Virus genome (UHGV): UHGV-1378817
Strand: one strand, 5' to 3'
DNA length: 64,000 nucleotides
Source: a virus
Shown: positions 1 through 64,000 of the stretch, one piece after another
How positions within the stretch are numbered: the stretch's first letter is position 1
Layout: each line of letters starts with the position of its first letter
Position numbers and translations under genes: made by a program
Notes under the pieces: model-generated
Database searches by the model: none
What the model saw: only the letters and a program-made list of their open reading frames with translations
What the model was told of the DNA's origin: nothing

Positions 1-1202
1 AAGGTCCCTAAGAAACCTTCTCTGTGGATGCCTTGGAAATAAACACTTTCTGTCCAGCTAACTGGCAGGCGTTGCTCAACATATTTAGCTGTAGCAAGAG
101 CTTGATAGTGGATAAAATTTGCCCTAGGGCTATTGTTTGCAGATTGTGCACCAATATCATTACACAAGTTGCGAGAGAATCCACGATACTGCTTAGTGCC
201 ATTGTTGAAGAAAATGCCACTTGTGCCGTACCCACGAGCCATTATTACCTCATGGGTGTAGGTGATATTTAAGGAACGCCATGTGTCATCTCCCCAGACG
301 TCTTGCCCGTAGAATACGTTAACAAGCTGCTGGTCATTGGGTGTGTGCATCCTCTGTGTGGCAATTATTGCCCCGTTAGGACCGCACATAAACCCTTTCC
401 ACTCCTCATCTGCAGGAATGCCTCTCAAATCGTTACGAGTAATCTGCACAGGAGGCCAAACAAGGTCGTTTCTACTGTTATTTCTCAGAAAGTCGTATCC
501 AGCAATCCAGAAACCTCTAGGACCACCGAAAATAACAGAGTTGTCATGAACTTCACAATTAATTCTTGGATTTTTCCAAGGACCTGTCTCTGGACTTTCA
601 GATGTTTCACCGATCTTTACAGGGGTTGCATGCTGATTTTTATCTACATGCAAAGATCCGTAGGTGTTGTTACCAGATCCATACAGGTTCAGTATGCCAG
701 TGCCTTCTGCTTCTGCAATAACCCAGACCGTGTTGTTAATACCTCCCATCACCTCAATAAGGCGCTCTGGGTGGGTGTCAAGGTGCAACCCTTTAACGAT
801 CTGTTCAGGAAGAGGTGTCCACTCTCTTACACAAACATCATTACCGCCTGCAGCATCAGACCCAATAAGCCCTGCCGTGCAGCCGATGTAGAAAAACTGG
901 TTATCAAAAGTTCGGATCACAAACGCACGGTCTGCTCTCCACACATGATCAACGTTCCAGGCAGCCTCGTTGGGATAGTTTATCGTGTCAAGATCCCCAG
1001 TGCGGCACTCTCCGAACCTGTTATAGCCCGTGATATTAAGTTGACCATCATCAAAGAGTATAGCTAAGCTATTTACATAGGATACTGTGTTGCTTGTACC
1101 ATCACTGTTGTCTATTGGGTATGACAGAACAGCAAGTTCCTTAATTCCACCCCTCTTATCGAGGAAATGACGACCAAGTTTTAGCAAAGGGATTGGAAGC
1201 AT
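1..1202 (-). CDS. tail fibre/spike-like structural protein, partial (C-terminal part runs off the window edge)
   Basis: Minus-strand frame is open from ATG (plus 1200-1202) to position 1 with no stop, checked codon by codon; GGAGA 7 nt upstream of ATG; absent from ORF track because it has no in-window stop; lies at distal end of the fibre cluster. Confidence 0.4.
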   Translation of the reverse strand, partial: MLPIPLLKLGRHFLDKRGGIKELAVLSYPIDNSDGTSNTVSYVNSLAILFDDGQLNITGYNRFGECRTGDLDTINYPNEAAWNVDHVWRADRAFVIRTFDNQFFYIGCTAGLIGSDAAGGNDVCVREWTPLPEQIVKGLHLDTHPERLIEVMGGINNTVWVIAEAEGTGILNLYGSGNNTYGSLHVDKNQHATPVKIGETSESPETGPWKNPRINCEVHDNSVIFGGPRGFWIAGYDFLRNNSRNDLVWPPVQITRNDLRGIPADEEWKGFMCGPNGAIIATQRMHTPNDQQLVNVFYGQDVWGDDTWRSLNITYTHEVIMARGYGTSGIFFNNGTKQYRGFSRNLCNDIGAQSANNSPRANFIHYQALATAKYVEQRLPVSWTESVYFQGIHREGFLGT

Positions 1203-1220
1203 TGTGTTCTCCAGATAAGA

Positions 1221-1246
1221 AAACCGCCCCGTCAGGAGCGGTTAGA
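1221..1246 (-). terminator. candidate intrinsic terminator
   Basis: On minus transcript: stem AACCGCUCC / GGGGCGGUU with UGAC loop, followed by U-rich UUUUCUUAU; sits between stop of 1251..2996 and next start. Confidence 0.35.
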
Positions 1247-1250
1247 TATA

Positions 1251-2996
1251 TTAACGTTGTGCAATTACCACGTCTACGATATCACCAACACCGCAATACG
1301 TTAATTGCAGCAAGGTAACACTGTTAGCCTTGTTGTTAATAACAGGTGTTGCCGACAGGATAGCATACTTATCGTGCAAAGTCACGTTGTGACCTACAGC
1401 ATCCTGAATGACATAGATAACTGCAGTGAATGGATAAGGTTTATCTTCCGCTGATGTACCAGGCCATTGCCCTATTGTAAAATCCCCTTTCGCGTGAACA
1501 ACATACATGCTGGCCTGCCCGTTAGGTGTCCATGTCCCACTGGACGCGTCAACCTCCTCTAAATCAAAATCTACCTTTCCTGCGTGGAAAGTAGGGGCAG
1601 TAATGGTTTTACCCGCCTCAATTTCTTGAGAGGTGGTTATCTTACCACTGGAGTTAATGCCATTACAAACAAAGTTGACATTAGAGAAGTCTGGCAGCCA
1701 CCCAGTCACTGTGCCGGATATTTCAAGGTTGTGAAGGTAGGTGGTGCCCGTCCCTGCTGCGTTTAAACTAACATCTCCATTTACCTGCAAGTTTCTGGTA
1801 ACGTTGCAGTTTTCAGAGTTTGCAGTTGTTGCAGTTAAAGTAGTGGTTGTCAGCTCGGTAATTACACCTTTGTTGGCTGTAAGCCCTTCCCCTTCAAAAG
1901 TTGCACGCTCATTGACTCTTAGGGTATTCAGAGCTATGTTTTGGATAGAGGCTGTACCTCGAATAACTACAGATCCGCCAACTTCTAAATCACCATTTAT
2001 TAATGCGTCCCCCGTACTTTCAATATAGCTAGGGTAGATCATGGTGCCATCGACAGAGTAGGTTATCCCTGTAACAGTGCCTGTCACCTCAAGGTTCTTA
2101 ACCCTGGTGGTTCCATCTACCTGCAATGTCGGTTCGGTTGCTGCCTTCATGGCATTACCACGAATGTACACGTAGTCAAAAAAGTTATTACCTAGACCAT
2201 CAAAATGCACATCGTTATTATTAGCCACTGGTTTCCCAGAAGTTATAGTGTCAGCTATAACCCTGTGGGTGGACACTTCATGAGGTTGCAGCTCTGTGCT
2301 TCTCCAGTCTGCATGTTTAGGATCGCTCCACGCAAAAGTAAGTGTAGAAGTATTTGCCGTGAGGATTAGGTTCCTGAAGCGTGCAGTAGAATCTGCTCCA
2401 TTAACAGGCCCATGTAAGGTGAGTGTGCCCCCAACTATGGTGTTAGCAAGTTCTGTAAGACCTTTTACCACCAAAGACCCTACAGTAACTTTCATTCCCT
2501 CCATGGCTTCAAATATGCTATCCACATAGTCAACAACAAACTCTGTGTTTGCTATAGACTCAGACTTATCGTCCATTGGAGGCGTAGGTACTCGCGGGTC
2601 ACCTTCGAACCTCGGGCTGTTAAGTTTTGCGTAGTATTTTGCCATTACTGCAGAATCGGTATATAATCTCCAGTTTGGAGATTGTGAAGGATCTGCTGGC
2701 ATTCTAACAGGGTTAGATTTTGATGCTGCGGGAGCGTACCACCACTGAGGACCTGTGTCCCCTTTAAACTCGTACAGCTGGTTAAAAACTGTTGTGGATG
2801 CGCCATACGCCCAAGGGATCGGTGGCGTTTTAAAATAAAGGTTGTCAAGCATGGCTTTTCGTACCGTAGGGATGGTGGTCCCATCCTCTACGACAACTTC
2901 ATCCACAGCGTTACCGTTGACAACCAAGTGCAAACGTTCAGAATCAACAATTACTTGATCTACCGCCTGCTCAAAGCTTGTCATGTCTTGCGCCAT
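1251..2996 (-). CDS. tail fibre / tailspike protein (581 aa)
   Basis: Long ORF in fibre cluster; Gly/Thr/Asn-rich repetitive beta-type sequence (e.g. TGTVTGITYSVDG, GDLEVGGSVVIRG) typical of fibre/spike shafts. Confidence 0.55.
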   Translation of the reverse strand: MAQDMTSFEQAVDQVIVDSERLHLVVNGNAVDEVVVEDGTTIPTVRKAMLDNLYFKTPPIPWAYGASTTVFNQLYEFKGDTGPQWWYAPAASKSNPVRMPADPSQSPNWRLYTDSAVMAKYYAKLNSPRFEGDPRVPTPPMDDKSESIANTEFVVDYVDSIFEAMEGMKVTVGSLVVKGLTELANTIVGGTLTLHGPVNGADSTARFRNLILTANTSTLTFAWSDPKHADWRSTELQPHEVSTHRVIADTITSGKPVANNNDVHFDGLGNNFFDYVYIRGNAMKAATEPTLQVDGTTRVKNLEVTGTVTGITYSVDGTMIYPSYIESTGDALINGDLEVGGSVVIRGTASIQNIALNTLRVNERATFEGEGLTANKGVITELTTTTLTATTANSENCNVTRNLQVNGDVSLNAAGTGTTYLHNLEISGTVTGWLPDFSNVNFVCNGINSSGKITTSQEIEAGKTITAPTFHAGKVDFDLEEVDASSGTWTPNGQASMYVVHAKGDFTIGQWPGTSAEDKPYPFTAVIYVIQDAVGHNVTLHDKYAILSATPVINNKANSVTLLQLTYCGVGDIVDVVIAQR

Positions 2997-3005
2997 GATT
3001 TCTCC

Positions 3006-3272
3006 TTAAGCTTTTTGCTCTTCGTTTTTAACGTGGTCAGGGTGCTGGCAACCCCACCGGAGCGAGATGAATTTGCTAATAAGCTGGGGGCAAGCTACTG
3101 AAGGTGCATATATCCACGCATACCATTCGGGAAGCGTATCATTGTACCCCATATGAATAAACACCCCAGTCATCACCGCCATGCCTATGTTCGACCATAG
3201 CTTAGATTGGGACACTTTCGTAGGGTCATCAGATGCCGCAACCAGCCCCCATAAAAACTGAGTTAGTTTCAT
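3006..3272 (-). CDS. hypothetical small protein (88 aa) with one hydrophobic segment
   Basis: ORF tightly packed between two fibre genes; hydrophobic stretch WSNIGMAVMTGVFIHMGY; no recognisable motif. Confidence 0.35.
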   Translation of the reverse strand: MKLTQFLWGLVAASDDPTKVSQSKLWSNIGMAVMTGVFIHMGYNDTLPEWYAWIYAPSVACPQLISKFISLRWGCQHPDHVKNEEQKA

Positions 3273-3283
3273 TTACCCTCTTT

Positions 3284-4327
3284 TTAAGCATAAGATATAG
3301 TGATCCATTGACCATTTACAAGTTTTTGGATAGCACCTGTCCAGTAATCACCTTGATAAGGGTGTTTATAAGCGTAGTTACCAGAGCACATCACATGTCC
3401 AGGGTAGACTCTTGACTCTCTGTAGGTGGTTTTGAAACGATTTGCTATCCTTACATCATCAACCCCTCTACTGGGCATAGGGATAGTAAGGTTACCACTA
3501 CCGTCTGCGCTGTTACCATTTACCCTGCGGACCACGTTTCTTCCACCAACTGTTGCATATTGGCCCCTAACGGTTTCATCGTTACAATCAACTCTTTCAC
3601 CTATTTGAGCGCTTCCGCAGGATTGTTGTCCGTTGACAGTTGCTCTTGGTATCGTGACCGCATTGGCATTTGCAGAGGAACTTTTTGCATCATTGCATTC
3701 AAGATTTCCTTGGATAGCCAGTCTTGCACGGTTGGCAGTTATAGCATTGAGCTTCATAGCCGAAAACACAGGCTGCCCACCAGAAGGTTGAAATCTCCAA
3801 CGGAACCCGTCTATTTGGTGAGAAGGATCATCAAGATCTGTGCCGTCAGCACCACCGATGTTGTCCATAATCCAGAAATCCATTGTCGTCTTGTCTGGAG
3901 TTATGGTGGTATATATTGCCGCACTATCTGTTGACGCAGATGCAAACTCGATTCTTTGAAGACCTAAAGTTTGAGTCTGAGTCATTATGTCTCCAGACTT
4001 GTCAACATATAGATCGTCCATTTCTTCAGGCGAGTATACATTGAGAACTTGACGTGCAGCAGCTTTGTCTGGAACGTCTGCTAGATTATTAGTGACCCTT
4101 AAGAATCTATTATCCCATCCTGGGACAACATCTTCTGTTAGATGCTTTAACCACGCAGAAAGCATGTGAAGTTCAAAGTTAACAACTTCACATGCCATTC
4201 TTTGTGTCATATCCCAACCTTTCAATCTCTCTTCTTTTTTTGGTTGAGACTTATTCAACTCTCCCGTATTTTCAAGCACAACATCCTGATTGGCCCAAAT
4301 ATCAAGAGGGATAACTGGTTTAGTCAT
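3284..4327 (-). CDS. tail fibre protein, paralog A
   Basis: N-terminus (PLDIWA..QDVVL.NT....GWD) and C-terminus (QKLVNGQWITISYA) match 5342..6382; GDIMTQTQTLGLQRIEF resembles the GDTMTG motif of phage fibres; start taken at ATG 4327 (AGGAGA 5 nt upstream) rather than GTG 4330. Confidence 0.7.
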   Translation of the reverse strand: MTKPVIPLDIWANQDVVLENTGELNKSQPKKEERLKGWDMTQRMACEVVNFELHMLSAWLKHLTEDVVPGWDNRFLRVTNNLADVPDKAAARQVLNVYSPEEMDDLYVDKSGDIMTQTQTLGLQRIEFASASTDSAAIYTTITPDKTTMDFWIMDNIGGADGTDLDDPSHQIDGFRWRFQPSGGQPVFSAMKLNAITANRARLAIQGNLECNDAKSSSANANAVTIPRATVNGQQSCGSAQIGERVDCNDETVRGQYATVGGRNVVRRVNGNSADGSGNLTIPMPSRGVDDVRIANRFKTTYRESRVYPGHVMCSGNYAYKHPYQGDYWTGAIQKLVNGQWITISYA

Positions 4328-4357
4328 CACGTTCTCCTGAGAAAATTCCTTAGGACT

Positions 4358-4389
4358 ATTTTAACACTTTAGAGAACAAAATGCAAGAA
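4358..4389 (-). promoter_or_regulatory. candidate promoter (TTGCAT-17-TGt-TAAAAT, extended -10) for fibre paralog A
   Basis: Minus strand: -35 TTGCAT (plus 4381-4386), 17-nt spacer, TGT then TAAAAT (plus 4358-4363); about 30 nt upstream of the ATG. Confidence 0.35.
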
Positions 4390-4406
4390 CGGAGTCCTTT
4401 CCGTTC
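4371..4406 (-). terminator. candidate intrinsic terminator downstream of 4417..4731
   Basis: Minus transcript hairpin GAACGGA-AAGGACU-CCGUUC followed by UUGCAUUUUGUUCUCU. Confidence 0.4.
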
Positions 4407-4416
4407 TGACCTTTGT

Positions 4417-4731
4417 TTACCTTTTACTATGCTCTACGAGCATGTGCAAAATCTTTTGTACATCAGCTCGGATACCGGAAACATCTGTCCTGACATCCTG
4501 CTTAAGGTCGTTAATATCGGCCTCTAGCTTGCTTAACCGGGTCTCGATAACGGAATCAAGTCTATCTTTTGTAACCATACTGTTTTTCACTAAGATGAGG
4601 TCTTTCTCCAGCTCATCCAACCTCTTGGAAATGCCTTTCCATTTGGTGTGCCACTGGTTGAAAGCCCATACACAGATCGGGACAACGGTACCCATGCAGA
4701 TACCGTACAATGCCGCCAAATCCAACTCCAC
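4417..4731 (-). CDS. membrane-anchored coiled-coil protein (104 aa), function unknown
   Basis: N-terminal hydrophobic helix (LYGICMGTVVPICVWAF) followed by heptad-rich charged region (ELEKDLILVKNSMV..LSKLEADINDLKQDV). Confidence 0.5.
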   Translation of the reverse strand: MELDLAALYGICMGTVVPICVWAFNQWHTKWKGISKRLDELEKDLILVKNSMVTKDRLDSVIETRLSKLEADINDLKQDVRTDVSGIRADVQKILHMLVEHSKR

Positions 4732-4742
4732 AACACCTCCTC

Positions 4743-5327
4743 TTAGAGGGTAGGTCGCTCCGGGAAGAAAATGTCAGGGGCTTTAGATGTATCTATTTCA
4801 AGAAGTTTTACCCTGTACATTTTCAAATCTCTGATGTTACGTTTCTGGTCATCAGTAAGATCATATTCAAGGTCAATCATGTCTTGATAGGCACCAATTC
4901 TAGCAGTAGCCCAAGCAAGTTCTGTCTCTATGACACCCTCTGCCTGTTGAACAAAGAATTCATTGTCTGTGACAAATTCATCACCAACTAAACGCAAAGC
5001 GTCGTGGTGAAGCATAATGTTTTCTGGTACCTCTTCTTTTTTGGCGATAACCACACGAAGACCTGGAGCAGGCCATAAGGCATCAGGTTCTTCTGTAGAT
5101 GTCTTAAGAATTCCCTTTTCGTCAACAAGTAGGAAGATACAACCCGGATTTTCTTGTCGTAATGTTCGTGACTGCACATACCAATCGCCATCATCATTAC
5201 GTAAAAAATACCCAGTGTATGCGGTGTAATCCTCAACCTCTTGAGGGGTCAGCTCTTTGGTTTCCTTGTTGGCGTGGTATTCGCCAGATCCCGGTTGGTA
5301 AAGTTTAAACTCTTGAAGTATTTTCAT
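4743..5327 (-). CDS. tail fibre assembly protein (Tfa-type chaperone)
   Basis: C-terminal region MYRVKLLEIDTSKAPDIFFPERP matches the conserved C-terminal block I recall for Caudovirales tail-fibre assembly proteins; located immediately downstream of fibre gene 5342..6382. Confidence 0.6.
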   Translation of the reverse strand: MKILQEFKLYQPGSGEYHANKETKELTPQEVEDYTAYTGYFLRNDDGDWYVQSRTLRQENPGCIFLLVDEKGILKTSTEEPDALWPAPGLRVVIAKKEEVPENIMLHHDALRLVGDEFVTDNEFFVQQAEGVIETELAWATARIGAYQDMIDLEYDLTDDQKRNIRDLKMYRVKLLEIDTSKAPDIFFPERPTL

Positions 5328-5341
5328 GCTAGTCCTCCGAT

Positions 5342-6382
5342 CTATGCATAATTAACAGTGATCCATTGACCGTTTACAAGTTTTTGTAAAGGTCCTGCCC
5401 AGTAAGTTGAACCACGCATCTCTTTTTTGTCACCGAAATGCCAGCCTGTGACAACGTAGCCGTTGCGGATTGGAGATTCAGAAACGCCGTCCACAAGTCT
5501 TGCACCGATTCTGATGTCTTGCACACCTGTCTGTGGGATAGTGATCGTTACATCACCGTTACCGTTAGCCGTCACCCCGTTCACAGAGCGAACCACATTT
5601 CTGTTACCGACAACACAGTGCTGGCTTCTTACAACCATACTGTCACAACTTGCACCACCATTAACATATACTGACCCAGCCGTCAACTGACTAGCCACAT
5701 TACAGTTGGTGAATGTTGCGGTATTGCTGATAGTAAGGTTATTGCACCTCATGTTATCGACAACTTCAACATTGCCTACCACTTTCAACAGCGCACGGTT
5801 AGCCGTGATCGCGTTAAGGTACATCAAAGTGAACTCCGGATTAATATCCGGCTGAGTTGGCTGGAATCTCCAACGAAACGCATCTATTGTAGATGTGCCA
5901 CCATCATCAAACGCCCCAATATTATCACTTAACCCAAAGTCGAGAGTTGTCTTATCTGGGCCAATGGTTGTCTCTATCCAAGCCTTATCTGTCTCGGCAG
6001 CTTTAAAGTTGATACGTTGCAAACCCAATGGGCCTGTCATTGTATCACCTGTAACTTTTACATACCTGGCGTCTGCCTCTTCCTTAGTAATAATCCCAAG
6101 GTTTCTACGGGCAACAGGGATGTTCAAAAGATCACTCAAGTTATTATCACGTACCAGATAACGACCTTCTTGAGCGGGGATCTGCTCGTCAGCAATGTAT
6201 TTTGCCCAAGTCCCGAGCATATTGAAAATATAGTTAAGCTCTTCGCACGAGGGCTTTTGACCAAGATCCCAACCTTTTCTCCACAAATCATCAATCGGGC
6301 GTAGCCTGTTCTGTCTGTGGGTGTTAGGCAGAACCTGATCCTCCTCTGCCCAAATCTCTAATGGAAAACTAGGTTTTGACAT
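5342..6382 (-). CDS. tail fibre protein, paralog B
   Basis: Shares N- and C-terminal blocks with 3284..4327 (PLEIWA..QVLPNT....GWD ... LQKLVNGQWITVNYA); contains GDTMTGPLGLQRINF. Confidence 0.7.
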   Translation of the reverse strand: MSKPSFPLEIWAEEDQVLPNTHRQNRLRPIDDLWRKGWDLGQKPSCEELNYIFNMLGTWAKYIADEQIPAQEGRYLVRDNNLSDLLNIPVARRNLGIITKEEADARYVKVTGDTMTGPLGLQRINFKAAETDKAWIETTIGPDKTTLDFGLSDNIGAFDDGGTSTIDAFRWRFQPTQPDINPEFTLMYLNAITANRALLKVVGNVEVVDNMRCNNLTISNTATFTNCNVASQLTAGSVYVNGGASCDSMVVRSQHCVVGNRNVVRSVNGVTANGNGDVTITIPQTGVQDIRIGARLVDGVSESPIRNGYVVTGWHFGDKKEMRGSTYWAGPLQKLVNGQWITVNYA

Positions 6383-6394
6383 TTTATCTCCTGA

Positions 6395-8467
6395 TTATGA
6401 GAAGTCTGGCGGGACAACATCTTCTACATACCCTTTCAAAGCAACCTGCCCCATATGAAGCACGGTAGAATCTCTAGCGGTAACAGTGATGCTGTCGGAC
6501 ATTACTTGCGGGTATGCCCACACATACTGTTTTACCTCAGGGTATCTATACTCTATAGTTGCCATGTTTCCGCAAATACATCTCCATAAAAATTCTTGGT
6601 AATTCCTAGTTGGGTCGTAGCCATATACCGGAGCAAGCTCTTTACTAGGAACGAACCCTGCAAGGTATTGTATTTCGGACGGTTGCCAACCTAACTTAAC
6701 GATAGGTATGTTTACAGACTCTTTTGCCTTTTCAATACCTCCCTGCATCACCCAATCGTAGCACTCGGTGCAGAAGAAATCAAGAGCACCTGCTTCCTTT
6801 TTATATTGGTCAGCAAGGTTCAGCTTTTGTGTAAGCTCAGTTTCCATAATGGTTGGGAAAAACAGCAAAGCTGTCATCTGAGCTGATGCAGCGTGTGCCT
6901 TTATTGCCTTTGAAATAGCCGCAATACGAGCGCCAAGCTTACCACGACAAAATGCTACATACTTGTCGTAAACACCACCAGTTTTAGGATCGTCAATAGT
7001 CCCAATATCTAATGCATACTCACCTGTCTCATCATAAAACGCCTGCTTTGTAGGGTAATCATAAATACAAGGTCTACGAGTATCGGTATTGTACCACCAC
7101 CACGGTTCACCAACCTGCATAATCACTGGCAGGTTGTTTCTCATAGCGGCTGATGCAAAATTCTTAAATACTGCAGTAAGGAAATTCATACCCTCTTCAA
7201 TGGTTGGGGACAGGAGGTAGCTACAAGGTGTATACCCTGTTTTAGCGTAGTTATCGTTCCAGTCTCTTTGGGTCCATTCCAACGGGCAGGCATCGCTGAA
7301 AAGCTCAAAACTTACAGATTGCATAACGTCGAAGTTATGTCGTTTGGCATTGTACATAAAATCATCATGCCATTTATAAGCTGCAGCGTTTAGAGCCCCT
7401 GTTCTGTTTATAGACCATTGGGTTCCGGACCATGTGTAGTCATAATAATGACTCATACCAACATAATGGTTTATGGTTCCGGTATAGCCCAGACGCTTGA
7501 TATTGTTCAACACCCTTAAAGGAGACACGTTCCACATATCGTCATATGCGGTGCAGATCCCAACGTCGTGCTCTCTCACCTGGATATTGTTAAGTTGCAT
7601 CATTTTCCAGCCTGTGTCTGGCTGAAGCAGATCTAGGCGCAACTCACACTCTACATTTTCCGTTCTCGGGTCTGTGCTGTTACTTACCCAGTCTTTAGGC
7701 ATAAGTGGTATTAAAATCCTTCTCACCTGCCGAGGATCAACACCCATCATGCTGTTATTCTGGTCCATCCCGACGCAGTCCTCAAAATCAATATGAATTT
7801 CTGCAACATTCTTATCCTCTGAGATGCTGACAGCATATTGAGCTAAAGGAACATAGATGATTGTGCCATCAACAAGGTCTACAGTCATAATCATCTTTTC
7901 AGGAGTGGAGAAGTTGCTGGCGTTGGTTATTGACATTCTGAACCAAAGCTTGGTGTTTCTCATCTCATAGTGATCATCAAACCCAATACCGAAATGGTCA
8001 TACTTGTCAACTGTTTCCCAAATGCACCCAGCCATACCTCCATATGTTCTTGACACTAAACGGTTAATACAACAGTTGTTATCTGCAACAATACAGGTAC
8101 TTTCAGTCTGCTGAGTAGTTGTAACCCAATATCTTGGGTGAAACATTCTCTCCTCGACAGTATCCCAAGATATCCTGTCAAGATTCTCATCTGAAACTAT
8201 TGTACATTTCGCCCTTTGTGTCCCAATCATCACCCCTTGAGATTTTGATGAAAACTCCATAAAGAAGCTTCTTGGTAACCTGTTGGGTAATTTGTCAACA
8301 ATTTCCACTGGGATCTCAATACTGGTTGCCCCAATTGGGATAGTTACATCGCCCTCAACATGATTATAATCTCTACCAGGAACGGCAGTATCCTGAACTG
8401 TTCGGTAATGAAACTGTGCAGCCATTGTAGAGTAATCACGGTAAGGTTTAAAAACAGCTGTTGCCAT
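6395..8467 (-). CDS. tail fibre/spike protein (690 aa) with Calx-beta-like N-terminal segment
   Basis: TAVPGRDYNHVEGDVTIPIGATSIEIPVEIVD resembles the Calx-beta pattern; large Trp/Tyr-rich C-terminal region could be enzymatic; position in fibre cluster. Confidence 0.45.
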   Translation of the reverse strand: MATAVFKPYRDYSTMAAQFHYRTVQDTAVPGRDYNHVEGDVTIPIGATSIEIPVEIVDKLPNRLPRSFFMEFSSKSQGVMIGTQRAKCTIVSDENLDRISWDTVEERMFHPRYWVTTTQQTESTCIVADNNCCINRLVSRTYGGMAGCIWETVDKYDHFGIGFDDHYEMRNTKLWFRMSITNASNFSTPEKMIMTVDLVDGTIIYVPLAQYAVSISEDKNVAEIHIDFEDCVGMDQNNSMMGVDPRQVRRILIPLMPKDWVSNSTDPRTENVECELRLDLLQPDTGWKMMQLNNIQVREHDVGICTAYDDMWNVSPLRVLNNIKRLGYTGTINHYVGMSHYYDYTWSGTQWSINRTGALNAAAYKWHDDFMYNAKRHNFDVMQSVSFELFSDACPLEWTQRDWNDNYAKTGYTPCSYLLSPTIEEGMNFLTAVFKNFASAAMRNNLPVIMQVGEPWWWYNTDTRRPCIYDYPTKQAFYDETGEYALDIGTIDDPKTGGVYDKYVAFCRGKLGARIAAISKAIKAHAASAQMTALLFFPTIMETELTQKLNLADQYKKEAGALDFFCTECYDWVMQGGIEKAKESVNIPIVKLGWQPSEIQYLAGFVPSKELAPVYGYDPTRNYQEFLWRCICGNMATIEYRYPEVKQYVWAYPQVMSDSITVTARDSTVLHMGQVALKGYVEDVVPPDFS

Positions 8468-9153
8468 TAACCCTCCTGTCTAGTTGCGTTTACTGTAATA
8501 CTTTCACAATAAATGGTTGTGGTGTCCCAATCAGGTCTTACGTCAGGAACATATAGCAAAGTAGCCAGCCCACCAACTCCGAATTGGTTTTCTTCCCACA
8601 CTGATCCGAAGCCAAGAGCTGTAGAGTCCCCTTCAAAACCAAAAGCTTGCCCTTGCGATTCTGTAAGACGCAAATGACAAGGTAATGGTAGCATATCTAA
8701 GATCTGATCGATAGACTGCAATATGTCAAAGCAAGTTTTTCTAATATTTATGTCAAACCTGAAGTTGTCTCCTTTCCACGTATCGAAATTGTCTCTTCCG
8801 AACAATTGTCGCAAGGTGGAGATGACATCTTCGCGAGTCCCGCCCCTTGATGCTGCAGCCTGCTGAATAATTAGTGTGGCACGAAAATCAGCATCTGAAA
8901 GTCCATTCCTAAGAATACCAAGTTGATTACCAACTTCGTCAAGGTATCTTCCGCTGGCATTGTTAAGCAATCTTCCTTCAGCCAAACCTACCAGCATCTT
9001 ATCAACATCCTCCAACCTTTTAAGGTACACGGTTAAGAATGTGACTAAATTAACCTTCTCAGCCAGAAAATCTCCAGGCAGGTAGTCAAGACCTCCCTGA
9101 ACAAAATCTGGCAGAGTGTGGATGTGGTTAACATCCGACTTAATCTCTGCCAT
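8467..9153 (-). CDS. baseplate/tail structural protein (228 aa)
   Basis: ORF with 1-nt overlap to downstream gene (translational coupling); position between baseplate and fibre genes; no diagnostic motif. Confidence 0.45.
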   Translation of the reverse strand: MAEIKSDVNHIHTLPDFVQGGLDYLPGDFLAEKVNLVTFLTVYLKRLEDVDKMLVGLAEGRLLNNASGRYLDEVGNQLGILRNGLSDADFRATLIIQQAAASRGGTREDVISTLRQLFGRDNFDTWKGDNFRFDINIRKTCFDILQSIDQILDMLPLPCHLRLTESQGQAFGFEGDSTALGFGSVWEENQFGVGGLATLLYVPDVRPDWDTTTIYCESITVNATRQEG

Positions 9154-9164
9154 ATCTCGCCGCC

Positions 9165-10655
9165 TTAAATAGTTTGTTGGAAAGTTATATTACTTTCGTC
9201 GAGGTCAAACACCTCGGTCATGTTCGCAACAATATCGTTTGTAGTGTAAGCTTCATCAGAAGCTCCTACAGATTTAACTTGAATTACCAGTCTATTAAAT
9301 CTGCCTATTGACACAGCAGCAGATGCAGCACCGACCAATTGGATATTGTACAACGTATCTGCAACATCCAGCCCGTTAACAACCTGCAAAAGAGCCTCTA
9401 CAATGGCATCTTTTTCGGTTGTGGAAAGCGCAGCACCGGAGTAGGTAATTCTTACATCCAGGCGGTAGGTATTTGCCTTGGAGTAATAAATTCTTTCAGT
9501 TTGACCGTCAGATGTAGTGACATCGTAGAAAATATTACCATAAGTCCTGTTCGTACAGGCTATAGTTTGGTAAAGTGCTTGGCAAATGTCCTCCGTTGCA
9601 CCACCAAACACAACCACTTGGAACTTGTAAGGAGGTATACCTTTAGCATCAGTTTTATCAGTGTTGTTGGAGAACACTCTCACTTTCTCAACACCTTTCA
9701 CCTCGCTTACAGCGCTAAGGATTGCAGGACGGGTAGCCTTAGATGTTAACTGTTTTGTGCTGGAAGCTCTTAAGCGATACTCTGAGTCTTTCTCAACATC
9801 CCTGCCTTCATTGAACCTTTCTCGGTTGGTAAGCTTGATAAATCCACTGGGAGTAGGTGACATTGTTGTCACGGTTTCTGCCTCTCTTGACAGCTCACCA
9901 GCCTCGTTAGCGATAACATCCAGTGTGATAGTTCTTTCCCCTACAATCGGGGATACTCTGAAATCTACTCTACTATTAAGTCCAACTTGATCAAGATTCG
10001 AATTGTACCCTATCCACAACGTTCCTGTCAACATATCGATCTGAATCAAATCGTCGTTCAACAGGGTTGTATTATCGACAATGAATTGCTTAATCTCTCC
10101 GTAAAAGCTTGGCAAATCAGAAGAGTCCAGAGACTTATCTGTTAAAACCAGGCTTTTTGTTTTGATACTTCCATCTGTCTGGTTGGTAATTTGAAAGTTG
10201 TATTTACCAATCCTTAGGTCTGGAGCATTTATTCTGTGAGCAATAAGATTCCCTGCTACTTGCACATCGTTGCTAAGAACAAAGTTGCCACTGTCCAGCG
10301 TATAAGTTTTGGAATCATAAATCATATTGTACGGCACAGTTGTGTTGATTGTCAACTGGCAGGTACCTGATGATTTAGAACGGCCTCTTCGGTAAATACC
10401 CTGTCTTCCAAGAAGCTCATCCAGGTAAATACCTTCTGCCCCATACAGCGTCTGTGATGCGTATACAGATGCTGCCATAAGAATAAGTTGATACTCTCGC
10501 TCGTTGAAGATAGTGGTCAGCTTATCTGCAACGGAGTTACTCTGTACGTTGAAGTTTTCGCCAAAAGCACGGATCAGGCTTTGCTTAGTTTCAACGATTA
10601 GGTCATTTAGGGTTGGTATAACGAAACCAGCCTCTGTCAATCCATACTTAGCCAC
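9165..10655 (-). CDS. baseplate-associated structural protein (496 aa)
   Basis: GTG start with GGAGGA 7 nt upstream; large structural ORF directly after a terminator-promoter cassette; function by position only. Confidence 0.45.
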   Translation of the reverse strand: MAKYGLTEAGFVIPTLNDLIVETKQSLIRAFGENFNVQSNSVADKLTTIFNEREYQLILMAASVYASQTLYGAEGIYLDELLGRQGIYRRGRSKSSGTCQLTINTTVPYNMIYDSKTYTLDSGNFVLSNDVQVAGNLIAHRINAPDLRIGKYNFQITNQTDGSIKTKSLVLTDKSLDSSDLPSFYGEIKQFIVDNTTLLNDDLIQIDMLTGTLWIGYNSNLDQVGLNSRVDFRVSPIVGERTITLDVIANEAGELSREAETVTTMSPTPSGFIKLTNRERFNEGRDVEKDSEYRLRASSTKQLTSKATRPAILSAVSEVKGVEKVRVFSNNTDKTDAKGIPPYKFQVVVFGGATEDICQALYQTIACTNRTYGNIFYDVTTSDGQTERIYYSKANTYRLDVRITYSGAALSTTEKDAIVEALLQVVNGLDVADTLYNIQLVGAASAAVSIGRFNRLVIQVKSVGASDEAYTTNDIVANMTEVFDLDESNITFQQTI

Positions 10656-10688
10656 GTCACTCCTCCGGTATGAAAATCTCTACAAGGT

Positions 10689-10717
10689 ATTTTACCAAAT
10701 TTTGTAACAATAGTCAA
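10689..10717 (-). promoter_or_regulatory. candidate promoter TTGACT-17-TGG-TAAAAT
   Basis: Minus strand reads TTGACT ATTGTTACAAAATTTGG TAAAAT; -10 at plus 10689-10694, -35 at plus 10712-10717; TGn extended -10; about 30 nt upstream of the GTG start at 10655. Confidence 0.45.
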
Positions 10718-10723
10718 TCTGAG

Positions 10724-10752
10724 CATAAAAATAAACCCCGCCGAAGCGGGGC
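10724..10752 (-). terminator. intrinsic terminator (UUCG tetraloop hairpin + U tract)
   Basis: Plus CCCCGC-CGAA-GCGGGG (10736-10751); on minus transcript GCCCCGC-UUCG-GCGGGGU then UUUAUUUUUAU; immediately after stop of 10761..14600. Confidence 0.6.
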
Positions 10753-10760
10753 TTTAAAGG

Positions 10761-13700
10761 TTAGTCGTGAGACTCGTTCCAAGGTCCTTGGAAACTAGAG
10801 TTAGAACGGCTTACCACAACAGTAGGACAGGATATTGCGACCCCTGTTACAGAAGACGTTGACCATGGTGTGTAGATTTCAACAACAATATCTATGGTTT
10901 GTTCACCAAGACCCGTTATCCCTACCGCACACATGCCGTTGTTGTCGTTTCCGTACTTCTTACCTGCAAGGATTTGATGTCCGGCTATCCAAACGTTAAG
11001 CTGGGAGCTGGCAAGAGTACCATTCAGTTTAAAGAAGAATGTTACGTTCTTACCCTGACCTGAAACGTTATCTACGTATCTCCACCTCCAACGGCAAACC
11101 CTTTGCTGGGAGTTATATACTGGAGCACAATCTCCGTAAGTCCTGTGTGCAACAATTGCACCTTCGAACTGGTTAGCGCGGATAACAGAAGCTTCTACAC
11201 GACCACGGAAGGTACCTCCGGTTGCATCTATGGTGCCTCTAAAGCTACCATTATTGGCATAAACATCCCCACGGAAGGTACCACTAGTGGCGTTAACTGC
11301 TCCTGTGAAGTTACCAGAACTGGCGTTGATGTTGCCTTTCACCCACACATCCATAAATTGGGCGTGCCCGTTCTTGTTAATATACCAACCGTATTTATGG
11401 TACCCGTTGCCATCGTAGTTGTTTGACGAAATTTCTTGTGCAATCTTGGCAGAGGAGATCGTGCCATTCTCTATAAAAGCGTCTTTCAAGAACGCTTGGT
11501 TGTTCTTGATTGCGAAAGCAAGGGTTGCTGTTCCATTGCCAGGGTTGTATACCGCAAAATTGTTTGCGCTAACCATGAAGTAGGATTGAACTTGGCCTCC
11601 AGACCCTTCCATCCCCAACTGAATACCTGCAACATATTTATTCCCTGCGGAGTCTACCTGTATTTTTGTGCCCCATTGAGCATTTACTTTACCCTCTAAG
11701 TCGGTTACAGCCTTAGATGTTGTAGCTACTGCAGCCCTGATCTCAGACACATCCCCAACATCATCAATGATCTCCTGCTTAGCAACAGCAAGTTCTTGAC
11801 GAATAGCTGACGCTGTGCCGTTGATAAGGTCCACAGTGGCTTTATTGGTATCGGAAATTGTAGCATCCAGCGCTGTTTTTGTGGAGGTCAGTTTTCCATC
11901 CAAAGCATCAATCGCTTGCTTGTTGGTAGAAATCTCCCCACGTGCAGAAGTTATCTGCTCTGACAGTGCAGATGTTTTCTGATTCAACAAGTCAGTGGTG
12001 GCCTTGTTGGTATTGGCAATCAAGGTGTTGAGGTCAGTTTTTGCGGTAGTTATCTTGCCGTCAAGGGTGGTATAGTTTTTAGATACCGTCGCGTTTGTCT
12101 GACTAATCTTTTGATCCAGAGTTTCAGATGTCCTGTTCAAAAGATCCACAGTGGCCTGGTTAGTGCTCAAGATGCTTGCGTCAAGTTCTGTTCTCTGAGT
12201 ATTGATCTTACCATCCAGAGTTTTATCTCCGGCTAAATACCCGCTCTCAACTCCCTCTATCTGCTCTACCAGCTCACCTTTGGCGGCAACCAATTTCTCA
12301 TCTAAAGCCTCTGTCTTTTTGTTCAGAAGATCAGTAGTTGCTTTATTGGTTGTCTCGATTAGAGATGCCAGTCTGCCACTTTCAGTGTTCAGATCGTTGG
12401 TGAATTTGTTCTGTGCAGCAACAAGTTTCCTATCCAGCGCTGTGATATTGCCATTGACATCCTCAAACTTCTGAGTTGTCTCTGTAACTACCGCACCTAT
12501 TCTGTCTCCAAGTTGCTGGAATGCCTCATCTACCCTACCATCCATGTACCTGTTAAGTTCTGTGACACGATTTTCAACCTCTTCAATAGAGGAATCCAAA
12601 GTGCTCATCAACTCTTTATAAGTTTCTGTCTTTTTGAATTCAGCATCTATCTGAGGCATCAAATCCTCAATAGAGGTGTAGCAGCGTGCAGCGCATTCTA
12701 CAAACTGAGAACTACCAAAAGCGTTTGTGGTTCGAATATACCAATAATAAACCTTATCGTTCTGCAGACCTGAAGATGTCCAAGTTGAACCAACACCCAT
12801 ACGGGTGGCGTTCGAAGTAACGGTTGCATCACTGGTGTCGGGCAACCTTGTCATACCAGATGTCCAAAAGTCATACTGGGTGCTAACACTTGCTAAATCC
12901 CTACTATGCGGAATCAAGGTGATAGCAAAGTATCCTTGCTTAACCTCTACAGAAACCGGAGCTTCAGGTGCCTGAATGTTAAACTCACAATACGCTTCTG
13001 GAGATACACCACCTTTATAAGATGTTGCAACCACGGTTGCTGTGTATGACCCTTTTGTCAAACCTTCTACTCTGACAAACTGCTCAACTGTCTGTGCTGT
13101 CCAAACAATCTCTCCGTTCTTTCTTACCTGCACAATATTTTGAGCGTAAGTCCCAACGTTGTCCCAGGCCAAAACACCGTGAGTTACTTCCCCAGCTTGG
13201 AGAACGGAGTATCTGAAGTTTTGCGGCTGAGCTACACCGGACGGGGATATCGGAATATCTACATCGCCGGAATCCGGAAGTTGCCCTGTGGCATCATTCC
13301 ACTCTTTAGCATCTTGACGAAGTTTTACCTTGACACCGCCCTTTTTGGTGAACTCCCATTCAAGAACCCTCATTTCTTGGCCCACTATACCAATACTTGG
13401 GAGATTCATTGTAACGTAACGGCCAGGCTTAAATTTAAAACCTCGCATATTGCAGGTGACTTCAATAATCCTGCCAGCTCTAGCGCGTCTTAAGAAGATT
13501 GCAGAAACACGCTGAGCTTGATAAGGGCTGGTAACAAAGCGATAGTCTATATCGATTATCTTTCTTTCTCCATCCTTCTCTATCCACTCTGGGACAAACA
13601 CTGATGGAAAATCTGTTTCAGAATACCCTTTGGTCGGACTAGTGAATCTGCCAGTTATTGTGTTGGATCTTTTGTCAAATGAGGCTTCAGGATAGATCTT

Positions 13701-14600
13701 AACCTCACCACAGACACAGTCCTCACTCAGTGTCATTGTTGCAGGGCCATAGTATGCACCAACCAGCAAACCATACTTACCAGCAACATAACTAAGATCT
13801 GCACCGCAAGCTTTCAGCATTTCTGCCATAATACTTGCTGGGGCCTCATCCATATCGAACTCACCATTAATGGTGTAACGGCGCTCACTGGTTCCGTCCG
13901 CGTTTCTTACCGCCTCATCGCATATGTTAGCAGCCTCCTTGAAGGACTCCCAGTTGATGGTTTCGTCAGGACATTTAAGGTACGTTCTTAAATAGTCTAG
14001 AATCACCAAGGCCGCGTTATTGGTATACACCTCTTTACTGATACGGGGATCATAGCATTTTTTACCAACCTTGACGAGTGTAACGTTTGGCAACCCAAAA
14101 GGGAACTTGTTAGGGTCAAACCTGAAGCTGGCACGTAGCCAACTGATCCCTCTACCTATCATGTCTGGTGACCACGATGGACAGTGTGTACCCATGAAAG
14201 GATCAGCTGTTTTTCTGTCGTTATGTAGCTCCCACGATACCAAATCCCCATACGAGGAAATAGGATTACCGTCGATGAGTATATCTTCTATACCTTCCAG
14301 AGGGTGATTGGCAAGAACAATAGCACAGTGGAGAGTTCTGTCTCTATCCTGCTCCAAAAACGCAAGCAATCCGGATGTGCGTGTCTTCCCATACACTACA
14401 GAGCAAGGTGCAGCAGAAGATCTGAGAAGCTTTTGTCTATCTTGCTGACTTCTGTAAGATTTGTTGCCCTCAAAAATCTTATCCAAAGTTCTGGTGGTCA
14501 CAGTGTTCAGGCTGTCAGCCAGAGCTGCCTTGGATGCGTTCCAGTCATAACTTGAAGATCTTGCAGAAGCAACGATGTTATCAATCATTGCAATTGGCAT
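10761..14600 (-). CDS. large tail tip / host-specificity-like fibre protein (1279 aa)
   Basis: 1279-aa ORF; N-terminal globular part, central coiled-coil repeats, C-terminal Gly-rich repeats (SGNFTGAVNATSGTFRGDVYANNGSFRGTIDATGGTFRG). Confidence 0.55.
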   Translation of the reverse strand: MPIAMIDNIVASARSSSYDWNASKAALADSLNTVTTRTLDKIFEGNKSYRSQQDRQKLLRSSAAPCSVVYGKTRTSGLLAFLEQDRDRTLHCAIVLANHPLEGIEDILIDGNPISSYGDLVSWELHNDRKTADPFMGTHCPSWSPDMIGRGISWLRASFRFDPNKFPFGLPNVTLVKVGKKCYDPRISKEVYTNNAALVILDYLRTYLKCPDETINWESFKEAANICDEAVRNADGTSERRYTINGEFDMDEAPASIMAEMLKACGADLSYVAGKYGLLVGAYYGPATMTLSEDCVCGEVKIYPEASFDKRSNTITGRFTSPTKGYSETDFPSVFVPEWIEKDGERKIIDIDYRFVTSPYQAQRVSAIFLRRARAGRIIEVTCNMRGFKFKPGRYVTMNLPSIGIVGQEMRVLEWEFTKKGGVKVKLRQDAKEWNDATGQLPDSGDVDIPISPSGVAQPQNFRYSVLQAGEVTHGVLAWDNVGTYAQNIVQVRKNGEIVWTAQTVEQFVRVEGLTKGSYTATVVATSYKGGVSPEAYCEFNIQAPEAPVSVEVKQGYFAITLIPHSRDLASVSTQYDFWTSGMTRLPDTSDATVTSNATRMGVGSTWTSSGLQNDKVYYWYIRTTNAFGSSQFVECAARCYTSIEDLMPQIDAEFKKTETYKELMSTLDSSIEEVENRVTELNRYMDGRVDEAFQQLGDRIGAVVTETTQKFEDVNGNITALDRKLVAAQNKFTNDLNTESGRLASLIETTNKATTDLLNKKTEALDEKLVAAKGELVEQIEGVESGYLAGDKTLDGKINTQRTELDASILSTNQATVDLLNRTSETLDQKISQTNATVSKNYTTLDGKITTAKTDLNTLIANTNKATTDLLNQKTSALSEQITSARGEISTNKQAIDALDGKLTSTKTALDATISDTNKATVDLINGTASAIRQELAVAKQEIIDDVGDVSEIRAAVATTSKAVTDLEGKVNAQWGTKIQVDSAGNKYVAGIQLGMEGSGGQVQSYFMVSANNFAVYNPGNGTATLAFAIKNNQAFLKDAFIENGTISSAKIAQEISSNNYDGNGYHKYGWYINKNGHAQFMDVWVKGNINASSGNFTGAVNATSGTFRGDVYANNGSFRGTIDATGGTFRGRVEASVIRANQFEGAIVAHRTYGDCAPVYNSQQRVCRWRWRYVDNVSGQGKNVTFFFKLNGTLASSQLNVWIAGHQILAGKKYGNDNNGMCAVGITGLGEQTIDIVVEIYTPWSTSSVTGVAISCPTVVVSRSNSSFQGPWNESHD
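11760..12520 (-). repeat. in-frame tandem coiled-coil repeats inside 10761..14600
   Basis: Roughly 50-aa units repeat about 3-4 times (..TNKATTDLLNxKTxALxExI....LDGKxTxxKTxL..); coordinates approximate, placed from the protein sequence. Confidence 0.4.
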
Positions 14601-15037
14601 TAATACCTCCAGACATCAACAACGATAGAATCTTTCATGTCGAACATAAAGACCCCTTTATCACCTTTAGCCAAAATCTGGTTGTTCCAGAACACACCAG
14701 CGGTGAGCCCGTTCAGACCTTCGAAAATGACAATATCTCCACGCTGAACCTGTTTAGGAGTATCCAGCCGAGTCATAAAGAGATCAAAAATAGTAGGCAG
14801 GTGTGTGGTCTTGAAGCGAAGCATGCACCATCTTTTGCTTTCCAACTCTGTTTTATACGTTCCTTCAAAGCTAGAAAGAAAATCTGTTCCGTATTGGGCA
14901 TCAACACACTTAGCTGCAAATGTGCAACAATCGTGGAATCCCCATTCAAAAGGTATGGTGGCCTCTTCGTCAAACACTTTCCACAATCTTTCTTGCCAAT
15001 CCACTAAACGAGGGTGTGTGCTCATTAAACCTCCCAA
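14600..15037 (-). CDS. minor tail protein (145 aa)
   Basis: ORF overlapping neighbours by 1 and 13 nt (coupled); one of three small genes just upstream of the large tip protein. Confidence 0.4.
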   Translation of the reverse strand: MGGLMSTHPRLVDWQERLWKVFDEEATIPFEWGFHDCCTFAAKCVDAQYGTDFLSSFEGTYKTELESKRWCMLRFKTTHLPTIFDLFMTRLDTPKQVQRGDIVIFEGLNGLTAGVFWNNQILAKGDKGVFMFDMKDSIVVDVWRY

Positions 15038-15591
15038 ATGATCGGGCGGCTCGCCACCTGATCCACATATTTAAAAAATCTGTCGTTATCGTTTCTTGAG
15101 CTGTGGCTTTCCTCCGTGTACCGATAAGGAAAACCTCTTAACCAGCTGTTGAAGATGGAAGAGATGGATATGGACAAAGCACTATTCTCCCCTGTCTGAA
15201 TAGCCATATCTGTTATAAGGCCGTCAAACAAGCCATTAGTTGTAACAGGTAGACCATTCTCCATGGCGGTAATGTACAACGTGGCACGACAACCAGAATA
15301 CTCCGTCTTCAGCAGATCACCTACATACTTAGGATCAAACCCGTTCAATGTTGCTACCACAGATCCGAAGTTGGTGGCATCTTTCTCAGACACAGCGGTC
15401 AATGTTGCTGATCCACCTATCCCTATAAAATGTTGCCCCTCAATTACTACAACACCAGTGCCTGAGCACACCCTGACAGTTCCTGTCGGTAGCTCCAGCT
15501 TTGCAGCAATTAAGATCTCAACACCATCAAGCTCCAGCTTTTCAAGAAATAAATTATCTAATGGCGCTCTGATCATCTTAGAAATCCTCAA
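15025..15591 (-). CDS. minor tail protein (188 aa)
   Basis: ORF in coupled array upstream of the tip protein; no diagnostic motif. Confidence 0.4.
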   Translation of the reverse strand: MRISKMIRAPLDNLFLEKLELDGVEILIAAKLELPTGTVRVCSGTGVVVIEGQHFIGIGGSATLTAVSEKDATNFGSVVATLNGFDPKYVGDLLKTEYSGCRATLYITAMENGLPVTTNGLFDGLITDMAIQTGENSALSISISSIFNSWLRGFPYRYTEESHSSRNDNDRFFKYVDQVASRPIIWEV

Positions 15592-16168
15592 AGAAGTTGA
15601 TAACTATATTATCACCTTTTTGCATAGCATCGACTTTTTGCTTAATTTTATAAATATCTCTGATATGAAACCTACCCTTCGGGGATTGAGTTATTATCTT
15701 CATAGTGTCCCCTGCTGCAATAGGTTTTCTAAGTCTTGGAGATATGCTTATAACAGCAGACCCAACACCATCGCTACGCACTGGAGCTGTTACCACTTTC
15801 AATTCATCATTGACAGATATTTTATCCCCAGCTCTGGCTATGTCTCTGTTTGGCTCCCATCCGACCGTCTTCAAAAAATCGTCGTTACCAGTAGGCCCAA
15901 GGGCGATTGGCTCATTAGCTGTTACTGAGTGACCGTAAGTTTTAATGAGAAAAATGTTCCCATCTTTATACACCTGATCAACAAAGCTCTTAAGCTCTAG
16001 CAACTGTGACTCGCTGATATTGGAGACCGTCAAAGTGCCTTTCCAGTTAGGTGTGGCATAGGTTACTTTTTGCGTCTTACCTGTAAACGGACTTTTAAAC
16101 GTAACAATATCTGCCAGCAGCTCCAATCTGATATCTGGAAGGTATCTAGGCCTTTCCCATAAAAACAT
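15578..16168 (-). CDS. minor tail protein (196 aa)
   Basis: ATG with CCTCC-complement SD (GGAGG) upstream; first gene after a terminator-promoter cassette. Confidence 0.4.
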   Translation of the reverse strand: MFLWERPRYLPDIRLELLADIVTFKSPFTGKTQKVTYATPNWKGTLTVSNISESQLLELKSFVDQVYKDGNIFLIKTYGHSVTANEPIALGPTGNDDFLKTVGWEPNRDIARAGDKISVNDELKVVTAPVRSDGVGSAVISISPRLRKPIAAGDTMKIITQSPKGRFHIRDIYKIKQKVDAMQKGDNIVINFFEDF

Positions 16169-16199
16169 TGTGCCTCCAGGTTAAACAATCATGATAGTT

Positions 16200-16228
16200 A
16201 TTTTACCAGATTTTGAGTTAATACGCAA
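16200..16228 (-). promoter_or_regulatory. candidate promoter TTGCGT-17-TGG-TAAAAT
   Basis: Minus strand: -35 TTGCGT (plus 16223-16228), 17-nt spacer, TGG + TAAAAT (plus 16200-16205); shares TGGTAAAATA with three other late-region sites. Confidence 0.4.
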
Positions 16229-16230
16229 TA

Positions 16231-16260
16231 CAAACAAAAAGCCCCCGCCGAAGCGAGGGC
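16231..16260 (-). terminator. intrinsic terminator (UUCG loop)
   Basis: Plus GCCCCCGC-CGAA-GCGAGGGC (one mismatch); minus transcript hairpin followed by UUUUUGUUUG; directly after stop of 16268..20068. Confidence 0.5.
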
Positions 16261-16267
16261 AAAACAG

Positions 16268-19200
16268 TTACTTCAATTTCTCTTGCAATCCAGTAACAAC
16301 CTCTGTCAATTTTTTAACCTGCTCCTCAAGGGCGGTTATTTTATCGTCCTGTTCCCTGCAAACCTGGACAAGCAAGCCTGTTACAGCTGCGTAGTCAACG
16401 TTATAGAACCTTTCCTCAGTCATTAAAGGAATGCCGTCTTGAGTAGGACCTTCTATTTCCTTCCTTTTCACGAAAGATCCTACTGCCTCTGGCAATGCTT
16501 CCATAACCTCTTGAGCAATCACGCCTGCATAAGGCATACCATTCTCTTTCAAGGTGTAGGTATAGCCTTTCATCTTTCTAATTGCTTCCAGAGCGTTAGG
16601 TATGACCTCTATGTTATCCTTCAGGTCCCTATCGGAACTTTGGCTAACAGTAGTACATTCTACCGTGCCGTTGACAGCAAAATATCTTGATTTAGCCTCA
16701 TCTGCCTTAGCGCCACAGTGGAATACCCAGCTGGCGACTGTTGAGTTATCACTTATCTGAAACTCCAGCACATTCTTCCTATCTGCGCCATTACCCCAAT
16801 AGTACAACCTGCCTGTATTAGAAGGCATGTTGGAAGTGTTGGTAACATCCGTCCCACCACCTGTGTGTATTGTGAACTCCGGCTCAAGATTGGATCCTTG
16901 AGTTTTTAAAGTGATACCTTTACCACCAAGCTGCTGCCAATGGCCCCATGTGAAAACACCACCTATCGTTGTTCCGTAACGCAGGAATTTTTCTCCAAGA
17001 TATGTCGTATATTCCTGTACGCAACTCTCTGGAACGTTGGCATAGTTTCTGTAGACAACTAGAGTACCTGCCTGGGAGCATGGGTAGTTTTTATCAAGTG
17101 CGGCTTGAGCATTAGCCTCTTGATGATAAAAACCCTCTCTATCCCCTTTGTAGTCATTAAGGTCATTAGTCCCCAGCCCTTGACCACGGTGCTGAATAAC
17201 CTTGTTCCATGCCCTATGGTTACCACCCTCGATAGACCTGGTGTATAACTGATCAAGGCGACCAGCCATTTGGAAGGCATAGTTTCCAGAAAACGCCACA
17301 GACAGTCCGCCAACAACCATCGAACCTTCAGGTCCGTTGACGTTGCCAGCCATTATTTTGGACGGATTATTATTCCCGAACTGGTTGTTCCAGTCTGCAC
17401 CTGTGTGGCATACAAAACCACCCGGTGCTGAGAAAGTACCATCTTTGTTGAAATTGTAAAATCTGTGAGCAGAACCTACAATATCGCGAACAATAACTTG
17501 ACCAGCCTCTGGAGTAGATCTGAACTCTGCCTGACCTTTGAGACCAGCACCATTACCGCATTTAGAGGTAAACGTACCGTTAGTCAGATCCTCTGTCCCA
17601 TCGGATGCGCACTGGAATCCTGCATTAGAGAATAACGCCTTTCTAGGACTGCCGTAGCACAAATAGTCAAGACCGTCTGCCCATAGCTCGACTTTTGGCA
17701 TATTCATTTTGCTCATCACAGCATAGCGTTCAGCAGTGCCTATATAGTGCCACTGTGTGCCGCCGCCAGTGTAGAACCCTGAAGTACCTTTGAAGTCAAC
17801 AATAGGTCTGGTATTGGTGTTGTTATCTCCAAGAATAGCAAGATTCAAATCTGCTGACTGAAGAGGTGCAACGAACTTAACCCCATCCTGATTGTCTGTT
17901 ACAGCCCCGACCTGGTAATCTTGCTCTCTGGTAAACACTTCGACAACATTTCTACTTGCGTATATGCTGACAGGGAAAGCACGAGCTTCTACATAGAAAG
18001 CAACATACTCTTGTTTACCCCTTGTTGGAGCAACCATCCCAAGAAGTGCTTTTTCATTCTGGTAGAAATTTACTACCCCGTAGAAAGAGTCTCCTCTGTC
18101 TGTCCAGCCACCAGTTCTATAGTGACACTGCAGAGTGGCACAGTTCATAGGATCATTTCCAGATGAAGACCTGGTGACTATAGTAATATCTGTACCTGTC
18201 GAAGGGGCGTAATACGGATCTGTTCTAACGATGATTGGGTAGTATTTCCCATCTTCCATCCCTGCGGTTCTTGGCAGTGTTAAGAAGTCTTTTACACCTG
18301 CTGCTATAGGAACTTTGAACAGATTCTGAGCATCTGCTAAAGTTGTAGCCCCGGTGCCACCTGCGGCTTGAGGTAGAGGTTCCCACTTGGCCTTCCGGTT
18401 GTTATAAACACCCCATTCCAGAGTGCCGTTACCGGATTCGTCCATCCCGCCATCCCAGACAACCATCTTGGCGGCTTTCTTGGACCCCCAGAAGCCTCTT
18501 TCTGCCCCTGAACTACGGATCCACTCTCCAAGTCCCCAGTTTGTCAGCTGACCAGTAAGATCCCCAACCTGCATATATTTAGGACAGTCTAATACACCGT
18601 CTTCGCGGAAACCTAAATATCTATGAGTTTCAGATCCTTTTGCACCTTTGTGCAGGTGGATTGTCAACCAAGCCTTATTGTCGTTTCTTACCTCAGAGTA
18701 GATCCTATATCCATGCTCAAGGACACCGTCAGCGCTGTATTTGTCCCCGTTAACAATACCTGATGCTGACTTAACATCAGCAGAGCTTTGAGACAGGTAA
18801 AGGTGCCCGAAGGTAGGGGTATTTCTAGGCCCAAGACCGATGTGCGATCTAAAGGTATCATCGTTACGAGGTCTGACCATCGGCTGCCATGCAGTCCACT
18901 GGTTTGTGTTGGCCTGATAGGTTCTCAAATACCAAACATCTACGTTAGAGAATGGATAGTATTCCTGACGACAACCTGTACCGCCGTTAGCATTGTTCTG
19001 CCAAACAATCAAGTGACCAGCACCAGAACCTGCAGGGTAACCATTTGCCTCAGTTGCATTAGCAGTCATCGGCTGGTAGTACACACCATCCTGATTACCA
19101 GTCAAGTTATTGATATTGAAATTTGCCTCAAGGGCTGCACGTTGCTTATAGAAAGCCCCTAAGTTAATGCGTGCACCTGCGGCATCTCTGGCACCTGTAC

Positions 19201-20068
19201 CGCCTTGCTCTATAGCAAGAGGTTGCCACGAGGCTGTTTGTTGGTTCCACATACCCCAACGACCTGTTGCGTCAAGCTGCAAGTACCCTGCCGTGTTTAA
19301 ATCATCTCCAGCACGAATAACTGTTCTTGTTGGGTTATTTGCCTCTAGGCGTTTAAATTCATCACGAAGTGCTATTCTTTTTGTTGTTGCTACACCGTTG
19401 GTTACTGCAATGGTATACATTGCTCCGGAGGTAGCGCCACGGAAAATACCATCAACAGTTGTAGTATCACGACGAGATACCACACCGTTCAGAAATTTTT
19501 CACCAGCTGCTACAGAAGGGTAGTTGGTAGTTCTTCCCTCTTCAATAACTGCAGCGCCAACAAAGTTATCAAGGTGAATAACATCGCCTACAGTATGCAC
19601 TGTACCAAAATCTACACGCTGTGCAAGGGCTTTAGCATCGTTAGCTGTCTGAACAGTAACATCCATTACATCCTGCACAGACTGCCCTTCAGCTGTCATG
19701 ATCATAGATGCGCCAATGGTGGATTCCAGCTCCTCCCTTAGGGACGGGTCAGTATATACCATCCATGCAGCGTCAGTAATCCCACCATCGGAGTACGGTG
19801 AAGATAGTGCAGGAACAGTGTGTGGAAATTCGCCTTTCCAACGCAGGTAGAGGTCTTCCTCTTCGAAGTAGGCAAAATCCATTGGGCCGTTTAACTTACC
19901 ACCTTCCTTAAAGGAGATTACATGAGAAACAGTCCCATCCACATGGACAACATCGCCAATTTTTACACGACGAGTCAGGTCTGGTTGTTGAACAACCAGG
20001 TAATCATCCTCTGTCACTGCGGTAGTGGCAGGAAGAGATTCAATTCTGACAACTTTAATATCAGCCAT
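16268..20068 (-). CDS. long tail fibre with C-terminal intramolecular chaperone (S74-type autoproteolytic) domain
   Basis: 1266 aa; C-terminus has SDRDLKDNIEVI..GYTY..AQEV motif and a terminal coiled coil, matching the self-cleaving chaperone domain of endosialidase/L-shaped fibres; N-terminus has LVV..TRR.KIGDVV anchor-like motif. Confidence 0.65.
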   Translation of the reverse strand: MADIKVVRIESLPATTAVTEDDYLVVQQPDLTRRVKIGDVVHVDGTVSHVISFKEGGKLNGPMDFAYFEEEDLYLRWKGEFPHTVPALSSPYSDGGITDAAWMVYTDPSLREELESTIGASMIMTAEGQSVQDVMDVTVQTANDAKALAQRVDFGTVHTVGDVIHLDNFVGAAVIEEGRTTNYPSVAAGEKFLNGVVSRRDTTTVDGIFRGATSGAMYTIAVTNGVATTKRIALRDEFKRLEANNPTRTVIRAGDDLNTAGYLQLDATGRWGMWNQQTASWQPLAIEQGGTGARDAAGARINLGAFYKQRAALEANFNINNLTGNQDGVYYQPMTANATEANGYPAGSGAGHLIVWQNNANGGTGCRQEYYPFSNVDVWYLRTYQANTNQWTAWQPMVRPRNDDTFRSHIGLGPRNTPTFGHLYLSQSSADVKSASGIVNGDKYSADGVLEHGYRIYSEVRNDNKAWLTIHLHKGAKGSETHRYLGFREDGVLDCPKYMQVGDLTGQLTNWGLGEWIRSSGAERGFWGSKKAAKMVVWDGGMDESGNGTLEWGVYNNRKAKWEPLPQAAGGTGATTLADAQNLFKVPIAAGVKDFLTLPRTAGMEDGKYYPIIVRTDPYYAPSTGTDITIVTRSSSGNDPMNCATLQCHYRTGGWTDRGDSFYGVVNFYQNEKALLGMVAPTRGKQEYVAFYVEARAFPVSIYASRNVVEVFTREQDYQVGAVTDNQDGVKFVAPLQSADLNLAILGDNNTNTRPIVDFKGTSGFYTGGGTQWHYIGTAERYAVMSKMNMPKVELWADGLDYLCYGSPRKALFSNAGFQCASDGTEDLTNGTFTSKCGNGAGLKGQAEFRSTPEAGQVIVRDIVGSAHRFYNFNKDGTFSAPGGFVCHTGADWNNQFGNNNPSKIMAGNVNGPEGSMVVGGLSVAFSGNYAFQMAGRLDQLYTRSIEGGNHRAWNKVIQHRGQGLGTNDLNDYKGDREGFYHQEANAQAALDKNYPCSQAGTLVVYRNYANVPESCVQEYTTYLGEKFLRYGTTIGGVFTWGHWQQLGGKGITLKTQGSNLEPEFTIHTGGGTDVTNTSNMPSNTGRLYYWGNGADRKNVLEFQISDNSTVASWVFHCGAKADEAKSRYFAVNGTVECTTVSQSSDRDLKDNIEVIPNALEAIRKMKGYTYTLKENGMPYAGVIAQEVMEALPEAVGSFVKRKEIEGPTQDGIPLMTEERFYNVDYAAVTGLLVQVCREQDDKITALEEQVKKLTEVVTGLQEKLK

Positions 20069-20104
20069 TCTTTCTCCTGAAAGGGGGCAAACAGCCCCCC
20101 TATG

Positions 20105-22702
20105 TTAAAGGTACAATCCACGGTATTGAGCATAAAGGCCCAGACCGCGAAGGATTTCGCCAGAGTGATAGCCAACCGGATCAGAAACTGCCCAGCAGCC
20201 GTTTAAAATATTATCCCCATTAATGAAGTGGTGCTTTTGCAGTAGCTTCACACAGGCTTCCACAACAATATCTATTTGAGGTATTGTCTCTGAATACCCG
20301 CACAGACCTAGCCAGCAGCAACCTGCAAGCCATTCACCTACCACCCACATCCTGTCTCCTCTGTCCTGATAAGAATATCCCCCAGAGGTGTTAAAGTCTG
20401 TAGGCAGATTTCCTGAATGAGATGACTGGAATCTGTTGAGGAACCATGCCCATTTCTGGCAGAACAGGAATAGTCTTTCATCAACAGGTTCTTTATGTTT
20501 CTTGAGCTCATATATTGTGCGGCACGCAGCAACAAAAGATCTTGACTGGAGCTTAGAGTTATCTACCATCTCCCACCAACCAGTCAACCCTTCATTACCT
20601 CTTTGCCATACATAACGTGAGGCAACTGGACCCTCTGTCTTAAATGTATTATTATACCAGACTTGAGCGTCATACAGAAAGCCTATTGTATTTGACAATC
20701 TATGGCGATCTATGTTTTCTGCACCCATGCAGTAGACTGCTGGGTATTGCATACCAGGGTAGGGCCAATTTGGCCTTTCCTCTAAGAGATAGTTTTCCTT
20801 ATCTATCACCTTTCCGGCAGGGAACACACCCGGTGTGTGCCTGTATGCACCTTGCTTGTAGTTTCTGACATAGCAATCGCCAACCTTAGCGGTTGATTCT
20901 GTCTTGCTTGCCATCCATACGCTAAACCAGATTAGATAAGCATCCCTATCTGCAATATAAAATTGCGGCAGTGTGTTGACGCAATACAGATCAAACAAGC
21001 CATTACCTATCTGCCTGTCGCTTAGACTGAAATCTACAGAGGTTAGCCCCTTAGGATTAGCAAAGAAAGGTTTAATCTCTTCTTCGGTGTGATGAGGTTG
21101 TGTCGGATCTAGTTTGAAATCTCCTAGGGTAAGAGTTTCTGTTATCCATTGTCCATTGGTGGCATATAGATCAGCATACCATAACCACCTGTCTTTGTCA
21201 AGAAATTTGACCCTTACCATCTCATCATCTGATCGATAAGTTACTGAGTTTAAAGAAATCTCTCTTCCAAAATTGAAAGTTACTTTGCCTCTTGCTATAT
21301 TACAACGGGTGAAGTTGTCAGAGTGGTTGTAAATGTCGGTATCATACTGCATACTGACACTAGCACCACCGCTTACGGCAATGTTTTCCTCTTTAGGTAA
21401 GAGATACGGATTACCGTCTTTACCAACTACCTCTACGAAATCGGTAACCTTGGCAACTATTTCTGTTACCTCTGCCCCTCCAAAAGGAACCCCTATCCTG
21501 TACTGTTTTTTGTTATTGTTGCCATCATTAAGGATGAAATGTGGCTGGAATAGAACCCCTTCTCCTCCGAAATTCATAACAATTTCAGCATCTCTGCCTA
21601 TTTTGTATGTAGTCCCTTTTTGAATTATTTCGCAAGGCTGGCGTGCGTTCATTCTAAAATTGATATACCCGTCACTGTCCCTGCTCATGACAGGAACTGT
21701 TCCTGCAACAAGACAAGTACCATCTGTGAACGGTGCCTTAATCAGCGTGGTCTTTCTAAACAGCTTGTCGTAGGCGTTTATATCACTGAAATTAAGCAAC
21801 TTGTTGTAAGACTGTTTAAACGCGGTGTAATACTTTTCCTCACCTGTCAAGGTGTAGAGTTGATAACAAGCGTCACACCACATTTCTTCCCCGTCCAACT
21901 CTGGGGCCTGATTATCTGCAACCACGTTTATAGGATTTACAATTACAGGGGATCCTGCAGGTATCACCGATCCACCCTGCTCTTGAGGTAATCTTACACA
22001 ATAGGTCACCTTGTGGCTGCCTGTAACACCCTTATCTTGTAGTTGGATTGTGCCGAACTCTACAGACGTATGACCACTGTCGGCTATGCTACCGTTAGCC
22101 CAATAGCGGTTACCATCCCATGCTATATACCACTCAACCCACCAACTTAATCCGGATGTTGTCCAATCTGGGTTAGCATCTGTGCCACCGTAAACATCAG
22201 AGTCTACAGTGTTTCTTCCTAACACACCGTTATATGCTTGAAATGCCTTGTCTAGGTATTCCCCCCATGTCGGAGATCCAGCTGGGATTTTTCCTCTACC
22301 ATTGGTAAAAGACACCACCACATCTTTAAACCCACCATGTGATGGAACCCCATCTGTGGATAGAGGGTAGTGGGACAATCTTTGCATTTTACTTTCTACT
22401 GCATATGCACCCAGAAGATGGCTATTGTAAGCTTCCCAAGCATCTTTTGCCCTATCCAAGTAGAAATCGCTTTTCGATGCCCTGTATGCTTCAATGTACC
22501 CCAGAATCAACACAGCTTGGGACTCGTGCATTGCCCAATCATTATTTATCTTATTACCTGCCCACCCTGCAGCTATAAGACCATCAGGGTTTACTAGCTT
22601 ATTTTGTGTAGGGGTGTTGGTAATACCTGTGTTGTTATCGAGGCACTTCCTGTGCCCCTCAATCATCTGAAATACGTTATCAATGTTATGTTGAATACGC
22701 AT
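20105..22702 (-). CDS. large tail-associated protein (865 aa), possible enzymatic spike
   Basis: 865-aa ORF between fibre genes; Trp/Tyr-rich globular sequence without fibre-like repeats; function not assignable by eye. Confidence 0.4.
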   Translation of the reverse strand: MRIQHNIDNVFQMIEGHRKCLDNNTGITNTPTQNKLVNPDGLIAAGWAGNKINNDWAMHESQAVLILGYIEAYRASKSDFYLDRAKDAWEAYNSHLLGAYAVESKMQRLSHYPLSTDGVPSHGGFKDVVVSFTNGRGKIPAGSPTWGEYLDKAFQAYNGVLGRNTVDSDVYGGTDANPDWTTSGLSWWVEWYIAWDGNRYWANGSIADSGHTSVEFGTIQLQDKGVTGSHKVTYCVRLPQEQGGSVIPAGSPVIVNPINVVADNQAPELDGEEMWCDACYQLYTLTGEEKYYTAFKQSYNKLLNFSDINAYDKLFRKTTLIKAPFTDGTCLVAGTVPVMSRDSDGYINFRMNARQPCEIIQKGTTYKIGRDAEIVMNFGGEGVLFQPHFILNDGNNNKKQYRIGVPFGGAEVTEIVAKVTDFVEVVGKDGNPYLLPKEENIAVSGGASVSMQYDTDIYNHSDNFTRCNIARGKVTFNFGREISLNSVTYRSDDEMVRVKFLDKDRWLWYADLYATNGQWITETLTLGDFKLDPTQPHHTEEEIKPFFANPKGLTSVDFSLSDRQIGNGLFDLYCVNTLPQFYIADRDAYLIWFSVWMASKTESTAKVGDCYVRNYKQGAYRHTPGVFPAGKVIDKENYLLEERPNWPYPGMQYPAVYCMGAENIDRHRLSNTIGFLYDAQVWYNNTFKTEGPVASRYVWQRGNEGLTGWWEMVDNSKLQSRSFVAACRTIYELKKHKEPVDERLFLFCQKWAWFLNRFQSSHSGNLPTDFNTSGGYSYQDRGDRMWVVGEWLAGCCWLGLCGYSETIPQIDIVVEACVKLLQKHHFINGDNILNGCWAVSDPVGYHSGEILRGLGLYAQYRGLYL

Positions 22703-22703
22703 C

Positions 22704-23372
22704 TTAGATAGCTCCTGCGATAATCAGTGCCCCGTACCAAGTTAACCCGTTGTCGTAGGTTTCCAACTTGAAAATATCTGTTGCACCAGCTGTAAATGTT
22801 AGGATAGGATCTCTTCCGTAGGACCATTTAACATTACCAGGCCAATAGACTTTGTTGCCGCCAGAGGTCTGAGTAATGCATACGGTTATAGTTCTCGCCA
22901 CCCCTTCAAGACCTTCTGTTTGATTTTCAAAAGAGATTGTGGTATTTGAAGTTAGTCGAACCTTAAAGGTATCCGCAACTTCAAGATCCATATCAAGCTG
23001 ACCACCGATAGATCCGTAATCAACTATTCTGCCAGAAGAAGTTGCAGCAAGCTCACCAAAAACAGACCAGGCATTTGCAGACACGCCCCCAGCACCCTCT
23101 ACAGTGGAGTCTGGTAGGATTATTTTAGGATAATCCCCGTTCCACGTGTAGTAGCGCTTAGTCTCTGGGTCATAAGCAAAGTCCTTCTTGCTCTTAAGAT
23201 AACCACCCTCTGTGAAATAGACTATCTTAGTAATACTAAGATCGTTGACAACATCGTCAATCTTAGCCTTTCTTGTCCCATCAGTCTGGTTGACAACCAA
23301 GAAGTCATCACTCAGGACTGTTTCTGCATCTTCAAGATCTGGAATTGGTATTGTAGGATAAGCTACAGCCAT
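22704..23372 (-). CDS. short tail fibre-like protein (222 aa)
   Basis: N-terminus PIPDLEDAETVLSDDFLVVNQTDGTRKAKIDDVV parallels the N-terminus of 16268..20068 (ESLPATTAVTEDDYLVVQQPDLTRRVKIGDVV). Confidence 0.45.
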   Translation of the reverse strand: MAVAYPTIPIPDLEDAETVLSDDFLVVNQTDGTRKAKIDDVVNDLSITKIVYFTEGGYLKSKKDFAYDPETKRYYTWNGDYPKIILPDSTVEGAGGVSANAWSVFGELAATSSGRIVDYGSIGGQLDMDLEVADTFKVRLTSNTTISFENQTEGLEGVARTITVCITQTSGGNKVYWPGNVKWSYGRDPILTFTAGATDIFKLETYDNGLTWYGALIIAGAI

Positions 23373-23381
23373 GATTTCTCC

Positions 23382-24098
23382 TTAGTTAACATCAACAGCA
23401 CGACCAGACTGGTTGGCAATAGCCTCATCATTGGAGGTAGCAATAACACCAGAGTATTCGCGCTCATCTGGAGCAAGCGTCCAGGTATTGCGGTTAATGG
23501 TTTGTTCTGCCTCAGTCATCAGCAGATCTTTATCCTGAGTCAACAGAGAGCCTACAGGGATCGGGTTTTCCATCTCAGGACCAGCATACTGGTTCCACCA
23601 TGTGGCATCTCCGGTTCTAGGTAATCTGAAGTTGATCAGGTAGTACAGTTTATTAGCCCACTTAATCCAACCCTCATCATCACAGAGAGAGGTTGTCCCA
23701 GAATCAGGTTGTGGGTAGGTGAACTGATCAAGACCTACGAAAGCCAGCCTTACAATCTCGTTCTCTTTGGTAACAACCTCAAAGAACGCTTGGTATGTTC
23801 TCGATCTTCGATCCATGGTAGACTGGAAGTTTATGATGTTTAGCACATCCGGCTCTTGTCTTGCCACTTCCATGATCTTGTTATCAAGAACAGTCTTCAT
23901 GACCTTCTTACTGAGAAAGTCCATATAAGGGAAGCCAAACAACTCGTCAAAGTACCAGCTCCCCTTCCACGTATTAAACCTCATCCACAAGCGCTGGCGC
24001 AGACTTACTTGGTTTGAATCTATCAACTCAAGACCTTTGTCTATCGCCAAATCGCCTGTCTGTGGGTCCATTAATATATCACTATAAAGCGTAGCCAT
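23382..24098 (-). CDS. baseplate protein (238 aa)
   Basis: ORF in coupled baseplate array; position only. Confidence 0.4.
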   Translation of the reverse strand: MATLYSDILMDPQTGDLAIDKGLELIDSNQVSLRQRLWMRFNTWKGSWYFDELFGFPYMDFLSKKVMKTVLDNKIMEVARQEPDVLNIINFQSTMDRRSRTYQAFFEVVTKENEIVRLAFVGLDQFTYPQPDSGTTSLCDDEGWIKWANKLYYLINFRLPRTGDATWWNQYAGPEMENPIPVGSLLTQDKDLLMTEAEQTINRNTWTLAPDEREYSGVIATSNDEAIANQSGRAVDVN

Positions 24099-24110
24099 GA
24101 AAGCCCTCTA

Positions 24111-24788
24111 TTAGTGCGGTCCACTTGTCTCGCCATCAGGGCAAGAGTGGGTATGACCTTTATATTCTGCATAGAATGAATCCAAATCCACACCCGCAGC
24201 AGTTATAATTCTACCAGATGGGTCTATTGTGGCACCATTCATTCTGATATTTCCATCCACAGTAGCTCGCAAATTGGCAGCTCCGTTAGTGAAAGAAAAC
24301 TCCCCGCTACTGTCACACCGTAATGTCCCACCAGGTGTTTGAAGCTCAAAATCACCAGAAGGTGTCAGTTTAAAATAAACCCTATCATTCCATAACTCTA
24401 CGTTATCAGGATCAATCTGTAAAGCGTTTGAGTCTGAATGGACAGAGGTGATTGCCCACCCTGGAAACAGGCCGTGAGTTTGTTGATCGTCGTTATTGTT
24501 TTCATTTCTCTCTGAAAACTGCAATCCTACAACATCCCCAGCCTTAATAGGAAGTGTTAACCTTGCCTTTCCGCTGTTTGCAGACATCACCTGAATTGGA
24601 ACGTCATAGATAAGAGGGTATCTCTCCACATCTCCGTCATCAAACGTGGTTTCAGCTATTGGCTGCACGGCTGCAGAAGGTATACTGTAGTCAACACTGA
24701 CAACTCTGGCCCTGATACTGGTGTGGTAGTCCCTCATTATTTTTTCTATAAAGGATCTTACAGCAGCATCTTTCCTATTTATTGCCAT
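24111..24788 (-). CDS. baseplate central spike protein (gpV/gp5-like)
   Basis: 225 aa; C-terminal GHTHSCPDGETSGPH resembles the His-rich apex motif of phage/T6SS spike tips; position between hub and baseplate genes. Confidence 0.5.
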   Translation of the reverse strand: MAINRKDAAVRSFIEKIMRDYHTSIRARVVSVDYSIPSAAVQPIAETTFDDGDVERYPLIYDVPIQVMSANSGKARLTLPIKAGDVVGLQFSERNENNNDDQQTHGLFPGWAITSVHSDSNALQIDPDNVELWNDRVYFKLTPSGDFELQTPGGTLRCDSSGEFSFTNGAANLRATVDGNIRMNGATIDPSGRIITAAGVDLDSFYAEYKGHTHSCPDGETSGPH

Positions 24789-25792
24789 TATACCTCCTCA
24801 GTTTTGTCAACAACTCCACCCACTGTTTCCCCAAGGCCGAGCTCTGTAGTGTAATCACCACCTTCTATGGTGCCCTTATGATGCACCGTGATCACCTTGT
24901 AGAAGCCTGTATATTGCTTGCTTTTAAGATAAATAGTGGACTCTGGGAGGATAGCTCCGTTAAGGCATGTGGTTACAGTAAGGCCAACATCCTCTCTCGG
25001 GTTTTTCTTTTTCTTTTTAGATGTCGAACCACCTTTGGCAGCAGCTTTAGCTTTTCGTTTTTTAGCAGGTTCTGGGTTTTTAGGGGTGGGAGATCCGTGC
25101 ATCCCAGACTCTGCACTTATTTCAAACACAGAGTCTTTGAACCTTTTTCCAACCTTGGTCCAATACAAAGCCCCATCCTGAACGCTAAATGTGGAGTTGG
25201 TCAGCCTTGCAAACCTGCGGAGGTTCTCTGCAGTGTTTCCAGAGAAAGCCATAGAGTATTGCAAAGTCTGGTTTCCAAAACCAACAACCCTACCTTTTGG
25301 CAAGTTCATATCCTTCAGCAGGTCATTAAGCACAGAGTTCAGAGGTGTGCCTTTCTGATAAGATCTTGTGCTTTGGCACTTAATAATGTTCTCAGTGCCA
25401 TCCCCGAAGATGAACTTAGTTTTTCTGGTCGGACCTTCCCATCTGTCTTCAACAAACTCCACAGTTCCGGAGAATATTAACTGGTTCTCATTATCATAGC
25501 CAGCTTCAAACATAACTGCAAGGGCATCAGCCTGATGCATATCCAGATAGCTAACTGTATCGTCAGACAGGTTGTAAACTGTCACATAACCTTTGTTTGG
25601 CTCTTTGGTATTGTCCTTTTGTATGTCAAACTCTATATTGGCAGCACCAGTGTCCGAGCTAACTTCATAAACTCCGGAATCACTCTCCCCTTTCTTTTCA
25701 ACAGATTTTGGGATATTGGTTTTTGATTTACCGCCATGTTCTACAGGACGACCAAACAATAATCGCCATGTTCTACGTCTGTACTCTGCCAT
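24788..25792 (-). CDS. baseplate hub / tail protein (334 aa)
   Basis: ORF with Lys-rich low-complexity insert (AKKRKAKAAAKGGSTSKKKKK); coupled to neighbours. Confidence 0.4.
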   Translation of the reverse strand: MAEYRRRTWRLLFGRPVEHGGKSKTNIPKSVEKKGESDSGVYEVSSDTGAANIEFDIQKDNTKEPNKGYVTVYNLSDDTVSYLDMHQADALAVMFEAGYDNENQLIFSGTVEFVEDRWEGPTRKTKFIFGDGTENIIKCQSTRSYQKGTPLNSVLNDLLKDMNLPKGRVVGFGNQTLQYSMAFSGNTAENLRRFARLTNSTFSVQDGALYWTKVGKRFKDSVFEISAESGMHGSPTPKNPEPAKKRKAKAAAKGGSTSKKKKKNPREDVGLTVTTCLNGAILPESTIYLKSKQYTGFYKVITVHHKGTIEGGDYTTELGLGETVGGVVDKTEEV

Positions 25793-26172
25793 TATTCTAA
25801 CCCTTGCTGTTCCTTGTAAAGATCAACCGGGGTGCCGTATACAAGTTGTAGCTCAGATCTCGCCCCAAGGTTATATCTTCCAACCCTGCCCCAATATTGA
25901 TCGTCTTTAAACGACAGCGCCATCAGTCTACCTTTCGGTAAATCATCTCGGTAATGCAGTCCGTCTAAAATATCTTGACAAGCTGTTACTTTTCTGGTTA
26001 CTAAAGGGCTGTCACCTACTGGACCAAGAGATAACCACCAGGACTCATCCCTCTCATTCCATTGCATACGCATTTCATACGTTTCATTGTCTAAAACAAC
26101 ACGCATGGTTTGATCAGGAAAGCCGTCAATGTCCCACACAAAGGTGATTATGCACCAATCTTTAAGCTCCAT
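25792..26172 (-). CDS. tail protein (126 aa)
   Basis: ORF coupled to downstream gene by 1-nt overlap; position only. Confidence 0.4.
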   Translation of the reverse strand: MELKDWCIITFVWDIDGFPDQTMRVVLDNETYEMRMQWNERDESWWLSLGPVGDSPLVTRKVTACQDILDGLHYRDDLPKGRLMALSFKDDQYWGRVGRYNLGARSELQLVYGTPVDLYKEQQGLE

Positions 26173-26184
26173 TATACGCTCTCC

Positions 26185-27069
26185 TTATTTCCCGTTAACT
26201 TTGTTGTAGTTTCCCTGCTCAGAGGGGACTATGGTAGAAGGTCTTCCATATTCCTGATAATACCAATCCGCAGCCGATTGGGTAACACCGTTTTCATCTG
26301 TCCACATCATAGATTTGTATGGCTGCCACTCCTCTGCAGCGTTTGTGGATGCAGTGTCTGCGAATGCTCCTGTGTCCCTCTTGTTACCCACGTTACTGCC
26401 ATTCTTACAGTCGTTGACAGCACCTTTTTGCTGGGTTTTGCCTACTTTCTTAGGATTGCTGTATACAGTTGCATTAACAACCTTATTCAAGTAGAATGTG
26501 CGGAACTCTGTAAGCTCTACATCAAACACCATTGCAGCACCTTCACCAACAGACTTGTTGGCAGAAAGACTGGTTATGATGTAGTTCTCAAGAAGTCTCT
26601 CCTCGGTAACCAAAGAAACCAACTGTCGCTTATTGATAATCTCAGTCAAAGCCTCCAATGCAGCGCCTGGTCGCATAGATGCTGCAGGGTTTTTAGAGTC
26701 AGTATTCCTATCAATGTAGTTTTGCTCATAAATTATGTGTGGGGATGTATTTACCCTACCAGTAAAAGAAAATACACCATCTTTAATTACAGCGTGGTCT
26801 GACAGGGTAGATTTATCTTCCACCGCAAACCCAGTCTTATCAACAGAATGTTTGAAAGAGTAATTCTCAACCTGATCGAAGATAATGGCAAGATCGTTAG
26901 TAAAGTTTTTACCCTTCATCTCCGTATTGCGACCGCCATAGTTAAGACCGCTGACAAACATAGTGTACTTTACATCGCTTTCAGTTTGCTGCTCTGCCTT
27001 TTCAGCCTTTGGAGATTTAACCTCTTGAGGCTTGTACAGGTCTTTTTCATCAACTATATTGCTTGGCAT
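26185..27069 (-). CDS. tail protein downstream of tape measure (start revised to internal ATG)
   Basis: Track ORF 26185..27096; the upstream promoter -10 would put the transcript start at about 27096, so ATG at 27069 with GGAGAGG upstream is preferred. Confidence 0.4.
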   Translation of the reverse strand: MPSNIVDEKDLYKPQEVKSPKAEKAEQQTESDVKYTMFVSGLNYGGRNTEMKGKNFTNDLAIIFDQVENYSFKHSVDKTGFAVEDKSTLSDHAVIKDGVFSFTGRVNTSPHIIYEQNYIDRNTDSKNPAASMRPGAALEALTEIINKRQLVSLVTEERLLENYIITSLSANKSVGEGAAMVFDVELTEFRTFYLNKVVNATVYSNPKKVGKTQQKGAVNDCKNGSNVGNKRDTGAFADTASTNAAEEWQPYKSMMWTDENGVTQSAADWYYQEYGRPSTIVPSEQGNYNKVNGK

Positions 27070-27102
27070 AACCTCTCCAGGACACTCCGATACCATCTAG
27101 AT

Positions 27103-27131
27103 ATTGTATCATAAAATAGCCGTTTTTACAA
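27103..27131 (-). promoter_or_regulatory. candidate promoter TTGTAA-17-TGa-TACAAT
   Basis: Minus strand: -35 TTGTAA (plus 27126-27131), 17-nt spacer, TGA + TACAAT (plus 27103-27108). Confidence 0.35.
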
Positions 27132-27135
27132 CACC

Positions 27136-27163
27136 GATAAAATAAAGGGGGCCGGAGCCCCCT
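27136..27163 (-). terminator. intrinsic terminator after tape measure gene
   Basis: Plus AGGGGGC-CGGA-GCCCCCT (27146-27163); minus transcript hairpin followed by UUAUUUUAUC. Confidence 0.55.
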
Positions 27164-27173
27164 GCACAGTTTA

Positions 27174-29510
27174 TTACCAAAGGTCGGTAGACATGAAGTT
27201 GATATCTTTATTGTTCTCCCACTCAAGTTTTGCATCAAATATTTTGTTAAACTCACCCTCATCTATTGAAATCGTGATTTTCCCATCACTGATCTCTAAA
27301 GGTAGCATTTCCATAGTTCTTAATTGAGAAGCAAAACCAGGGCCACCCGGCAACGGAAGAGTCCCGCCCGGTAAGGTGTCCAAAGGATTAACAAACCCGT
27401 TACCTCCCGATATGATATCTTTGCGAATCATATCGCTGATAGTATCCAGCTGCTGATTTCTTTCACTTAGTGGGTTGTAACGGTCATTAAATAATTCCCC
27501 GGCGCTTAGTATTGTACCGATAATGCCCAGCTTACCGAGCAGACCAACTTTGCCACCAGGTGTCTTGAGACCACCTCCACCTTTTCCTGCCGGAGCTCCA
27601 CCACCAGATCCTTCTGTAGTAGCGGCACCCGCTGCTCCAGCTGCACCTCTTAGAGAGTTAAGGAATTTAAAGGTTTTTACAAGCATGGATGCCATGACAA
27701 AACCTTTTGTTAGGGCGTTGACTACCAGCATGATGGCAGCAGCAAACCCTGCCCATTTAGCATAGCTAAAGGTGTCATGAAGCTCTTCAGAATATTCCTT
27801 CGTCTTAGCTGTTATGAATCCCCATTTAATCCCCCATTCAAGGAAAAACATGCGGATCTTGACTATAGTGTTGTTTAGTTCACCAACTACCCAGTTAAGG
27901 CCTCTCACAAACCCGCTAACAAAATCACCAGAGGCATCCCACACAAATTGCAGAGTCTCACCCGTGCGGATTAGTGTATAATAGAACTCTGTTAGTTCGT
28001 CAGACCAACGGGTGAACAGTTTCTGACGAGTCAGTTCGATGAAGGTTTTCAGTCTGTTTTCTGCCAGCACGTTAGACTTCTGCATTCTTTCATAACCAGC
28101 TGCAGATGCCTCGTTCATGTACTTAGCCACATACTTCATGATCTTGGCTGTTTTAACCTCACCTTTCTTCATCATGTCCATGAACTGATCCATGGAGAGT
28201 TCAGAAAGACCAAAAGCCTCTTTGGTGGCCTTGATAAAAGGTTCGTATGCACCAGGCAAGGCTTCAGCAAGTTGTTGCTTCAGTTCTTCGGACATTACTT
28301 GTCCCTTGCCAAGCATCTGTTGGATTGCCATAATACCGCGCTGGTATTTTACCTCATCAGCACCATAAGCAGCAGCGTACTGGGAGTATGCAGAAAACAG
28401 CTCATGCACTTCCTGATTTGTCATCTGGTTTTTGGCGTTTACCGACATCTGGGCGTAACCTTGAAGACCAGATTTGAGATCAAAACCAAGACGCATAGCC
28501 TCTTGCTGGACAAACGCAACCTCACTGTTGGCTTTGTTTGGATCTCCAGTAACAGCAGTAAGAGCAGCACTTGCCCCCTCCATCATGTGACCGGATCTAT
28601 TAACCGCAGCAAATCCAGAAAAAGCTGTATACGCAGCTGTTGCATTAATAACAGATCTACGTAAGTCTCTCATGGCATCGCCTAGTGTAAGCGTTTGGCT
28701 GGTGGCGCTTTTAAACCCAGACTGCAGCGCTGACAGGTGGGCGTTAAAGGTTGACTTTTTCATCTCCCCGCGAGCAAACCTGGACTCTAACTCTGAGTAT
28801 CCTGGCAAGCTTCCACGGAATCCGGCCCCATACTTGGCAGAAAGTCTTATCGCGGAGTTGTAGAGGTGGGTTCTTCTTGCCTCACGATCCGACATAAGCC
28901 TATTATCCATACCAGCTTTACCATCCCTTCTTAGCTGTCTATGATAACGATTCATAGCAGCTGTCTGAGCTTTTACAAGATTAGGGTCGGAAGCCACACC
29001 ACCCATATTAGGGTTACCGGGGATATATTTGAAAGCTTTGGCATTAGCCAGAACTCTTGCCTTAGGTGCCTTATAACCGCCGTAAGACACTGGTGCAGAT
29101 TTGGCAGCCTTTTTGGCCTCTTTAGCTTGCTGCTGGTAGAACTTACGCATCCTAGCCATTTCTGGATTTTTAGCGGTAAGATTACCTACAGCTTGTTTAC
29201 GTCTCGCATTCTCCCTACGTTCTATTGCAGCCCTTACTGCAGCCTCTTTCTTGGCCTGTGCTACGCTCTCCCTGTGAAGTTTAGCATTTGCCTGAGATTG
29301 CTGTCTGGCAACCCTCTGCATTGTCTGCTGGGTTTTAACAGCTACCGCCTGCCATCTACTCATGGGGTTGGCTGAGTTAAAATCCTCACCTAGTTTCCTG
29401 AACTCCCTCCCAATACTGCGAATTTTCTCTACAGCTTTTTTGTAGGAGGAGTTCTCTATCTCAAAGCCAATCTTGTTGACTGTTGTGGCAACTATTTTGT
29501 TTGTAGCCAT
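27174..29510 (-). CDS. tail tape measure protein (778 aa)
   Basis: Long alpha-helical Ala/Gln/Lys-rich N-terminal half, central hydrophobic segments, Gly-rich tract (GAAGAAGAATTEGSGGGAPAGKGGGG), directly downstream of G/GT chaperone pair. Confidence 0.7.
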   Translation of the reverse strand: MATNKIVATTVNKIGFEIENSSYKKAVEKIRSIGREFRKLGEDFNSANPMSRWQAVAVKTQQTMQRVARQQSQANAKLHRESVAQAKKEAAVRAAIERRENARRKQAVGNLTAKNPEMARMRKFYQQQAKEAKKAAKSAPVSYGGYKAPKARVLANAKAFKYIPGNPNMGGVASDPNLVKAQTAAMNRYHRQLRRDGKAGMDNRLMSDREARRTHLYNSAIRLSAKYGAGFRGSLPGYSELESRFARGEMKKSTFNAHLSALQSGFKSATSQTLTLGDAMRDLRRSVINATAAYTAFSGFAAVNRSGHMMEGASAALTAVTGDPNKANSEVAFVQQEAMRLGFDLKSGLQGYAQMSVNAKNQMTNQEVHELFSAYSQYAAAYGADEVKYQRGIMAIQQMLGKGQVMSEELKQQLAEALPGAYEPFIKATKEAFGLSELSMDQFMDMMKKGEVKTAKIMKYVAKYMNEASAAGYERMQKSNVLAENRLKTFIELTRQKLFTRWSDELTEFYYTLIRTGETLQFVWDASGDFVSGFVRGLNWVVGELNNTIVKIRMFFLEWGIKWGFITAKTKEYSEELHDTFSYAKWAGFAAAIMLVVNALTKGFVMASMLVKTFKFLNSLRGAAGAAGAATTEGSGGGAPAGKGGGGLKTPGGKVGLLGKLGIIGTILSAGELFNDRYNPLSERNQQLDTISDMIRKDIISGGNGFVNPLDTLPGGTLPLPGGPGFASQLRTMEMLPLEISDGKITISIDEGEFNKIFDAKLEWENNKDINFMSTDLW

Positions 29511-29517
29511 GGTTTCC

Positions 29518-29561
29518 TCATAATAAAAAGGGCCAGATCCCAGAAAAGGAATCCGGCCCTT
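29518..29561 (-). terminator. candidate terminator/hairpin between chaperone and tape measure genes
   Basis: 7-bp stem AAGGGCC/GGCCCUU with large internal loop, then UUUUUAUUAU on minus transcript, then GAGGAAAC SD and the tape measure ATG. Confidence 0.35.
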
Positions 29562-29564
29562 AGA

Positions 29565-29813
29565 TTATCCTCTCCTGCGCTTAGCTTTCGCAGCAGCTGC
29601 GGCAGCCTTCTGCTCCCGCTCCATTTCCCTGTTTTGGACGGTATCTAGGAATTCTTCGATATCAAGATACTCACAGAGCTTCAGGAAATACGCCATATCT
29701 GCAAGATTTAGCGATTCAAAATTTTCCCCTTTGAAATTCTTGAGCACCCTGCACCAAAGAAAGTCGAACCAGTTAAGTGAACTGTTCTTGGCTGCCCACT
29801 CACTGGCCCTCAC
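29565..29813 (-). CDS. tail assembly chaperone -1 frame extension (gpT-like), probably expressed as a fusion with 29825..30298
   Basis: This frame is -1 relative to the upstream chaperone ORF and stays open from the slippery site (plus 29924-29930) to the stop at 29565; C-terminus Ala/Lys/Arg-rich. Confidence 0.5.
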   Translation of the reverse strand: MRASEWAAKNSSLNWFDFLWCRVLKNFKGENFESLNLADMAYFLKLCEYLDIEEFLDTVQNREMEREQKAAAAAAKAKRRRG

Positions 29814-29824
29814 AACAACCTTGC

Positions 29825-30298
29825 TTATTCCTGCTCTTCCGGAGTCTGATCCAGGTTGTTCACCTGCTGAATCATACCCATCTGCTGTAACATCTCCAGA
29901 AGGCTTCCTAAACCGTCTTGTGTGAAAAAACAGCCGTAGTTAACCTCCAGAACCTTACCTGCCAGCTTAATCATCTCCAGCAGATGCCCTGCAAACACAA
30001 CATCCGGGTTAAGCTTATCCACACCATCTACGGTAATATCTTCGAACAAAATTTTAAATAACTCTTCAATAGAGTTATCATCAAGTTCTTGGAACAGGTA
30101 AGCCAGAGCAGTAGGAAGGACTTCTGCCATGTTCTGACCGCCTGAGATAATAGATCCGCCGATAGCACCTAGCGGGACAGCCACAATCTTACCGATTTTA
30201 GGCATGTTTTTCATTGCTTTCATCGGTCCCCAGTGGGTGATCACAAAGTTGTGCCCTGCTAAATCAATCTCTGTTGTAGGTCTAAAGTTTATAGCCAT
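29825..30298 (-). CDS. tail assembly chaperone (gpG-like, 157 aa)
   Basis: First gene after promoter at 30342-30370; acidic C-terminus; immediately upstream of tape measure gene; contains slippery heptamer. Confidence 0.55.
   Translation of the reverse strand: MAINFRPTTEIDLAGHNFVITHWGPMKAMKNMPKIGKIVAVPLGAIGGSIISGGQNMAEVLPTALAYLFQELDDNSIEELFKILFEDITVDGVDKLNPDVVFAGHLLEMIKLAGKVLEVNYGCFFTQDGLGSLLEMLQQMGMIQQVNNLDQTPEEQE
29924..29930 (-). promoter_or_regulatory. candidate -1 ribosomal frameshift slippery heptamer U_UUU_UUC
   Basis: In the zero frame of 29825..30298 the sequence reads tgT TTT TTC (C-F-F); the heptamer fits X_XXY_YYZ and the -1 frame is open downstream. Confidence 0.5.
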
Positions 30299-30341
30299 TT
30301 TATAGCATCCTTATTAGTCATGTTGTGCACCATATTTGTGT

Positions 30342-30370
30342 ATTTTACCATGATTATGGTGCATTGTCAA
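30342..30370 (-). promoter_or_regulatory. near-consensus promoter TTGACA-17-TGG-TAAAAT
   Basis: Minus strand reads TTGACA ATGCACCATAATCATGG TAAAAT; sits between tube-gene terminator and chaperone gene start (30298). Confidence 0.5.
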
Positions 30371-30410
30371 TTTAACCTTTCAAGCAATTCAAGAACGTGT
30401 GTCAAAACCA

Positions 30411-30442
30411 TAAAAGCAAAAAGCCCCACCCGAAGGTGAGGC
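30411..30442 (-). terminator. intrinsic terminator after tail tube gene (UUCG loop)
   Basis: Plus GCCCCACC-CGAA-GGTGAGGC; minus transcript hairpin followed by UUUUUGCUUUUA. Confidence 0.6.
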
Positions 30443-30460
30443 TTATGCTAAAGTGTGCCC

Positions 30461-30934
30461 TTAGATAATACCTGCAAGACCTGCGAGGCCAGTAAGAGCA
30501 CCAGTGATGTTATCACGGTTGAGCCATGCATCCAGAATACCGATATCCCAGTCCAGTTGACCTACTTCGGTTCCGTAAGTCAGGTCAGGCTGTTTCTGGA
30601 TCCAACCGATTGTGGAAATACCAGGACCCTGGCTACCTTCCAGCAGAACCGGGAAGAATACCAGGCCAGTAATCGATGCCTGTTTCTGCCAGTCAGAAAG
30701 GTAAGCGTTCCATACAGAAGTGTTCTGCAAAGACACGGTCATAACACCGGATTGGTTACGGGACAGAGCCGCAGACATTTCACCATCCACACCGACGTGA
30801 GGATAAATGTTGTCTTCGTTTCTTGAAACAACAATCTTGGTGTCAGCAGCGAAGCCAGTGACACGCTGCTGCATCAGATACAGTTTGACCTTTTTAGGGT
30901 CATACGCATAAGGAGTTAAAATTTGAGTTTCCAT
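30461..30934 (-). CDS. tail tube protein (157 aa)
   Basis: Size and position (between sheath and chaperones); strong terminator downstream as expected for an abundant structural gene. Confidence 0.6.
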   Translation of the reverse strand: METQILTPYAYDPKKVKLYLMQQRVTGFAADTKIVVSRNEDNIYPHVGVDGEMSAALSRNQSGVMTVSLQNTSVWNAYLSDWQKQASITGLVFFPVLLEGSQGPGISTIGWIQKQPDLTYGTEVGQLDWDIGILDAWLNRDNITGALTGLAGLAGII

Positions 30935-30944
30935 CTAGGCTTCC

Positions 30945-32321
30945 TTATTCAGTCATTGCAACAGCATTGGTGGATTTAGAACCAACTTTGTCCAGAAGGA
31001 CGTTGATCCGGATACGAACGAAGTGCAGGGCGTTATTATACACCAGTTCTACTTTCACACCTTCCAGAACACGAGCAGCCAACTGATTGGTTGGGATTTC
31101 TGCACGTTTAGGAACTGTGATGATCGGGTCGTAGAATACATTATTGTCTTCGTCGAAACCTGTCAGGATCGCACCATTCTTAATGCCAGTGTTGATTGGG
31201 TTGTTCATCAGGACAGACTTGATAACCGGAAGATCATCATCAGACATCTTCATGCTTAAACCCATATTAGAGCGACGATGCATGTACCCAAACATAGATT
31301 CTTCAGATCTGAACTTGATCCAGTGTGCAAAACGAATAGCGTCTGCATACTGGCCTGAAGCACACTTGCCTTCCCAGAAAGCACCAACACCGTTAATCAT
31401 TCTGTAGAAGTTAACGTGGTTTTCCCAAATCGCCATACGCTGAGTTAAAGTCATAGATGGTGCAATCACACCCGGCATCTGTTTTAAATGCAAGCTGTCA
31501 CCGTAAGACGGATCGTTGGATGCCATAGCGCCTACGATACCACCCTCTGGAAAATCTTTATCAGCACGAGGGTCGTACATGCCAACACTGTCATATTGTG
31601 CAGCCATCAGTTTGGTGGCGATGTTATTATCTTTACCAGTCACATCTTCTGCAGTAGAGTAGACATGCAGTTTGTAGTTAGCCTGAGCCCACTTAGCACA
31701 TGCTTCAATGTCGGTGTGGTCTTCATGGCACAGGAAGTACCAATTGTCACGCTCAGCATTGATCTTATCAACCACTGTAGAAGGTTTTTCAGCATTGGCG
31801 ATATTTTTGATTGTATAGTTACCGGTATGGTAACCAACAGTACAGTCACCAGTGATAGTGATAACACCATCATCAGCCTCTACGGTGATATCGTTCAAGC
31901 TATCATCTGCTTCAATTTTAGTCTTCATTGACTCTGCAATCTGAGTTGCACCTGTTCCACCAGAGATAGGTACTATCAAAGAAGTATTGTAGCTACCTTT
32001 TGCAATAGTCATTACGACATCGGTATCAGCTGCGGCAGCAATACCTTTAAAATCTACAGTGGTCTTTTCTTTGGCCTGTCTGCCGATCATAACGTATTGT
32101 GGAGGGAATACACCACCAAAAGCTTTTGCTGCAAACTCATACGCTGCAGAGCCTTGTGCGAAACCATCTTCCACCATCTGATCCAGCTCTGCATATACGC
32201 GAGCTCGCTCAGTAAAGTTGTTGTGGATAGCGATGAACAGGGGAGTTTCGAAACCTACAGTGTCTATAGGCTGGGTTCCGAGGTTAACTGTAACATCTAC
32301 CACTTTATCTAAATATGGCAT
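30945..32321 (-). CDS. tail sheath protein (458 aa)
   Basis: 458-aa ORF immediately upstream of tube gene; AAGAGGAAAC SD; order sheath-tube-chaperones-tape measure typical of contractile tails. Confidence 0.6.
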   Translation of the reverse strand: MPYLDKVVDVTVNLGTQPIDTVGFETPLFIAIHNNFTERARVYAELDQMVEDGFAQGSAAYEFAAKAFGGVFPPQYVMIGRQAKEKTTVDFKGIAAAADTDVVMTIAKGSYNTSLIVPISGGTGATQIAESMKTKIEADDSLNDITVEADDGVITITGDCTVGYHTGNYTIKNIANAEKPSTVVDKINAERDNWYFLCHEDHTDIEACAKWAQANYKLHVYSTAEDVTGKDNNIATKLMAAQYDSVGMYDPRADKDFPEGGIVGAMASNDPSYGDSLHLKQMPGVIAPSMTLTQRMAIWENHVNFYRMINGVGAFWEGKCASGQYADAIRFAHWIKFRSEESMFGYMHRRSNMGLSMKMSDDDLPVIKSVLMNNPINTGIKNGAILTGFDEDNNVFYDPIITVPKRAEIPTNQLAARVLEGVKVELVYNNALHFVRIRINVLLDKVGSKSTNAVAMTE

Positions 32322-32362
32322 TTGTTTCCTCTTAATATCTGTGCACGGATATCAAACACGCA

Positions 32363-32389
32363 GTGTAATCATTACACTACACAATTATA
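32363..32389 (-). promoter_or_regulatory. candidate -10 element (TATAAT) followed by palindromic 5' leader element upstream of sheath gene
   Basis: Minus strand TATAAT (plus 32384-32389) then palindrome GTGTAAT-G-ATTACAC (plus 32363-32377); -35 region is weak. Confidence 0.3.
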
Positions 32390-32393
32390 ACGA

Positions 32394-32945
32394 TTACTGA
32401 CCACTGTCTGTAACCGCTTTACCAGAATTGGGTGAAGGGAAGTGTGTGGTTATTTCAGCCTTAATTCCCTGAAGATCCTCAAAAGCCCCAATGTCTGTTT
32501 CAACAAACCTTACGTTAAATGTCAGCATCACAGTGGCTCTATTTTCATACATCTGCTTATTCAACGGCACTCTTTGAGGTGAGATTGTTGAATTGTTAGA
32601 GTAGGCAAAGCACGATCCCAGAGGGAAATACTTGTCATAAAACATTGGAAGGTTTATTGCTTGCAATACTCTGCTAAGTGCAGCATATGCCCTGCCACGA
32701 TAAGCTGTTAACAGATAAGTAACAGTATAGCTGTGGGTGACGTAAGCATTACCCTCCGCGTCTTGAAACTCATTATCTTCCCAAGTGGTTGGATTGATCG
32801 CCAAGGTTTGTAAAAGTACAAACTCACCTTCCGGCTTAGGTATGGTAGAGCTTTCTGCCAGAACTACAGTTCTTCCTGTGGCAACCTTGACGAGCTTGGC
32901 AATGGTTGTTTCAAGATCAGAAAAAACTTTTTCGAAAGCTTCCAT
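32394..32945 (-). CDS. neck / tail completion protein (183 aa)
   Basis: ORF between head-tail joining genes and sheath; position only. Confidence 0.4.
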   Translation of the reverse strand: MEAFEKVFSDLETTIAKLVKVATGRTVVLAESSTIPKPEGEFVLLQTLAINPTTWEDNEFQDAEGNAYVTHSYTVTYLLTAYRGRAYAALSRVLQAINLPMFYDKYFPLGSCFAYSNNSTISPQRVPLNKQMYENRATVMLTFNVRFVETDIGAFEDLQGIKAEITTHFPSPNSGKAVTDSGQ

Positions 32946-33370
32946 CAGTTTTCTCCTTCAGGCTCTTCTACCACAAAAAATCTATATCTCCCACCACCAG
33001 AGGTAACATATGCATCGCATTTTAAAACAGTAAACCATTTCAAGTCACCACGGATGTCGGGCAGCTGAATTTGGTCAGCCATTGCATATGTTCCTTCATC
33101 CGGACTGTACAACTTGGTTGAGGAGTAAACTGTAAAAGCCTCGTACTGTCTGTCACCTTCAGGGTTTATTTGAGAGGAGTAATCTTTGGCTGCCCTTCCT
33201 GTCAACGGCTGCACAACACACTCTAAGACATCAAACTCTTCATACTCAAGTTCTAACCCCTCGTTGGCAAAAGGGCCACCAACTGTTTTGTTATACACTC
33301 TGTGGCGACCTTTGAATGTTTTACGAGGTATTAGTCTGTTCTTTCCTATCAGCTTATAACCTGCTGCCAC
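32945..33370 (-). CDS. head-tail joining protein (141 aa)
   Basis: ORF coupled by 1-nt overlap to downstream gene; position only. Confidence 0.4.
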   Translation of the reverse strand: MAAGYKLIGKNRLIPRKTFKGRHRVYNKTVGGPFANEGLELEYEEFDVLECVVQPLTGRAAKDYSSQINPEGDRQYEAFTVYSSTKLYSPDEGTYAMADQIQLPDIRGDLKWFTVLKCDAYVTSGGGRYRFFVVEEPEGEN

Positions 33371-33385
33371 TCAACCCCCTTATTT

Positions 33386-33844
33386 TCACTGTCCGATTTT
33401 AAAGGTTGCAGATTCAAGCAGCACATCGTAATGCCGCATAGCCTCGTTGAAGCCCTTTTCTTGTGCCCACTGCTCACTAACAGTAGGATTACTAAACTGC
33501 CCAGCCTCAATAACAAACTGAATAGCTTTGGCCCCTGTGTCCCCCATCTGCTTAAGAATATCCTCTGCACTTGATCCTCTAGCCATAGCTCTCAACAATT
33601 TTTCTGTCAAGGTCTGTAGTTGAGTACTATGAAATGCAAAGGCTGTCTCCATGAAATTGCGAACAGGCAGCCCGTTCCAACCGAAGTTGTGAATGGCTGC
33701 CAATGTTGCCATATTTAAGCCTGACGGGTGAGGTTCGTCATAAAAGCCGTAGGTTATTGTTTTACTTTCAAGTCTCACAAGGTCTTTGTAGAAGCGATCT
33801 AAACGCTTTAGGTTGAACCTTGTTTGACATTTAACCTTTAGCAT
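33386..33844 (-). CDS. head-tail connector region protein (start revised to ATG 33844)
   Basis: Track ORF starts at GTG 33856; ATG at 33844 has GAGGGA SD upstream and lies just downstream of a TGGTAAAATA promoter-like site. Confidence 0.4.
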   Translation of the reverse strand: MLKVKCQTRFNLKRLDRFYKDLVRLESKTITYGFYDEPHPSGLNMATLAAIHNFGWNGLPVRNFMETAFAFHSTQLQTLTEKLLRAMARGSSAEDILKQMGDTGAKAIQFVIEAGQFSNPTVSEQWAQEKGFNEAMRHYDVLLESATFKIGQ

Positions 33845-33862
33845 TATATCCCTCACTAATGT

Positions 33863-33891
33863 ATTTTACCACAAAGATACATCAAAAGCAA
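33863..33891 (-). promoter_or_regulatory. candidate promoter (weak -35 TTGCTT, TGG-TAAAAT extended -10)
   Basis: Minus strand TGTGG TAAAAT ACATTAG; shares TGGTAAAATAC with the promoters at 10689 and 30342. Confidence 0.3.
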
Positions 33892-33897
33892 CAATTT

Positions 33898-34518
33898 TTA
33901 AAAACTGCGTTTGCGTCTTGGGTGGCGAGGAGGTTGGTTATTTAGACCACTGATAGGTGTAATCCCCTGGACATCAAACGGTCCGTTGCTGTTTTCATTA
34001 AATTTAACCCGAATTCCTTCGTCTACACGAACACCACCAATGATAATCATTCTGCTGTAAGCATCCAGTTCAGAATCTACATAGTCAGGGTGTGCCAGCA
34101 GCCAATCAAGGAAATCTTTCCATTGGGCGTAGGAAGATCCACCACGAATCTCTATGGTCTCATCACCTATTTTTTCCAGACGGGAAGTTATACTTGCATT
34201 ACCGCTGGACACTTCCTGCATCATCAGCCACCTCACAAGCTGCACAAGCACATTGTACTTAAGCAGAGGTAGCTTATCAGGATCTGCCGGATAATTTAGT
34301 TTCAGCTTCTCCATGTCAAGGAATGTTTTAATTACCTCGTCAGGGAGGGTTTCCTCATCAACATTGCCAAGCAACAACCTCATAATATTAATAAGAGGTT
34401 GATCTGGATCAGGTTCCGGAGGTACAGGATCTTCTTTTGGTGGTTCTTCTGGGGTATCAACTACACCATCATGGTTAGGCGGGGACGGGATAATCTCTTC
34501 ATCTTCATACCATGCCAT
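33898..34518 (-). CDS. structural protein with Pro/Glu-rich N-terminal linker (start revised)
   Basis: Track ORF extends through an upstream terminator to 34575; ATG at 34518 (MAWYEDEE) follows the terminator and a GAGG SD. Confidence 0.4.
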   Translation of the reverse strand: MAWYEDEEIIPSPPNHDGVVDTPEEPPKEDPVPPEPDPDQPLINIMRLLLGNVDEETLPDEVIKTFLDMEKLKLNYPADPDKLPLLKYNVLVQLVRWLMMQEVSSGNASITSRLEKIGDETIEIRGGSSYAQWKDFLDWLLAHPDYVDSELDAYSRMIIIGGVRVDEGIRVKFNENSNGPFDVQGITPISGLNNQPPRHPRRKRSF

Positions 34519-34530
34519 TTGAAAATACCT

Positions 34531-34568
34531 CGTAAAAATAAAGCCCCATTCCTGATTTGGAAGGGGCC
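34531..34568 (-). terminator. intrinsic terminator
   Basis: Minus transcript GGCCCCUUCC-AAAUCA-GGAAUGGGGCU then UUUAUUUUUACG; downstream of stop of 34578..35426. Confidence 0.5.
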
Positions 34569-34577
34569 TTAACAAAA

Positions 34578-35426
34578 TTATGCCAGTGCAGCCTCAAAAT
34601 CTTTCATCATATTTTGGAAAGTTTTTGCCTTACTTAAGGTAACACCGTACTCTTTGGCGAAGGCTTGAAGTGCATCTTTTGAACCACTTTTGTCATCTTC
34701 GTTGTTAAGAGCTGCTGCCTGCTGTAGCAGGGCATCAACATCACTGCGAGAAGATCTTGATTCTTGTGCCTGTTCAGGATCCTGCTCAGTGCCTTCCTCC
34801 GGTACAGTCGGGCCTTGGGATTCTTCACCACCACCACCAGGTTCAGTAGGACCTACAGGCGGCTCCGGCTCTGGTTCAGGCGGTGGAGCTATCGTAGAGA
34901 CCAGTCCAAGATTTACAACCTGAGAACGTTTCTTAGGCCACTCAATGGTGAAAGTTTGGGTATCTTCTTCATAAACAATGCTGCATTGCTCATCGTTTAT
35001 GGTCACTTTTTTAGGCATCCCTACAGGGTCCCATAGATGGCCCTCTGCCACGGAAACTTGGAAAGCCGCATCTACCTCTTTAAACACTGACGGGGTGAGT
35101 GTGATATTGACATCCCCGCTTTGCAGTGTTAAAGTGCTTTCATCAAGGTTCTCTGTGAAGAACAGAAGAATAACACCCATACGGATAGTTGAAATACCAG
35201 TATCAATTGGCAGTCCTGTATGTTTTGCAATCTTCTCGAAGAAGTCTACAATCGTTCTGCACGGATAGTGAACACTGCCGATAACGAATTCTGTTGGTGG
35301 CAGCAGGGCTGATAAACCAACATTGATTTCTGGATTATATTGTGCTAAAAATTGATAAAAACTTAACTGATTGTTGAAAACTCTTAATAGAGGATCATAC
35401 TCAACTGGGTAGACGGTTCGCTTCAC
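34578..35426 (-). CDS. head-associated protein with acidic Pro-rich linker (282 aa)
   Basis: GTG start with AGGAG SD; PPPEPEPEPPVGPTEPGGGGEE low-complexity linker; first gene after capsid-gene terminator. Confidence 0.4.
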   Translation of the reverse strand: MKRTVYPVEYDPLLRVFNNQLSFYQFLAQYNPEINVGLSALLPPTEFVIGSVHYPCRTIVDFFEKIAKHTGLPIDTGISTIRMGVILLFFTENLDESTLTLQSGDVNITLTPSVFKEVDAAFQVSVAEGHLWDPVGMPKKVTINDEQCSIVYEEDTQTFTIEWPKKRSQVVNLGLVSTIAPPPEPEPEPPVGPTEPGGGGEESQGPTVPEEGTEQDPEQAQESRSSRSDVDALLQQAAALNNEDDKSGSKDALQAFAKEYGVTLSKAKTFQNMMKDFEAALA

Positions 35427-35447
35427 GGGACACTCCTGTTAAACCCT

Positions 35448-35483
35448 AATAAATAAAAAGGGGAGGGGGAGAACCCCCTCCCC
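35448..35483 (-). terminator. strong intrinsic terminator after major capsid gene
   Basis: Perfect 10-bp GC stem GGGGAGGGGG-AGAA-CCCCCUCCCC (plus 35460-35483); minus transcript followed by UUUUUAUUUAUU. Confidence 0.65.
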
Positions 35484-35507
35484 ATATGGGATGAATCACA
35501 TCAGTGA

Positions 35508-36518
35508 TTATTCACCACCTTTCAGAGTTGCTTTAACAACCAGCTCTGGACGGGTGTTAACTGCCAGCATGGAAGTTTCAGATTCAATCTTCTCTTCACG
35601 CAGGTATGCAGAGTGTTTATACCACATGTACAGTTCCTGTGCTGGAGTGTTTGCTTCGTTAACATCGTCTGCCGGAGCAAAGTGCAGCTGGAACATCTGA
35701 TCAATACCCATCGGCAGAATGCGAGCTTCTTTCTTAGGAATATTGCCAGAGATATCTTCAATAAAGGTGATACCTTTATGCTCAAACACACGGTATACGC
35801 TGTCTTGACCGCCAGCACCCAGACGGCGACGCAGAGGTTCCTGAGCAGAGCCGTAATAGGTGTATGCCAGTTCTACCAGCGGGTGATGAGTAACAGCACT
35901 GAAGAACTCCGGTGAGCACAGAGCTACAATGCGATAGCCAGCTGCGTTATCACCAGCTTGCAGTGCGATGTGCAGACGAGCTTCTTCCAGAACCTCCATA
36001 GGATCCTGATCTGCTTTTGCAGGGTCGATCTCAACAGACTTCTGAGACACACCCCACAGAGTGTAGTAATCATACTGGCAGGTAGCGTCACCAGGTGCAT
36101 AGGATTTACCAAGAATAGCCTGGAACAGCGCTTTCTCACGCAGTGCTTCATGGGAAACACGGATACGGCGAACAACGCGGGTTACTACGTCCTGAACAGT
36201 TTTCGGAGCATCAGGAGTGAAGTAACGACGGAAGTTCTGGACATCTGCAGCAGTGATACCTTTATCCAGAGGGAAGAACGGGATGTTCAGGTTTTTAACC
36301 TGAGCACGTTCATTACCAACGTAGTTACGCTCACCACCACGACGGCGTGCCGGAATGTCGGTTACAACTTCATCAACACGCTCAATCTGAGCAATTGTTG
36401 AGGTGCCAAGACGAGTTTCGAACAGATCCATGCCGGTAATCAGGCGAAATTGACGCGGAACAAGGTCCAGAGTAGCACCTAAATCGACAATGCCAAATTC
36501 ATCTTTACGAGTAATCAT
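35508..36518 (-). CDS. major capsid protein (336 aa)
   Basis: Size, position after scaffold/decoration genes, GGAGAAATAA SD, and a very strong terminator immediately downstream. Confidence 0.65.
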   Translation of the reverse strand: MITRKDEFGIVDLGATLDLVPRQFRLITGMDLFETRLGTSTIAQIERVDEVVTDIPARRRGGERNYVGNERAQVKNLNIPFFPLDKGITAADVQNFRRYFTPDAPKTVQDVVTRVVRRIRVSHEALREKALFQAILGKSYAPGDATCQYDYYTLWGVSQKSVEIDPAKADQDPMEVLEEARLHIALQAGDNAAGYRIVALCSPEFFSAVTHHPLVELAYTYYGSAQEPLRRRLGAGGQDSVYRVFEHKGITFIEDISGNIPKKEARILPMGIDQMFQLHFAPADDVNEANTPAQELYMWYKHSAYLREEKIESETSMLAVNTRPELVVKATLKGGE

Positions 36519-36569
36519 TTATTTCTCCAAAGTAAAACTTAAATATTTTCCCGAACAATTTAGGGCTTA

Positions 36570-36956
36570 TTATTCACCAAGAGTCTGGACGTGAACTTTG
36601 TTACCTAAAGCTTCCAACTTATCCAGAATTCTTTGGTCTGCTTTAGCTCCATCTGCACCTAACAGCATGTCTTTTGCAAAGGTAACACCATGGACGGCAA
36701 CAACCAGGTTATAGGATTGGCCTACTTCTAACGGTTTTGCAAGATGGACCGTACCAGCATCTTTGACAAGAGCACGGTCAACAAGAACGCCGTACACATC
36801 AGAACCGTCTGCGTTAGCGATGGTACCAGTTTTTGTTACAACAGTGCCAGCGTGGTGATGCTCTGTCAGTGTTACCTTAATCTCTTTAAAATTGTAGCCA
36901 GCATCGCTAGAATCAACTTTGCCGAGCACGATATCAGAATATTGAGCGGTAATCAT
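36570..36956 (-). CDS. head decoration-like protein (128 aa)
   Basis: Small Gly/Val/Ala-rich ORF between scaffold and capsid genes. Confidence 0.4.
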   Translation of the reverse strand: MITAQYSDIVLGKVDSSDAGYNFKEIKVTLTEHHHAGTVVTKTGTIANADGSDVYGVLVDRALVKDAGTVHLAKPLEVGQSYNLVVAVHGVTFAKDMLLGADGAKADQRILDKLEALGNKVHVQTLGE

Positions 36957-36976
36957 TTATTTCCCCCGTTAATGTC

Positions 36977-37954
36977 TTATTTGGTAGATTCTGCACGTGC
37001 ACGAGCAAGTGCTTTTGCAACGTTTTCAGCAAGAATTTCTTCTGCGGATTTCGCAATATCATCCACAACAGGTTCGCCATCATTACCATGTTCAGTGGTG
37101 GCAAACTCTTCTTTGGTTTTATGCACCTCTGCTTCCAGCTCTTCAATTTTTGCTTGAGCTTTCTCCAGCATAGCTACGATAGGTTCGTTAGCTTTTTCCA
37201 GCATGAAGTCAACCAGGGTTGCATGATCTTCTTCACCAACAAAGCTTAAAGCTTGAGCCTTAGTCAGCATTTTAGCTTTTTCAACTTCAACCTGGGCCTT
37301 GATGATTTCTTCAGCTTTACTCTGGGTTGCTTTCAGCTCTTCTACTTGCTTCAGCAGATCCAGATACTCTTTAGTTTTGGTTACGTCCACCGGATTCTCC
37401 TCGGTATTTGCGGATTTTGCAACATCATCCACCTCGGCAGTTTTATCCACCTCAGCAGGTTCCTGTACCGCCTTGATCAGGTTCCCTTCTTTATCGAAGA
37501 GATCAGCGGTTACTTGTTCAAAAATCTGTTGTGTTTTTAACAGGCTGTACTGATCTACCACGCTAAGCTGCTTACCTTCTTTTGCAGCTTTATGAATGGT
37601 CACGTTATCACAACGCTCTTCCAGCCATGCAATACAAGACTCTGCGTCAGCTTGCGCCCATTCCCAATCAGGATGCTCTTTAGCCCAAGCCTCCTCTTCA
37701 ATCTCAAAACCAAGCATGTGTGCAAGTGCTTTAGCATCATCATACCACATATCAAAGAAACGACGCAGGTATTCTTCAAAACTAAGCTCCACAGTAACTT
37801 GGCGAAGTGCCTTAACAATATCGTCTGTTAACTGCTCAGGCTTAAGATCACTCTTCATCAAAAGAGATACAGGTCTGTTGTTAGCGCTATAGCCTTGCGC
37901 CTTATGGCACAGGGCAATCCCCTTCTCTTTAATAGTAATCGTTTTTTCAGACAT
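36977..37954 (-). CDS. scaffolding protein (325 aa)
   Basis: Highly acidic, alpha-helical, Glu/Lys/Ala-rich sequence with coiled-coil segments; position between portal-side genes and capsid gene. Confidence 0.55.
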   Translation of the reverse strand: MSEKTITIKEKGIALCHKAQGYSANNRPVSLLMKSDLKPEQLTDDIVKALRQVTVELSFEEYLRRFFDMWYDDAKALAHMLGFEIEEEAWAKEHPDWEWAQADAESCIAWLEERCDNVTIHKAAKEGKQLSVVDQYSLLKTQQIFEQVTADLFDKEGNLIKAVQEPAEVDKTAEVDDVAKSANTEENPVDVTKTKEYLDLLKQVEELKATQSKAEEIIKAQVEVEKAKMLTKAQALSFVGEEDHATLVDFMLEKANEPIVAMLEKAQAKIEELEAEVHKTKEEFATTEHGNDGEPVVDDIAKSAEEILAENVAKALARARAESTK

Positions 37955-38385
37955 TATTCATTGCCCTCTTCTACAACACTGATCCCGAAGTTTACGTTGG
38001 TAATTTCACCAGTTTCTTCATCAACATTACCTGTTGCCTGAATGCTTAGGCCACCAACAATGCCAGCCTTCTTAGCTTCCCATAATTCAGGATTATTGTA
38101 TTTAACTTTAGCAACCCAAGAGCCAGCCTTGATGACCTGCTCAGTGCCAATTACTACAACATCAAACTCTTCTTGAATCCACGTCTTTTCAATAGTGAAA
38201 GAATCTGTAGAGGTCAAGTGAAAAAGGTTTTCAGAAACTAGGCCTGCGGCGTATGCTGCGTCCCAGTTATCTTTAGCCTTTTTGATGGTGTCTTTACTCA
38301 TCCACTCACCGTGAGCATCTTTAGTGTCAGGTTCGTAGATGATTTCGTAGGAAATCATTTCTTCCTGTGGCATCTTATTCCCCAT
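37954..38385 (-). CDS. head morphogenesis protein (possible prohead protease/assembly factor), start uncertain
   Basis: Track ORF 37954..38529 overlaps the portal gene by 89 nt; first ATG downstream of the portal stop is at 38385. Confidence 0.35.
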   Translation of the reverse strand: MGNKMPQEEMISYEIIYEPDTKDAHGEWMSKDTIKKAKDNWDAAYAAGLVSENLFHLTSTDSFTIEKTWIQEEFDVVVIGTEQVIKAGSWVAKVKYNNPELWEAKKAGIVGGLSIQATGNVDEETGEITNVNFGISVVEEGNE

Positions 38386-38440
38386 GTGGATTATTTTATC
38401 ACGCCAAAGGAGGTTTTGCAACCCCCTGTGTTGATAATTT

Positions 38441-39997
38441 TTAATTTTCCATGTTGGATATGGAATTATCTCTGGTTGATGACATCTTAGAAGTGCCGTT
38501 GCCAGTGGATCCTGCAGCCATTCCATCACCAGCCCTACTAATGTCCTGGCCCAAGAGCTTCATCAGCTCTTCCTGATCCATGTCCTCGTCAAATCTTTCA
38601 TCAAACCCGCCTACTTCAAGAATCTTATTAATTACTGCAGGAGTTTTTGGCAAGTAACCTACAGCACCGATCCTCTGGACAAACTTGGAGAAGCTCTCCA
38701 TATCCACTTCTTCAATCAGACCAGGTTTCAGTTTAGGCATATCATCATCTTCAAGGATGATACCATTCAATGCCAGAAGCTGTGGAATAAGATCTTTATT
38801 GAAGGCCTCAGTGATAATATCTATATCACGCTGAACAAAATGACCATGGATAGACTGTTTTGACTCAGACAGAGAGAAGGACCCAACGTTATCGTTACCG
38901 AGGTTAATAAAGCCAGCACCGAAACGGTCAAGAATCGCCTTCTTACGGGCATCAATCAAATCTTTAGTGGAATACTGCTTACCCATACCGTCAACCCCCT
39001 TCAGGGTCATGGAGTAAAGCTCTTTACCAGACTTATCTCTATCAGACGGAAGTATAAAGAAACTTTGCTCACCACTATGGGCGTTTGCTGCGTCAAGCAT
39101 AAGGTCTGCAACCATTCTCCCTTCCATTGAATTCGGGTCAATGCTGGCCTTGTTCAAAATATTGGAAGGAATTTTCAGCTCAAGCACACCACCAAGGTCT
39201 TTGGAACAGCCAACAACCTCAAGGTTTTCAATCAGAACTTTCTCACGGAAAGATCTGTAGCAACCTATCATCGGTGACACACCTGCAGGGTTAGATTCTG
39301 TTCCTGACAGGGTCATGAGCATAAGCTTTTTAGCAGGGATGAAAATTTCAGGCTCATTAAAGCCTTTTGAAGGCATTGCAGCAAGAGGTCCAGCCCAGCG
39401 TGCATTCTGAGTGTTTAGAAATGCATTAGGTGATTGATAAATACCTGTCAGTGTTCTACTATTCTTGTCAAAGACAAACGGCTCTGATCTGGACAAACTG
39501 GCCTGAGGTCGGAATGCAATTTTATCAATAAGAAGCATCCCGGTATATTTACCTTCTTTCTCTCTGCGGTATACTTTCTCAAACAGTGAAAAACCATACT
39601 CGTTAAAGGTAGCTGCGCTTCTTGCAATATCTCGAAGAGTTTGTTGGTTTGCCAAATTACGCAAAGAATACTCTATAAGCTCTGCAGCTTTCTTAGAGTC
39701 TTCACTTTTAACATTATAAAGGATCTTAAAATCATTGAATGCTTTCGTGATGAAAACATATTTTGTATCTAAGGCAGTAGCAACTGTGGAATCACATTTC
39801 ATAGTCTCCACTGTGGCAATCAGCTGAGGCCAACGCAATTCCTCAACCATCATAGATTGCGATTCTGCCATAATTTGGGAAAGTGCGCCAGAACCGATCT
39901 CACTCATACGAACATTATGAGTTGGTGCGCCTGCGTTCCCAGATTTATTCACAGTTTTGGCTGTGGCGTTGTGTTTCCTGCGGTTCTTTTTGGACAC
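38441..39997 (-). CDS. portal protein (518 aa)
   Basis: Approx 500-aa ORF immediately downstream of large terminase; basic N-terminus, acidic C-terminus. Confidence 0.65.
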   Translation of the reverse strand: MSKKNRRKHNATAKTVNKSGNAGAPTHNVRMSEIGSGALSQIMAESQSMMVEELRWPQLIATVETMKCDSTVATALDTKYVFITKAFNDFKILYNVKSEDSKKAAELIEYSLRNLANQQTLRDIARSAATFNEYGFSLFEKVYRREKEGKYTGMLLIDKIAFRPQASLSRSEPFVFDKNSRTLTGIYQSPNAFLNTQNARWAGPLAAMPSKGFNEPEIFIPAKKLMLMTLSGTESNPAGVSPMIGCYRSFREKVLIENLEVVGCSKDLGGVLELKIPSNILNKASIDPNSMEGRMVADLMLDAANAHSGEQSFFILPSDRDKSGKELYSMTLKGVDGMGKQYSTKDLIDARKKAILDRFGAGFINLGNDNVGSFSLSESKQSIHGHFVQRDIDIITEAFNKDLIPQLLALNGIILEDDDMPKLKPGLIEEVDMESFSKFVQRIGAVGYLPKTPAVINKILEVGGFDERFDEDMDQEELMKLLGQDISRAGDGMAAGSTGNGTSKMSSTRDNSISNMEN

Positions 39998-40099
39998 AAG
40001 CTTTACCCCTCAAAACAGTATAACAAAATAGCCCTCGTGTTAGAGGGCTAGTATCTCCGATTACTCTATTCTACCACATCTAATTAAGATTGGCAACAC

Positions 40100-41647
40100 T
40101 TAGATAAAACGCTTGAACATAGAAGGTGATGAGATTGATGGAATCACACAAGGAAGTGCTACCTCCTCTTTCTCCAGGAAATTAATCGCAGAAGCTACAC
40201 AGTCGGCCCAGTCGTCTTTTCTATTAAATGTTGATCTTTCCCCGTTGAATTTTTCAAGTTCAGTCAGAAATGCTTCCAGAGTATCAGGATGGAAACTGGA
40301 TTTTACAATCCTCACCATTCCTTGTTGGGCAAGATTGGCAAAAGGTGAGAACCTTGTCAGTTTAGATTTGTTGGAAGGCATTGGGTCTTCTTCAACCCTA
40401 AACCCTTCGGCGAGCAAGGATCTAGAGGAGGTTAAGAACTCACTCTTACCTGCCTGACCTGGGTCCACAGAGAAGACGATTATGCAATCATCACCATCAA
40501 ACTGCGCCTGTTTCCTGATGATCACATCTCGTTCACCAGCCTTTTTACAGAACTTGCCTTCCAGACCTGTGGAATACCTCCCGTCATCCACGTTCTCAGG
40601 ACAATAATCACCGGACAGGTAATAAAAGCCGTCGCTATCTTTACTTACCTTAACACTGGCGGTAAAGTCAGGAAACTTATTACCAGAAGTTCTCTCGGTT
40701 CCTGCCTTATCCCATGCCCTACAAGATACTGATCCAAGGGGCACTCTGTCGGCATCACGAAGGAAAGATCTTTGAAAATAGTTTGCACCCTCAGGCTTTG
40801 CAAACCAGTTACCATGGAGAAGCTGAGCTTTTTCAAGCTCGGGCAGACCTTCAAGGAAAGCAAGGTATTCTGGGTTGTCTCTTAAGCAGACAGGATTATC
40901 GAATATTGTTGCGCCTATAAACGAGAATGACAACGGTCTTGGCTTGATCTCCACACCCAGTCCGTTAACCGTGGTGTATTTCTCTATCAACTCTTCTTTA
41001 GAGTCTCCCCAGATAAATTCACCGTCGCGTCGGATAAAATATCTTTTCTTACCACATTTCTCCGGATCTGGATACCCTTCATCGTCCAACCACCATCTAA
41101 CCAGTTTGGCAAGCATGTGTTCTGAATCGGGGTTACAGCTGATAACCATTCTTGATGGATACTTTGACTGAGATCGCAGACGAGACATCAGATAGTCTAT
41201 CTGCTCCCATTCGAACTGCGTGCCCTCATCGAAGCAAACCATGGTATACTCAAGCCCTTGATGGTTAAGCTTATCTTGTACATACTCCATGTGGCAGTAT
41301 TTTACAACAGCTCCCTTTTTGCTTCTATCCCACTTGCCAGTGTTCGGATCAAACCGTGGAAAAATGAACTTATGATCCTTCTCTCTGAACTTTGGCTTAA
41401 TGTTTTCAGGCAGATCACTATAAATAGCTACTGCTTTAGGCCATAGTCCACCCTCACCTTCCAACTGTGGGGTTGTTCTTCGGAACATAACCACAGAGCT
41501 GTGGGGGTCATCAATAATTTTAAGTGGCATCAATTGCAAGAGGAACGACTTGCCAGACCCTGCGGCACCGCCGATTACCAAAATATCTGCATCGTTTTCG
41601 AGGATCATCTTCTGCTTTTCAGAACACGGTCCGTAAATCTTAGACAT
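40100..41647 (-). CDS. terL: terminase large subunit
   Basis: Walker A GGAAGSGKS near N-terminus (ILVIGGAAGSGKSFLLQ); 515 aa; followed by portal gene. Confidence 0.75.
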   Translation of the reverse strand: MSKIYGPCSEKQKMILENDADILVIGGAAGSGKSFLLQLMPLKIIDDPHSSVVMFRRTTPQLEGEGGLWPKAVAIYSDLPENIKPKFREKDHKFIFPRFDPNTGKWDRSKKGAVVKYCHMEYVQDKLNHQGLEYTMVCFDEGTQFEWEQIDYLMSRLRSQSKYPSRMVISCNPDSEHMLAKLVRWWLDDEGYPDPEKCGKKRYFIRRDGEFIWGDSKEELIEKYTTVNGLGVEIKPRPLSFSFIGATIFDNPVCLRDNPEYLAFLEGLPELEKAQLLHGNWFAKPEGANYFQRSFLRDADRVPLGSVSCRAWDKAGTERTSGNKFPDFTASVKVSKDSDGFYYLSGDYCPENVDDGRYSTGLEGKFCKKAGERDVIIRKQAQFDGDDCIIVFSVDPGQAGKSEFLTSSRSLLAEGFRVEEDPMPSNKSKLTRFSPFANLAQQGMVRIVKSSFHPDTLEAFLTELEKFNGERSTFNRKDDWADCVASAINFLEKEEVALPCVIPSISSPSMFKRFI

Positions 41648-41934
41648 TAACCTCTCTCCTTTGGAAACAGTGTTCTAATATAGTCTTGCAAAATGATCAA
41701 TTTAGCTCTATCATTGCTACAAGACAGATTATTATCCCTCATAATGCCAGAATTCACTGCATCTGGAGCACCTTTCTTCAAAGGCATAGCTTTAGCAGGT
41801 GGTTTCATGGCACCTTCCGGGGGTTTAACAATCAACCTTCCTACATCCGGAGGGTCAATCTTGTATTCTCTCTCAACGCTGGTTGCACACCCACATAATA
41901 ACAAGCACACAATAAACAGTGTAGCAACTCTCAT
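41647..41934 (-). CDS. outer-membrane spanin (Rz1-like lipoprotein)
   Basis: Signal peptide with Cys-containing lipobox-like LLLCGC; Pro-rich mature part; 4-nt overlap with upstream i-spanin-like gene. Confidence 0.55.
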   Translation of the reverse strand: MRVATLFIVCLLLCGCATSVEREYKIDPPDVGRLIVKPPEGAMKPPAKAMPLKKGAPDAVNSGIMRDNNLSCSNDRAKLIILQDYIRTLFPKERG

Positions 41935-42329
41935 CGATCCTCCTGATTGATACTCTCATTATAAATATCTATAAGCTGATCAGGGAGTGTTGACTTCTTG
42001 CCTTCAGGTGATTGGAGGTAGATAATCTGCTTTTCTTTACCTGCCCTCTCAGCCATATTTAATTTATCCTGCAGATCAGAAAGAGATTTTTCAAGGTTTT
42101 TAACCTCCTCTGCGTGGCCCATTTTAATTTTGTCGGCCTGCTTTTGTTGCTGATCAAGGATCCGTTCCCACTTTAACTCTGTTGCTGACACACCCTCTTG
42201 GTAGGCATCATTAAGCTTGGAGTTAAACCAATACACGGCCCCAAGATAAGCTGTACCTATCGCAGCTGCAAAAACTAAACCTTTTATGATCCCTCTATAC
42301 CTACTCAGCCATGTTAAAACTGAAATCAT
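41931..42329 (-). CDS. inner-membrane spanin (Rz-like)
   Basis: N-terminal TM helix (GLVFAAAIGTAYLGAVYWF) followed by coiled-coil periplasmic domain; paired with overlapping lipoprotein gene. Confidence 0.5.
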   Translation of the reverse strand: MISVLTWLSRYRGIIKGLVFAAAIGTAYLGAVYWFNSKLNDAYQEGVSATELKWERILDQQQKQADKIKMGHAEEVKNLEKSLSDLQDKLNMAERAGKEKQIIYLQSPEGKKSTLPDQLIDIYNESINQEDR

Positions 42330-42345
42330 TTTAAGGCTCCAGAAA

Positions 42346-42380
42346 CGAAAAAACCCCGCAGCTATACAGCTAACGGGGCG
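42346..42380 (-). terminator. candidate intrinsic terminator
   Basis: Minus transcript stem CCCCG/CGGGG with 15-nt loop followed by UUUUUUUCGUUUCUGG. Confidence 0.4.
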
Positions 42381-42434
42381 GGTTAAAATTGAGTAACCTA
42401 AATAGATCGAAACTAACTAAAAGGAGACTAATAC

Positions 42435-42704
42435 TTATCGAGGCACTCGGTGGATGATTCTAACAGTAACTGCATTTTCATTCATCAAGTATGCATCTAC
42501 ATCTCTGTAAATATAAAACTTCTGCTCACTATCAACAACACAAGCTACCGCCCCTTCAGAGTTGTCTTCAAAAAAGACCACCACTGCATCGCAGCTGAGT
42601 TCATGATATGACTCTCGAAGATTTACAGCCAGAGGATTGAAATCGTCACGAAAATCTACGGTATGGGTTGGATTTACACGCTCTACAATTTTAAGTGTAT
42701 ACAT
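42435..42704 (-). CDS. hypothetical protein (90 aa), start revised
   Basis: Track ORF 42435..42794 would overlap tRNA-Pro; internal ATG at 42704 has AAGGAA SD 8 nt upstream. Confidence 0.4.
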   Translation of the reverse strand: MYTLKIVERVNPTHTVDFRDDFNPLAVNLRESYHELSCDAVVVFFEDNSEGAVACVVDSEQKFYIYRDVDAYLMNENAVTVRIIHRVPR

Positions 42705-42750
42705 TTTAAAGGTTCCTTTTGTTTGTATATGTTTAAAGTATAACTGAAAG

Positions 42751-42827
42751 TGGTCTCCACGGAGTGATTCGAACACTCGACCTCCTGATCCCAAATCAGG
42801 CGCTCTACCAAGCTGAGCTACGCGGAG
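42751..42827 (-). tRNA. tRNA-Pro (anticodon UGG)
   Basis: Hand-folded cloverleaf: acceptor CUCCGCG/CGUGGAG (one G-U), D-arm GCUC..GAGC, anticodon loop UUUGGGA, T-arm GAGUG-UUCGAAU-CACUC, encoded CCA. Confidence 0.8.
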
Positions 42828-42838
42828 TATTTATTATT

Positions 42839-42913
42839 TGGTGGCCCTGGGTGGAATTGAACCACCGTCTGGCGATTATGAGTCGCTTGCTTGAACCTTC
42901 CAGCTACAGGGCC
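42839..42913 (-). tRNA. tRNA-Met (anticodon CAU; elongator Met or Ile2, G1-C72 paired)
   Basis: Acceptor GGCCCUG/CAGGGCC perfect, anticodon loop CUCAUAA, T-arm GGUGG-UUCAAUU-CCACC, encoded CCA. Confidence 0.75.
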
Positions 42914-42914
42914 A

Positions 42915-42990
42915 TGGTGCTGATAGCAGGACTCGAACCTGCAACCTATTGATTACAAATCAATTGCACTACCAATTGTGCTACATCAGC
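42915..42990 (-). tRNA. tRNA-Thr (anticodon UGU)
   Basis: Acceptor GCUGAUG/UAUCAGC (one G-U), D-arm GCAC..GUGC, anticodon loop UUUGUAA, T-arm GCAGG-UUCGAGU-CCUGC, encoded CCA. Confidence 0.8.
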
Positions 42991-42995
42991 AAAAA

Positions 42996-43094
42996 GGTGC
43001 TAGGTGATGGAATCGAACCACCTATGTATTCAACGACTACCTCGTCTATTTTCAGGATTAAAAATCCTCGCCCTTGCCAAAGGGCTTACCTAGC
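42996..43094 (-). ncRNA. atypical tRNA-like gene (98 nt), possible pseudo/variant tRNA with UUU anticodon-like loop
   Basis: Perfect 7-bp acceptor GCUAGGU/ACCUAGC, D-arm GCCC-UUUGGCAA-GGGC, T-arm GGUGG-UUCGAUU-CCAUC, but 3' end is CC not CCA and there is a 30-nt extra region between anticodon and T arms. Confidence 0.35.
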
Positions 43095-43100
43095 TCAGTA

Positions 43101-43189
43101 TGTTGACCATGTTGCTAGTCGGCGATGACGACTGTAACATTTGATAATCCGGTTCTGCTTCCGGCTTTCGCTTAATTACAAGGTCAACA
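43101..43189. ncRNA. candidate structured RNA element inside tRNA cluster
   Basis: 8-bp terminal helix UGUUGACC...GGUCAACA encloses about 72 nt with two internal hairpins (AGUCG/CGACU and CCGG/CCGG); does not fold as a canonical tRNA by hand. Confidence 0.2.
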
Positions 43190-43192
43190 ATA

Positions 43193-43283
43193 TGGCTGAG
43201 GGTAATGGAATCGAACCATCATCGAGTCATCCTCAACGGGACGGTTTTCAAGACCGCTTGAGCACCATTGCTCCCTACCCTCA
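43193..43283 (-). tRNA. tRNA-Ser (anticodon UGA), type II
   Basis: 91 nt; acceptor UGAGGGU/ACCCUCA, anticodon stem GCGGU/ACCGU with loop CUUGAAA, long variable arm, T-arm GAUGG-UUCGAUU-CCAUU, discriminator G, encoded CCA. Confidence 0.7.
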
Positions 43284-43397
43284 TTTATAAACAATACTGA
43301 TAATGACACTGATTTTCGAGCAGTTAGTGACTAGTATAAACGACGATAAATATCAATGCCATTATCTGTATGATTTATGCATTTAAAACTATAAATT

Positions 43398-43484
43398 TGG
43401 TGGGGAGTGGTGGAGTCGAACCACCCGAGTCGCAATGACAATAGATTTACAGTCTACACCGCTACCTCTACGGGATAACTCCCC
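43398..43484 (-). tRNA. tRNA-Tyr (anticodon GUA), type II
   Basis: 87 nt; acceptor GGGGAGU/ACUCCCC, anticodon arm GUAGA-CUGUAAA-UCUAU, long variable arm, T-arm GGUGG-UUCGACU-CCACC, encoded CCA. Confidence 0.8.
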
Positions 43485-43488
43485 AATT

Positions 43489-43563
43489 TGGCACCCCGTA
43501 CTGGACTCGAACCAGTGTCAACGGCTTAGAAGGCCGCTGCTTTATCCACTAAGCTAACAGGGC
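43489..43563 (-). tRNA. tRNA-Arg (anticodon UCU)
   Basis: Acceptor GCCCUGU/ACGGGGU (two G-U), D-arm GCUU..AAGC, anticodon arm GCGGC-CUUCUAA-GCCGU, T-arm CUGG-UUCGAGU-CCAG, encoded CCA. Confidence 0.75.
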
Positions 43564-43621
43564 ACTGGGTGGCTTTCTTTTACACCTTAGCCGCCAGAAA
43601 AGGTGGGAGACCATGTTTACA

Positions 43622-43650
43622 ATATTACACTGTTAAGCAAAGTTTGTCAA
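43622..43650 (-). promoter_or_regulatory. near-consensus sigma70-type promoter for the tRNA cluster (TTGACA-17-TAATAT)
   Basis: Minus strand reads TTGACA AACTTTGCTTAACAGTG TAATAT; predicted start about 50 nt upstream of tRNA-Arg 5' end. Confidence 0.5.
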
Positions 43651-43659
43651 GAAAATATT

Positions 43660-43998
43660 TTAGCTATTGCCAACAGGTTGTATTTCTGTGGTAAATGGCA
43701 TAAAAGGTGCTGGTTTTTCAGCCTCTTCTACTACCACCTCTTCCTCTTCACCAAACATCTCATCATATTCTTCCTGCATTCGGTCTGCCTTATCAAGAAC
43801 ATACTCTGCAATGCTTTGACGAATATTTTGTTTGGTTTTCGGGTCCAACATCAGCTCTCTTAAAACTTTGTGAGCTTCTGGAACCATCGCTATAAAAGAT
43901 TCCTTCATATCAAGGATGTTCTTCTCTAGCTGAATGGCGTTGGACTCCTCTTTCAGAGGTCTGCCTCTACGGCGACGCTTTTTAGTTGTATCCGCCAT
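43660..43998 (-). CDS. small AT-hook-type DNA-binding protein (112 aa), start revised
   Basis: ATG at 43998 with GGAGGA SD; N-terminal KKRRRRGRPLK (AT-hook-like GRP core); acidic C-terminus; track ORF extends upstream without SD. Confidence 0.45.
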   Translation of the reverse strand: MADTTKKRRRRGRPLKEESNAIQLEKNILDMKESFIAMVPEAHKVLRELMLDPKTKQNIRQSIAEYVLDKADRMQEEYDEMFGEEEEVVVEEAEKPAPFMPFTTEIQPVGNS

Positions 43999-44039
43999 GT
44001 TTCCTCCATTATCACGTGATAGGTGGATTTTATCATAGC

Positions 44040-44300
44040 AAATACTGATTGTCAAGTTCGCCGCAGGGTGGTATTCCCTGCGACTTGCCCAGCGTCCTGG
44101 ACCAGCAAGACCCAACAAGTGGGTTTTCCAGCTATACCCATTACCGCACACAGGCTCGACCTTATTACAGGTTGGCTGGGGTCACATCGTCATGTGCTGG
44201 CTGCCCCTACCATTTTAAGTGTGGTGCACTATCAAGCCCTCTAAGGGGAACTCAGCCTTCTCCGAACCCTGTTTCAAAGCATCCGGAGATAAAGCCATCA
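44040..44300. other. GC-rich non-coding island (candidate structured RNA or acquired fragment)
   Basis: Visibly GC-richer than flanking AT-rich phage DNA; local hairpin GCAGGG-UGGUAUU-CCCUGC; overlapping plus-strand ORFs lack SD/start context. Confidence 0.2.
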
Positions 44301-44346
44301 AATTCATCTTTAAATTGGATATTCATCATAATACACGAAAACAACC

Positions 44347-44589
44347 TCATTGTAAAGCACAAATAAATAAAACATACTTAATTTGTTTGTTATCAGGCTC
44401 AGGGTAGAAGTAGAAGATCTTGCTATCACCGATCTGAACACCACCATCCCAACAGCATAGCCCATAACCCGTATTCATACAAGCTAAGTCGTTGGCAAAA
44501 TCTATTGCATCATCCAGTGCACGAAATTCACCTTCATCTTCTAAATAATCCTCATTCATGGAACGAAAAACGAGCTTAACCTTAAACAT
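44347..44589 (-). CDS. hypothetical protein (80 aa)
   Basis: ORF from track; acidic, Cys-containing; no motif recognised. Confidence 0.35.
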   Translation of the reverse strand: MFKVKLVFRSMNEDYLEDEGEFRALDDAIDFANDLACMNTGYGLCCWDGGVQIGDSKIFYFYPEPDNKQIKYVLFICALQ

Positions 44590-44665
44590 AGCATTACCTG
44601 TAGACCTCGTAAGTTAAAATTGTATCACATCATATTGCAGATCTTATCAGGTAACATTATTTTTG

Positions 44666-44875
44666 TCAACAGATTCCGGCCTTATCTCGCCTGTCTGCGT
44701 ATTCTTTAATCGCAACCTCCTCGGCATGGGTGACTAAATCTTCAAAGTAACTCTCAAGCTCCTCGTCAATGTCAGGAAACCAACTCTTTTTCCTGTCAGT
44801 GTGAATCGCAGACTTGTTGAATTTATTACAGTTCTTTGCTACCGGATTGTTCATTAATCGCCCCTCAGCGTTCAT
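44666..44875 (-). CDS. hypothetical protein (69 aa)
   Basis: ORF from track, overlaps upstream gene end by 11 nt. Confidence 0.3.
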   Translation of the reverse strand: MNAEGRLMNNPVAKNCNKFNKSAIHTDRKKSWFPDIDEELESYFEDLVTHAEEVAIKEYADRRDKAGIC

Positions 44876-45443
44876 AGTAAATCTTATTTAACATTACCTC
44901 ATCCTTTGCAGAGAGAATACCGAGATATGCATCACCGAACCTACCTGCAACAACCTCTACATGATACATAACTTCGTTAATATCGTCAAGAGTGATAACT
45001 GGATGACCGTATCTCTCTGAGTATTGTCTCAGAGTGCGATGTAGGGAATCATCATCGTAGGCAGACTTTTTAATATCACAAACACGACGAATAGCCTTGA
45101 TGTCGAAAAACCCTGTGCGATACCAACCAAGAAAAAGGTTTCGTACAGTGTCAACACCTACATCAACACCGTCAAGAACCTTATCTACAAGATAGCTGTC
45201 ATCCTTTGGACCTGCTTCCTTAGTTCGAATGTAGTTGCCATCTTTTCCAGGTGACAGCTCCTTCTCATCACCAACCTGAATGCCATCATTTGGCGGTGTT
45301 AACCACTTATCCGGATGCTTACGATCACGAGCGTTAGAATGATTACGCTGGAAACCTGGCTTCCACTTGAAAGTTTTCTCCATCTGTTCTTCATTCTGAT
45401 AACGTTTTGCAATCTTTTCACGGTCATCTTTGCGTGGACTCAT
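44865..45443 (-). CDS. hypothetical protein (192 aa)
   Basis: ATG with GAGGAGG SD; basic N-terminus; first gene downstream of the long non-coding region. Confidence 0.45.
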   Translation of the reverse strand: MSPRKDDREKIAKRYQNEEQMEKTFKWKPGFQRNHSNARDRKHPDKWLTPPNDGIQVGDEKELSPGKDGNYIRTKEAGPKDDSYLVDKVLDGVDVGVDTVRNLFLGWYRTGFFDIKAIRRVCDIKKSAYDDDSLHRTLRQYSERYGHPVITLDDINEVMYHVEVVAGRFGDAYLGILSAKDEVMLNKIYYER

Positions 45444-45539
45444 AACTACCTCCTCTTCAAGTTATAGAAAAACTCACTGTATCGCTTTGTAACGAGCTTT
45501 TCTATCAAACTGGTGCGATTGCCTTACCTGGTATAGTTT

Positions 45540-45820
45540 ATATAGCTGTGGAGCGATTTAGGTGCCTTCTTGTCCGTTTCCACACATAAACTTCATCCAA
45601 GCTCGCGCGGGAGACTCTCAACCGACTCCTTACGGCGCTGGCAAGCTTTCGTCGGTGGTCCACATCAGTGCTCGGCCTTTGGCCTGCGCTATCGCTTCGC
45701 TCCCACACATGTTAACAGACCTGCATGTATGCACTTCTGTTATTGTGTGCACCAGGGAGGCCCGGCATCTCGCCCCTCGTAGGCGAGTGCCAATGAAGGG
45801 CCGACACTACCCATAGTAAG
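45540..45820. other. GC-rich non-coding island (candidate structured RNA)
   Basis: GC-rich block within an AT-rich intergenic region; plus-strand ORFs 45562..45816 and 45570..45782 lack SD and look like composition artefacts. Confidence 0.25.
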
Positions 45821-45846
45821 TAATAAATTTAAAACATGGTACTTAG

Positions 45847-45904
45847 GATCTAGTATATTCTACATAAGTTAAGTATATGTACTTAGTACCATAAGTACTA
45901 GATC
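45847..45904. repeat. 9-bp inverted repeat (GATCTAGTA ... TACTAGATC) spanning an AT-rich tract
   Basis: Arms at 45847-45855 and 45896-45904 separated by 40 nt of AT-rich sequence containing repeated GTACTTAG. Confidence 0.4.
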
Positions 45905-45946
45905 TTTTATTTTTTATTATTTAGTTATTTTAGTTATATTCTTTAT

Positions 45947-46029
45947 GTGTCCGTATCACGGACAGTTAGTGTCCGTATTACGGGCAGATGTGTCCGCGTG
46001 ACGGACAGTAGTGTCCGTATCACGGACAG
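45947..46029. repeat. four phased dyad-symmetric iterons (candidate operator array or origin iterons)
   Basis: GTGTCCGTATCACGGACAG at 45947, variants at 45969 and 45990, exact repeat at 46011; each has arms TGTCCGT/ACGGACA; spacing 22, 21, 21 bp. Confidence 0.6.
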
Positions 46030-46103
46030 TTACTAACCTCTGTTCCATAGCGAACATAAAACATACGAATCCTTATAGTACAGATATTTAAGTTTTTACT
46101 GGT

Positions 46104-46454
46104 CTAACCAGTTGTTGACATTCGAATAACCTCTTCTGGTGGCAAAACTTTGGAAAATGTGCATCTTTTACCTCTCCCTTGTGTGGATATTTCAACCACT
46201 CCTGCACATTCTAAAGTTTTAACGCACGCTGCTGCTTTTGTTTTCTTTATCCCAACATCTGCTGCAATTTTCCTTGTGCTGGGTGTGAAGCGTGAACTTC
46301 CTCCAAGCTTATACCAGTTGTGCAGGTAGCAGTATACGATCTTGTCATACAAGTCAAGAACAACAACCTCCCCAGTTGTGTCATTCAAAACTTTTGACAT
46401 AGACAGTATTTCAAGGGGGACTTTAAGATATAGCAGCTTATCCCCATCTTTCAT
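46104..46454 (-). CDS. putative helix-turn-helix DNA-binding protein (116 aa)
   Basis: Segment SSRFTPSTRKIAADVGIKKTKAAACVKTLECAGVVEI resembles an HTH/winged-helix recognition unit; iteron array lies 75 nt downstream of its stop. Confidence 0.45.
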   Translation of the reverse strand: MKDGDKLLYLKVPLEILSMSKVLNDTTGEVVVLDLYDKIVYCYLHNWYKLGGSSRFTPSTRKIAADVGIKKTKAAACVKTLECAGVVEISTQGRGKRCTFSKVLPPEEVIRMSTTG

Positions 46455-46501
46455 ATCTCCTGATTCTCCTTGTGTGGCAATTTTCTTTAAAATAGCAGGG
46501 A

Positions 46502-47056
46502 TTACTCCCCGCTGTCAATAGCAAGACTCATTGCAATACTGTATGCCTCTTCTAATGGTAAGAGTCTACCCCACACATCCCAACCGACATCAAACTGCCT
46601 GCCAAACAACTGTTGTGTGGTTCCGTGAGCATGACCGAACAGTTGTACTGATCCGTGAGGCTTTCTGTTCCACTTTGCAAACTGGTAATGGCTCATACAG
46701 ATCAAATTCTTGTTGTGGCGAAGCTCGTAATAATCTACAACCTCATGATAGAACTCTTTCATAATTCTGACAGTCGTCCTTGTGTCATGGTTGCCACGAA
46801 CAAGAATAATATGTCCGTTCAACATATTTAGAATATCTGGAAGTAAGTTGTTGATATTTTTATCAGTAGTGCACGCAATATCTCCCAAGTGGAACACAGT
46901 GTCTGCAGGTGACACAACAGAGTTCCACTCGGCGATGATTCCCGCATTCATACTGTCAAGATTGTGATCATACTGAGATCTGTGTTTTTGACATGAATCA
47001 AACTCCATGACCCGCTGGTGGAGAAAGTGTGTGTCGCTTGTTACAAAGTATTTCAT
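46502..47056 (-). CDS. calcineurin-like metallophosphoesterase (candidate RNA-repair phosphatase), start revised
   Basis: Motifs SDTHF, HLGDIA, VRGNHD, FGHAHG; ATG at 47056 (MKYFVTSDTHF) lies just past the stop of the kinase gene; track ORF extends to 47161. Confidence 0.65.
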   Translation of the reverse strand: MKYFVTSDTHFLHQRVMEFDSCQKHRSQYDHNLDSMNAGIIAEWNSVVSPADTVFHLGDIACTTDKNINNLLPDILNMLNGHIILVRGNHDTRTTVRIMKEFYHEVVDYYELRHNKNLICMSHYQFAKWNRKPHGSVQLFGHAHGTTQQLFGRQFDVGWDVWGRLLPLEEAYSIAMSLAIDSGE

Positions 47057-47063
47057 ACATTCC

Positions 47064-47474
47064 TCATTTAAGTTTAATGCAGTTTTTAAGCTGGCGTTCC
47101 ATACGATCCACAACCCTGTCTGGAACATCATGAATGCTTTTATTACCGTGTCGGTTTTCAACCACGATTACGGTATAATTATACCCATGGCTGATTGCCA
47201 TGTCAACATATTCTTGCACATGTTTTTCTTTTGTAAACGTATTACTTACCACGATACGGTCGTATCCCATACGCATCATATCTTCTACGTTATCTTTGCA
47301 CCATTTTGCTGCAAGTGTTACTTTACTTGCATCCCAGTTGTAATTGCCGTCATCGTCGTACCAGAACATGTCGTTCTCAAAATGTGGATACAGACCTTCT
47401 AAAGATAGCGCATTTGCCAGTGTTGATTTGCCAGACCCTGGTAGACCACGCACGATATATAGCATTTTAGACAT
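47064..47474 (-). CDS. P-loop kinase, polynucleotide kinase-like, start revised
   Basis: Walker A GLPGSGKST (as in T4 Pnk kinase domain); ATG at 47474 with GGAGG SD; track ORF extends to 47531. Confidence 0.6.
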   Translation of the reverse strand: MSKMLYIVRGLPGSGKSTLANALSLEGLYPHFENDMFWYDDDGNYNWDASKVTLAAKWCKDNVEDMMRMGYDRIVVSNTFTKEKHVQEYVDMAISHGYNYTVIVVENRHGNKSIHDVPDRVVDRMERQLKNCIKLK

Positions 47475-47502
47475 AGTAATCCTCCGTTTTAATTTCAAAG
47501 AT

Positions 47503-47531
47503 AGTATACCTAACTGTTTTGTTAATTTCAA
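47503..47531 (-). promoter_or_regulatory. candidate promoter TTGAAA-17-TATACT for kinase/phosphatase operon
   Basis: Minus strand reads TTGAAA TTAACAAAACAGTTAGG TATACT in the 100-nt divergent intergenic region. Confidence 0.4.
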
Positions 47532-47592
47532 GTGTTGACACTAGGTTATTTGTGTGGCAGGATAGACTGACAAAATGACAAATGAGGAACGT

Positions 47593-48510
47593 ATGATGAA
47601 GTATTTTAATGCAGACGACCTAGTTGACAAAGGTCTTGTAACCAGTAGATATTACCCAGATCTTGGGTTAAAGATCTATAAATACGCCAGAAAAGTATTT
47701 TACAACAATTTATGGCATTTGTCCCCTCGTTTACTGGAGTGCCGAGGCATTGTTGTCGGTAATGAAGGAAATGTTGTGGCATGGCCCTTCACAAAAGTGT
47801 TTAACTTGGGAGAAAACTCCACCAACCTGCCTGACAATAAGCTTGTGACGGCGGTAGAGAAAAAGAACGGATTCCTTGGTGTGGTATCATCTCATAAAGG
47901 TGAACTATTGTTCTCAACAACCGGATCTCTTGATTCTCCATATTGTAACCTTGCAAAGGAAACCATCCAGGAGCAATGCGGTAATTTAGATCTTATCAAG
48001 AAGGTTATGGGCAATGAAAACATGACATTCATGTTTGAAATTTGTCACCCTTCAGATCCGCATATTGTTCAGGAAGATCATGGCGCATATTTGATAGGTT
48101 GCAGGTATAATGATTCTGGAATAATGCTACCAGAGGCAGCTTTAGATGGGATTGCCAAATACCTTGGTGCAAAACGTCCTCACACTGTGCGTGAAATTCC
48201 GTTCAGCTATGCAAAAGAATTGGCTGCAGAAACAAGAGGTGAAGGGTATATGATTCGTAAGCCTTACTATCCTTATGATCTGCAGCTGAAGATCAAGTCT
48301 CCATACTATCTGGCACGGAAGGCCGTAATGAGGGGTAAAGCTTGGAAGATTTGGGATGATGATATCTTTAAACGTGTTGACGAAGAGTTTTACGGCATGG
48401 TAAACTTCATTCGCAACAACTACACAGAGGATGTATGGAACTGCCTCCTGGAGCAGGAACGCCGTGAGATACTTGACTACTATTTCCACAACGAGGACTA
48501 TATGCAATGA
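47593..48510 (+). CDS. nucleotidyltransferase-superfamily ligase, RNA-ligase-like
   Basis: Motif I KKNGF (KxNG), motif IV-like EGYMIRK, motif V-like LKIKSP; start taken at ATG 47593 after GAGGA (track 47575); a TTGACA -35-like hexamer lies upstream at 47535. Confidence 0.5.
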   Translation: MMKYFNADDLVDKGLVTSRYYPDLGLKIYKYARKVFYNNLWHLSPRLLECRGIVVGNEGNVVAWPFTKVFNLGENSTNLPDNKLVTAVEKKNGFLGVVSSHKGELLFSTTGSLDSPYCNLAKETIQEQCGNLDLIKKVMGNENMTFMFEICHPSDPHIVQEDHGAYLIGCRYNDSGIMLPEAALDGIAKYLGAKRPHTVREIPFSYAKELAAETRGEGYMIRKPYYPYDLQLKIKSPYYLARKAVMRGKAWKIWDDDIFKRVDEEFYGMVNFIRNNYTEDVWNCLLEQERREILDYYFHNEDYMQ

Positions 48511-48857
48511 AGAAGTTGATTGTGTGGCTGGATGACTTGAGAGACCCGTCAAATTATGGGCTCCCAGACGCTATTTGGCTAAAGAATTCCTCCGAGTTTA
48601 TGGATTTTATTAACGATAATAGAAAGCTCTACAGACGCGTTTCTGAGTGGCATATGGACAACGACCTTGGAGAGGTATTAGAAGGGTACGATTGTCTATC
48701 TATGTTGGAGGAAAAATTTGTATTTGGTAAGCCTCCTGTAGTTGACAACGTGAAGATTTTCGTGCATACTTCTAACCCATCAGCTGCTCGTAAATTCATG
48801 CTTGCAGCTGACTCGTTTAAAAAGTTTGGAATAGAGATTAAACAAAACATCTACTGA
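48507..48857 (+). CDS. hypothetical protein (116 aa), receiver-like fold suspected
   Basis: ATGA overlap with upstream gene; pattern IVWLDDLRD...WHMDNDLG...VKIFVHTSNP loosely resembles a CheY-like receiver topology (weak). Confidence 0.4.
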   Translation: MKKLIVWLDDLRDPSNYGLPDAIWLKNSSEFMDFINDNRKLYRRVSEWHMDNDLGEVLEGYDCLSMLEEKFVFGKPPVVDNVKIFVHTSNPSAARKFMLAADSFKKFGIEIKQNIY

Positions 48858-48865
48858 GGACACTT

Positions 48866-49627
48866 ATGCGACGACTTATTATTATCTCCGGTGCTGGTTT
48901 GAGCGCTGAATCTGGTATTCCCACTTTCCGATCTGGTAGCACTGCAATGTGGGAGAATTTCAGCATCGATGAGGTGTGCAACATCCACACCTTTGCCAAG
49001 AACTACTATAAGGTGCATGACTTTTACAATGCACGTCGTGTAGCTCTAGGCAGTGTTGAGCCTAACCTTGCACATCTTCGGATCGCTGAGTGGTATTCCC
49101 GCTGGTCTGGTCGTGTGATCAACCTTACCACCAATGTAGATGATTTGCTGGAGCGTGCTGGTGTAAAACATGAAGATATTTTACATGTCCACGGGTATTT
49201 GCCAGAAATAGTCTATGAGGACGATGAAGGAAGTGACGTCATTAAGGACATTGGATACTCTGAGGTAGACGCAGGAAAGTATACCTGGGTTAAGCCTAAT
49301 GTGGTGTTCTTCGGAGAAGTAGCTCCGAAGTATACAGACATGTATGACCTGTTGACTTCTCTTACGAGCAATGATATGGTTATCCTTGTAGGGTGCTCCA
49401 ACACAGTTATCAATTTTAACTGGGAGCTATTCCCTGCCTGCAATAAGGGAACAAAACTGCTGATCGTTAACAAATACGACTCACAGCAGCTAGGGGAGAA
49501 TGGCATTTCACGTAGTGATATTTACCAATATGAGGATCGCGGCATCCCAGTTTGGTTTAACGGGGCGGTTGATGCTTTCTCTGATAAAACATTCATTGAG
49601 ACCGTAGAAAACTTTATGGAACTTTAA
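48866..49627 (+). CDS. Sir2-family NAD-dependent protein (sirtuin-like)
   Basis: GAGLSAESGIPTFR matches the sirtuin GAGIS..SGIP.FR motif; later TTNVDDLLERAG and HG..P blocks; GAGGA SD. Confidence 0.7.
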   Translation: MRRLIIISGAGLSAESGIPTFRSGSTAMWENFSIDEVCNIHTFAKNYYKVHDFYNARRVALGSVEPNLAHLRIAEWYSRWSGRVINLTTNVDDLLERAGVKHEDILHVHGYLPEIVYEDDEGSDVIKDIGYSEVDAGKYTWVKPNVVFFGEVAPKYTDMYDLLTSLTSNDMVILVGCSNTVINFNWELFPACNKGTKLLIVNKYDSQQLGENGISRSDIYQYEDRGIPVWFNGAVDAFSDKTFIETVENFMEL

Positions 49628-49640
49628 AAGGAGACCTTTA

Positions 49641-50354
49641 ATGCTGAATACCAAATTAATTGACAACCTGGAAAAACTGTCCCAACCTGAAAACTACCTT
49701 TGGTCTGCCAACTGGGTGGAAAACTGGAACCGTGTGGCAGCTAAAGTGAAAAAATCATACACACCATTCGAATTACAGCTTAGCTTCATTGAGGAAGAGT
49801 TCAATGAAGTTTTGGAAGAGCTGGAGAAAGGTGATGGCGGAGATCACCTGCTAAAAGAGGCCTGCGATCTTCACGTTGTCACAAGTTATGCCGCTTATCT
49901 TGTTAATGATAATCACGAAAAGTGGTCAAACCTGTTTGATAATCCACAGGGTCTTAAGTTCAAGATCGGTGAGTTCTATGATACACTGATCGCTGCGAAA
50001 AACACCTCTAAGCAAAAAGCGTCCGCTTACCGCTTAGCAGAGTTGTCAACAGCTTTGCTGTTCCAGCTTCGCGGCGATGTGTGCGGGATGATGCGTAAGG
50101 TTCTCAAATCGAATGACAGCAAGTTTGCACGGGTCAACCATCTACGGTATTCACACGGTGCCAGTGCAGATATGCCTGCTGAACAACTCATCGAGTTGGA
50201 GATTAAAGATCTTGAGCGACGCTTTGATGGTCGATATGAAGGTTTTGTTGCTAAGGAAGAATTCTACAACGGTAATAAAGTTATCATATTCCTTGACAGC
50301 AAAGGTAAGATCATGAAGCCTTCGAGCTTCAAGGATGTAACAGAGTATATTTAA
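49641..50354 (+). CDS. MazG-like all-alpha NTP pyrophosphohydrolase domain protein
   Basis: EEEFNEVLEELEKGD ... EACDLH fits the ExxE...ExxD metal-binding pattern; AAGGAG SD. Confidence 0.4.
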   Translation: MLNTKLIDNLEKLSQPENYLWSANWVENWNRVAAKVKKSYTPFELQLSFIEEEFNEVLEELEKGDGGDHLLKEACDLHVVTSYAAYLVNDNHEKWSNLFDNPQGLKFKIGEFYDTLIAAKNTSKQKASAYRLAELSTALLFQLRGDVCGMMRKVLKSNDSKFARVNHLRYSHGASADMPAEQLIELEIKDLERRFDGRYEGFVAKEEFYNGNKVIIFLDSKGKIMKPSSFKDVTEYI

Positions 50355-50360
50355 CAACAT

Positions 50361-50386
50361 AGCCGGGATTACCCGGCTTTACTTGT
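50361..50386 (+). terminator. intrinsic terminator
   Basis: AGCCGGG-AUUA-CCCGGCU followed by UUUACUUGUUG immediately after stop of 49641..50354. Confidence 0.5.
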
Positions 50387-50417
50387 TGTGGAAAGTATGC
50401 AAGTGAGGAAGATAGTT

Positions 50418-50726
50418 ATGTACAAGCACTCTAGAGATCTTGAAAACGATGCTGTGTTTGGGGATCAGATGAAAGAGTTGGTTAAACTCATAGGCAGGAT
50501 AGAGGATAAGTTTGACACTAAGATCTACATCGACAGCAAAGTATTCAACCACAAAATATGGACAAATCTGTGTGTTGGACTACATGGAGATAAAGATGTG
50601 GTAAATTTAGTTGTAATTAAGTTCATAGTGTGGCAGAATAAAACTATAAATTATTACGATCCACACCTGCTTGTTTACCCGATAAAAGACCTATTAGATA
50701 AGGAGGACTGCAGTGCCGTTATTTAA
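50418..50726 (+). CDS. hypothetical protein (102 aa), start revised
   Basis: Track start GTG 50388 lies inside terminator tail; ATG 50418 has GAGGAAG SD. Confidence 0.4.
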   Translation: MYKHSRDLENDAVFGDQMKELVKLIGRIEDKFDTKIYIDSKVFNHKIWTNLCVGLHGDKDVVNLVVIKFIVWQNKTINYYDPHLLVYPIKDLLDKEDCSAVI

Positions 50727-50982
50727 TCTTGCTAAACCTGTAGAAGCACACCAGTTTGACGGAAGCTCTTCATCAGTATCTGATCTGCAACGGTGGATTG
50801 ATACAGGTGTGTTTACATCGTCACCTGTTCGTACCAGAGATCTTCGTCGCATGTGTGAGCTTGTCGAGCCGTTTGGTAACCTGGTCTTGTACCAGGGAGA
50901 TTGGTTAGTTGACTTTATGGGAGACTGGTTGGTAATGAGTAAAGAAGAGATGTTTAACATTTTTAAGGAAGAGGCCGAGTAA
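50713..50982 (+). CDS. hypothetical protein (89 aa)
   Basis: GTG start with AAGGAGGA SD 6 nt upstream. Confidence 0.4.
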   Translation: MPLFNLAKPVEAHQFDGSSSSVSDLQRWIDTGVFTSSPVRTRDLRRMCELVEPFGNLVLYQGDWLVDFMGDWLVMSKEEMFNIFKEEAE

Positions 50983-52265
50983 TGCATCAGATCAAAACAA
51001 CACTGTACGCACTGAACAAAGATGGCAGCTACCAACAGTGGAAAGTATTCACGGATGGTGATAAGGTTATCGTAGAGTTTGGCAAGCTTGATGGTAAACT
51101 GCAATACAAAGAGACGGTATGCACGCCTAAGAACGTAGGTCGTGCCAACGAGACTACCGCTGAGCAACAGGCCGAGCTTGAGGCTATTAGCAAGTGGGAA
51201 AAACAAGTCCGTCTTGGGTATGTTGAGAATATGGAAGATTGCGAGCAGGGTGTTGACCTTTTACCCATGCTGGTGCATGACTACCTGAAGCGTGGCAAGG
51301 CTCTTAAATTACCTTGCTGGATCTTGCGTAAGTTAGATGGCCTTCGTCTACTTGTTGTTTTCCAGAATGGTGAGCCCAAATTTATTTCCCGTGGTAATAA
51401 GTCCTACCCTATTCAAGGAAAGCTTCTGGAGCAACTTCGCTCTTTCCACCTCACCACTGGGATTAAACAGCTCGACGGAGAGCTCTATATTCATGGTCTG
51501 CCTCTGCAGAAAATAGTTTCTCTTGCTAAACGATGGCGCACACAGGAAGAAATTCAGGCCGAGATCGATAAAGACTACAAGGCAGATAAAAAACGCCGTC
51601 AGGCTGCTATTAAGGCAGGTTTAGCAACATACAAAAACTTCAATAAGATGGACATTCCTGTTGATGTTGAGCCTGTTCGTGATGATTTGCGTTACGGAGG
51701 GTATTGCAGCTACGACTTAGAGTATCATATTTTCGATATCCCTAGCGATAAGGTGTGGTGGGATCCTGAAACAGAGTCTGGGCGCTGTAAGGATCTTATG
51801 GAGGCAAATGGTGCCATTTCTTCTTTGATGCTTGATCATATTAAGGTTGTTGATGCAGAGCTTGCATATACAGTTGATCGGTGCGAAGAGTCTGTTGGTA
51901 TATTTATGTCTGAGGGATATGAAGGTACCATTATGCGTAACTTCTGTGGTAAGTATGAGTATGGTCAGCGAACATCTGAAGCATTGAAATGGAAAAAGTT
52001 CAACGACGCAGAGGTGAAAGTTATTGACGTTGAGAAAGATAAGAATGATGAAGGTGTTCTTATCTGTGTTGACAAGGAGGGTGTTGTTGTTAAAATGAAG
52101 ATGAAAGGCACGCACGAGGAGCGTAGCTATGACAGGATGCAGGAAATGATCGGCAAGTTTGTCACCTTCAAATATCAAGCAAGGACAGAAGACAACAATT
52201 ACCAATTCCCTGTCGGTATCTGCGTCCGAAATGTTAACCCGGACACTTGGGAGGTGCTGGAATGA
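50982..52265 (+). CDS. ATP-dependent DNA ligase
   Basis: Motif I KLDGLR (KxDGxR adenylation lysine) at about aa 115; 427 aa. Confidence 0.7.
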   Translation: MHQIKTTLYALNKDGSYQQWKVFTDGDKVIVEFGKLDGKLQYKETVCTPKNVGRANETTAEQQAELEAISKWEKQVRLGYVENMEDCEQGVDLLPMLVHDYLKRGKALKLPCWILRKLDGLRLLVVFQNGEPKFISRGNKSYPIQGKLLEQLRSFHLTTGIKQLDGELYIHGLPLQKIVSLAKRWRTQEEIQAEIDKDYKADKKRRQAAIKAGLATYKNFNKMDIPVDVEPVRDDLRYGGYCSYDLEYHIFDIPSDKVWWDPETESGRCKDLMEANGAISSLMLDHIKVVDAELAYTVDRCEESVGIFMSEGYEGTIMRNFCGKYEYGQRTSEALKWKKFNDAEVKVIDVEKDKNDEGVLICVDKEGVVVKMKMKGTHEERSYDRMQEMIGKFVTFKYQARTEDNNYQFPVGICVRNVNPDTWEVLE

Positions 52266-52279
52266 TGTAGTGAGGTTCA

Positions 52280-52327
52280 GTAGGTAACGGTAGCCAATTG
52301 AATGATGGTTTTTCAATTGGCACCTAC
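52280..52327 (+). other. long imperfect hairpin downstream of DNA ligase gene
   Basis: Inner 10-bp stem GCCAATTGAA/TTCAATTGGC with 9-nt loop plus outer 6-bp GTAGGT/ACCTAC and a 7-nt bulge; no U tract follows. Confidence 0.3.
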
Positions 52328-52389
52328 ATAACCACACTATGTAGTGTTGTTGATCGGGTTAGTTATGAGTAAACTGGAGAGTATGAAAG

Positions 52390-52860
52390 ATGAAACTTGA
52401 TAAAAATGTTCAACGAAAAGCTTTCTTGGATATGATCGCATATTCGGAAGGCACAGATAATGGTAGACAACCTACCAAGGATCGGGGGTACGATGTCATA
52501 GTCGGAGGCAAGCTGTTCAGCGATTACAGCAAGCATCCCGGTGTTTACGTTAAGCTAAATGCTAAGCTTACCTCCTCCGCTGCTGGGCGTTACCAGGTTT
52601 TGGAGAAGTTTGCTAAACACTACATGAAACAGTTAGGATTACCAGATTTTGGCCCTGCCAGTCAGGACAAGATTGCGTTGCAACTGATCCGTGAGTGCAA
52701 GGCTCTCGCCGACATTGACGAAGGGCGTATCCACGAAGCTATCCGCAAATGCCGTTCCCGCTGGGCTTCGTTACCCGGTGCCGGATATGGTCAGCATGAA
52801 CAGAAGATCGAGAAGTTGATCGAGGTGTTTAAAAAGGCAGGCGGCATTGTTCTGGATTGA
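52390..52860 (+). CDS. endolysin, lambda R-type lytic transglycosylase
   Basis: Near-colinear match to lambda R as I recall it: QRKAFLDM..SEGTDNGRQ..GYDVIVGG..AGRYQ..KQLGL.DF..WASLPGAGYGQ. Confidence 0.85.
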   Translation: MKLDKNVQRKAFLDMIAYSEGTDNGRQPTKDRGYDVIVGGKLFSDYSKHPGVYVKLNAKLTSSAAGRYQVLEKFAKHYMKQLGLPDFGPASQDKIALQLIRECKALADIDEGRIHEAIRKCRSRWASLPGAGYGQHEQKIEKLIEVFKKAGGIVLD

Positions 52861-52863
52861 TCA

Positions 52864-52892
52864 TTGACATAACCACACGGACGTGGTATTGT
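52864..52892 (+). promoter_or_regulatory. candidate promoter TTGACA-17-TATTGT
   Basis: TTGACA at 52864-52869, 17-nt spacer, TATTGT at 52887-52892, then AGGAGGG SD and ATG 52924. Confidence 0.4.
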
Positions 52893-52923
52893 TACCTCAT
52901 AAGATGTTCAGGAGGGTTTAACC

Positions 52924-53130
52924 ATGAAAGATTTTCTGTTGGCAATTTTGTTCATGGCAGCATGTCTGTCCTGTGGTGTCGTGTTTGCAGGTGAAACAGC
53001 GTATCTTGTCGATGTGTATCGGGACAATGGTAAACGTATTTGCCTTTATGAGACAAGCCAAGGTGAGCTCTACGAGCTTGTGAAACAAGGCGAGGCAGGT
53101 TCCTGCCCTCGCACCCATTTCTTTGAATAA
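52924..53130 (+). CDS. small secreted/lipoprotein-like protein (68 aa)
   Basis: N-terminal signal peptide LLAILFMAACLSCG with Cys near cleavage region; strong SD; own promoter; directly downstream of endolysin. Confidence 0.5.
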   Translation: MKDFLLAILFMAACLSCGVVFAGETAYLVDVYRDNGKRICLYETSQGELYELVKQGEAGSCPRTHFFE

Positions 53131-53139
53131 GGGGGATAC

Positions 53140-53604
53140 GTGGAAGACGGACGTTTAATGAAGTCTGAACGCAGGCTTATTGTGCAACTGATCCCAGAAA
53201 CAGCTTGGTATAATAACCTCCGAAACGCTGTGAAGAAGAGTGAGTGGGATAAGATCCGTAAGAAGTGCTACAGAGAAGCCAACTACACTTGTGAGGTGTG
53301 CGGCGGTAAAGGCAGCAAACATCCAGTGGAATGTCATGAACTTTACACTTTCGAAGAGGGAGTGATCCGGCTTGTCGGACTGATAGCGTTGTGCCCAGAT
53401 TGTCACACATCTGTGCATCCTGGGTTAGCAAATATCCGTGGAAAGTATGCTCAGGCAGTTAGTCAGTTGGCTAAGGTGAATAAGATCACTAAGGGTATGG
53501 CAGAGGCGTATTACCGAGACTGCTTTGCAGAGTGGCGTGAGCTTAGTAAAGTTCCGGAATGGAAGACTGACTTTTCTTGGATACATCAGTATTTGGAGAG
53601 TTAA
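53140..53604 (+). CDS. HNH endonuclease-like zinc-finger protein
   Basis: CEVCGG...HPVECH...LIALCPDCHTSVH fits the CxxC...H...N/L..C..CH HNH pattern; GTG start after AAGGGGGAT. Confidence 0.45.
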   Translation: MEDGRLMKSERRLIVQLIPETAWYNNLRNAVKKSEWDKIRKKCYREANYTCEVCGGKGSKHPVECHELYTFEEGVIRLVGLIALCPDCHTSVHPGLANIRGKYAQAVSQLAKVNKITKGMAEAYYRDCFAEWRELSKVPEWKTDFSWIHQYLES

Positions 53605-53606
53605 GT

Positions 53607-54461
53607 GTGGTATACTACAATGACAATGATAAAGATGCAGTTGCTTGGTTGAAGAATCTAATATCTTTAGGACTACTTCCTCAAGGCGAGGTGGATGATC
53701 GTTCTATTACAGAGGTTACTGTAGAAGATCTTAGAGGTTTCACTCAGTGGCACTTCTTCGCTGGCATAGGTGGATGGCCTTTGGCCTTGAAACTTGCTGG
53801 CATTCCAGAAACTTGGTCGGTATGCACAGGATCTCCGTGCTGCCAACCTTTCTCTCAGGCAGGTAAGCAACGTGGAAAATTTGACCCAAGACATCTTGCA
53901 CCAACATACCTCCGGCTCGTTAAACAGCTTAAACCTGAGTTCATGTTTGGAGAGCAGGTTGCAAAAGCGGTTGAATCTGGATGGCTCGACGATATGCAGA
54001 ATGAAATGGAAAACTCTGGTTACAGCTTCGGGGCTTCCATACTTAATGCTGCAATCCTCAACGCCCCGCACCGCCGCGAACGACTTTACTTCGGGGCAGT
54101 TAGCAACGTGGTTAACCCCTACGGTAACTCAGGTAGGGTGCAGATCTCAGGAAGCGATGGAAAGGCGCAAGCAACAACGCTTAGCAACTGGCAGGAAGTC
54201 ATTAAGTCCTGGGAATCTGTGGGAGCAGGTGAGGATGTATTACGGGTGTGGGAGCATACAAGACAGTATCTATGCCGAGACGGAAAATGGCGTAAACTTC
54301 CTGAACCCGGCATTCCCTTGTTGGTTGATGGGCTATCCACCCCAATGGGATTGTCTCGCCACAAAGGCTTCGGTAACGCTATAGTTCCGCAAATAGGGGC
54401 ACTTTGGGTGCAAGAGTTTATGAAGTCAGTGGATGATTGTGTAAGAGGTGAGTATGGCTAA
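53607..54461 (+). CDS. DNA (cytosine-5)-methyltransferase
   Basis: Motif I FFAGIGGW, motif IV GSPCCQPFSQAG (PCQ), motif VI-like FGEQV; start ambiguous between ATG 53577 (overlaps HNH gene) and GTG 53607. Confidence 0.75.
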   Translation: MVYYNDNDKDAVAWLKNLISLGLLPQGEVDDRSITEVTVEDLRGFTQWHFFAGIGGWPLALKLAGIPETWSVCTGSPCCQPFSQAGKQRGKFDPRHLAPTYLRLVKQLKPEFMFGEQVAKAVESGWLDDMQNEMENSGYSFGASILNAAILNAPHRRERLYFGAVSNVVNPYGNSGRVQISGSDGKAQATTLSNWQEVIKSWESVGAGEDVLRVWEHTRQYLCRDGKWRKLPEPGIPLLVDGLSTPMGLSRHKGFGNAIVPQIGALWVQEFMKSVDDCVRGEYG

Positions 54462-54744
54462 GAAACCTGTAAAAGAGAAATTTGATAAGACAGCTTTTGT
54501 ATTCGATACACCTCTGGACGACATCATCAGAGGTATGCAATCCTTGTATCGGAAGGCTGAATCTGAGCAGTTGTCTGAATCAGAACTTTACTGGCTTGGT
54601 TGGTGGGAGTTAAACCTGCCTAAAGCTGAAAGTTCTTGTCTGAGAACTGTTAAAACGTGCGCCCAAGAAAACGCTGCACTTGGAATCTACCACAAAAGGA
54701 AAAGATCAACAAAAAGCTCTCCAAGAAAGACCAAAAAGTCTTGA
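54454..54744 (+). CDS. hypothetical basic protein (96 aa)
   Basis: ATG 54454 with AAGAGGTGAG SD, overlapping methyltransferase stop; Lys/Arg-rich C-terminus. Confidence 0.4.
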   Translation: MAKKPVKEKFDKTAFVFDTPLDDIIRGMQSLYRKAESEQLSESELYWLGWWELNLPKAESSCLRTVKTCAQENAALGIYHKRKRSTKSSPRKTKKS

Positions 54745-54770
54745 CAAAAGTGTTATTAATCTGATATTAT
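54741..54770 (+). promoter_or_regulatory. candidate promoter TTGACA-18-TATTAT
   Basis: TTGACA at 54741-54746, TATTAT at 54765-54770, then AGGAGA SD and ATG 54804. Confidence 0.45.
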
Positions 54771-54803
54771 CGGTCAGATATCTATAAACTAGGAGAACTA
54801 GAT

Positions 54804-55112
54804 ATGCTTAAAATTTTTATTGTTGAAGATAAAGATATTGTCCAGTTGTATGCAAACGAGAATCATAAAGGTATGATTCTGAAGAAGGCAAGCAACCTTC
54901 ATGAAAACACAATTCAACCTGGCGATGTAATTAAGATCTGTGGTTATATGATATCAGACTCCTTGATGAAAATAACCCACCACTGGGGGTCTAATCCGTT
55001 CCTTTTTGAAAAGTATTGGGATGTTGAGTCACTTATTGCAGAGAGTGATGATGCATTCCATTACAGCATCCAACCATCTTGCAGAATAACTAACAGGAGG
55101 GTCTTTGAGTAG
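54804..55112 (+). CDS. hypothetical protein (102 aa)
   Basis: ATG with AGGAGA SD downstream of promoter; no motif recognised. Confidence 0.45.
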   Translation: MLKIFIVEDKDIVQLYANENHKGMILKKASNLHENTIQPGDVIKICGYMISDSLMKITHHWGSNPFLFEKYWDVESLIAESDDAFHYSIQPSCRITNRRVFE

Positions 55113-56244
55113 AGAATATCCACTTATTGAGTCCATAGATTGTCTGGCTGATCTTCTTGAACCTGACGCTATAGTTTATTATGACTTCGATCAAGTTGCA
55201 TATCAAGCTGCAGCAAGTTGTGAAAAAAGGACAATTGAGGTAACACACAAAGCCTCCGGACGTAAGAAGATGTTTAAAACACGAACAGAGTTCTGGGGGC
55301 GGCAGAAGAACACCGTTGGTGGTTGGTTAAAAGCTGAGAATACCAACCGTGAAGCTGCATGTAAAAAGGCTGGCAAGGAGTTTATTCCGTGGACACGAGA
55401 AGATTTCGATGTCTTGGATATCCAAACCCCTGATCCTGTAGAGAACTGCTTGCACACAATTAAGTGTAAAGCTAATGCAGTCCTTAATTATCTCGGTATT
55501 CCGGAAGATCGGTGCGTGGGGGTACTTGGAGGCACAGGTAATTTCAGACTAGATCTTCCCATGCCGGAAAGATATAAAGCCAACCGTAACAATACTCTTC
55601 GACCACTGCTGCTTGGAGATGCAAGACAGTATCTCCAAAAGCAGTATAATGCTCAAGTGATCAACGGTATCGAGGCTGACGACTGGTTAGCTATCCAGCA
55701 ATTTGAAGGTTGGAACCACTACCAAAAAACAGGTAAGTTCAACAAGTTTATTATCTCTATTGATAAGGACCAAAGAACACTACCGGGGCTTGTGTTCGAT
55801 CCCATGCGAAACGATAAGGGAGATTTTGTAAGAGAAACCCCTATGCTGATCGATAACGGTATGGGAAACATCTTCATGAAGCCTAATGGAGAGGTTGGTG
55901 GTTACGGAATGCTGTTCTTCGGATACCAAATGCTGTGTGGTGATTCTGCTGACAACATCAAGCCGTATCAGGGACTTATCGGTAAGGGTAAGTTCGGAGA
56001 TGCCTCAGCATTCTACCTACTGTCTCAGTGCAGCACTCCAAAGGAGATGTGGATGGCTATTATTGATCAGTACAAGAAGTGGTTCCCGAAAGGTGTTGTT
56101 AAGTATACTGACTTCAATGGTATTGATCGTAGAATTTCCGTAGGTCAATGGATGAGTATAATTTTTGACTGTTTGTATATGAAGCGAACATTCAATGATC
56201 AAACAAAACTTGTTAACGTTCTTAGAAATGTTGGAGCAATTTGA
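55105..56244 (+). CDS. 5'-3' exonuclease / flap endonuclease (RNase H-like)
   Basis: GIEADDWLA matches the conserved acidic EADD block of FEN/T5-D15-type nucleases; TTG start with AGGAGGG SD. Confidence 0.6.
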   Translation: MSREYPLIESIDCLADLLEPDAIVYYDFDQVAYQAAASCEKRTIEVTHKASGRKKMFKTRTEFWGRQKNTVGGWLKAENTNREAACKKAGKEFIPWTREDFDVLDIQTPDPVENCLHTIKCKANAVLNYLGIPEDRCVGVLGGTGNFRLDLPMPERYKANRNNTLRPLLLGDARQYLQKQYNAQVINGIEADDWLAIQQFEGWNHYQKTGKFNKFIISIDKDQRTLPGLVFDPMRNDKGDFVRETPMLIDNGMGNIFMKPNGEVGGYGMLFFGYQMLCGDSADNIKPYQGLIGKGKFGDASAFYLLSQCSTPKEMWMAIIDQYKKWFPKGVVKYTDFNGIDRRISVGQWMSIIFDCLYMKRTFNDQTKLVNVLRNVGAI

Positions 56245-56576
56245 TGACTAAAAATTCTGTAGATAACGCAATTATGGAAGCTGTTTTTGAGGATGATCAC
56301 ACAACAGGGACACTTAAAACAAAAAATACATTCGTTGTTGCCACAGGTATGTGGCGGTTGTATGAAGATGACACCATTTCATACATCCTGTACACGGATG
56401 ATTACGCAGATGACCGTGTATGGTCTGCTGTTTTAAAAGAGGATTGTGAGCTGATTGAGGGCGAGCGGTTATGCATGTTCACCAGTGTGGAAACAGATGT
56501 TAAGCTTTGCTCTCTCGTATTGTTCAAAGATAAGGCTTATGCTCCTGATGAAGGAGAGGAGGATGAGGAAGCATGA
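56241..56576 (+). CDS. hypothetical acidic protein (111 aa)
   Basis: ATGA overlap coupling with upstream gene; acidic C-terminus. Confidence 0.4.
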   Translation: MMTKNSVDNAIMEAVFEDDHTTGTLKTKNTFVVATGMWRLYEDDTISYILYTDDYADDRVWSAVLKEDCELIEGERLCMFTSVETDVKLCSLVLFKDKAYAPDEGEEDEEA

Positions 56577-57202
56577 GAGAGCGTCTATTATCCATAGACC
56601 AGTCGTTGACACACACAGCTTGCGTTGTATGGGACGATGGAAAGCCTGTTCATAAGGTTGTGTTACGAACTCAAAGCTCATCTGCAAAAGAGAAGAAACC
56701 AGGGACGGTTTCTTTTGCAACAGCTGCTGAGCGTATTGACTGGATCTGCAAACAGGTCAGATATTATATCCACACGCACGGCGTTGACACCGTAGTTATG
56801 GAAGGGCTTTCCTTTGGATCACGCGGGGATGCCACACGTGAACTGGCTGGGTTGTTTTACGGTCTTGAAGTTATGCTTTGGGATGCCTTAGCTGATTGTG
56901 AAAATGACGGCCTGTTTAAGGTCCACACAGTGACACCAACAACTGCCAAAAAGTTTGCTCGTAGTCATCTTCCTGAGGAACTGGCTTTCGAGGAGAAGAA
57001 AAAGCTTGACAAAAAGACAGGTAAAGAGCATACTGTGAAGAAACCTGTTACAATGGATAAAAAGTTGATGGTTAAGGCCTGCGAAGTATCTGAACCTGGG
57101 TTCCTAGATGGGATCAATTTGGTACAAGGTAAGGCCGATCTCGCAGATGCTTATTGGATAGGCAGGGCGCATCTGGAGGGATTATCGCAAAGCGTAAAAT
57201 AA
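56573..57202 (+). CDS. RuvC-like Holliday junction resolvase (tentative)
   Basis: N-terminal LSIDQSLTHTACVVW resembles the RuvC beta-1 Asp motif; later VVMEGL acidic residue; overlap coupling. Confidence 0.4.
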   Translation: MRERLLSIDQSLTHTACVVWDDGKPVHKVVLRTQSSSAKEKKPGTVSFATAAERIDWICKQVRYYIHTHGVDTVVMEGLSFGSRGDATRELAGLFYGLEVMLWDALADCENDGLFKVHTVTPTTAKKFARSHLPEELAFEEKKKLDKKTGKEHTVKKPVTMDKKLMVKACEVSEPGFLDGINLVQGKADLADAYWIGRAHLEGLSQSVK

Positions 57203-57759
57203 GAAAGAAAGCTGTCAAAGCCCCCGTTCATAACGGGTGGTTAAAAGATTCTAAGGACATAGCCAACTTTCGAAAAGAATTGTCAGAGGAGCAGGATGGT
57301 CTTGATCCGATCTTGTGCGAGCCACTTCGTAAGCCTTGTTTGGATCATGACCATCTGACTGGTCGTTGCAGGGGTGTTTTGTCACAATGCACTAATACCT
57401 TTGAGGGGTATGTGCTTAAATACTGGATGAAATACTGTAACGAGTATACAGATTGCAGTTTATCAGAGGCGTTGCGCCGGATGGCTGACTATTTGGAGAA
57501 AGACTACAGCGACTTCCCGCTCCACAAAAACTACAGAGATGATATGACAAAGTTCTTGAGGAGATGCTCTAAAGCTACGATCATTGCACGAGCAGAATCA
57601 GATCTCAATCTTGTCATTAATCCAGAGTGCACCAAGCATGAGGCTATTGAGTTCTACATGCAGGAGTTTATAAAGAAAACTGAGGAGAGAGATTTCTATG
57701 GGGATGAAAAAGGTATTCAATCCTTGCGACTCAGTCCTGATCAGGATGAAATACCGTAA
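57154..57759 (+). CDS. endonuclease VII-like recombination endonuclease
   Basis: ILCEPL...CLDHDHLTGRCRGVLSQCTNTFEG parallels T4 endo VII CLICQREL...HLDHDHELNG..RGLLCNLCN; start uncertain (TTG 57154 overlaps upstream gene). Confidence 0.55.
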   Translation: MDRQGASGGIIAKRKIRKKAVKAPVHNGWLKDSKDIANFRKELSEEQDGLDPILCEPLRKPCLDHDHLTGRCRGVLSQCTNTFEGYVLKYWMKYCNEYTDCSLSEALRRMADYLEKDYSDFPLHKNYRDDMTKFLRRCSKATIIARAESDLNLVINPECTKHEAIEFYMQEFIKKTEERDFYGDEKGIQSLRLSPDQDEIP

Positions 57760-57919
57760 CTGGAAAGGTGTTGTTGCAGATCGCTGCGTTACTGAGCCTA
57801 ATTTATGGTTTGGCTCTACAGAGTATCATAAAGAAGAGCAGTGGTTGATGCGTGCCTTCGATGTAGACAAGGGCGAATATCGTGACTTCGCTTTAAAAGA
57901 CATTCTTCAGTTTTACTAA
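57746..57919 (+). CDS. hypothetical small protein (57 aa), start uncertain
   Basis: Track ORF 57698..57919 overlaps upstream gene by 62 nt; internal ATG 57746 chosen; weak SD. Confidence 0.3.
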   Translation: MKYRNWKGVVADRCVTEPNLWFGSTEYHKEEQWLMRAFDVDKGEYRDFALKDILQFY

Positions 57920-57931
57920 GGAATCTTAACG

Positions 57932-58915
57932 ATGATGACAAAGTTAACTCTTGAGCAAATTTTAACACTAAAGCAACAGGGATACACTAATAGACAAATT
58001 GCTCGTGAATTTTTAGGCCGTGAGTCACGTGAGAGCTGGATCCGACTACAGCTTAAACGTGCACAAGAGAATATGTCAGAGATTGTAGGAGAAGCAACGG
58101 AGCGCTTCCTTGAAGAGCACAAAGGTGCTAAAGTTTGGGTGTATGATACAGAGACATCTCCAACAAACGGCTGGTTCTTTGGGCACTATAAGACCAACAT
58201 TCAAACCTGCGGTATTGAAATTATGCCCTACATGCTAACTTTCGCAGGTAAGTGGTTAGACAGTCCTAGTGTGGTTGACTGCGCTCTTCCTGATTACAAA
58301 ATGTGGGATGAGGATATTCACAATGATCTCGAATTGATTCAGGATTTGTGGTATTATCTGGATACATGTGATGTCGCAGTAGCCCACAATTCAGGTTTTG
58401 ACTGTGGGTGGGCCAACCAACGATTTGCATTTCACGGATTGCCTCCAACAAGCCCCTACAAAGAGGTTGACACCCTTAAAATGATCAAGAAGGCATTCCG
58501 TTTGAATGCAAACACTTTGGAGTATGCATGCAAATACTTCCAACTTGCCCGACAGAAACTGATTGACCACACATTTGAAATGTGGATCAAGTGTGTTCAC
58601 GGTGATCTTGAGGCGTTTAAACAGATGCGGGAGTACAATGTTGGCGATATCCTATCTCTGGAAGGCCTGTATTTGCTGGCTCGCCCGTTTGCTAAGCAGC
58701 ACCCCAACATGTCATTGTACTACCAGGATGAGGAGCCAAAAGTTCGTTGCCCACGCTGTGGTGGAGAACACCTTCACGAGGAAGAAGCTTTGGCGTATAC
58801 TCAACTGAGTGCATTTAAAACATACCGCTGCGAAGGTTGTGGATCTGTTGTTCGTGACCGTAACAACATCCGCACCAGAGAAGAAATGAAAAATACCCTG
58901 ATTCAGATAATCTAA
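57932..58915 (+). CDS. DEDD-family 3'-5' exonuclease with N-terminal HTH
   Basis: Exo I VYDTETS, Exo II AVAHNSGFD, Exo III region HGDLEAF..Y..D; N-terminal LKQQGYTNRQIAREF HTH-like. Confidence 0.6.
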   Translation: MMTKLTLEQILTLKQQGYTNRQIAREFLGRESRESWIRLQLKRAQENMSEIVGEATERFLEEHKGAKVWVYDTETSPTNGWFFGHYKTNIQTCGIEIMPYMLTFAGKWLDSPSVVDCALPDYKMWDEDIHNDLELIQDLWYYLDTCDVAVAHNSGFDCGWANQRFAFHGLPPTSPYKEVDTLKMIKKAFRLNANTLEYACKYFQLARQKLIDHTFEMWIKCVHGDLEAFKQMREYNVGDILSLEGLYLLARPFAKQHPNMSLYYQDEEPKVRCPRCGGEHLHEEEALAYTQLSAFKTYRCEGCGSVVRDRNNIRTREEMKNTLIQII

Positions 58916-58923
58916 CAATTATA

Positions 58924-58951
58924 GGGAGGCTTGCGCCTCCCTTTTCCTTTT
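58924..58951 (+). terminator. intrinsic terminator
   Basis: GGGAGGC-UUGC-GCCUCCC perfect 7-bp stem followed by UUUUCCUUUU, directly after exonuclease stop. Confidence 0.6.
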
Positions 58952-58960
58952 GGAGGCACT

Positions 58961-59779
58961 TTGAGCAAGAAAGAGTCCAACGACAAATACTACACAAACC
59001 CTGAGTATGCAGAATATCTTGTTGGTAAAGTAAAAGATAAGTATGGGAATTGTGCATACGTTGAGCCTTCTGCTGGAAGGGGTTCTTTTTCAAAACTATT
59101 TTCAGAGATACTGTCGTACGATTTAGTACCAGATCCTGAATTTGAAGGACCAACACCGTGCATTCAGGCAAACTTCTTGGAGGTGCATCCCAAGGCAGAT
59201 GTCTTCATAGGTAACCCACCATTTGGCAAGAATTCATCCTTAGCTTGCAAATTCTTTAACCATTGTGCATCATTGCTAGAGCTTGGAGGGGCTATAGCCT
59301 TCATCTTGCCACGGACATTTGAAAAAATATTTTTTGCAAACAAACTGGACATGTCGATGCACCTTGTCTACAGCGAAAGGTGCCCTAAGAATTCGTTTTT
59401 ACTTAATGGCAAACCTTATGACGTGCCATGTGTTTTCCAAATTTGGGAGAAAAAGGCGTGCAATAGGGATCCTGTAGAGATTGGAGAGAATAAGTTATTT
59501 TCTTTTAGCACACCAGATGACTACGACTTCTGTGTAAGACGTGTTGGGTATAATGCTGGAAAAGTATTGGGGGATGATGACCCAAAATCTGAAGAATCAA
59601 CATATTTCATAAAATCTTTAGTTAACGGTGTTGACAGAGTGTTTGCTGAATGCTATTCTTCTTTTCAAGAAGAAGCAGGTAAGACTGCTGGAATGAAGAG
59701 TATAGGTAAGAAAGAACTACAATACATTTTGGAGACCAGGTATGATCAAAAGCATAGACTTGACCAAAGAACTTACTGA
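58961..59779 (+). CDS. DNA amino-methyltransferase (N6-adenine or N4-cytosine class)
   Basis: Motif I YVEPSAGRGSF then motif IV FIGNPPFGK (NPPF); start moved from track 58931 (inside terminator hairpin) to in-frame TTG 58961 after GGAGG. Confidence 0.6.
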   Translation: MSKKESNDKYYTNPEYAEYLVGKVKDKYGNCAYVEPSAGRGSFSKLFSEILSYDLVPDPEFEGPTPCIQANFLEVHPKADVFIGNPPFGKNSSLACKFFNHCASLLELGGAIAFILPRTFEKIFFANKLDMSMHLVYSERCPKNSFLLNGKPYDVPCVFQIWEKKACNRDPVEIGENKLFSFSTPDDYDFCVRRVGYNAGKVLGDDDPKSEESTYFIKSLVNGVDRVFAECYSSFQEEAGKTAGMKSIGKKELQYILETRYDQKHRLDQRTY

Positions 59780-60200
59780 TGCAAAAGCTTTTGGTGAGAC
59801 AGCGGTACAAAGAGGACAGGCGATGGGACTGGCACTACCTTTCGTCTTAAAAGAGCACTTTACAGATTTTCAACTTATCAAAGGTGATAAGGGAATGCTT
59901 ATCCTGGAGCATAAGTTGAGTAAGAAACGCTATAAAGTCGTTTTTAATTCTAAAGCTCCAACAAAACTGGGATTCAGAACTTACAATCTTAACCCTTCCT
60001 ACACTAAGGGTGTTGGAAGGGTAGAACAACAGCATTTCAGTGCCAGAGCTTCTTTAGCCCCTTTGATGCTAAATTTCTCAGGGGTGGCTTTAGGATACCT
60101 TGATAAGAAAAGGGTTCTTCATGTTCGTTTCACAGACTTTGTAACGCTTTTAGCTAACAACGAGGTTGATGAGAAGGGACGTGTAAAAACAAACTTCTAA
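59742..60200 (+). CDS. hypothetical protein (152 aa)
   Basis: ORF from track overlapping methyltransferase end; no motif recognised. Confidence 0.4.
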   Translation: MIKSIDLTKELTDAKAFGETAVQRGQAMGLALPFVLKEHFTDFQLIKGDKGMLILEHKLSKKRYKVVFNSKAPTKLGFRTYNLNPSYTKGVGRVEQQHFSARASLAPLMLNFSGVALGYLDKKRVLHVRFTDFVTLLANNEVDEKGRVKTNF

Positions 60201-60215
60201 TAACGCATAGTATGA

Positions 60216-60419
60216 TTGGAGACCGAAATGACACTAGAGTTAACAATTCCAGACAGCTTTTCAGAAAACTTTATCCCAGAAATGATGAGTAAGATGCGAT
60301 CATTGCTTGATCAGATTGAGGAGGCTGTTTGGGAAGACGATGCTGTAGTGGCTAACGAGCTGGTAGATAAGTGTAAAAGTATTATTGATGCAGTTGAAGA
60401 ATACCACGGAGGTTTTTAA
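60216..60419 (+). CDS. hypothetical small acidic protein (67 aa)
   Basis: ORF from track with GGAGA SD; coupled to downstream gene. Confidence 0.4.
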   Translation: METEMTLELTIPDSFSENFIPEMMSKMRSLLDQIEEAVWEDDAVVANELVDKCKSIIDAVEEYHGGF

Positions 60420-61033
60420 TGGATATTATTGTTCTTAACGCCCCACCCAGCAGTGGTAAGGATCACATTGCAGATCTCTTGTTGGAAGCTATTCCTAACT
60501 CACACCACCGTGAGGTTAAGGAAATGCTCTTCAGTGTGGCAATTAAGGCAGCTGGTGTAACTCCTCAACTCTGGAATGCACTTTATGACCGCCACTACAA
60601 AGAAGAGCCTTGCCCTTTCTTAATGATAGACGGCAAGCATGTTTCTCCGCGAGAATGGATGATCCATTGTAGTGAAAATCTGATTAAACCTATCTTTGGT
60701 GAAGATGCTTTCGGTAAAGCCGCAGTCGCATCTTTGAAGAAAGATTTCCCTGAAGGTAAAGGGGTTATTGTTTACTCCGATGGGGGATTCAAAGAGGAGC
60801 TGGCATGCCTTAGCGAGTACGCATACAGCACAGGTGGAGATCTGTTGTTGTTCCGTATTCACCGTGTAGGATATGACTGGGGAAATGATTCCAGAACCTA
60901 TCTAAGTCTGGAAAAGAACGGAATAAAAGGGGTTGAGTTTGATGTTGTAAACCCTGAAGGTGCACCTTGGGAGTGTGCATCGGAGATTGTGTGCAAGTAT
61001 ATTGATGCTAAAGAGGCCCAAGAAGAATGTTAA
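60419..61033 (+). CDS. deoxynucleoside monophosphate kinase-like
   Basis: N-terminus MDIIVLNAPPSSGKDHIADLL parallels T4 gp1 MKLIFLSGVKRSGKDTTADF as I recall it. Confidence 0.55.
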   Translation: MDIIVLNAPPSSGKDHIADLLLEAIPNSHHREVKEMLFSVAIKAAGVTPQLWNALYDRHYKEEPCPFLMIDGKHVSPREWMIHCSENLIKPIFGEDAFGKAAVASLKKDFPEGKGVIVYSDGGFKEELACLSEYAYSTGGDLLLFRIHRVGYDWGNDSRTYLSLEKNGIKGVEFDVVNPEGAPWECASEIVCKYIDAKEAQEEC

Positions 61034-61620
61034 TCGGAATTGATGTAGATCTGACACTGGTAGATTCAGGAACAGCATGGTGGGAGTGGTTGGAGCGTTT
61101 GTATGGTCCAGCCAGTAAGACAGTAGCTAAACCTTCTAATGGGCTAATGTATTACGATTTGTCAAAGTATTGGCCTGATCGTCCCAAAGAAAACATCATA
61201 GGACCTTTTGATTTCTGGAGTGATCCGTTCCTCTACGACTTCCTTAAGCCTGAAGAGGGGGCTATTGAGGTTATGAAAGATTTGGTGGCTCGTGGTCACA
61301 AGCTTGCATTTATCTCGGTATGCAAGAAAGGTCACCTTGCATCTAAATCAAGGTTCTTAAAGCGTTGGACCAGTGATTTTATGGACCTGGACGATCACAC
61401 CCAGGGCCACGGCTTCTACGCCACACATTTCAAAGGGAATGTGGCTGTAGATGTTATAATTGACGACAGGCATGAATACCTGAACCAATTCGCTTCACGA
61501 CCTGAAGTTATTAAAATCCTAAAAGATACGCCTTATGAGCAATTCGAGGAGTTAAAGGTCAGTGTTGACTATACCGCTAATAGCTGGTATAAAATAGGAA
61601 AATTTTTAGAAGGTATTTGA
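61027..61620 (+). CDS. HAD-family phosphatase, 5'(3')-deoxyribonucleotidase-like
   Basis: N-terminal IGIDVDLTLVDS fits HAD motif I DxDx(T/V). Confidence 0.5.
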   Translation: MLIGIDVDLTLVDSGTAWWEWLERLYGPASKTVAKPSNGLMYYDLSKYWPDRPKENIIGPFDFWSDPFLYDFLKPEEGAIEVMKDLVARGHKLAFISVCKKGHLASKSRFLKRWTSDFMDLDDHTQGHGFYATHFKGNVAVDVIIDDRHEYLNQFASRPEVIKILKDTPYEQFEELKVSVDYTANSWYKIGKFLEGI

Positions 61621-61621
61621 A

Positions 61622-61822
61622 ATGGGCAGATGTTCTAAAGGTGGCGATCCTGTAGTCAGATACGGTGACTGGCTAGAGGTGTATGATCTAGGAGGTAAGC
61701 TAGTGTATGCCTCTAGGATCACCCAAGATATGTGCTCTGACATGTTCAACAGATACCTTGCATTTAAGGCCAACATAAACCCAGACGAAATTTCCAAAAT
61801 TAAAACAAGGAGAGCTAAATAA
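61622..61822 (+). CDS. hypothetical small protein (66 aa)
   Basis: ORF from track, coupled to ThyX-like gene start. Confidence 0.4.
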   Translation: MGRCSKGGDPVVRYGDWLEVYDLGGKLVYASRITQDMCSDMFNRYLAFKANINPDEISKIKTRRAK

Positions 61823-62805
61823 TGCTAAAACTGTGCACTGCAAAGATTATTGCTGACAGCATTTCCGAGAAAGGTAAGCGTATCACCACTTTTGAACTAG
61901 AGTATCCTCGAATTATTCACTCAGAGCTTATGACGCACCGAGTGTTCAGCCGAAACGCCATGTCTTCCCGTGCAGTACCTGTCGGCAAGATGCTGCAACA
62001 GATTGTGGAGAATCCGGCAATGCCAGTTCGCTTCGGTGTAAATAAGCGAGGAATGGAAGATGGTGGGGAACACGATCAAAAGATCCGTGTAGAGTACACT
62101 GACATGGAGCTAACTCCTGAAGAGTTTTGGAAAGAAGCTGCAAAAAACGCCGCTTGGCATGCAGAGAAGTTCGCCCTTGCTGGTTACCATAAGCAAGTAT
62201 GTAACCGCTTAGTGGAGCCGTTCCAGCGCATGAAAACAGTTGTAACAAGCACCGAGTGGAATAATTTTTTCCACCTCCGTTGCTGGCACGATGCGGATCC
62301 TACGATTCAGATGTTAGCTAATTGTATGTGGGAGGCTCTTGAGAATAGCACTCCTGAAATCCTTAAACCGGGTCAATGGCACACCCCATATGTAGAGCAC
62401 GTTTATTTGGACGGAGAGTTTAACTACGCTGTACGTGACACAGAAGGAAAGCTCTGCATTCTCGATACTAAAGAAGCTCTGTCTATCAGTGCTAGTTGCT
62501 GTGCACAAGTATCTTATCGAAATATTGACAGCACGTTTGAAAAGGCAGATAGTGTGGCTAAAAAATTGATTGGTGGGGATCGTATTCATGCAAGCCCTTA
62601 CGAGCACCAGGCAACACCTATGGATCACGATAACGCAATGGAACGTTTAAACTACTACCTGTCTTCATGTGAAATCACACAAGACATCAGTACTTGGCAG
62701 GAAGGTGTAACCCATCAAGACCGTGATGGTAAATTCTGGTCTGCCAACTTTTGTGGGTGGGTTCAGCACAGACAACTGCTTAATAACCACTTCGTGAAAG
62801 GTTAA
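61822..62805 (+). CDS. thyX: flavin-dependent thymidylate synthase (ThyX-like)
   Basis: SELMTHRVFSRNAMSSRA aligns with the ThyX RHR..S.N..S.R signature; GGAG SD. Confidence 0.7.
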   Translation: MLKLCTAKIIADSISEKGKRITTFELEYPRIIHSELMTHRVFSRNAMSSRAVPVGKMLQQIVENPAMPVRFGVNKRGMEDGGEHDQKIRVEYTDMELTPEEFWKEAAKNAAWHAEKFALAGYHKQVCNRLVEPFQRMKTVVTSTEWNNFFHLRCWHDADPTIQMLANCMWEALENSTPEILKPGQWHTPYVEHVYLDGEFNYAVRDTEGKLCILDTKEALSISASCCAQVSYRNIDSTFEKADSVAKKLIGGDRIHASPYEHQATPMDHDNAMERLNYYLSSCEITQDISTWQEGVTHQDRDGKFWSANFCGWVQHRQLLNNHFVKG

Positions 62806-62806
62806 T

Positions 62807-62823
62807 CCTATCACAGTGATAGG
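62807..62823 (+). terminator. perfect palindrome CCTATCAC-A-GTGATAGG (terminator hairpin or operator)
   Basis: 8-1-8 dyad immediately after ThyX-like stop, followed by TAACTTTTGTG; overlaps region upstream of a consensus promoter. Confidence 0.4.
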
Positions 62824-62834
62824 TAACTTTTGTG

Positions 62835-62863
62835 TTGACTAATAGTATTAGATAATCTATAAT
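62835..62863 (+). promoter_or_regulatory. consensus-like promoter TTGACT-17-TATAAT
   Basis: TTGACT at 62835-62840, 17-nt spacer, TATAAT at 62858-62863; the track ATG at 62865 lies only 2 nt after the -10. Confidence 0.45.
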
Positions 62864-62903
62864 AATGGCTCACTTTGTTGGTGAGCCAGAAATGGAGACA
62901 GAT

Positions 62904-63365
62904 ATGAGTAATGTTATGATTCCTAAAAAGACATTTATTTCAGTTACTTTAGATTTTCTATCTACCGTCCCCGGGTTTAACGTTCGCACACGAAACGGTC
63001 TCCGAGCTGCACTCTTTGCCGTAGGGTTTGATTTAAAAAGTATTGATGTTCTTCGTGGAAAAAACGTTCGATGCAAAAATAAGCCAACACATTATCGAAA
63101 GGCAGATGTATTTGCTGGTGTCATGCGTGCAGACTTTAGATACCCACAAATGTATAACGGTGTAGATATTTTAGATGTAGATAAAGCACCTGGTGAGGCA
63201 ATGCTTGTTCAAGATCTCCCGTATGATATCCCCGTAGAGGATCGTGTTAATGTAAGAAAGTATACAAAACAATCTGAAAAGGCTGAAGATATTCATATTG
63301 TTGATGAACCTTTCAATTTTGAAGATCTGCATCGCCTGGAAAAATTATTCGGTATTGAAAGCTAA
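62904..63365 (+). CDS. hypothetical protein, start revised to internal ATG
   Basis: Track ORF 62865..63365 would begin upstream of the predicted transcript start; ATG 62904 (MSNVMIPKK) is preceded by GGAGA. Confidence 0.35.
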   Translation: MSNVMIPKKTFISVTLDFLSTVPGFNVRTRNGLRAALFAVGFDLKSIDVLRGKNVRCKNKPTHYRKADVFAGVMRADFRYPQMYNGVDILDVDKAPGEAMLVQDLPYDIPVEDRVNVRKYTKQSEKAEDIHIVDEPFNFEDLHRLEKLFGIES

Positions 63366-63375
63366 GGTGGTGAAG

Positions 63376-63606
63376 ATGAATCATAACTCCAAGTGGAAGG
63401 ATCTTGGTTTTGCAAGTCGGGCAGAATATGTTGGTTGGCTTTGGTTCAACGGCCTGACAAACGATATTAAAATGTATGATGATGTTTATTATGACGAGTA
63501 TACAGGTAAAATTATAAATATCTCTGTAGAAGAGGATACCTTTATCCAGCAAGATACTGATACCTGCCTTGATAAATACGTTAATGAAGTGGAGGAAGCA
63601 AATTGA
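63376..63606 (+). CDS. hypothetical small protein (76 aa)
   Basis: ATG 63376 with GGTGGTGAAG upstream; in frame with track ORF 63298..63606. Confidence 0.4.
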   Translation: MNHNSKWKDLGFASRAEYVGWLWFNGLTNDIKMYDDVYYDEYTGKIINISVEEDTFIQQDTDTCLDKYVNEVEEAN

Positions 63607-64000
63607 TCACCAAGGTAATTAAAAGCAACGGATGTGAAGTGGCATTCGATCCAGAACGTTTAAATAAGGCAGCTATTTTCGGTGACGACGGTAACGGCAA
63701 TTGGTCACACATTGCACTGGATGCATACAAACGACTGTATGATGGATGTACAACCAAAGAAGTTAACCAAGCTATCATAGACTCCTGTGTTAGCCGTAAA
63801 GACGAAGCACATTCCCGTATGGCTGGTCGTGTTCTTATTGGTCAGATTTATAAAGAGGCTTTTGGAGGGTTTACAAAGATCCCTTCCTTACCATCATTTT
63901 ACAATGACATGGTTGAGAAAGGTTATTGGGAGGATATGGGTTATAGCTTTACCGAGCTAAACACTTTAGACGCTGTTATTGACCACAGTAAAGATCTCGG
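63603..64000 (+). CDS. nrdA: ribonucleotide reductase large subunit, N-terminal ATP-cone region (partial, continues beyond window)
   Basis: TTG start with GGAGGA SD 6 nt upstream; ITKVIKSNGCEVAFDPERLNKA ... resembles the ATP-cone N-terminus of NrdA-type reductases; no stop before window end. Confidence 0.55.
   Translation, partial: MITKVIKSNGCEVAFDPERLNKAAIFGDDGNGNWSHIALDAYKRLYDGCTTKEVNQAIIDSCVSRKDEAHSRMAGRVLIGQIYKEAFGGFTKIPSLPSFYNDMVEKGYWEDMGYSFTELNTLDAVIDHSKDL

Follow-up and report, generated by a model that had tools for sequence, protein, structure and literature searches.

The window is a 64,000-nucleotide stretch of the virus genome UHGV-1378817. The original prediction had placed at least nine tail fibre- or spike-like ORFs in its first ~23 kb, and all nine that it listed (9/9) were found where predicted, each on the minus strand, with coordinates that agree exactly with those of CDSs annotated in Escherichia phage JohannBauhin/Bas53 and in rV5_ev147:

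1-1202, minus strand: N-terminal 400 codons of the gene for an 1878-aa "lateral tail fibre with Ig/intimin domains" (putatively rV5 gp27; annotated CDS bas53_0040), the rest lying beyond the window edge
1251-2996, minus strand: 581-aa lateral fibre (putatively rV5 gp28; phrog_4549; PDB 9cuy_g)
3284-4327, minus strand: short tail fibre, paralogue 1 (rV5 gp30, 347 aa; phrog_4465 at 3e-166; homologue of phi92 gp147)
5342-6382, minus strand: short tail fibre, paralogue 2 (rV5 gp33, 346 aa; phrog_4465 at 1e-171)
6395-8467, minus strand: 690-aa fibre with an N4-like TIM-barrel domain (rV5 gp34, phi92 gp142 orthologue; Pfam Calx-beta, NCTSP_N, TIM-barrel_NCTSP)
10761-14600, minus strand: 1279-aa lambda-J-like protein (rV5 gp37; Pfam Ig_J, Ig_J_second 2e-30, Phage_Tail_Tip 1e-38)
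16268-20068, minus strand: 1266-aa long lateral fibre (rV5 gp41; Pfam Tail_spike_N at residues 46-103, Peptidase_S74 at 1145-1196)
20105-22702, minus strand: 865-aa tail protein (rV5 gp42, phi92 gp141 orthologue; modelled as a glycosidase-like (alpha/alpha)6 barrel with beta-rich inserts)
22704-23372, minus strand: 222-aa small spike or adaptor (rV5 gp43; Pfam Tail_spike_N at residues 51-105)

The ORF at 1-1202, rightly listed as partial, is the beginning of its gene, with the start codon at 1202, and the one at 3284-4327 has its annotated ATG at 4327, the version of the ORF caller being longer (GTG at 4330). Together the nine ORFs take up ~18.0 kb of the 23.4 kb. Accessory genes absent from the earlier listing, namely the chaperone gene (4743-5327), the wedge genes (8467-10655) and three small tip genes (14600-16168), are included among the remaining features of the region:

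3006-3272, minus strand: 88-aa small membrane protein among the fibre genes (phrog_1322 "membrane protein"; 35% identity to phi92 gp144)
4417-4731, minus strand: 104-aa conserved protein (phrog_5345, annotated as function unknown)
4743-5327, minus strand: tail-fibre assembly chaperone (Pfam Caudo_TAP 8e-12; 31% identity to phi92 gp148)
8467-9153, minus strand: baseplate wedge subunit, not a fibre (phrog_4056 "baseplate protein"; 29% identity to phi92 wedge gp146)
9165-10655, minus strand: baseplate wedge subunit of the Baseplate_J type (Pfam Baseplate_J; 31.5% full-length identity to phi92 gp145)
10688-10754, minus strand: 3' boundary of the tip operon, an intrinsic terminator (10754-10733) and then the exact rV5 late-promoter motif TGGTAAAATA (10697-10688)
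14600-15025, minus strand: 141-aa DUF6950 protein (rV5 gp38), third gene of the tip operon (Pfam DUF6950 1e-32)
15025-15576, minus strand: 183-aa tip protein (rV5 gp39), second gene of the tip operon (phrog_2048 "tail protein"; 38% identity to bas25_0018, 29% to PY54 ORF18)
15578-16168, minus strand: 196-aa Dit-fold protein (rV5 gp40), first gene of the tip operon (fold, PHROG family, gene position)
16199-16260, minus strand: 5' boundary of the tip operon, an intrinsic terminator (16260-16241) and then the exact late-promoter motif TGGTAAAATA (16208-16199)

Over positions 1-23500, DNA identity to rV5_ev147, slur16 and Bas53 was 97.6% across 100% of the length, and at least 80% of this 23.5-kb region was covered in 100 phage records. 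The proteins of the locus were 95-100% identical to those of relatives, the order of genes between the tape measure and the last of the large fibres was conserved with respect to Vequintavirus, and the CDS coordinates matched one to one. Judged from these comparisons, the locus encodes the tail fibres and baseplate of an E. coli phage of the rV5-like type (Vequintavirus), with the same genes, order and lengths as in rV5 (gp27-gp49) and the BASEL phages Bas51-Bas59 (e.g., JohannBauhin/Bas53) and no substantive difference from them. The rV5-like E. coli myoviruses (Vequintavirus) are ~136 kb in size. Their fibre cluster is already well known and nearly identical in over 100 sequenced phages; there is nothing new in the UHGV-1378817 copy, and finding the set again is the re-discovery of a textbook-level feature. 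The description of the set as unusually large thus needs a qualifier, as within the genus it is normal for Vequintavirus. A novel allele or a new phage was considered and excluded, every protein being 95-100% identical to deposited phages; for the 1266-aa and 1279-aa fibres, the copy is one of the known alleles. Published accounts of the rV5-like locus list a pair of short-fibre paralogues and their chaperone, one fibre of the deacetylase type and three large fibres that vary between alleles (PMC8594841; PMC3606486). Virion mass spectrometry detected rV5 gp30, 32, 33, 37, 41, 42 and 43 (PMC3606486), and because gp30, 33, 37, 41, 42 and 43 were found in virions, the nine ORFs are real genes rather than chance ORFs.

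The product of 1-1202 matched positions 1-400 of 1878 of phrog_15684 (3e-279) and in part phrog_11922 "tail protein"; no Pfam match and no PDB sequence match were found for these 400 of 1878 residues. Its gene is the least conserved of the locus (95-96% identity to relatives), no phi92 homologue was found by BLASTP, and its role is less certain. Residues 8-325 of the 581-aa lateral fibre resemble PDB 9cuy_g "Putative tail fiber protein" (1e-77), a chain of a solved virion structure. This fibre joins parts that belong to two proteins in phi92, with 46% identity to the gp150 N-terminus at residues 6-112 and 48% to the gp151 C-terminus at residues 486-581. The two short-fibre paralogues share 43.5% identity, and with their fibre chaperone of the Mu gpU/lambda type they form the arrangement typical of Vequintavirus, the short fibre being duplicated here relative to phi92. 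In the 346-aa paralogue the N-terminus resembles PDB 9cuy_c "Short tail fiber", and the tip resembles Mu "Tail fiber protein S" (5yvq) and shares 60% identity with gp147, the fibre III protein in phi92 (PMC13450770).

The 690-aa fibre is 42% identical to phi92 gp142 over 689 aa and carries the domain TIM-barrel_NCTSP (PF23845, 4e-80 in Pfam), with N4 Gp64 (9lc0, 2e-24) as a PDB match. This domain and the GMSHY motif, located at residue 337, are also found in Gp64/Gp65 of phage N4; unlike in N4, the domain is embedded here in a myovirus fibre with Calx-beta and NCTSP_N. GMSHY is predictive of the N4 glycan receptor (NGR), and only a sub-domain is common to N4 Gp65 (bioRxiv 10.64898/2026.04.02.716166). 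From its domain and motif content, the 690-aa fibre is a probable NGR binder. Next to it lie the wedge genes; in phi92, gp145 is the attachment site of fibres I and III (PMC13450770).

The 1266-aa fibre combines an N-terminal anchor domain with a C-terminal self-cleaving intramolecular chaperone (Peptidase_S74). Its alleles among relatives ranged from 80% to 99% identity, some being common only over residues 1-1046, and its distal parts resemble siphovirus side fibres. The 222-aa protein is 38% identical to the 1266-aa fibre at the N-terminus and 42% identical to phi92 gp140 at the C-terminus, and both proteins contain Tail_spike_N (PF18668, 2e-10). This is the TSP1/Gp66 N-terminal domain of the branched complexes of CBA120 (TSP1-4) and G7C (gp63.1/gp66), and the PDB sequence matches included CBA120 tailspikes 3 and 4 and related chains. 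The two proteins share a tailspike anchor domain of the type by which several receptor-binding proteins are attached to a single adaptor. No beta-helix family was detected in either by Pfam, and no beta-helix tailspike body was identified. An adaptor hierarchy and branching like those of CBA120/G7C are only putative for the genus.

For the 865-aa protein, only 6 relatives were found and the alignment was shallow. A PDB sequence search found nothing, and the six-sequence profile gave weak matches to (alpha/alpha)6 enzymes, which were later supported by a fold search of the predicted structure. A separate fold search of the model in BFVD returned low TM-scores and added no information. We assign it a glycosidase-like (alpha/alpha)6-barrel fold with moderate confidence, given a model pLDDT of 67.5 from the six-sequence alignment.

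Upstream of the fibre genes lie the core tail genes, whose roles were assigned by BLASTP to phi92 proteins:

23382-24098, minus strand: sheath initiator (phi92 gp139; role from PMC13450770)
24111-24788, minus strand: central spike (phi92 baseplate spike; role from PMC13450770)
24788-25792, minus strand: hub (phi92 gp137; role from PMC13450770)
25792-26172, minus strand: plug (phi92 gp136; role from PMC13450770)
26185-27096, minus strand: tube initiator (phi92 gp135; role from PMC13450770)
27174-29510, minus strand: tape measure, 778 aa (no phi92 match by BLASTP; assigned only from its position upstream of the tube initiator, its size and the rV5 gp49 numbering, PMC8594841)

The four genes at 16168-10761 form a late operon of their own, which is collinear with and homologous to the siphovirus tail-tip block that follows the tape-measure gene. 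Such an operon in a contractile-tailed Vequintavirus was not found in the searchable literature; the late-promoter motif at its boundaries was described for rV5 (PMC3606486).

We compared this operon with the tail-tip modules of Queuovirinae (Seuratvirus VogelGryff, bas25_0017-0020), the N15-like Yersinia phage PY54 (ORF17-22) and enterobacterial prophages, and more distantly with lambda M-L-K-I-J and T5 pb9. On its fold, PHROG family and gene position, the 196-aa protein is of the distal tail protein (Dit) type, and it stands at the head of the module (16168-15578) as in lambda-J-type modules; a profile of the Dit-like family, searched against PDB, returned 0 matches. The 141-aa DUF6950 protein is 44% identical to VogelGryff bas25_0019 and 42% to PY54 ORF20, and its gene has the same position in Citrobacter prophages. 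For the 183-aa protein, only 3 relatives were found, and the alignment was shallow or unusable. Comparison of the three small tip proteins with lambda M, L and K gave no signal (hhalign, three-sequence profiles, probability <5%), and high-E-value Pfam scans of the small tip proteins and the J N-terminus returned only a weak Phage-tail_3 match (E 0.096).

The 1279-aa protein has the Ig/FN3 domains and the central tail-tip fibre domain of J proteins, arranged as a hub-like N-terminal part, Ig/FN3, a coiled-coil insert, the tail-tip domain and a genus-only C-terminal part of ~150 aa. It matched lambda J in PDB (8iyk, 9e-29) and by BLASTP (4e-18 and 9e-18), lambda_TipJ was its only NCBIfam match, and it is 54% identical to the Seuratvirus J protein over 684 aa. 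Two of its parts are additional to siphovirus J: a coiled-coil insert of ~170 aa and a C-terminal region of ~150-180 aa that is specific to the genus. The LamB-binding C-terminal domain of lambda J has no counterpart, as the alignment stops at J residue 990 and the last ~150 residues are unmatched. In siphoviruses and prophages the tip module follows the tape-measure gene, whereas here fibre genes surround the module, ~10.5 kb downstream of the tape measure; the tape measure (29510-27174) is followed by the myovirus tube-initiator, plug, hub and spike genes, and the phage has its own hub, spike and wedges. A recent foreign origin of the operon, considered from base composition, was rejected as its GC content matches the surroundings.

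The best-studied relative for comparison is phi92 (Justusliebigvirus), of which orthologues of gp135-gp142 and gp144-gp148 are present here (tube initiator, plug, hub, spike, sheath initiator, gp140, gp141, gp142, wedges, fibre III and chaperone). The Baseplate_J-type wedge pair gp145/gp146 and the gp140, gp141, gp142 and gp147 orthologues matched at full length (BLASTP, 29-42% identity). The phi92 endosialidase gp143 had no match, and the colanidase gp150 was matched only over its first ~110 residues, with no catalytic body. Conversely, phi92 is without a counterpart of the J-like tip operon (BLASTP), the 1266-aa fibre body and the 1878-aa Ig protein. The principle of several fibre types on one baseplate is common to both.

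Seven of the nine ORFs have direct fibre, spike or glycan-binding signatures, and an eighth (865 aa) has the glycosidase-like model; the fibre or spike nature is less certain for the ninth (1-1202). Hence most of the proteins are not baseplate or internal components devoid of binding or enzymatic domains. The multivalent, branched apparatus that was predicted is supported, and is already established for rV5 and phi92-type phages under the image of a "nanosized Swiss army knife". Schwarzer et al. 2012 reportedly described the multivalent adsorption apparatus of phi92. Three fibre sets of phi92 are visible by cryo-EM, so that a branched, multi-fibre architecture has been directly seen in this relative (PMC13450770), and the several binding or enzyme-type domains encoded here support an apparatus for several receptors. 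Two receptors are genetically established for the group, the NGR and LPS-core glucose (PMC8669472, PMC8594841), and Vequintavirinae need both the NGR (wecB, nfrB) and the LPS core (waaC, waaG) (PMC8594841; PMC8669472; bioRxiv 10.64898/2026.04.02.716166). As no Vequintavirus baseplate structure was found in a literature search, phi92 is the model from which the position of every fibre is extrapolated.

Positions 1-23372 are thus very likely the host-recognition part of the Vequintavirus late structural region, from which several different fibres and spikes are assembled on one contractile-tail baseplate. With strong support from homology, the wedge protein pair (8467-10655) is the docking platform, and the short fibres (3284-4327 and 5342-6382), with their own chaperone (4743-5327), are the counterparts of phi92 fibre III and of the fibres by which an LPS-core glucose is recognised. 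The glycan-binding or -degrading fibres may carry the virion through the capsule, O-antigen and NGR layers, after which the short fibres would bind the LPS core and contraction would be triggered. The host range may be widened by the large variable fibres, that is, the 1266-aa fibre, the J-like 1279-aa protein and the 1878-aa Ig protein. One fibre set would be made from the complete siphovirus-type tail-tip operon (16168-10761), with the Dit-fold protein, two small proteins and J. Broad host recognition is the reason why rV5-like phages are common candidates for therapy and biocontrol.

It is rather unlikely, in our assessment, that the true receptor binders are only two or three (the NGR fibre and the short LPS-core fibres), with the other large proteins acting as adaptors or scaffolds, or as pieces of the shaft of a single composite fibre, in an apparatus that is complex but not truly multivalent. 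Across Vequintavirus genomes, conservation is high over most of the locus, and K-12 strains of E. coli are infected in an effectively monovalent way, all tested members using the same two receptors, NGR first and then the LPS core (PMC8594841); nevertheless, a broad lysis host range was reported for the group (PMC8594841), and three distinct fibre sets were seen in phi92 (PMC13450770). Individual genes point both ways. The J-like gene varies not at the tip but in the coiled coil at its centre (residues 651-950), where lengths differ by 80 aa, whereas in the 1266-aa fibre it is the tips that are swapped between alleles, as is typical for ends that bind receptors. An anchor domain makes up most of the 222-aa protein. 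The homologue of the 865-aa protein in phi92, gp141, is unmentioned in PMC13450770 and is not one of the fibre candidates named there; an adaptor or scaffold role, rather than receptor binding, is possible for both. Against so few receptor binders stand several independent binding or enzyme-type domains, namely the NCTSP TIM barrel, the (alpha/alpha)6 barrel, the J tail-tip domain, the Mu gpS-like tip and the S74-chaperoned fibre tip.

For the tip operon itself, we tentatively suggest, with slightly less than even confidence, that Vequintavirus co-opted a complete siphovirus tail tip (a Dit ring, two small proteins and a full-length J hub-fibre) and mounted it at the periphery of the contractile baseplate as a lateral fibre set. 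It would amount to a "tail tip without a tail", a form of attachment that structural work has yet to describe. The block is missing from phi92 and is delimited by a terminator and promoter pair at each boundary, and its homologues outside the genus, as sampled from the match lists, lie in siphovirus-sized phages or prophages. These features would also suit a passenger, or a decaying leftover of siphovirus recombination, that has no role in the myovirus virion. We regard such a remnant as highly improbable, since none of the four ORFs is disrupted, their conservation among relatives is 98.6-100%, homologues at ≥90% identity occur in 119 phage records that match the Vequintavirus set, the block has its own exact late-promoter motif and a GC content like its surroundings, and rV5 gp37 was detected in purified virions (PMC3606486). 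Should a siphovirus tip indeed serve as a peripheral myovirus fibre, it would represent a new route of tail-module exchange across morphotypes; the operon would then also offer a defined four-gene cassette for host-range engineering and aid in assigning the fibre densities of this phage group.

Window 1-23500 is not new sequence, being near-identical to many deposited genomes. It matched 132 phage records, 100 of them with a query coverage of 80% or more, and Escherichia phages rV5_ev147, slur16 and JohannBauhin (Bas53) are 97.6% identical over its full length; these are Vequintavirus myoviruses of ~136 kb. The original prediction listed at least nine fibre- or spike-like ORFs in this region. 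Each is an annotated CDS in the relatives, and protein identity to Bas53 and rV5_ev147 is 95-100%; the cluster is thus confirmed. The rV5-like sequence was also matched by 18-20 GenBank 'Campylobacter phage' records, some flagged UNVERIFIED (e.g. MG065647, MG065646, MG065653); two of those listed have 97.1% identity over 98% of the 23.5-kb region. These records probably reflect wrong host assignments or contaminant sequences.

Features of the fibre and spike cluster (coordinates, strand, description; gp27 in rV5 numbering)
1-1202, minus, first 400 residues of the 1878-aa gp27, in relatives a lateral fibre with Ig/intimin domains
1251-2996, minus, 581-aa fibre, matching a 'Putative tail fiber protein' chain of virion entry 9cuy (1e-77)
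3284-4327 and 5342-6382, minus, short-fibre paralogues, 43.5% identical to each other
4743-5327, minus, fibre chaperone (Caudo_TAP), between the two short-fibre paralogues
6395-8467, minus, 690-aa fibre with Calx-beta, NCTSP_N and NCTSP TIM-barrel (4e-80) domains
10688-10754, minus, hairpin terminator and TGGTAAAATA, the latter ~30 nt after the hairpin
10761-14600, minus, 1279-aa J-like protein with lambda-J Ig domains and a Phage_Tail_Tip domain
14600-15025, minus, 141-aa DUF6950 protein, third tip-operon gene
15025-15576, minus, 183-aa protein, second tip-operon gene
15578-16168, minus, 196-aa protein with a Dit (distal tail protein) fold, first tip-operon gene
16199-16260, minus, hairpin terminator and TGGTAAAATA, the latter ~30 nt after the hairpin
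16268-20068, minus, 1266-aa fibre with a Tail_spike_N anchor and a C-terminal Peptidase_S74 intramolecular chaperone
20105-22702, minus, 865-aa protein, orthologue of phi92 gp141
22704-23372, minus, 222-aa spike with Tail_spike_N and a C-terminus like that of phi92 gp140

The gp27 fragment, for which PHROG gave the only matches and Pfam and the PDB none, is the weakest case among the fibre and spike claims. The 581-aa fibre shares its N-terminus with the tailspike gp150 of phi92, a multi-fibre relative, and its C-terminus with phi92 gp151. Both short fibres are homologous to phi92 gp147, identified as fibre III by cryo-EM (PMC13450770), and the tip of the 5342-6382 product resembles Mu fibre protein S. 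The 690-aa fibre matches N4 Gp64 in the PDB (2e-24), is 42% identical to phi92 gp142, and carries at residue 337 the GMSHY motif, reported in a 2026 preprint to be conserved and to predict that a fibre binds NGR, the N4 glycan receptor (bioRxiv 10.64898/2026.04.02.716166). Alleles of the 1266-aa fibre in relatives have 80-99% identity and some share residues 1-1046 only, indicating that the tip has been swapped; the N-terminus of the 1266-aa fibre is paralogous to that of the 222-aa spike. The 865-aa protein had no Pfam match and no PDB sequence match. Its predicted model tentatively suggests a glycosidase-like (alpha/alpha)6 barrel, in agreement with weak profile matches and a 'glycosidase domains' note for Bas53. 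An 88-aa predicted membrane protein (phrog_1322, 3006-3272), retained in phi92 (gp144, 35% identity), is an unexpected member of this virion-fibre cluster.

On this ORF-by-ORF domain and homology evidence, the products are not mostly baseplate or internal proteins devoid of binding or enzymatic domains, and two wedge genes (8467-10655, corresponding to phi92 gp146 and gp145) had rightly been left off the fibre list. The proposed multivalent adsorption is also supported. Three co-expressed fibre sets have been visualised in phi92, and the repertoire was nicknamed a "nanosized Swiss army knife" (PMC8594841, citing earlier phi92 and rV5 work); proteomics of rV5 virions detected gp30, 32, 33, 37, 41, 42 and 43 (PMC3606486). 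We derived rV5 gene numbers from protein lengths and statements in PMC3606486 and PMC8594841. In a 2026 cryo-EM paper on phi92, fibre II is still without an assigned gene, and gp141 and gp142 are never named (PMC13450770). The cluster is therefore real and its interpretation supported, and the feature was known beforehand, a multi-fibre apparatus being the established description of the rV5-like group. The sole element with some potential novelty is a co-opted siphovirus tip operon.

The four genes at 10761-16168, which had no phi92 homologue, form a complete siphovirus-type tail-tip module, collinear with the post-tape-measure block of Seuratvirus, PY54 and Citrobacter prophages. In tblastn, the 196-aa protein matched 119 records with at least 90% identity, and the other 194 were all below 60%; among the matches listed, the latter are all phage genomes of 42-83 kb except one 1.7-kb fragment, and many label the homologue "distal tail protein". 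In Seuratvirus VogelGryff and Yersinia phage PY54, this homologue directly follows the tape-measure gene, succeeded by size-matched genes with the J-like tip protein last. Identities to the positional counterparts in VogelGryff and PY54, respectively, are 31% and 37% for the 196-aa protein, 38% and 29% for the 183-aa protein, 44% and 42% for the DUF6950 protein, and 54% and 40% for the J-like protein, which aligns over residues 48-721, a stretch that takes in the hub-like part, and 895-1095. Citrobacter koseri prophages have the same order after a Tape_meas_lam_C tape measure (197 aa, 194 aa, DUF6950, J-like), with Ig_J_second and Phage_Tail_Tip in the J-like protein.

Two features set the J-like protein of the window apart from siphovirus J: an additional coiled-coil segment of ~170 aa and a C-terminal region of ~150-180 aa that is specific to the genus. 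An 83%-identical allele (MG065653; 1199 aa, 80 aa shorter) differs only within residues 651-950, the central coiled-coil segment, and the hub part and C-terminal 330 residues are 93-100% identical; the variation thus falls in the shaft and spares the tip presumed to bind receptors. In a three-sequence alignment of DUF6950, the motifs WG..DCC.FAA and QRGD.V are invariant; they resemble NlpC/P60 peptidase motifs. No similarity of the family to lambda gpK was detectable with hhalign.

Automated annotations already call tip-operon genes "central tail fiber J" or "distal tail protein", and Bas53 has tail fibre, baseplate protein, cell wall hydrolase (the DUF6950 gene) and lateral fibre with an FN3 domain. 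In the searchable literature we found no paper on Vequintavirus that discusses a complete tip module of the siphovirus type. By homology to phi92, a tube initiator, plug, hub, spike, sheath initiator and wedges are all encoded by the phage itself, so the tip complex cannot sit at the tube end; it may instead be a peripheral fibre base.

The operon has a pair of elements on either side, and the two pairs are near-identical: a GC-rich hairpin plus T-tract and, after it, a perfect copy of TGGTAAAATA, a late-promoter-like motif reported for rV5 (PMC3606486). This layout makes the operon look like a late transcription unit of its own. The motif recurs without mismatch at 30341-30350 and 33862-33871; with one mismatch allowed, there were 18 occurrences against 6.1 expected.

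Homology and the literature indicate that the wedge proteins are the mount for several types of fibre, and that NGR is the target of the 690-aa fibre and the LPS core that of the short fibres. The Tail_spike_N domains may hang the 1266-aa fibre and 222-aa spike on a common adaptor, possibly the 865-aa protein, a scheme that would resemble the one in phi92, where fibre II branches off at the base of an L-shaped fibre I. The J-type tip complex could make up an additional set of fibres, and domains active on glycans might ease the passage of the virion through surface polysaccharides, ahead of irreversible binding and contraction.

The first 47.5 kb of the window are transcribed from the minus strand. 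Transcription diverges at ~47500, with minus-strand genes to the left and plus-strand genes to the right, and the GC skew flips sign there. A minus-strand cluster of seven tRNAs (42751-43563) comprises Pro, Met, Thr, Ser, Tyr, Arg and an odd 99-nt tRNA-like gene (42996-43094) with a 4-base anticodon (ARAGORN) and 35.5 bits against the Rfam tRNA model, labelled tRNA-Pseudo, tRNA-OTHER or tRNA-Lys in relatives. With an identity cut-off of 80%, parts of this tRNA cluster matched 738 phage records, of which 11 are named Tequatrovirus.

What the first reader, a model, noticed from the sequence alone, without database searches (positions are those of the whole stretch)
3284..6382. Tandem paralogous fibres with conserved ends and divergent middle, separated by a Tfa chaperone and a membrane coiled-coil gene
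Fibre paralogs A and B share N-terminal (PL.IWA...GWD) and C-terminal (QKLVNGQWIT..YA) blocks but differ centrally, the signature of receptor-binding cassette exchange. Between them lie a Tfa-type assembly chaperone and a 104-aa protein with an N-terminal TM helix plus coiled coil, whose role among fibre genes is unclear.
Basis: seen in the sequence. Interest (0 to 1): 0.5.

Follow-up and report, generated by a model that had tools for sequence, protein, structure and literature searches.

The report
rV5-type phage short tail fibre module
This is the already described short-tail-fibre gene cluster of an rV5-like E. coli phage (two old paralogous fibres, one Mu-type assembly chaperone, one small membrane protein); it is ordinary, apart from the still unknown role of the small membrane protein.

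Summary
They are STF-B (5342-6382, rV5 gp33), Tfa chaperone (4743-5327, gp32), a 104-aa TM plus coiled-coil protein (4417-4731, gp31) and STF-A (3284-4327, gp30). The window is a Vequintavirus, 98.5% identical to published phages.

Kropinski 2013 and Maffei 2021 already describe the paralog pair and its chaperone, so the core finding is known.

The "conserved ends, divergent middle" description is only partly right. Identity is patchy, and the central block (aa 116-205) is the best conserved at about 60%. The variable parts are aa 40-115, 206-250 and a tip loop at 291-330.

I found no active cassette exchange:
- Both copies are at least 95% identical in about 116 genomes.
- Synonymous sites are saturated.
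- One tree with a roughly twofold faster STF-A branch explains the pattern.

STF-A is an old duplicate with its own predicted late promoter. It sits where other Vequintavirinae genera carry a 4-TM gene.

The N-terminus matches the solved wedge-docking joint of the phiTE fibre. The C-terminus of STF-B matches the Mu gpS tip.

gp31 follows Tfa in every Vequintavirinae genus examined, was not detected in virions, and is not the spanin. Its function remains unknown.

The parts
5342..6382 (-). STF-B, short tail fibre (rV5 gp33 ortholog, 346 aa). It is the ancestral copy, placed directly after the baseplate genes and before Tfa.
   Evidence: PHROG 4465 tail fibre, E=1e-171. The N-terminal aa 1-108 match the phiTE short tail fibre 9cuy_c, E=1.6e-19. 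The C-terminal aa 286-343 match Mu gpS 5yvq residues 440-501. It is 95-99.7% identical in 116 Vequintavirus records, and 40-48% identical to the single STF of other genera. gp33 was detected in rV5 virions by MS (PMC3606486).
4743..5327 (-). Tail fibre assembly chaperone (rV5 gp32 ortholog, 194 aa), Mu U / lambda Tfa type. It is the only Tfa in the 64-kb window.
   Evidence: Pfam PF02413 Caudo_TAP, E=8e-12, 45.8 bits against a cut-off of 22.1. PHROG 136, E=2e-36. phmmer found no second copy in the window. gp32 was detected in rV5 virions. The N-terminal half is more variable than the C-terminal half, and it carries a lineage-specific insert at about aa 16-35.
4417..4731 (-). gp31 ortholog, 104 aa: an N-terminal TM helix (aa 5-23) followed by a continuous coiled coil. 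It is the last gene of the upstream late transcription unit. Function unknown.
   Evidence: PHROG 5345 (unknown function), E=1.5e-48. AF2 models a single helix, pLDDT 68. Homologs at 23-33% identity lie directly after Tfa in Avunavirus, Seunavirus, Mydovirus, Certrevirus, Henunavirus and phage A5-4. There are only 12 hits in 1.84e9 representative proteins. No gp31 peptides appear in the rV5 virion MS file.
4331..4416 (-). Intergenic junction: a terminator-like hairpin (4386-4407), then the late-promoter-like motif TGTTAAAATA (4357-4366), then the RBS of STF-A.
   Evidence: The hairpin has dG -15.9 kcal/mol, z -3.6. The motif equals predicted late promoter P030 of rV5 (PMC3606486 Table S4). The hairpin position, the TTGCATTTT tract and the GTGyTAAAATA motif are conserved in the divergent lineages L015 and L012. 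The aligned stem arms differ at paired positions in a way that keeps pairing, read by eye from the alignment; those hairpins are weaker.
3284..4327 (-). STF-A, second short tail fibre (rV5 gp30 ortholog, 347 aa). It is an old lineage-specific duplicate and evolves faster than STF-B.
   Evidence: PHROG 4465, E=3e-166. It is 44% identical to STF-B. The N-terminus matches 9cuy_c, E=1.9e-8. It is at least 95% identical in about 116 Vequintavirus records and at most 40% identical to anything else. Its branch is 2.2 times longer than that of STF-B. Against L015, dN is 0.159 versus 0.086 for STF-B, while dS is saturated. gp30 was detected in rV5 virions.
3006..3272 (-). gp29 ortholog, an 88-aa small membrane protein. 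It is conserved next to this module in all Vequintavirinae examined.
   Evidence: PHROG 1322 membrane protein, E=2.7e-32. It is 50% identical to the Av-05 homolog. The homolog in L010 carries a precomputed PF10841 DUF2644 hit.

Best explanation
The region is the short-tail-fibre (STF) module of a Vequintavirus, equivalent to rV5 genes 33-30.

STF-B
- It is the ancestral Mu-gpS / phi92-gp147 / phiTE-STF type trimeric fibre.
- Its first ~90 residues form the joint that docks on the baseplate wedge.
- Its last ~60 residues form a Mu-S-like distal tip. [quoted passage not shown]

gp32 (Tfa)
- It is a Mu-U-type Tfa that folds and caps the fibre tip and stays on the virion.

STF-A
- It is an old duplicate of STF-B, made in the lineage leading to Vequintavirus.
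- It was placed downstream under its own predicted late promoter, in the slot where sister genera carry a 4-TM membrane protein gene.
- It is kept by purifying selection but evolves about twice as fast as STF-B.
- Its own changes are concentrated in the wedge-docking domain, a beta-helical shaft segment and a tip loop.
- The most likely reading is a second, functionally diverged STF with a different LPS-core or receptor preference. It would still use the single Tfa through the conserved distal tip region, of which the last 16 residues are the best conserved part.

gp31
- It belongs to the ancestral gene trio STF-Tfa-gp31.
- It is a late-expressed membrane-anchored coiled-coil protein that was not detected in virions.
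- My best guess is that it is an accessory factor of STF/Tfa assembly or handling at the inner membrane.

Shown versus inferred
- Shown: gene identities, homologies, conservation, the layout comparison and the rate asymmetry.
- Inferred: receptor roles, shared use of Tfa, and the gp31 function.
For: Identity of the locus
- It is 98.5% identical at the DNA level to published Vequintavirus genomes, whose annotations read "short tail fiber protein (x2), tail fiber chaperone".

Fibre type
- N-terminus: both copies match the solved phiTE STF 9cuy_c. Residues 3-92 of that fibre form the trimeric joint bound to wedge 1 (PMC11972413).
- C-terminus: STF-B matches Mu gpS 5yvq.
- phi92 fibre III is gp147, a Mu-like fibre attached to the wedge and proposed to mediate irreversible binding (PMC13450770).

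Chaperone
- Pfam Caudo_TAP scores above threshold.
- Mu-type Tfa proteins remain on the fibre tip (PMC9608196).
- rV5 gp32 was found in virions together with gp30 and gp33.

Receptor

Duplication history
- Only Vequintavirus records carry two copies.
- The uncultured relatives L015 and L012 share the layout.
- Six other genera or lineages have STF-Tfa-gp31-4TM-gp29-fibre.
- The 4-TM gene is absent from the window.
- Synonymous sites are saturated.
- Derived states shared by A and B cluster in aa 116-205, and the A branch is longer.
- dN is 0.159 for A against 0.086 for B, with dN far below dS for all genes.

Separate transcription unit
- This rests on the hairpin and promoter motif in the gp31/STF-A gap.

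gp31
- Its conserved position after Tfa extends, as a remote homolog, to phi92-like phages: hhalign E=1.8e-4, with reciprocal weak PHROG hits.
- It was not detected in the rV5 virion MS data.
- Its Certrevirus counterpart is also missing from the virion proteome. This is inferred from gene order: CB7_33-35 lie between the listed CB7_31 and CB7_36 and are not themselves in the virion table.
- It diverges about as fast as Tfa and STF-A. Identity to L012 is 53%, 45% and 50% respectively, against 79% for the wedge protein.
Against: - No experiment links either paralog to a receptor.
- Maffei 2021 stress that neither paralog shows allelic variation. That fits a conserved receptor better than host-range diversification.
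- In lineage L012 the tips of the two paralogs are 85-100% identical in protein. A different tip is therefore not a general property of the pair.
- The C-terminus of STF-A does not itself reach significance against Mu gpS.
- Both paralogs carry the same kind of wedge-docking domain. The phiTE and phi92 structures show six STF sites, so it is unclear how two fibres are accommodated.
- For gp31 there is no positive functional evidence. The topology call rests only on the positive-inside rule, and the AF2 model is a low-confidence single helix.
Confidence: 0.8

Rival explanations
1. The two fibres are a cassette-exchange system, in which a variable receptor-binding module is swapped by recombination between the paralogs or with other phages, while the conserved ends serve as recombination or assembly anchors.
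For: - Divergence is strongly heterogeneous along the proteins.
- At deep evolutionary distance the N-terminal anchor and the C-terminal ~58 aa occur separately in unrelated phages, and Klebsiella Mydovirus has a different tip.
- The 3' 63 nt of both genes are 83% identical at the DNA level. Nine of 11 identical residues use the same codon, P about 0.004 before correction for seven segments. This could be a short conversion tract.
Against: - Both genes are at least 95% identical in about 116 genomes (also PMC8594841).
- Apart from the last 16 codons, synonymous sites are saturated and no DNA-level recombination tract was found.
- The centre is the best conserved part, not the most variable.
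- No invertase gene was recognised among the locus ORFs scanned against Pfam and PHROGs, and there are no flanking inverted repeats.
- All three site patterns fit one tree with unequal rates.
- Recombination between the 3' direct repeats would delete Tfa.
Confidence: 0.1
2. gp31, possibly together with gp29 and (in other genera) the 4-TM protein, is a lysis or lysis-timing protein. It could be the unidentified holin or antiholin of rV5-like phages, sitting next to fibre genes as T4 holin gene t sits next to gene 38.
For: - The holin of V5-like phages has not been identified (PMC6658697; PMC3606486).
- gp31 and gp29 are small membrane proteins expressed in a late operon.
- Neither rV5 gp31 nor the Certrevirus counterparts CB7_33-35 (identified by gene order) were detected in virions.
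- The phi92-like counterpart gives a weak hit to a PHROG annotated Rz-like spanin, E=5e-4.
- Small membrane proteins of this kind evolve fast.
- The adjacency of T4 t to gene 38 is from my own knowledge and was not tested here.
Against: - There is no hit to any holin, antiholin or spanin family in Pfam, NCBIfam or PHROGs for gp31 itself.
- A bona fide i-spanin/o-spanin pair lies at 41647-42329 and is unrelated to gp31.
- gp31 has an acidic N-terminus and a basic stretch after the TM helix. That is the opposite of the i-spanin in the same genome.
- No lipobox ORF is embedded in or adjacent to gp31.
- The 4-TM gene is dispensable in Vequintavirus.
- The linkage that is conserved is to Tfa.
Confidence: 0.2
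3. gp31 is a superinfection-exclusion or receptor-masking membrane protein encoded next to the receptor-binding genes, like Cor or Llp next to the fibre/RBP genes of T1-like, phi80 and T5 phages, or HK97 gp15 in a tail gene cluster.
For: - It is a membrane protein located beside the RBP genes.
- It was not detected in virions.
- It diverges as fast as the fibre and Tfa genes.
- gp29 falls in PHROG 1322, whose category is "moron/host takeover".
- The analogies to Cor, Llp and HK97 gp15 are from my own knowledge.
Against: - It has no signal peptide or lipobox.
- It lies in a late structural operon of a virulent phage, downstream of the predicted late promoter P036.
- The presumed receptor is an LPS sugar, which a 104-aa coiled coil cannot obviously mask.
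- It gives only marginal hits in PADLOC (best E=0.005 and 0.02, both to coiled-coil models), and PADLOC does not target such proteins.
Confidence: 0.1
4. STF-A is a redundant or decaying copy with no distinct role.
For: - It has the longest branch and the highest dN of the locus.
- Its docking domain is strongly diverged: 20 A-specific against 4 B-specific changes in aa 1-70.
Against: - The ORF is intact in all ~116 Vequintavirus genomes at 95% identity or more.
- It is also intact in the two divergent uncultured lineages.
- dN is far below the saturated dS.
- It has its own conserved promoter-like motif and RBS.
- The protein was detected in rV5 virions.
Confidence: 0.05

Closest known systems
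rV5 gp33-gp32-gp31-gp30 (Kropinski et al. [quoted passage not shown] 2021, PMC8594841, S5D Fig)
   Same: It is the same locus with the same gene order and sizes, at 98% identity or more. The paralogy (42.3% identity), the Tfa and the "membrane protein, 1 TMD" are already annotated. So is the idea that two LPS chemotypes may be recognised.
   Different: There is nothing substantive. The additions here are the identity profile, the rate asymmetry, the replacement of the 4-TM gene, the separate promoter, the uncultured two-STF lineages, and the exclusion of a spanin role for gp31.
Phage Mu tail fibre gpS with Tfa gpU (PDB 5YVQ)
   Same: It is a fibre followed by a Caudo_TAP chaperone. The distal tip of STF-B aligns with gpS residues 440-501, including the P.QK.(V/I)NG.W motif. 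The chaperone is retained in the virion.
   Different: There is no invertible G segment, no inverted S'/U' copy and no invertase. The second fibre is co-oriented, has no Tfa of its own, and is constitutively present in virions. The N-terminal anchor is not Mu-like.
phiTE short tail fibre (PDB 9CUY/9MJN) and phi92 fibre III gp147
   Same: The N-terminal ~90-108 residues are homologous to the solved joint that binds wedge 1. The position after the wedge genes is the same, and Tfa and a gp31-like gene follow.
   Different: Those phages have a single STF. The phiTE fibre is longer (554 aa), with a coiled coil and Ig-like domains, and targets flagella. The phi92-like fibre shares only the ends.
T4 gp12 short tail fibres, with T4 gene 38 lying next to holin gene t
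   Same: The functional analogy is a baseplate-attached fibre for irreversible LPS-core binding. HHpred similarity of gp30 and gp33 to gp12 is reported in PMC3606486.
   Different: No gp12 chain was found by sequence search of the PDB. T4 uses gp57A rather than a Caudo_TAP protein. T4 has one gp12 gene.
Rz-type i-spanins (for gp31)
   Same: Small size, with an N-terminal TM helix followed by a coiled coil. The phi92-like counterpart gives a weak hit to PHROG 739.
   Different: gp31 has no partner lipoprotein and the opposite charge distribution around the TM helix. It has no sequence similarity to the real i-spanin of the same genome at 41931-42329.

Membership tests
Vequintavirinae / Mu-S-type short tail fibre (PHROG 4465; phiTE STF, phi92 gp147) | N-terminal wedge-docking joint homologous to phiTE STF residues 3-92 | tested here: met
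   phmmer against 9cuy_c gives STF-B aa 1-108 at E=1.6e-19 and STF-A aa 2-84 at E=1.9e-8.
Vequintavirinae / Mu-S-type short tail fibre (PHROG 4465; phiTE STF, phi92 gp147) | Mu gpS-like C-terminal tip domain | tested here: inconclusive
   STF-B matches 5yvq_A with whole-sequence E=5e-6, and the tip stretch 286-343 against 440-501 has i-E 0.007. STF-A has no direct hit at E<1. It aligns to the STF-B tip, and the last 16 aa are 75% identical.
Vequintavirinae / Mu-S-type short tail fibre (PHROG 4465; phiTE STF, phi92 gp147) | Gene lies directly after the baseplate wedge genes and directly before a Tfa gene | tested here: met
   This is met for STF-B. It is not met for STF-A, which follows gp31 and is followed by gp29.
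Vequintavirinae / Mu-S-type short tail fibre (PHROG 4465; phiTE STF, phi92 gp147) | Trimeric fibre present on the virion baseplate | not testable with these tools
   From the literature only. rV5 gp30 and gp33 were detected by virion MS. There is cryo-EM for phiTE and phi92 but none for an rV5-type phage.
Caudo_TAP tail fibre assembly proteins (Mu gpU, lambda Tfa; PF02413) | Conserved C-terminal Caudo_TAP domain scoring above the Pfam gathering threshold | tested here: met
   45.8 bits against 22.1, aa 121-192. PHROG 136, E=2e-36.
Caudo_TAP tail fibre assembly proteins (Mu gpU, lambda Tfa; PF02413) | Variable N-terminal fibre-binding domain and a more conserved C-terminal domain | tested here: met
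   N-terminal against C-terminal identity is 73/85% to L015, 42/50% to L012 and 30/35% to Av-05. The difference is modest.
Rz-like i-spanin (considered for gp31) | Partner o-spanin lipoprotein gene embedded, overlapping or adjacent | tested here: not met
   There is no lipobox ORF in or next to 4417-4731. The genome's spanin pair is at 41647-42329.
Rz-like i-spanin (considered for gp31) | N-in/C-out topology and sequence membership of a spanin family | tested here: not met
   The acidic N-terminus (E2, D4) and the basic flank TKWKGISKR after the TM helix predict N-out/C-in. gp31 has no spanin PHROG or Pfam hit. BLASTP against the real i-spanin gives E=0.08 over 18 aa.
Holins (considered for gp31 and gp29) | Membership of a described holin family, or demonstrated membrane lesion | tested here: inconclusive
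   There are no hits in Pfam, NCBIfam or PHROGs. Holins are too diverse for absence of hits to exclude the role. The holin of V5-like phages is unidentified.
Invertible or switchable fibre cassettes (Mu G segment / P1 C segment type) | Alternative fibre C-termini in inverted orientation, flanked by inverted repeats, with a site-specific invertase | tested here: not met
   Both paralogs are co-oriented and complete. The only inverted repeats are chance-level ones of 14-18 nt. No invertase gene was recognised among the neighbouring ORFs scanned, and none is annotated there in related records.

The most novel reading that the evidence does not exclude
Two readings remain open, and either would be new.

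1. gp31 and its relatives may be a third dedicated component of the STF-Tfa module: a membrane-anchored coiled-coil factor needed to assemble or deliver Mu-type short tail fibres. The family is conserved directly after Tfa in all Vequintavirinae examined and, remotely, in phi92-like phages.

2. The strongly diverged docking domain of STF-A (20 A-specific against 4 B-specific changes in aa 1-70) may mean that the two paralogs occupy different baseplate sites or form mixed trimers. That would give rV5-type virions a bivalent STF set not seen in phiTE or phi92.
Probability: 0.2. Interest if true: 0.5.

Novelty: already known. Interest (0 to 1): 0.2.

Why it matters
rV5-like phages are among the most commonly isolated E. 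coli phages and are used in therapy and biocontrol cocktails. Their short tail fibres probably decide irreversible binding to the LPS core.

The locus is published, so the value here is mainly in closing the question. It is not an active cassette-exchange system.

Two small, testable leads remain:
- What does the conserved, apparently non-virion membrane coiled-coil protein after Tfa do?
- How are two STF paralogs with the same type of docking domain placed on a six-site baseplate?

Tried and rejected
gp31 searches that gave no functional lead:
- Pfam, NCBIfam and PADLOC returned only sub-threshold coiled-coil noise.
- A profile search of PDB sequences returned only generic, mostly trimeric coiled coils: fibritin, GCN4 fusions and YadA, best E=0.0025.
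- The AlphaFold2 model is one long helix at pLDDT 68, so I ran no fold search.
- The word-indexed homolog search found only close relatives.
- The exhaustive representative search found only 12 hits, several of them unrelated coiled coils.

Other dead ends:
- I looked for a remnant of the 4-TM gene in the window and found none.
- I looked for a second Tfa or a third fibre paralog and found none.
- I looked for inverted repeats or an inversion system and found none.
- I looked for a recent gene-conversion tract in lineage L012, where the two tips are 85-100% identical in protein. I rejected it because the DNA is only 69% identical, with many synonymous differences.
- The spanin hypothesis for gp31 is rejected.
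- The Schwarzer 2012 phi92 paper is not held in the library.
- The phiTE paper does not mention gp237-gp240.

Full report
**What is there**

Between 3284 and 6382 the minus strand carries four ORFs:
- a 346-aa ORF at 5342-6382
- a 194-aa ORF at 4743-5327
- a 104-aa ORF at 4417-4731
- a 348-aa ORF at 3284-4330

The last most likely starts at the ATG at 4327. That gives 347 aa with AGGAG 6 nt upstream.

The 8.2 kb around the locus is 98.5% identical to many published Vequintavirus (rV5-like) E. coli myophages. 111 of 119 matching records cover the whole stretch. Gene sizes and order match rV5 genes 36 to 28 one for one. In rV5 terms the four ORFs are gp33 (here STF-B), gp32 (Tfa), gp31 and gp30 (here STF-A).

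**Is the observation right?**

The paralogy is real: 44% identity over the full length, E=6e-96. Both quoted motifs are present.

The 194-aa protein passes the Pfam Caudo_TAP threshold, 45.8 against 22.1 bits.

The 104-aa protein has one hydrophobic helix (aa 5-23). The rest shows a continuous heptad pattern, and AlphaFold2 models it as a single helix at modest confidence.

The description "conserved ends, divergent middle" does not hold. In 30-residue windows, identity runs as follows:

| Region (aa) | A vs B identity |
|---|---|
| extreme N-terminus | about 50% |
| 40-80 | 27-30% |
| 100-205 | 50-67% (the best long block) |
| 206-250 | about 20% |
| 251-290 | 55% |
| 291-330 | 31% |
| last 16 | 75% |

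**This is already published**

- Kropinski et al. 2013 list gp30 and gp33 as tail fibre proteins with 42.3% identity and similarity to T4 gp12. They suggest that two LPS chemotypes may be recognised.
- The same paper annotates gp32 as the assembly protein and gp31 as a membrane protein with one TMD.
- It reports gp30, gp32 and gp33 in the virion proteome.
- Maffei et al. [quoted passage not shown] They note that neither paralog shows allelic variation.

**What the parts correspond to structurally**

- The first ~90-108 residues of both paralogs match the solved short tail fibre of phage phiTE (9CUY): E=1.6e-19 for B and 1.9e-8 for A.
- In that structure, residues 3-92 form the trimeric joint bound to wedge protein 1.
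- The last ~60 residues of STF-B align with the distal tip of Mu gpS (5YVQ residues 440-501), including the P.QK.(V/I)NG.W motif.
- In phi92 the homologous fibre III (gp147) hangs from the wedge and is proposed to mediate irreversible binding.
- Mu-type Tfa proteins bind the distal fibre through a variable N-terminal domain and stay on the virion. That fits the detection of gp32 in rV5 particles.

**Cassette exchange or old duplication?**

Evidence against active exchange:
- Both paralogs are at least 95% identical in about 116 Vequintavirus records, and only this genus has two copies.
- Between A and B, identical residues use the same codon in 38% of cases against 37% expected. Synonymous sites are therefore saturated and the duplication is old.
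- No invertase gene was recognised among the locus ORFs scanned against Pfam and PHROGs, and there are no flanking inverted repeats.

The three-taxon analysis used the single STFs of Av-05, PVP-SE1, GAP31 and KNP2 as outgroup:
- 48 sites changed on the A branch, 22 on the B branch and 24 on the shared stem.
- A-specific changes cluster in aa 1-70 (20 against 4), 206-250 and 291-330.
- Derived states shared by A and B cluster in aa 116-205 (14 of 20).
- A single tree with region-specific rates explains this, so no recombination is needed.

Two uncultured lineages recovered through gp31 homologs, L015 and L012, have the same two-fibre layout. A is always the faster copy:

| Comparison | STF-A identity | STF-B identity |
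|---|---|---|
| window vs L015 | 78% | 88% |
| window vs L012 | 49% | 73% |

dN is 0.159 for A against 0.086 for B, and dN is far below dS for every gene.

In L012 the tips of the two paralogs are 85-100% identical in protein. They are only 69% identical in DNA, with many synonymous differences, so this reflects selection and not recent conversion. The rV5-lineage STF-A differs mainly in one tip loop: SGNYAYKHPYQGD in place of the family's TGW.FG(D/N)KKE(L/M)RG.

Modularity is visible only at great evolutionary distance:
- The anchor alone is shared with phiTE, Aeromonas and phAPEC8-type phages.
- The last ~58 aa alone is shared with 52-kb Salmonella phages.
- Klebsiella Mydovirus has another tip.

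One detail could be a short conversion tract. The last 63 nt of both genes are 83% identical. Nine of 11 identical residues use the same codon, P about 0.004 before correcting for seven segments.

**Gene layout and transcription**

Avunavirus, Seunavirus, Mydovirus, Certrevirus, Henunavirus and phage A5-4 all have wedge, baseplate protein, STF, Tfa, gp31-like, a 4-TM protein, gp29-like and a long fibre. A gp34-like gene precedes the STF in Av-05.

In this window STF-A sits exactly where the 4-TM gene is elsewhere. No trace of that gene exists anywhere in the 64 kb.

The 86-nt gap before STF-A contains:
- a hairpin with dG -15.9 kcal/mol, z -3.6;
- then TGTTAAAATA, which is the late promoter P030 predicted for rV5.

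Both elements and the RBS are conserved in L015 and L012. The aligned stem arms differ at paired positions in a way that keeps pairing, judged by eye from the alignment. The hairpins there are weaker. The motif TGGTAAAATA with up to one mismatch occurs 18 times in the window against 6 expected.

So the two paralogs probably belong to different late transcription units: gp36 to gp31, and gp30 to gp28.

**The small membrane protein**

- gp31 belongs to PHROG 5345, of unknown function.
- It has only about eight true relatives among 1.84 billion representative proteins.
- It follows Tfa in every Vequintavirinae genus examined.
- The phi92-like phage PaulScherrer has a 113-aa protein of the same architecture in the same place. 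The evidence for homology is weak but reciprocal: hhalign E=1.8e-4, probability 49%, plus cross-hits between PHROGs 5345 and 15210.
- No gp31 peptide occurs in the rV5 virion MS file.
- The three small membrane proteins of Certrevirus CB7 are also missing from its virion proteome. I identified them by gene order as CB7_33-35, which lie between the listed CB7_31 and CB7_36.

It is not the spanin:
- The real i-spanin/o-spanin pair lies at 41647-42329 and is unrelated to gp31.
- gp31 has no lipoprotein partner.
- Its charge distribution (acidic N-terminus, basic flank after the helix) predicts the opposite topology.

No holin family matches it, but the holin of V5-like phages is still unidentified.

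gp31 diverges about as fast as Tfa and STF-A and faster than the baseplate proteins.

My ranking for its role, none of it supported by positive evidence:
1. an accessory factor of STF/Tfa handling at the membrane
2. a lysis-timing protein
3. a superinfection-exclusion protein

**Verdict**

The locus is the known STF module of rV5-like phages. What remains open is the role of gp31 and how two paralogs with the same kind of docking domain share a six-site baseplate.

Noticed in passing
window 6395-8467 (-): The 690-aa protein upstream of STF-B (rV5 gp34) combines a Calx-beta domain with the N-terminal and TIM-barrel domains of the N4 gp65 non-contractile tail sheath protein (Pfam E=4e-80). Recent literature links this deacetylase-type fibre to NGR/ECA recognition in Vequintavirus, Justusliebigvirus and N4-like phages.
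   Followed up: partly
window 41647-42329 (-): A bona fide spanin pair: an i-spanin of 132 aa (41931-42329, PHROG 4297) and an o-spanin of 95 aa with lipobox LLCGC (41647-41934, PHROG 1267). They overlap by 4 nt and lie far from any endolysin gene.
   Followed up: yes
window 4331-4416 (-), and the whole window: A terminator-like hairpin (4386-4407, dG -15.9 kcal/mol) is followed by TGTTAAAATA (4357-4366), which equals predicted late promoter P030 of rV5. The motif TGGTAAAATA with up to one mismatch occurs 18 times in the window against 6.1 expected, 15 of them on the minus strand.
   Followed up: partly
window 3285-3347 and 5343-5405: A 63-nt direct repeat, 83% identical, formed by the 3' ends of the two fibre genes. 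Nine of 11 identical residues use the same codon although the rest of the genes are saturated at synonymous sites (P about 0.004 uncorrected). It may be a short gene-conversion tract or a nucleotide-level constraint.
   Followed up: partly
window 4743-5327 (-), Tfa residues ~16-35: The Tfa proteins of the three two-fibre lineages (window, L015, L012) carry a 15-20 residue insert in the N-terminal, fibre-binding half. It is absent from the Tfa of all single-fibre genera aligned.
   Followed up: no
L003 5312-5785, L007 6949-7422, L005 5312-5785, L004 5408-5794, L010 6346-6804: A 128-157 aa four-TM protein (PHROG 7451; precomputed Pfam PF26221 Phage_phiTE_239) lies between the gp31-like and gp29-like genes in every other Vequintavirinae genus examined, often overlapping gp31 by 4 nt. 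It is absent from the whole 64-kb window, and STF-A occupies its slot.
   Followed up: partly
L012-L014 (about 142-kb Logan contigs) and L015-L016: These are uncultured relatives that keep the two-fibre layout but are much more divergent than any Vequintavirus in the phage collection (gp31 53% identical, STF-A 49%, Tfa 45%). The gp29-like protein is extended to 122 aa and the two paralogs have near-identical tips.
   Followed up: partly
phage collection hits to window 1000-9200: Between 16 and 21 GenBank records named "Campylobacter phage" (host C. jejuni) are about 98% identical to this E. coli Vequintavirus locus. This looks like a host mislabel or a co-isolated coliphage.
   Followed up: no
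window ~48000: GC skew changes sign near 48 kb, from negative (minus-strand late genes) to positive. This is consistent with a switch of transcription direction.
   Followed up: no

What the first reader, a model, noticed from the sequence alone, without database searches (positions are those of the whole stretch)
4358..35483. Late region organised as repeated terminator-then-promoter cassettes sharing a TGGTAAAATA -10 motif
At least four intergenic sites on the minus strand (-10 at plus 10689, 16200, 30342, 33863) carry TGG+TAAAAT(A) with a TTG-containing hexamer 17 nt upstream; related sites occur at 4358 and 27103. Several lie immediately after GC-rich hairpin terminators, three of which have UUCG tetraloops. 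The shared TAAAATA core is also reminiscent of T4-type late promoter boxes, so these may be host sigma70 extended -10 promoters or phage-specific late promoters.
Basis: seen in the sequence. Interest (0 to 1): 0.55.

Follow-up and report, generated by a model that had tools for sequence, protein, structure and literature searches.

The report
Late-gene promoters of an rV5-like phage
The repeated TGGTAAAATA sites are real and are most likely ordinary host-type (sigma-70, "extended -10") promoters, often placed just after transcription terminators between the structural genes of an rV5-like coliphage; the same motif and sites were published for phage rV5 in 2013.

Summary
The window is an rV5-like coliphage (Vequintavirus), about 97.5% identical to slur16 and rV5_ev147. 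TGGTAAAATA occurs exactly four times (0.21 expected), always on the minus strand in intergenic gaps. The wider pattern TTG-N17-TGnTAnAATA has exactly eight matches in 64 kb (0.04 expected). All eight lie in late-unit gaps, in sense orientation, 18-70 nt before a start codon. Four follow strong GC hairpin plus T-run terminators, and three of these have UUCG loops.

Orthologous gaps in three other Vequintavirinae lineages keep TTG at -35, the 17-bp spacing, TG at -15/-14 and T-12, A-11, A-9, A-8 and T-7. Positions -13 and -10 and the spacer sequence vary. One lineage has plain TGnTATAAT. That is the signature of E. coli sigma-70 extended -10 promoters, not of a T4 late box. TATAAATA is absent from the sense strand of the late unit, and no sigma, AsiA or MotA domain was detected in 147 non-structural proteins.

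Kropinski et al. 2013 already reported this motif ("TggTAaAAtA", eight copies), the T4 comparison, the extended -10 promoters and the terminators for rV5. Verdict: real, ordinary, already known. Transcription start sites and the timing mechanism remain untested.

The parts
40067..40096 (-). Promoter before the portal gene: TTGCCA-17-TGG TAGAAT A
   Evidence: Equals P064 of Kropinski Table S4C. The orthologous site in lineage L012-15 is TTGCCA-17-TGT TACAAT A.
40018..40050 (-). Hairpin plus T run inside the portal-gene leader, downstream of the promoter (rV5 't064ABC')
   Evidence: -14.0 kcal/mol.
38392..38421 (-).
   Evidence: Orthologues: PVP-SE1 TTGCAA..TGT TAAAAT A, PBES02 TTGCAA..TGC TAAAAT A, L014 TTGCAT..TGG TAGAAT A.
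35450..35483 (-). Strong intrinsic terminator after the major capsid gene (GGGGAGGGGG-TTCT-CCCCCTCCCC-TTTTT). No promoter follows it.
   Evidence: -24.8 kcal/mol; rV5 t060. A terminator sits at the same position in other lineages.
34532..34568 (-). Intrinsic terminator before the adaptor gene. No promoter here, but other lineages have TGnTATAAT after it.
   Evidence: -16.0 kcal/mol; L009, L012-15 carry a promoter.
33862..33891 (-). Promoter before the neck (Ne1, rV5 gp056) gene: TTGCTT-17-TGG TAAAAT A. No terminator precedes it.
   Evidence: P056. The full composite is kept in all Vequintavirinae lineages fetched.
30341..30370 (-). Promoter after the tail-tube gene: TTGACA-17-TGG TAAAAT A (11/12 to consensus plus TG)
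   Evidence: P051. L012-15 have TTGACA-17-TGT/TGC TAAAAT/TATAAT.
30411..30444 (-). Intrinsic terminator with UUCG loop after the tail-tube gene
   Evidence: -16.8 kcal/mol; rV5 t052.
29518..29561 (-). Long hairpin plus T run just before the tape-measure gene, with no room for a promoter
   Evidence: -25.7 kcal/mol; rV5 t050. The hairpin is conserved with sequence changes in other lineages.
27102..27131 (-). Promoter after the tape-measure gene: TTGTAA-17-TGA TACAAT A
   Evidence: Orthologues: TTGTAA-17-TGG TATAAT (L012-15), TTGTTT-17-TGA TAAAAT (PVP-SE1 group), TGC TAAAAT (Certrevirus).
27136..27163 (-). Intrinsic terminator (GGGGGC-TCCG-GCCCCC-TTTATTTT) after the tape-measure gene
   Evidence: -15.6 kcal/mol; rV5 t049. 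Orthologues are GGGGCTTCGGCCCC and similar.
16199..16228 (-). Promoter: TTGCGT-17-TGG TAAAAT A
   Evidence: P040.
16231..16260 (-). Intrinsic terminator with UUCG loop
   Evidence: -16.9 kcal/mol; rV5 t041.
10688..10717 (-). Promoter before the baseplate gene (rV5 gp036): TTGACT-17-TGG TAAAAT A
   Evidence: P036. Orthologues are TGA TAAAAT A after a terminator in PVP-SE1 and PBES02.
10723..10754 (-). Intrinsic terminator with UUCG loop
   Evidence: -16.2 kcal/mol.
4357..4386 (-). Promoter: TTGCAT-17-TGT TAAAAT A
   Evidence: P030.
4376..4407 (-). Weaker hairpin with a poor T run. Its 3' tail overlaps the -35 of the 4358 promoter.
   Evidence: -10.4 kcal/mol.
1212..1243 (-). Intrinsic terminator between tail-fibre gene 28 and gene 27; no promoter after it
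   Evidence: -14.5 kcal/mol; rV5 t028.
42342..42382 (-). Terminator-like hairpin plus T run between the tRNA block and the terminase-side genes; no promoter after it
   Evidence: -16.9 kcal/mol.

Best explanation
**What they are (inferred).** The eight sites are promoters read by the host RNA polymerase with its main sigma factor (sigma-70). They belong to the 'extended -10' kind:
- sigma region 2 reads TAnAAT at -12 to -7;
- sigma region 3 reads TG at -15/-14;
- sigma region 4 makes a partial contact with TTG at -35, 17 bp upstream.

**Where they sit (shown).** They lie in the few gaps of a roughly 41-kb minus-strand block of head, neck, tail and baseplate genes. GC-rich hairpins with T runs in the same gaps are inferred to be intrinsic terminators.

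**How the block works (inferred).** Terminators and promoters together cut the block into units, with approximate boundaries as follows:
- portal;
- protease to capsid;
- neck genes to sheath and tube;
- chaperones and tape measure;
- baseplate;
- fibres.

Terminators damp read-through, for example after the abundant capsid and tube genes. Promoters restart transcription, which sets relative mRNA doses.

**Shown versus inferred.** Shown here are the sequences, their positions, orientation, statistical excess and evolutionary conservation. Not shown are the use of sigma-70, the start sites (predicted about 7 nt after each hexamer) and termination itself. How expression is delayed to late times is not known.
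For: 1. **Specificity.** The composite pattern TTG-N17-TGnTAnAATA has 8 matches in the window. All are intergenic, in sense orientation and in the late unit; expected 0.04. In the complete genome of the relative rV5_ev147 there are 9 matches, 8 of them the same late sites.
2. **Density.** TGnTAnAATA occurs at 5.6 per kb in late gaps against 0.17 per kb in other gaps, p = 8e-7.
3. **Position.** The sites lie 18-70 nt before start codons that have Shine-Dalgarno sequences.
4. **Conservation across lineages** (Seunavirus PVP-SE1, Certrevirus PBES02 and an unnamed IMG/VR lineage, L012-15), in 27 non-redundant sites:
   - T-35 in 25/27, T-34 in 27/27 and G-33 in 19/27 were not imposed by the selection and are conserved;
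   - -13 carries no information (G12, A7, T5, C3);
   - the third hexamer base varies (A20, T4, G2, C1);
   - spacer sequences have diverged completely.

   This is the tolerance pattern of the TGn/-10 class as defined in Hinton 2010 (PMC2988021).
5. **Plain consensus in one lineage.** L012-15 carries TGnTATAAT at four of the orthologous sites.
6. **No alternative machinery detected.** No alternative sigma, AsiA or MotA domain was found among 147 non-structural proteins. The rV5 paper found no gp33/45/55 homologues.
7. **Terminators.** Hairpins of -14 to -26 kcal/mol with T runs sit at gene ends, and their positions are conserved across lineages with different stem sequences.
Against: - There are no transcript 5' or 3' ends for any rV5-like phage in the literature I could search.
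- Several sites, such as TTGACA-17-TGGTAAAAT, should be strong with unmodified host polymerase. Sequence alone therefore does not explain 'late' timing.
- Within this phage the class has features that the textbook consensus does not predict. A rather than T is the third hexamer base in 6/8 sites (0/8 T), A is at -6 in 8/8, and A/T is at -29/-28 in 27/27 sites across lineages.
- Positions -10 to -6 (AAATA) coincide with the 3' half of the T4 late box.
- The orthologous sites are not independent samples, and part of the -10 pattern in the 27-site table was imposed by how sites were picked.
Confidence: 0.8

Rival explanations
1. The sites are sigma-70 promoters, but a phage factor that remodels host polymerase sets their late use. 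An example would be a protein that blocks -35 recognition by sigma region 4. Extended -10 promoters with weak -35 elements would then win over the phage's TTGACA-type early promoters. This extends the main explanation rather than replacing it.
For: - **Class contrast.** All 8 late promoters have TGn, and only 1 of 8 has a full TTGACA. Predicted promoters elsewhere are mostly TTGACA with varied -10 hexamers.
- **Precedent.** TGn/-10 promoters are immune to T4 AsiA (PMC2988021).
- **Candidate protein.** rV5 gp11 matches PHROG families named 'decoy of host sigma70' and 'Srd anti-sigma factor' (E = 2e-14 and 1e-9).
- **Unexplained features.** A at -6 and A/T at -29/-28 are class-specific.
Against: - No AsiA or MotA domain was detected.
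- The -35 TTG of the late promoters is conserved, so region 4 contact seems to matter.
- The density of TTGACA per kb of gap is the same in late and other gaps (1.4 against 1.6 per kb).
- gp11's best PHROG hit is an HNH endonuclease family.
- No expression data exist.
Confidence: 0.2
2. The sites are phage-specific late promoters of the T4 kind. A short A/T-rich box would be read by a phage-encoded sigma-like protein (gp55-type) with co-activators, independently of -35.
For: TAAAATA shares AAATA at -10 to -6 with the T4 late box TATAAATA. The motif is confined to late-gene gaps. Kropinski et al. raised the resemblance.
Against: - TATAAATA occurs 0 times on the sense strand of the late unit, and 7 times in the whole relative genome with no intergenic excess (p = 0.14).
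- The first three box positions do not match.
- TG at -15/-14 and TTG at -35 with fixed 17-bp spacing are conserved, which a T4-type box does not need.
- Lineage L012-15 has TATAAT, which breaks AAATA.
- No sigma-like domain was found in 147 proteins.
- No gp33/45/55 homologues were found.
- The replicase is annotated as T7-like, and no sliding-clamp family appeared among the listed hits.
Confidence: 0.05
3. The sites are T4 middle-type promoters: a MotA-box-like TTGC element plus a sigma-70 -10 element, activated by sigma appropriation.
For: Five of the 8 -35 hexamers begin TTGC (TTGCAT, TTGCGT, TTGCTT, TTGCAA, TTGCCA), which resembles the TGCTT core of the MotA box. About half of T4 middle promoters also carry TGn.
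Against: The MotA box lies 12 +/- 1 bp from the -10 element. Here the equivalent distance is 15 bp, which is the ordinary -35 register with a 17-bp spacer. No MotA or AsiA domain was detected. The hexamers beyond TTG are not conserved between lineages.
Confidence: 0.02
4. The pattern is a chance or compositional artefact of A/T-rich intergenic DNA.
For: Gaps are A/T-rich, and generic promoter scans find as many 'promoters' as in shuffled sequence (37 against 35.0, and 47 against 35.6).
Against: - 8 matches against 0.04 expected.
- All are in sense orientation and none is antisense in the gaps.
- The pattern is conserved at orthologous boundaries in lineages whose proteins are only about 45% identical, while the flanking bases have diverged.
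Confidence: 0.01

Closest known systems
Putative late promoters 'TggTAaAAtA' of Escherichia phage rV5 (Kropinski et al. 2013, Virol J 10:76, Table S4C), with the rV5 terminator list (Table S4D)
   Same: It is the same motif at the same gene boundaries. P030, P036, P040, P048, P051, P056 and P064 correspond to window sites 4358, 10689, 16200, 27103, 30342, 33863 and 40068. For five of them (P030, P036, P048, P051, P056) the listed sequence is identical to the window; P040 and P064 differ at one or two bases. The paper makes the same comparison with the T4 late box and notes that gp33/45/55 are absent. It also lists the same terminators (t041, t049, t050, t052, t060, t064ABC, t028).
   Different: - The window is a relative of rV5, not rV5 itself (P040 and P064 differ by 1-2 bases).
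- The paper's P055 lies in coding sequence and is not conserved, so it is probably a false positive.
- The paper's P048 register falls on what cross-lineage comparison shows to be the -35 (TTGTAA) of a TGATACAAT promoter.
- The site before the protease gene (38393) is not in the paper's lists.
- The cross-genus conservation and the sigma-70 reading are added here.
E. coli sigma-70 'extended -10' (TGn/-10) promoter class
   Same: TG lies one base upstream of a TAnnnT hexamer, and position -13 is free. The -35 is partial or dispensable: some Certrevirus orthologues have only the terminator's T run there. The class definition is from PMC2988021.
   Different: There is a strong preference for A as the third hexamer base and for A at -6, and for A/T at -29/-28. 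The spacer is an invariant 17 bp. Recognition by sigma-70 has not been tested.
T4 late promoters (TATAAATA; gp55, gp33, gp45)
   Same: An A/T-rich box sits about 10 bp before late-gene starts. AAATA at -10 to -6 is shared.
   Different: The box is not matched (5/8 in the positional register). TG and the -35 TTG are conserved here. No gp55/33/45 were found. A related lineage uses TATAAT.
Middle/late promoters of Thermus phage P23-45, and AsiA-resistant TGn/-10 promoters of T4-infected cells
   Same: These are extended -10 promoters used for later genes by host polymerase, in phages whose other promoters depend on -35. The P23-45 part is from my own knowledge, not checked here.
   Different: No inhibitor of -35 recognition has been identified in rV5-like phages, and the late promoters here keep a partial -35.

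Membership tests
sigma-70 extended -10 (TGn/-10) promoters | TG at -15/-14, one base upstream of the -10 hexamer, with -13 free | tested here: met
   8/8 window sites. In 27 non-redundant sites from four lineages, -13 is G12, A7, T5, C3.
sigma-70 extended -10 (TGn/-10) promoters | -10 hexamer of the TAnnnT type with T-12, A-11 and T-7 kept | tested here: met
   TAAAAT x6, TACAAT and TAGAAT in the window. Orthologues are TATAAT, TAAAAT, TACAAT and TAGAAT.
sigma-70 extended -10 (TGn/-10) promoters | -35 element weak or dispensable; if present, TTGnnn at 16-18 bp | tested here: met
   TTG at a 17-bp spacer in 8/8 sites, and full TTGACA in 1/8. Some Certrevirus orthologues have no TTG.
sigma-70 extended -10 (TGn/-10) promoters | Located upstream of genes, in sense orientation, at leader-length distance | tested here: met
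   All intergenic and in sense, 18-70 nt from the hexamer to the start codon.
sigma-70 extended -10 (TGn/-10) promoters | Initiation by sigma-70 holoenzyme, dependent on TG | not testable with these tools
   Needs in vitro transcription or 5'-end mapping. No such data were found.
T4-type late promoters | TATAAATA box | tested here: not met
   0 occurrences on the sense strand of the late unit. 7 in the whole relative genome, 2 of them intergenic and neither in the late unit.
T4-type late promoters | Phage sigma-like gp55 with gp33 and sliding clamp gp45 | tested here: not met
   No sigma domain in the Pfam or NCBIfam scans of 146 proteins plus gp12, and no clamp family among the hits listed. 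Kropinski et al. report no homologues. Very divergent proteins could be missed.
T4 middle (MotA/AsiA) promoters | MotA box (a/t)(a/t)(a/t)TGCTTtA 12 +/- 1 bp from the -10 element | tested here: not met
   The TTGCnn elements sit in the ordinary -35 register, with 15 bp from the box-equivalent end to the hexamer.
T4 middle (MotA/AsiA) promoters | MotA and AsiA homologues | tested here: not met
   No such Pfam family among hits with E < 0.002.
Intrinsic (rho-independent) terminators | GC-rich hairpin immediately followed by a T run, at the 3' end of a gene, on the transcribed strand | tested here: met
   Hairpins starting at 1243, 10754, 16260, 27163, 29561, 30444, 34568, 35483, 40050 and 42379 (part 42342-42382) have -14 to -26 kcal/mol with T runs. 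Positions are conserved with different stems in other lineages. The hairpins at 4407, 20100 and 38427 lack a good T run.
Intrinsic (rho-independent) terminators | Transcript 3' ends at the T run | not testable with these tools
   Needs Term-seq or in vitro termination assays.
rV5 'TggTAaAAtA' late motif (Kropinski 2013) | Same sequence at the same gene boundaries in an rV5-like genome | tested here: met
   Seven of the paper's eight sites map to window sites. Five listed sequences are identical to the window, and P040 and P064 differ by 1-2 bases. The window is 97.5% identical to Vequintavirus genomes.

The most novel reading that the evidence does not exclude
The late class would be a dedicated promoter type rather than a set of generic host promoters. 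Its defining features are TTGnnn with A/T at -29/-28, an invariant 17-bp spacer, TGn, TAaAAT and A at -6, conserved across Vequintavirinae. An as yet unidentified phage protein acting on host RNA polymerase would time its use, for example by interfering with sigma region 4 (rV5 gp11, Srd-like, being one candidate). That would be a new sigma-appropriation-like switch in a large phage group that has no polymerase or sigma factor of its own.
Probability: 0.15. Interest if true: 0.55.

Novelty: already known. Interest (0 to 1): 0.15.

Why it matters
The practical value is limited.

- **Annotation.** The work gives a clean, testable promoter and terminator map for the structural module of rV5-like phages, which are used in phage therapy and biocontrol. 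It corrects two details of the 2013 list (P055 and the P048 register) and adds one site.
- **A usable search pattern.** TTG-N17-TGnTAnAATA picks out the late promoters with no false hits in this window. The promoter before the neck gene is conserved across the whole subfamily.
- **The open question.** How does a phage with no polymerase or sigma factor of its own delay its structural genes, when their promoters look fully competent for the host enzyme? The sequence analysis sharpens that question but does not answer it.

Tried and rejected
**Literature**
- I searched for transcript mapping or RNA-seq of rV5-like phages and found nothing usable. One search was too broad and was wasted.
- The exact motif string appears in no relevant paper text. 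The rV5 paper writes it in mixed case in the text and in a supplement.
- The PVP-SE1 genome paper is not held.
- The Certrevirus CB7 paper describes only an early-type promoter, AAAA-N3-TGTTGAC-N19-TATAAT.

**Scans that were uninformative**
- Generic sigma-70 consensus scans find about as many 'promoters' as in shuffled sequence.
- My first composite pattern had the wrong spacing (TTG-N20) and found almost nothing. This was corrected.
- Rfam found only tRNAs.

**Readings rejected**
- T4 late box: rejected.
- MotA box: rejected on spacing.
- A 9-bp inverted repeat bracketing the -10 of the 30342 promoter looked like an operator. Its arms change without compensation in close relatives, so I did not pursue it.
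- I expected full TTGACA hexamers to be rarer per kb in late gaps. They are not. The contrast holds only per promoter.

Full report
**What the window is.** Megablast places the window in the rV5-like coliphages (Vequintavirus). It covers 100% of, and is 97.5% identical to, slur16, rV5_ev147 and others. GC skew and the ORF map show a long minus-strand block from about 1250 to 47,500 and a plus-strand block from 47,575. The annotated relative rV5_ev147 shows what the first block encodes. It holds tail fibres, baseplate, tape measure, tube, sheath, neck, capsid, protease, portal and terminase, followed by a tRNA cluster and small genes.

- TGGTAAAATA occurs exactly four times, at the stated coordinates. 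All four are on the minus strand, with 0.21 expected.
- Each site has a TTG-starting hexamer exactly 17 nt upstream, and the two 'related' sites are of the same build.
- Two further sites of the same build exist, at 38393 (before the protease gene) and 40068 (before the portal gene).
- The pattern TTG-N17-TGnTAnAATA matches these eight places and nothing else on either strand of the 64 kb, with 0.04 expected.
- In the late unit only 3.4% of bases are intergenic. Even so, TGnTAnAATA on the sense strand is 8 intergenic against 2 coding (p = 8e-11), and none is antisense.
- In the complete genome of rV5_ev147 the four exact copies are the only ones. The composite pattern has nine matches there, eight of them these late sites.
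- TGnTAnAATA is 33 times denser in late gaps than in other gaps.

**The hairpins hold too.**
- Strong GC hairpins with T runs (-15.6 to -16.9 kcal/mol) lie directly upstream of the promoters at 10689, 16200, 27103 and 30342. Three of them have C(UUCG)G loops.
- The layout is more varied than 'cassettes' suggests:
  - 4358 and 38393 follow weaker hairpins without good T runs;
  - 33863 has no hairpin;
  - 40068 is followed by a hairpin and T run inside the portal leader;
  - the terminator-like hairpins at 42342-42382, 35450-35483, 34532-34568, 29518-29561, 20076-20100 and 1212-1243 have no promoter after them.

**It is already published.** Kropinski et al. 2013 (PMC3606486) took the upstream regions of rV5 late genes 27-66 and ran MEME on them.
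- They noted that rV5 has no gp45, gp33 or gp55 homologues.
- They noted that 11 of the 33 sigma-70-like promoters have extended -10 regions, and they listed 20 terminators.
- Their Table S4C lists P030, P036, P040, P048, P051, P055, P056 and P064. Table S4D lists t028, t041, t049, t050, t052, t060 and t064ABC.

**What the sites are.** I fetched the structural module of PVP-SE1 (Seunavirus), PBES02 (Certrevirus), two Stephanstirmvirinae and 46 IMG/VR contigs. I then extracted the DNA upstream of orthologous genes.
- The same boundaries carry the same kind of element. These are the boundaries before terminase or portal, protease, the neck gene gp056, the gene after the tube, the gene after the tape measure, and baseplate gene gp036. 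The element often follows a GGGGCTTCGGCCCC-type terminator.
- Across lineages the spacer sequences are unrelated.
- The third base of 'TGG' is G, A, T or C.
- The third hexamer base is A, T, C or G.
- TG, T-12, A-11, A-9, A-8 and T-7 are kept. TTG at -35 was not used to pick the sites, yet it is kept too: T 25/27, T 27/27, G 19/27.
- One lineage (L012-15) has TGnTATAAT at four sites.
- The gp056 promoter keeps the whole composite pattern in every Vequintavirinae lineage fetched, down to about 45% protein identity.
- This is the tolerance pattern of the sigma-70 TGn/-10 class (definition in PMC2988021).

**Rival readings tested.**
- *T4 late box.* TATAAATA is absent from the sense strand of the late unit. 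It shows no intergenic excess genome-wide.
- *MotA box.* It should lie 12 +/- 1 bp from the -10 element. The TTGC-type hexamers here are in the ordinary -35 register.
- *A phage sigma or appropriation factor.*
  - I scanned 146 non-structural proteins of the relative's genome, plus gp12, against Pfam and NCBIfam. No sigma, AsiA or MotA domain appeared.
  - gp11 lies outside the window. It matches PHROG families named 'decoy of host sigma70' and 'Srd anti-sigma factor', but its best hit is an HNH endonuclease family.

**What remains unexplained.**
- Within this phage the late class differs from the other predicted promoters. All eight late promoters have TGn and a 17-bp spacer, and only one has a full TTGACA. 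None has T as the third hexamer base, and all have A at -6. Promoters elsewhere are mostly TTGACA with varied hexamers.
- Positions -29/-28 are A/T in all 27 non-redundant sites.
- Several late promoters look strong for unmodified host polymerase, so the sequence does not say why these genes would be late.
- A switch based on interference with -35 recognition is conceivable by analogy with AsiA, to which TGn/-10 promoters are immune. Nothing here shows it, and the conserved -35 TTG argues that region 4 contact is used.

**Verdict.** The feature is real and highly non-random. It is best explained as host-type extended -10 promoters interleaved with intrinsic terminators in the structural module of an rV5-like phage. 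This analysis adds four things:
- cross-genus conservation that favours the sigma-70 reading;
- one extra site (38393);
- reassignment of the P048 register;
- the likely rejection of P055, which lies in coding sequence and is not conserved.

Noticed in passing
window 42996-43094 (-): Within the tRNA cluster (42751-43563), ARAGORN calls a 99-nt 'tRNA-???' with a four-base anticodon (atcc). Rfam's tRNA model scores it only 35.5 bits. It may be a pseudo-tRNA, an intron-bearing tRNA or a frameshift-suppressor-like tRNA.
   Followed up: no
window 30326-30334 and 30355-30363: A perfect 9-bp inverted repeat (TGCACCATA / TATGGTGCA, 20 nt apart) brackets the -10 element of the strongest late promoter. 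In close relatives (L009, L011) one arm changes without compensation, so it is probably not a conserved operator.
   Followed up: partly
window 39998-40099 (-): Before the portal gene the order is reversed. The promoter (40067-40096) comes first, and a hairpin with a T run (40018-40050) follows inside the 5' leader. This could be a leader attenuator or an RNA-stabilising hairpin. The arrangement is conserved in lineage L012-15 with a different stem (GCCCTCTTCGGAGGGC).
   Followed up: partly
window 38402-38427 (-): The -35 hexamer TTGCAA of the protease-gene promoter sits in the loop of a GC hairpin (GGGGGTT-GCAA-AACCTCC) that has no T run.
   Followed up: no
all late promoter sites (window, L004, L005, L012, L014): Positions -29 and -28 are A or T in 27/27 non-redundant sites, and -6 is A in 22/27. 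Neither is part of the textbook sigma-70 consensus.
   Followed up: partly
window about 32950-33010 (-) and 27120-27140 (-): Two entries of the published rV5 late-promoter list look wrong. P055 (TGGTAGAAGA) lies inside the coding sequence of the upstream gene, and in other lineages the corresponding coding sequence carries no promoter-like hexamer. The P048 MEME register falls on the -35 (TTGTAA) of a TGATACAAT promoter.
   Followed up: yes
window 20650-20659 (-) and 7087-7096 (-): TGGTATAATA and TGGTACAATA occur inside long tail-protein genes in sense orientation, but without TTG at -35. They could be weak internal promoters or chance matches.
   Followed up: no
window 43650, 44055, 44669, 46518 (-); 52864, 54741, 62835 (+): Outside the structural module the predicted promoters are of a different build. 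They have a full TTGACA, usually preceded by (g)tG, with varied -10 hexamers. This matches the early-type promoter described for Certrevirus phages.
   Followed up: partly
public records, not the window: About 18-23 GenBank records named 'Campylobacter phage' (A12a, A141, C9 and others; host given as C. jejuni) match the query from this E. coli rV5-like phage. Their tail-tube proteins are 100% identical to the window's. The host label may be wrong, or the preparations may be contaminated.
   Followed up: no
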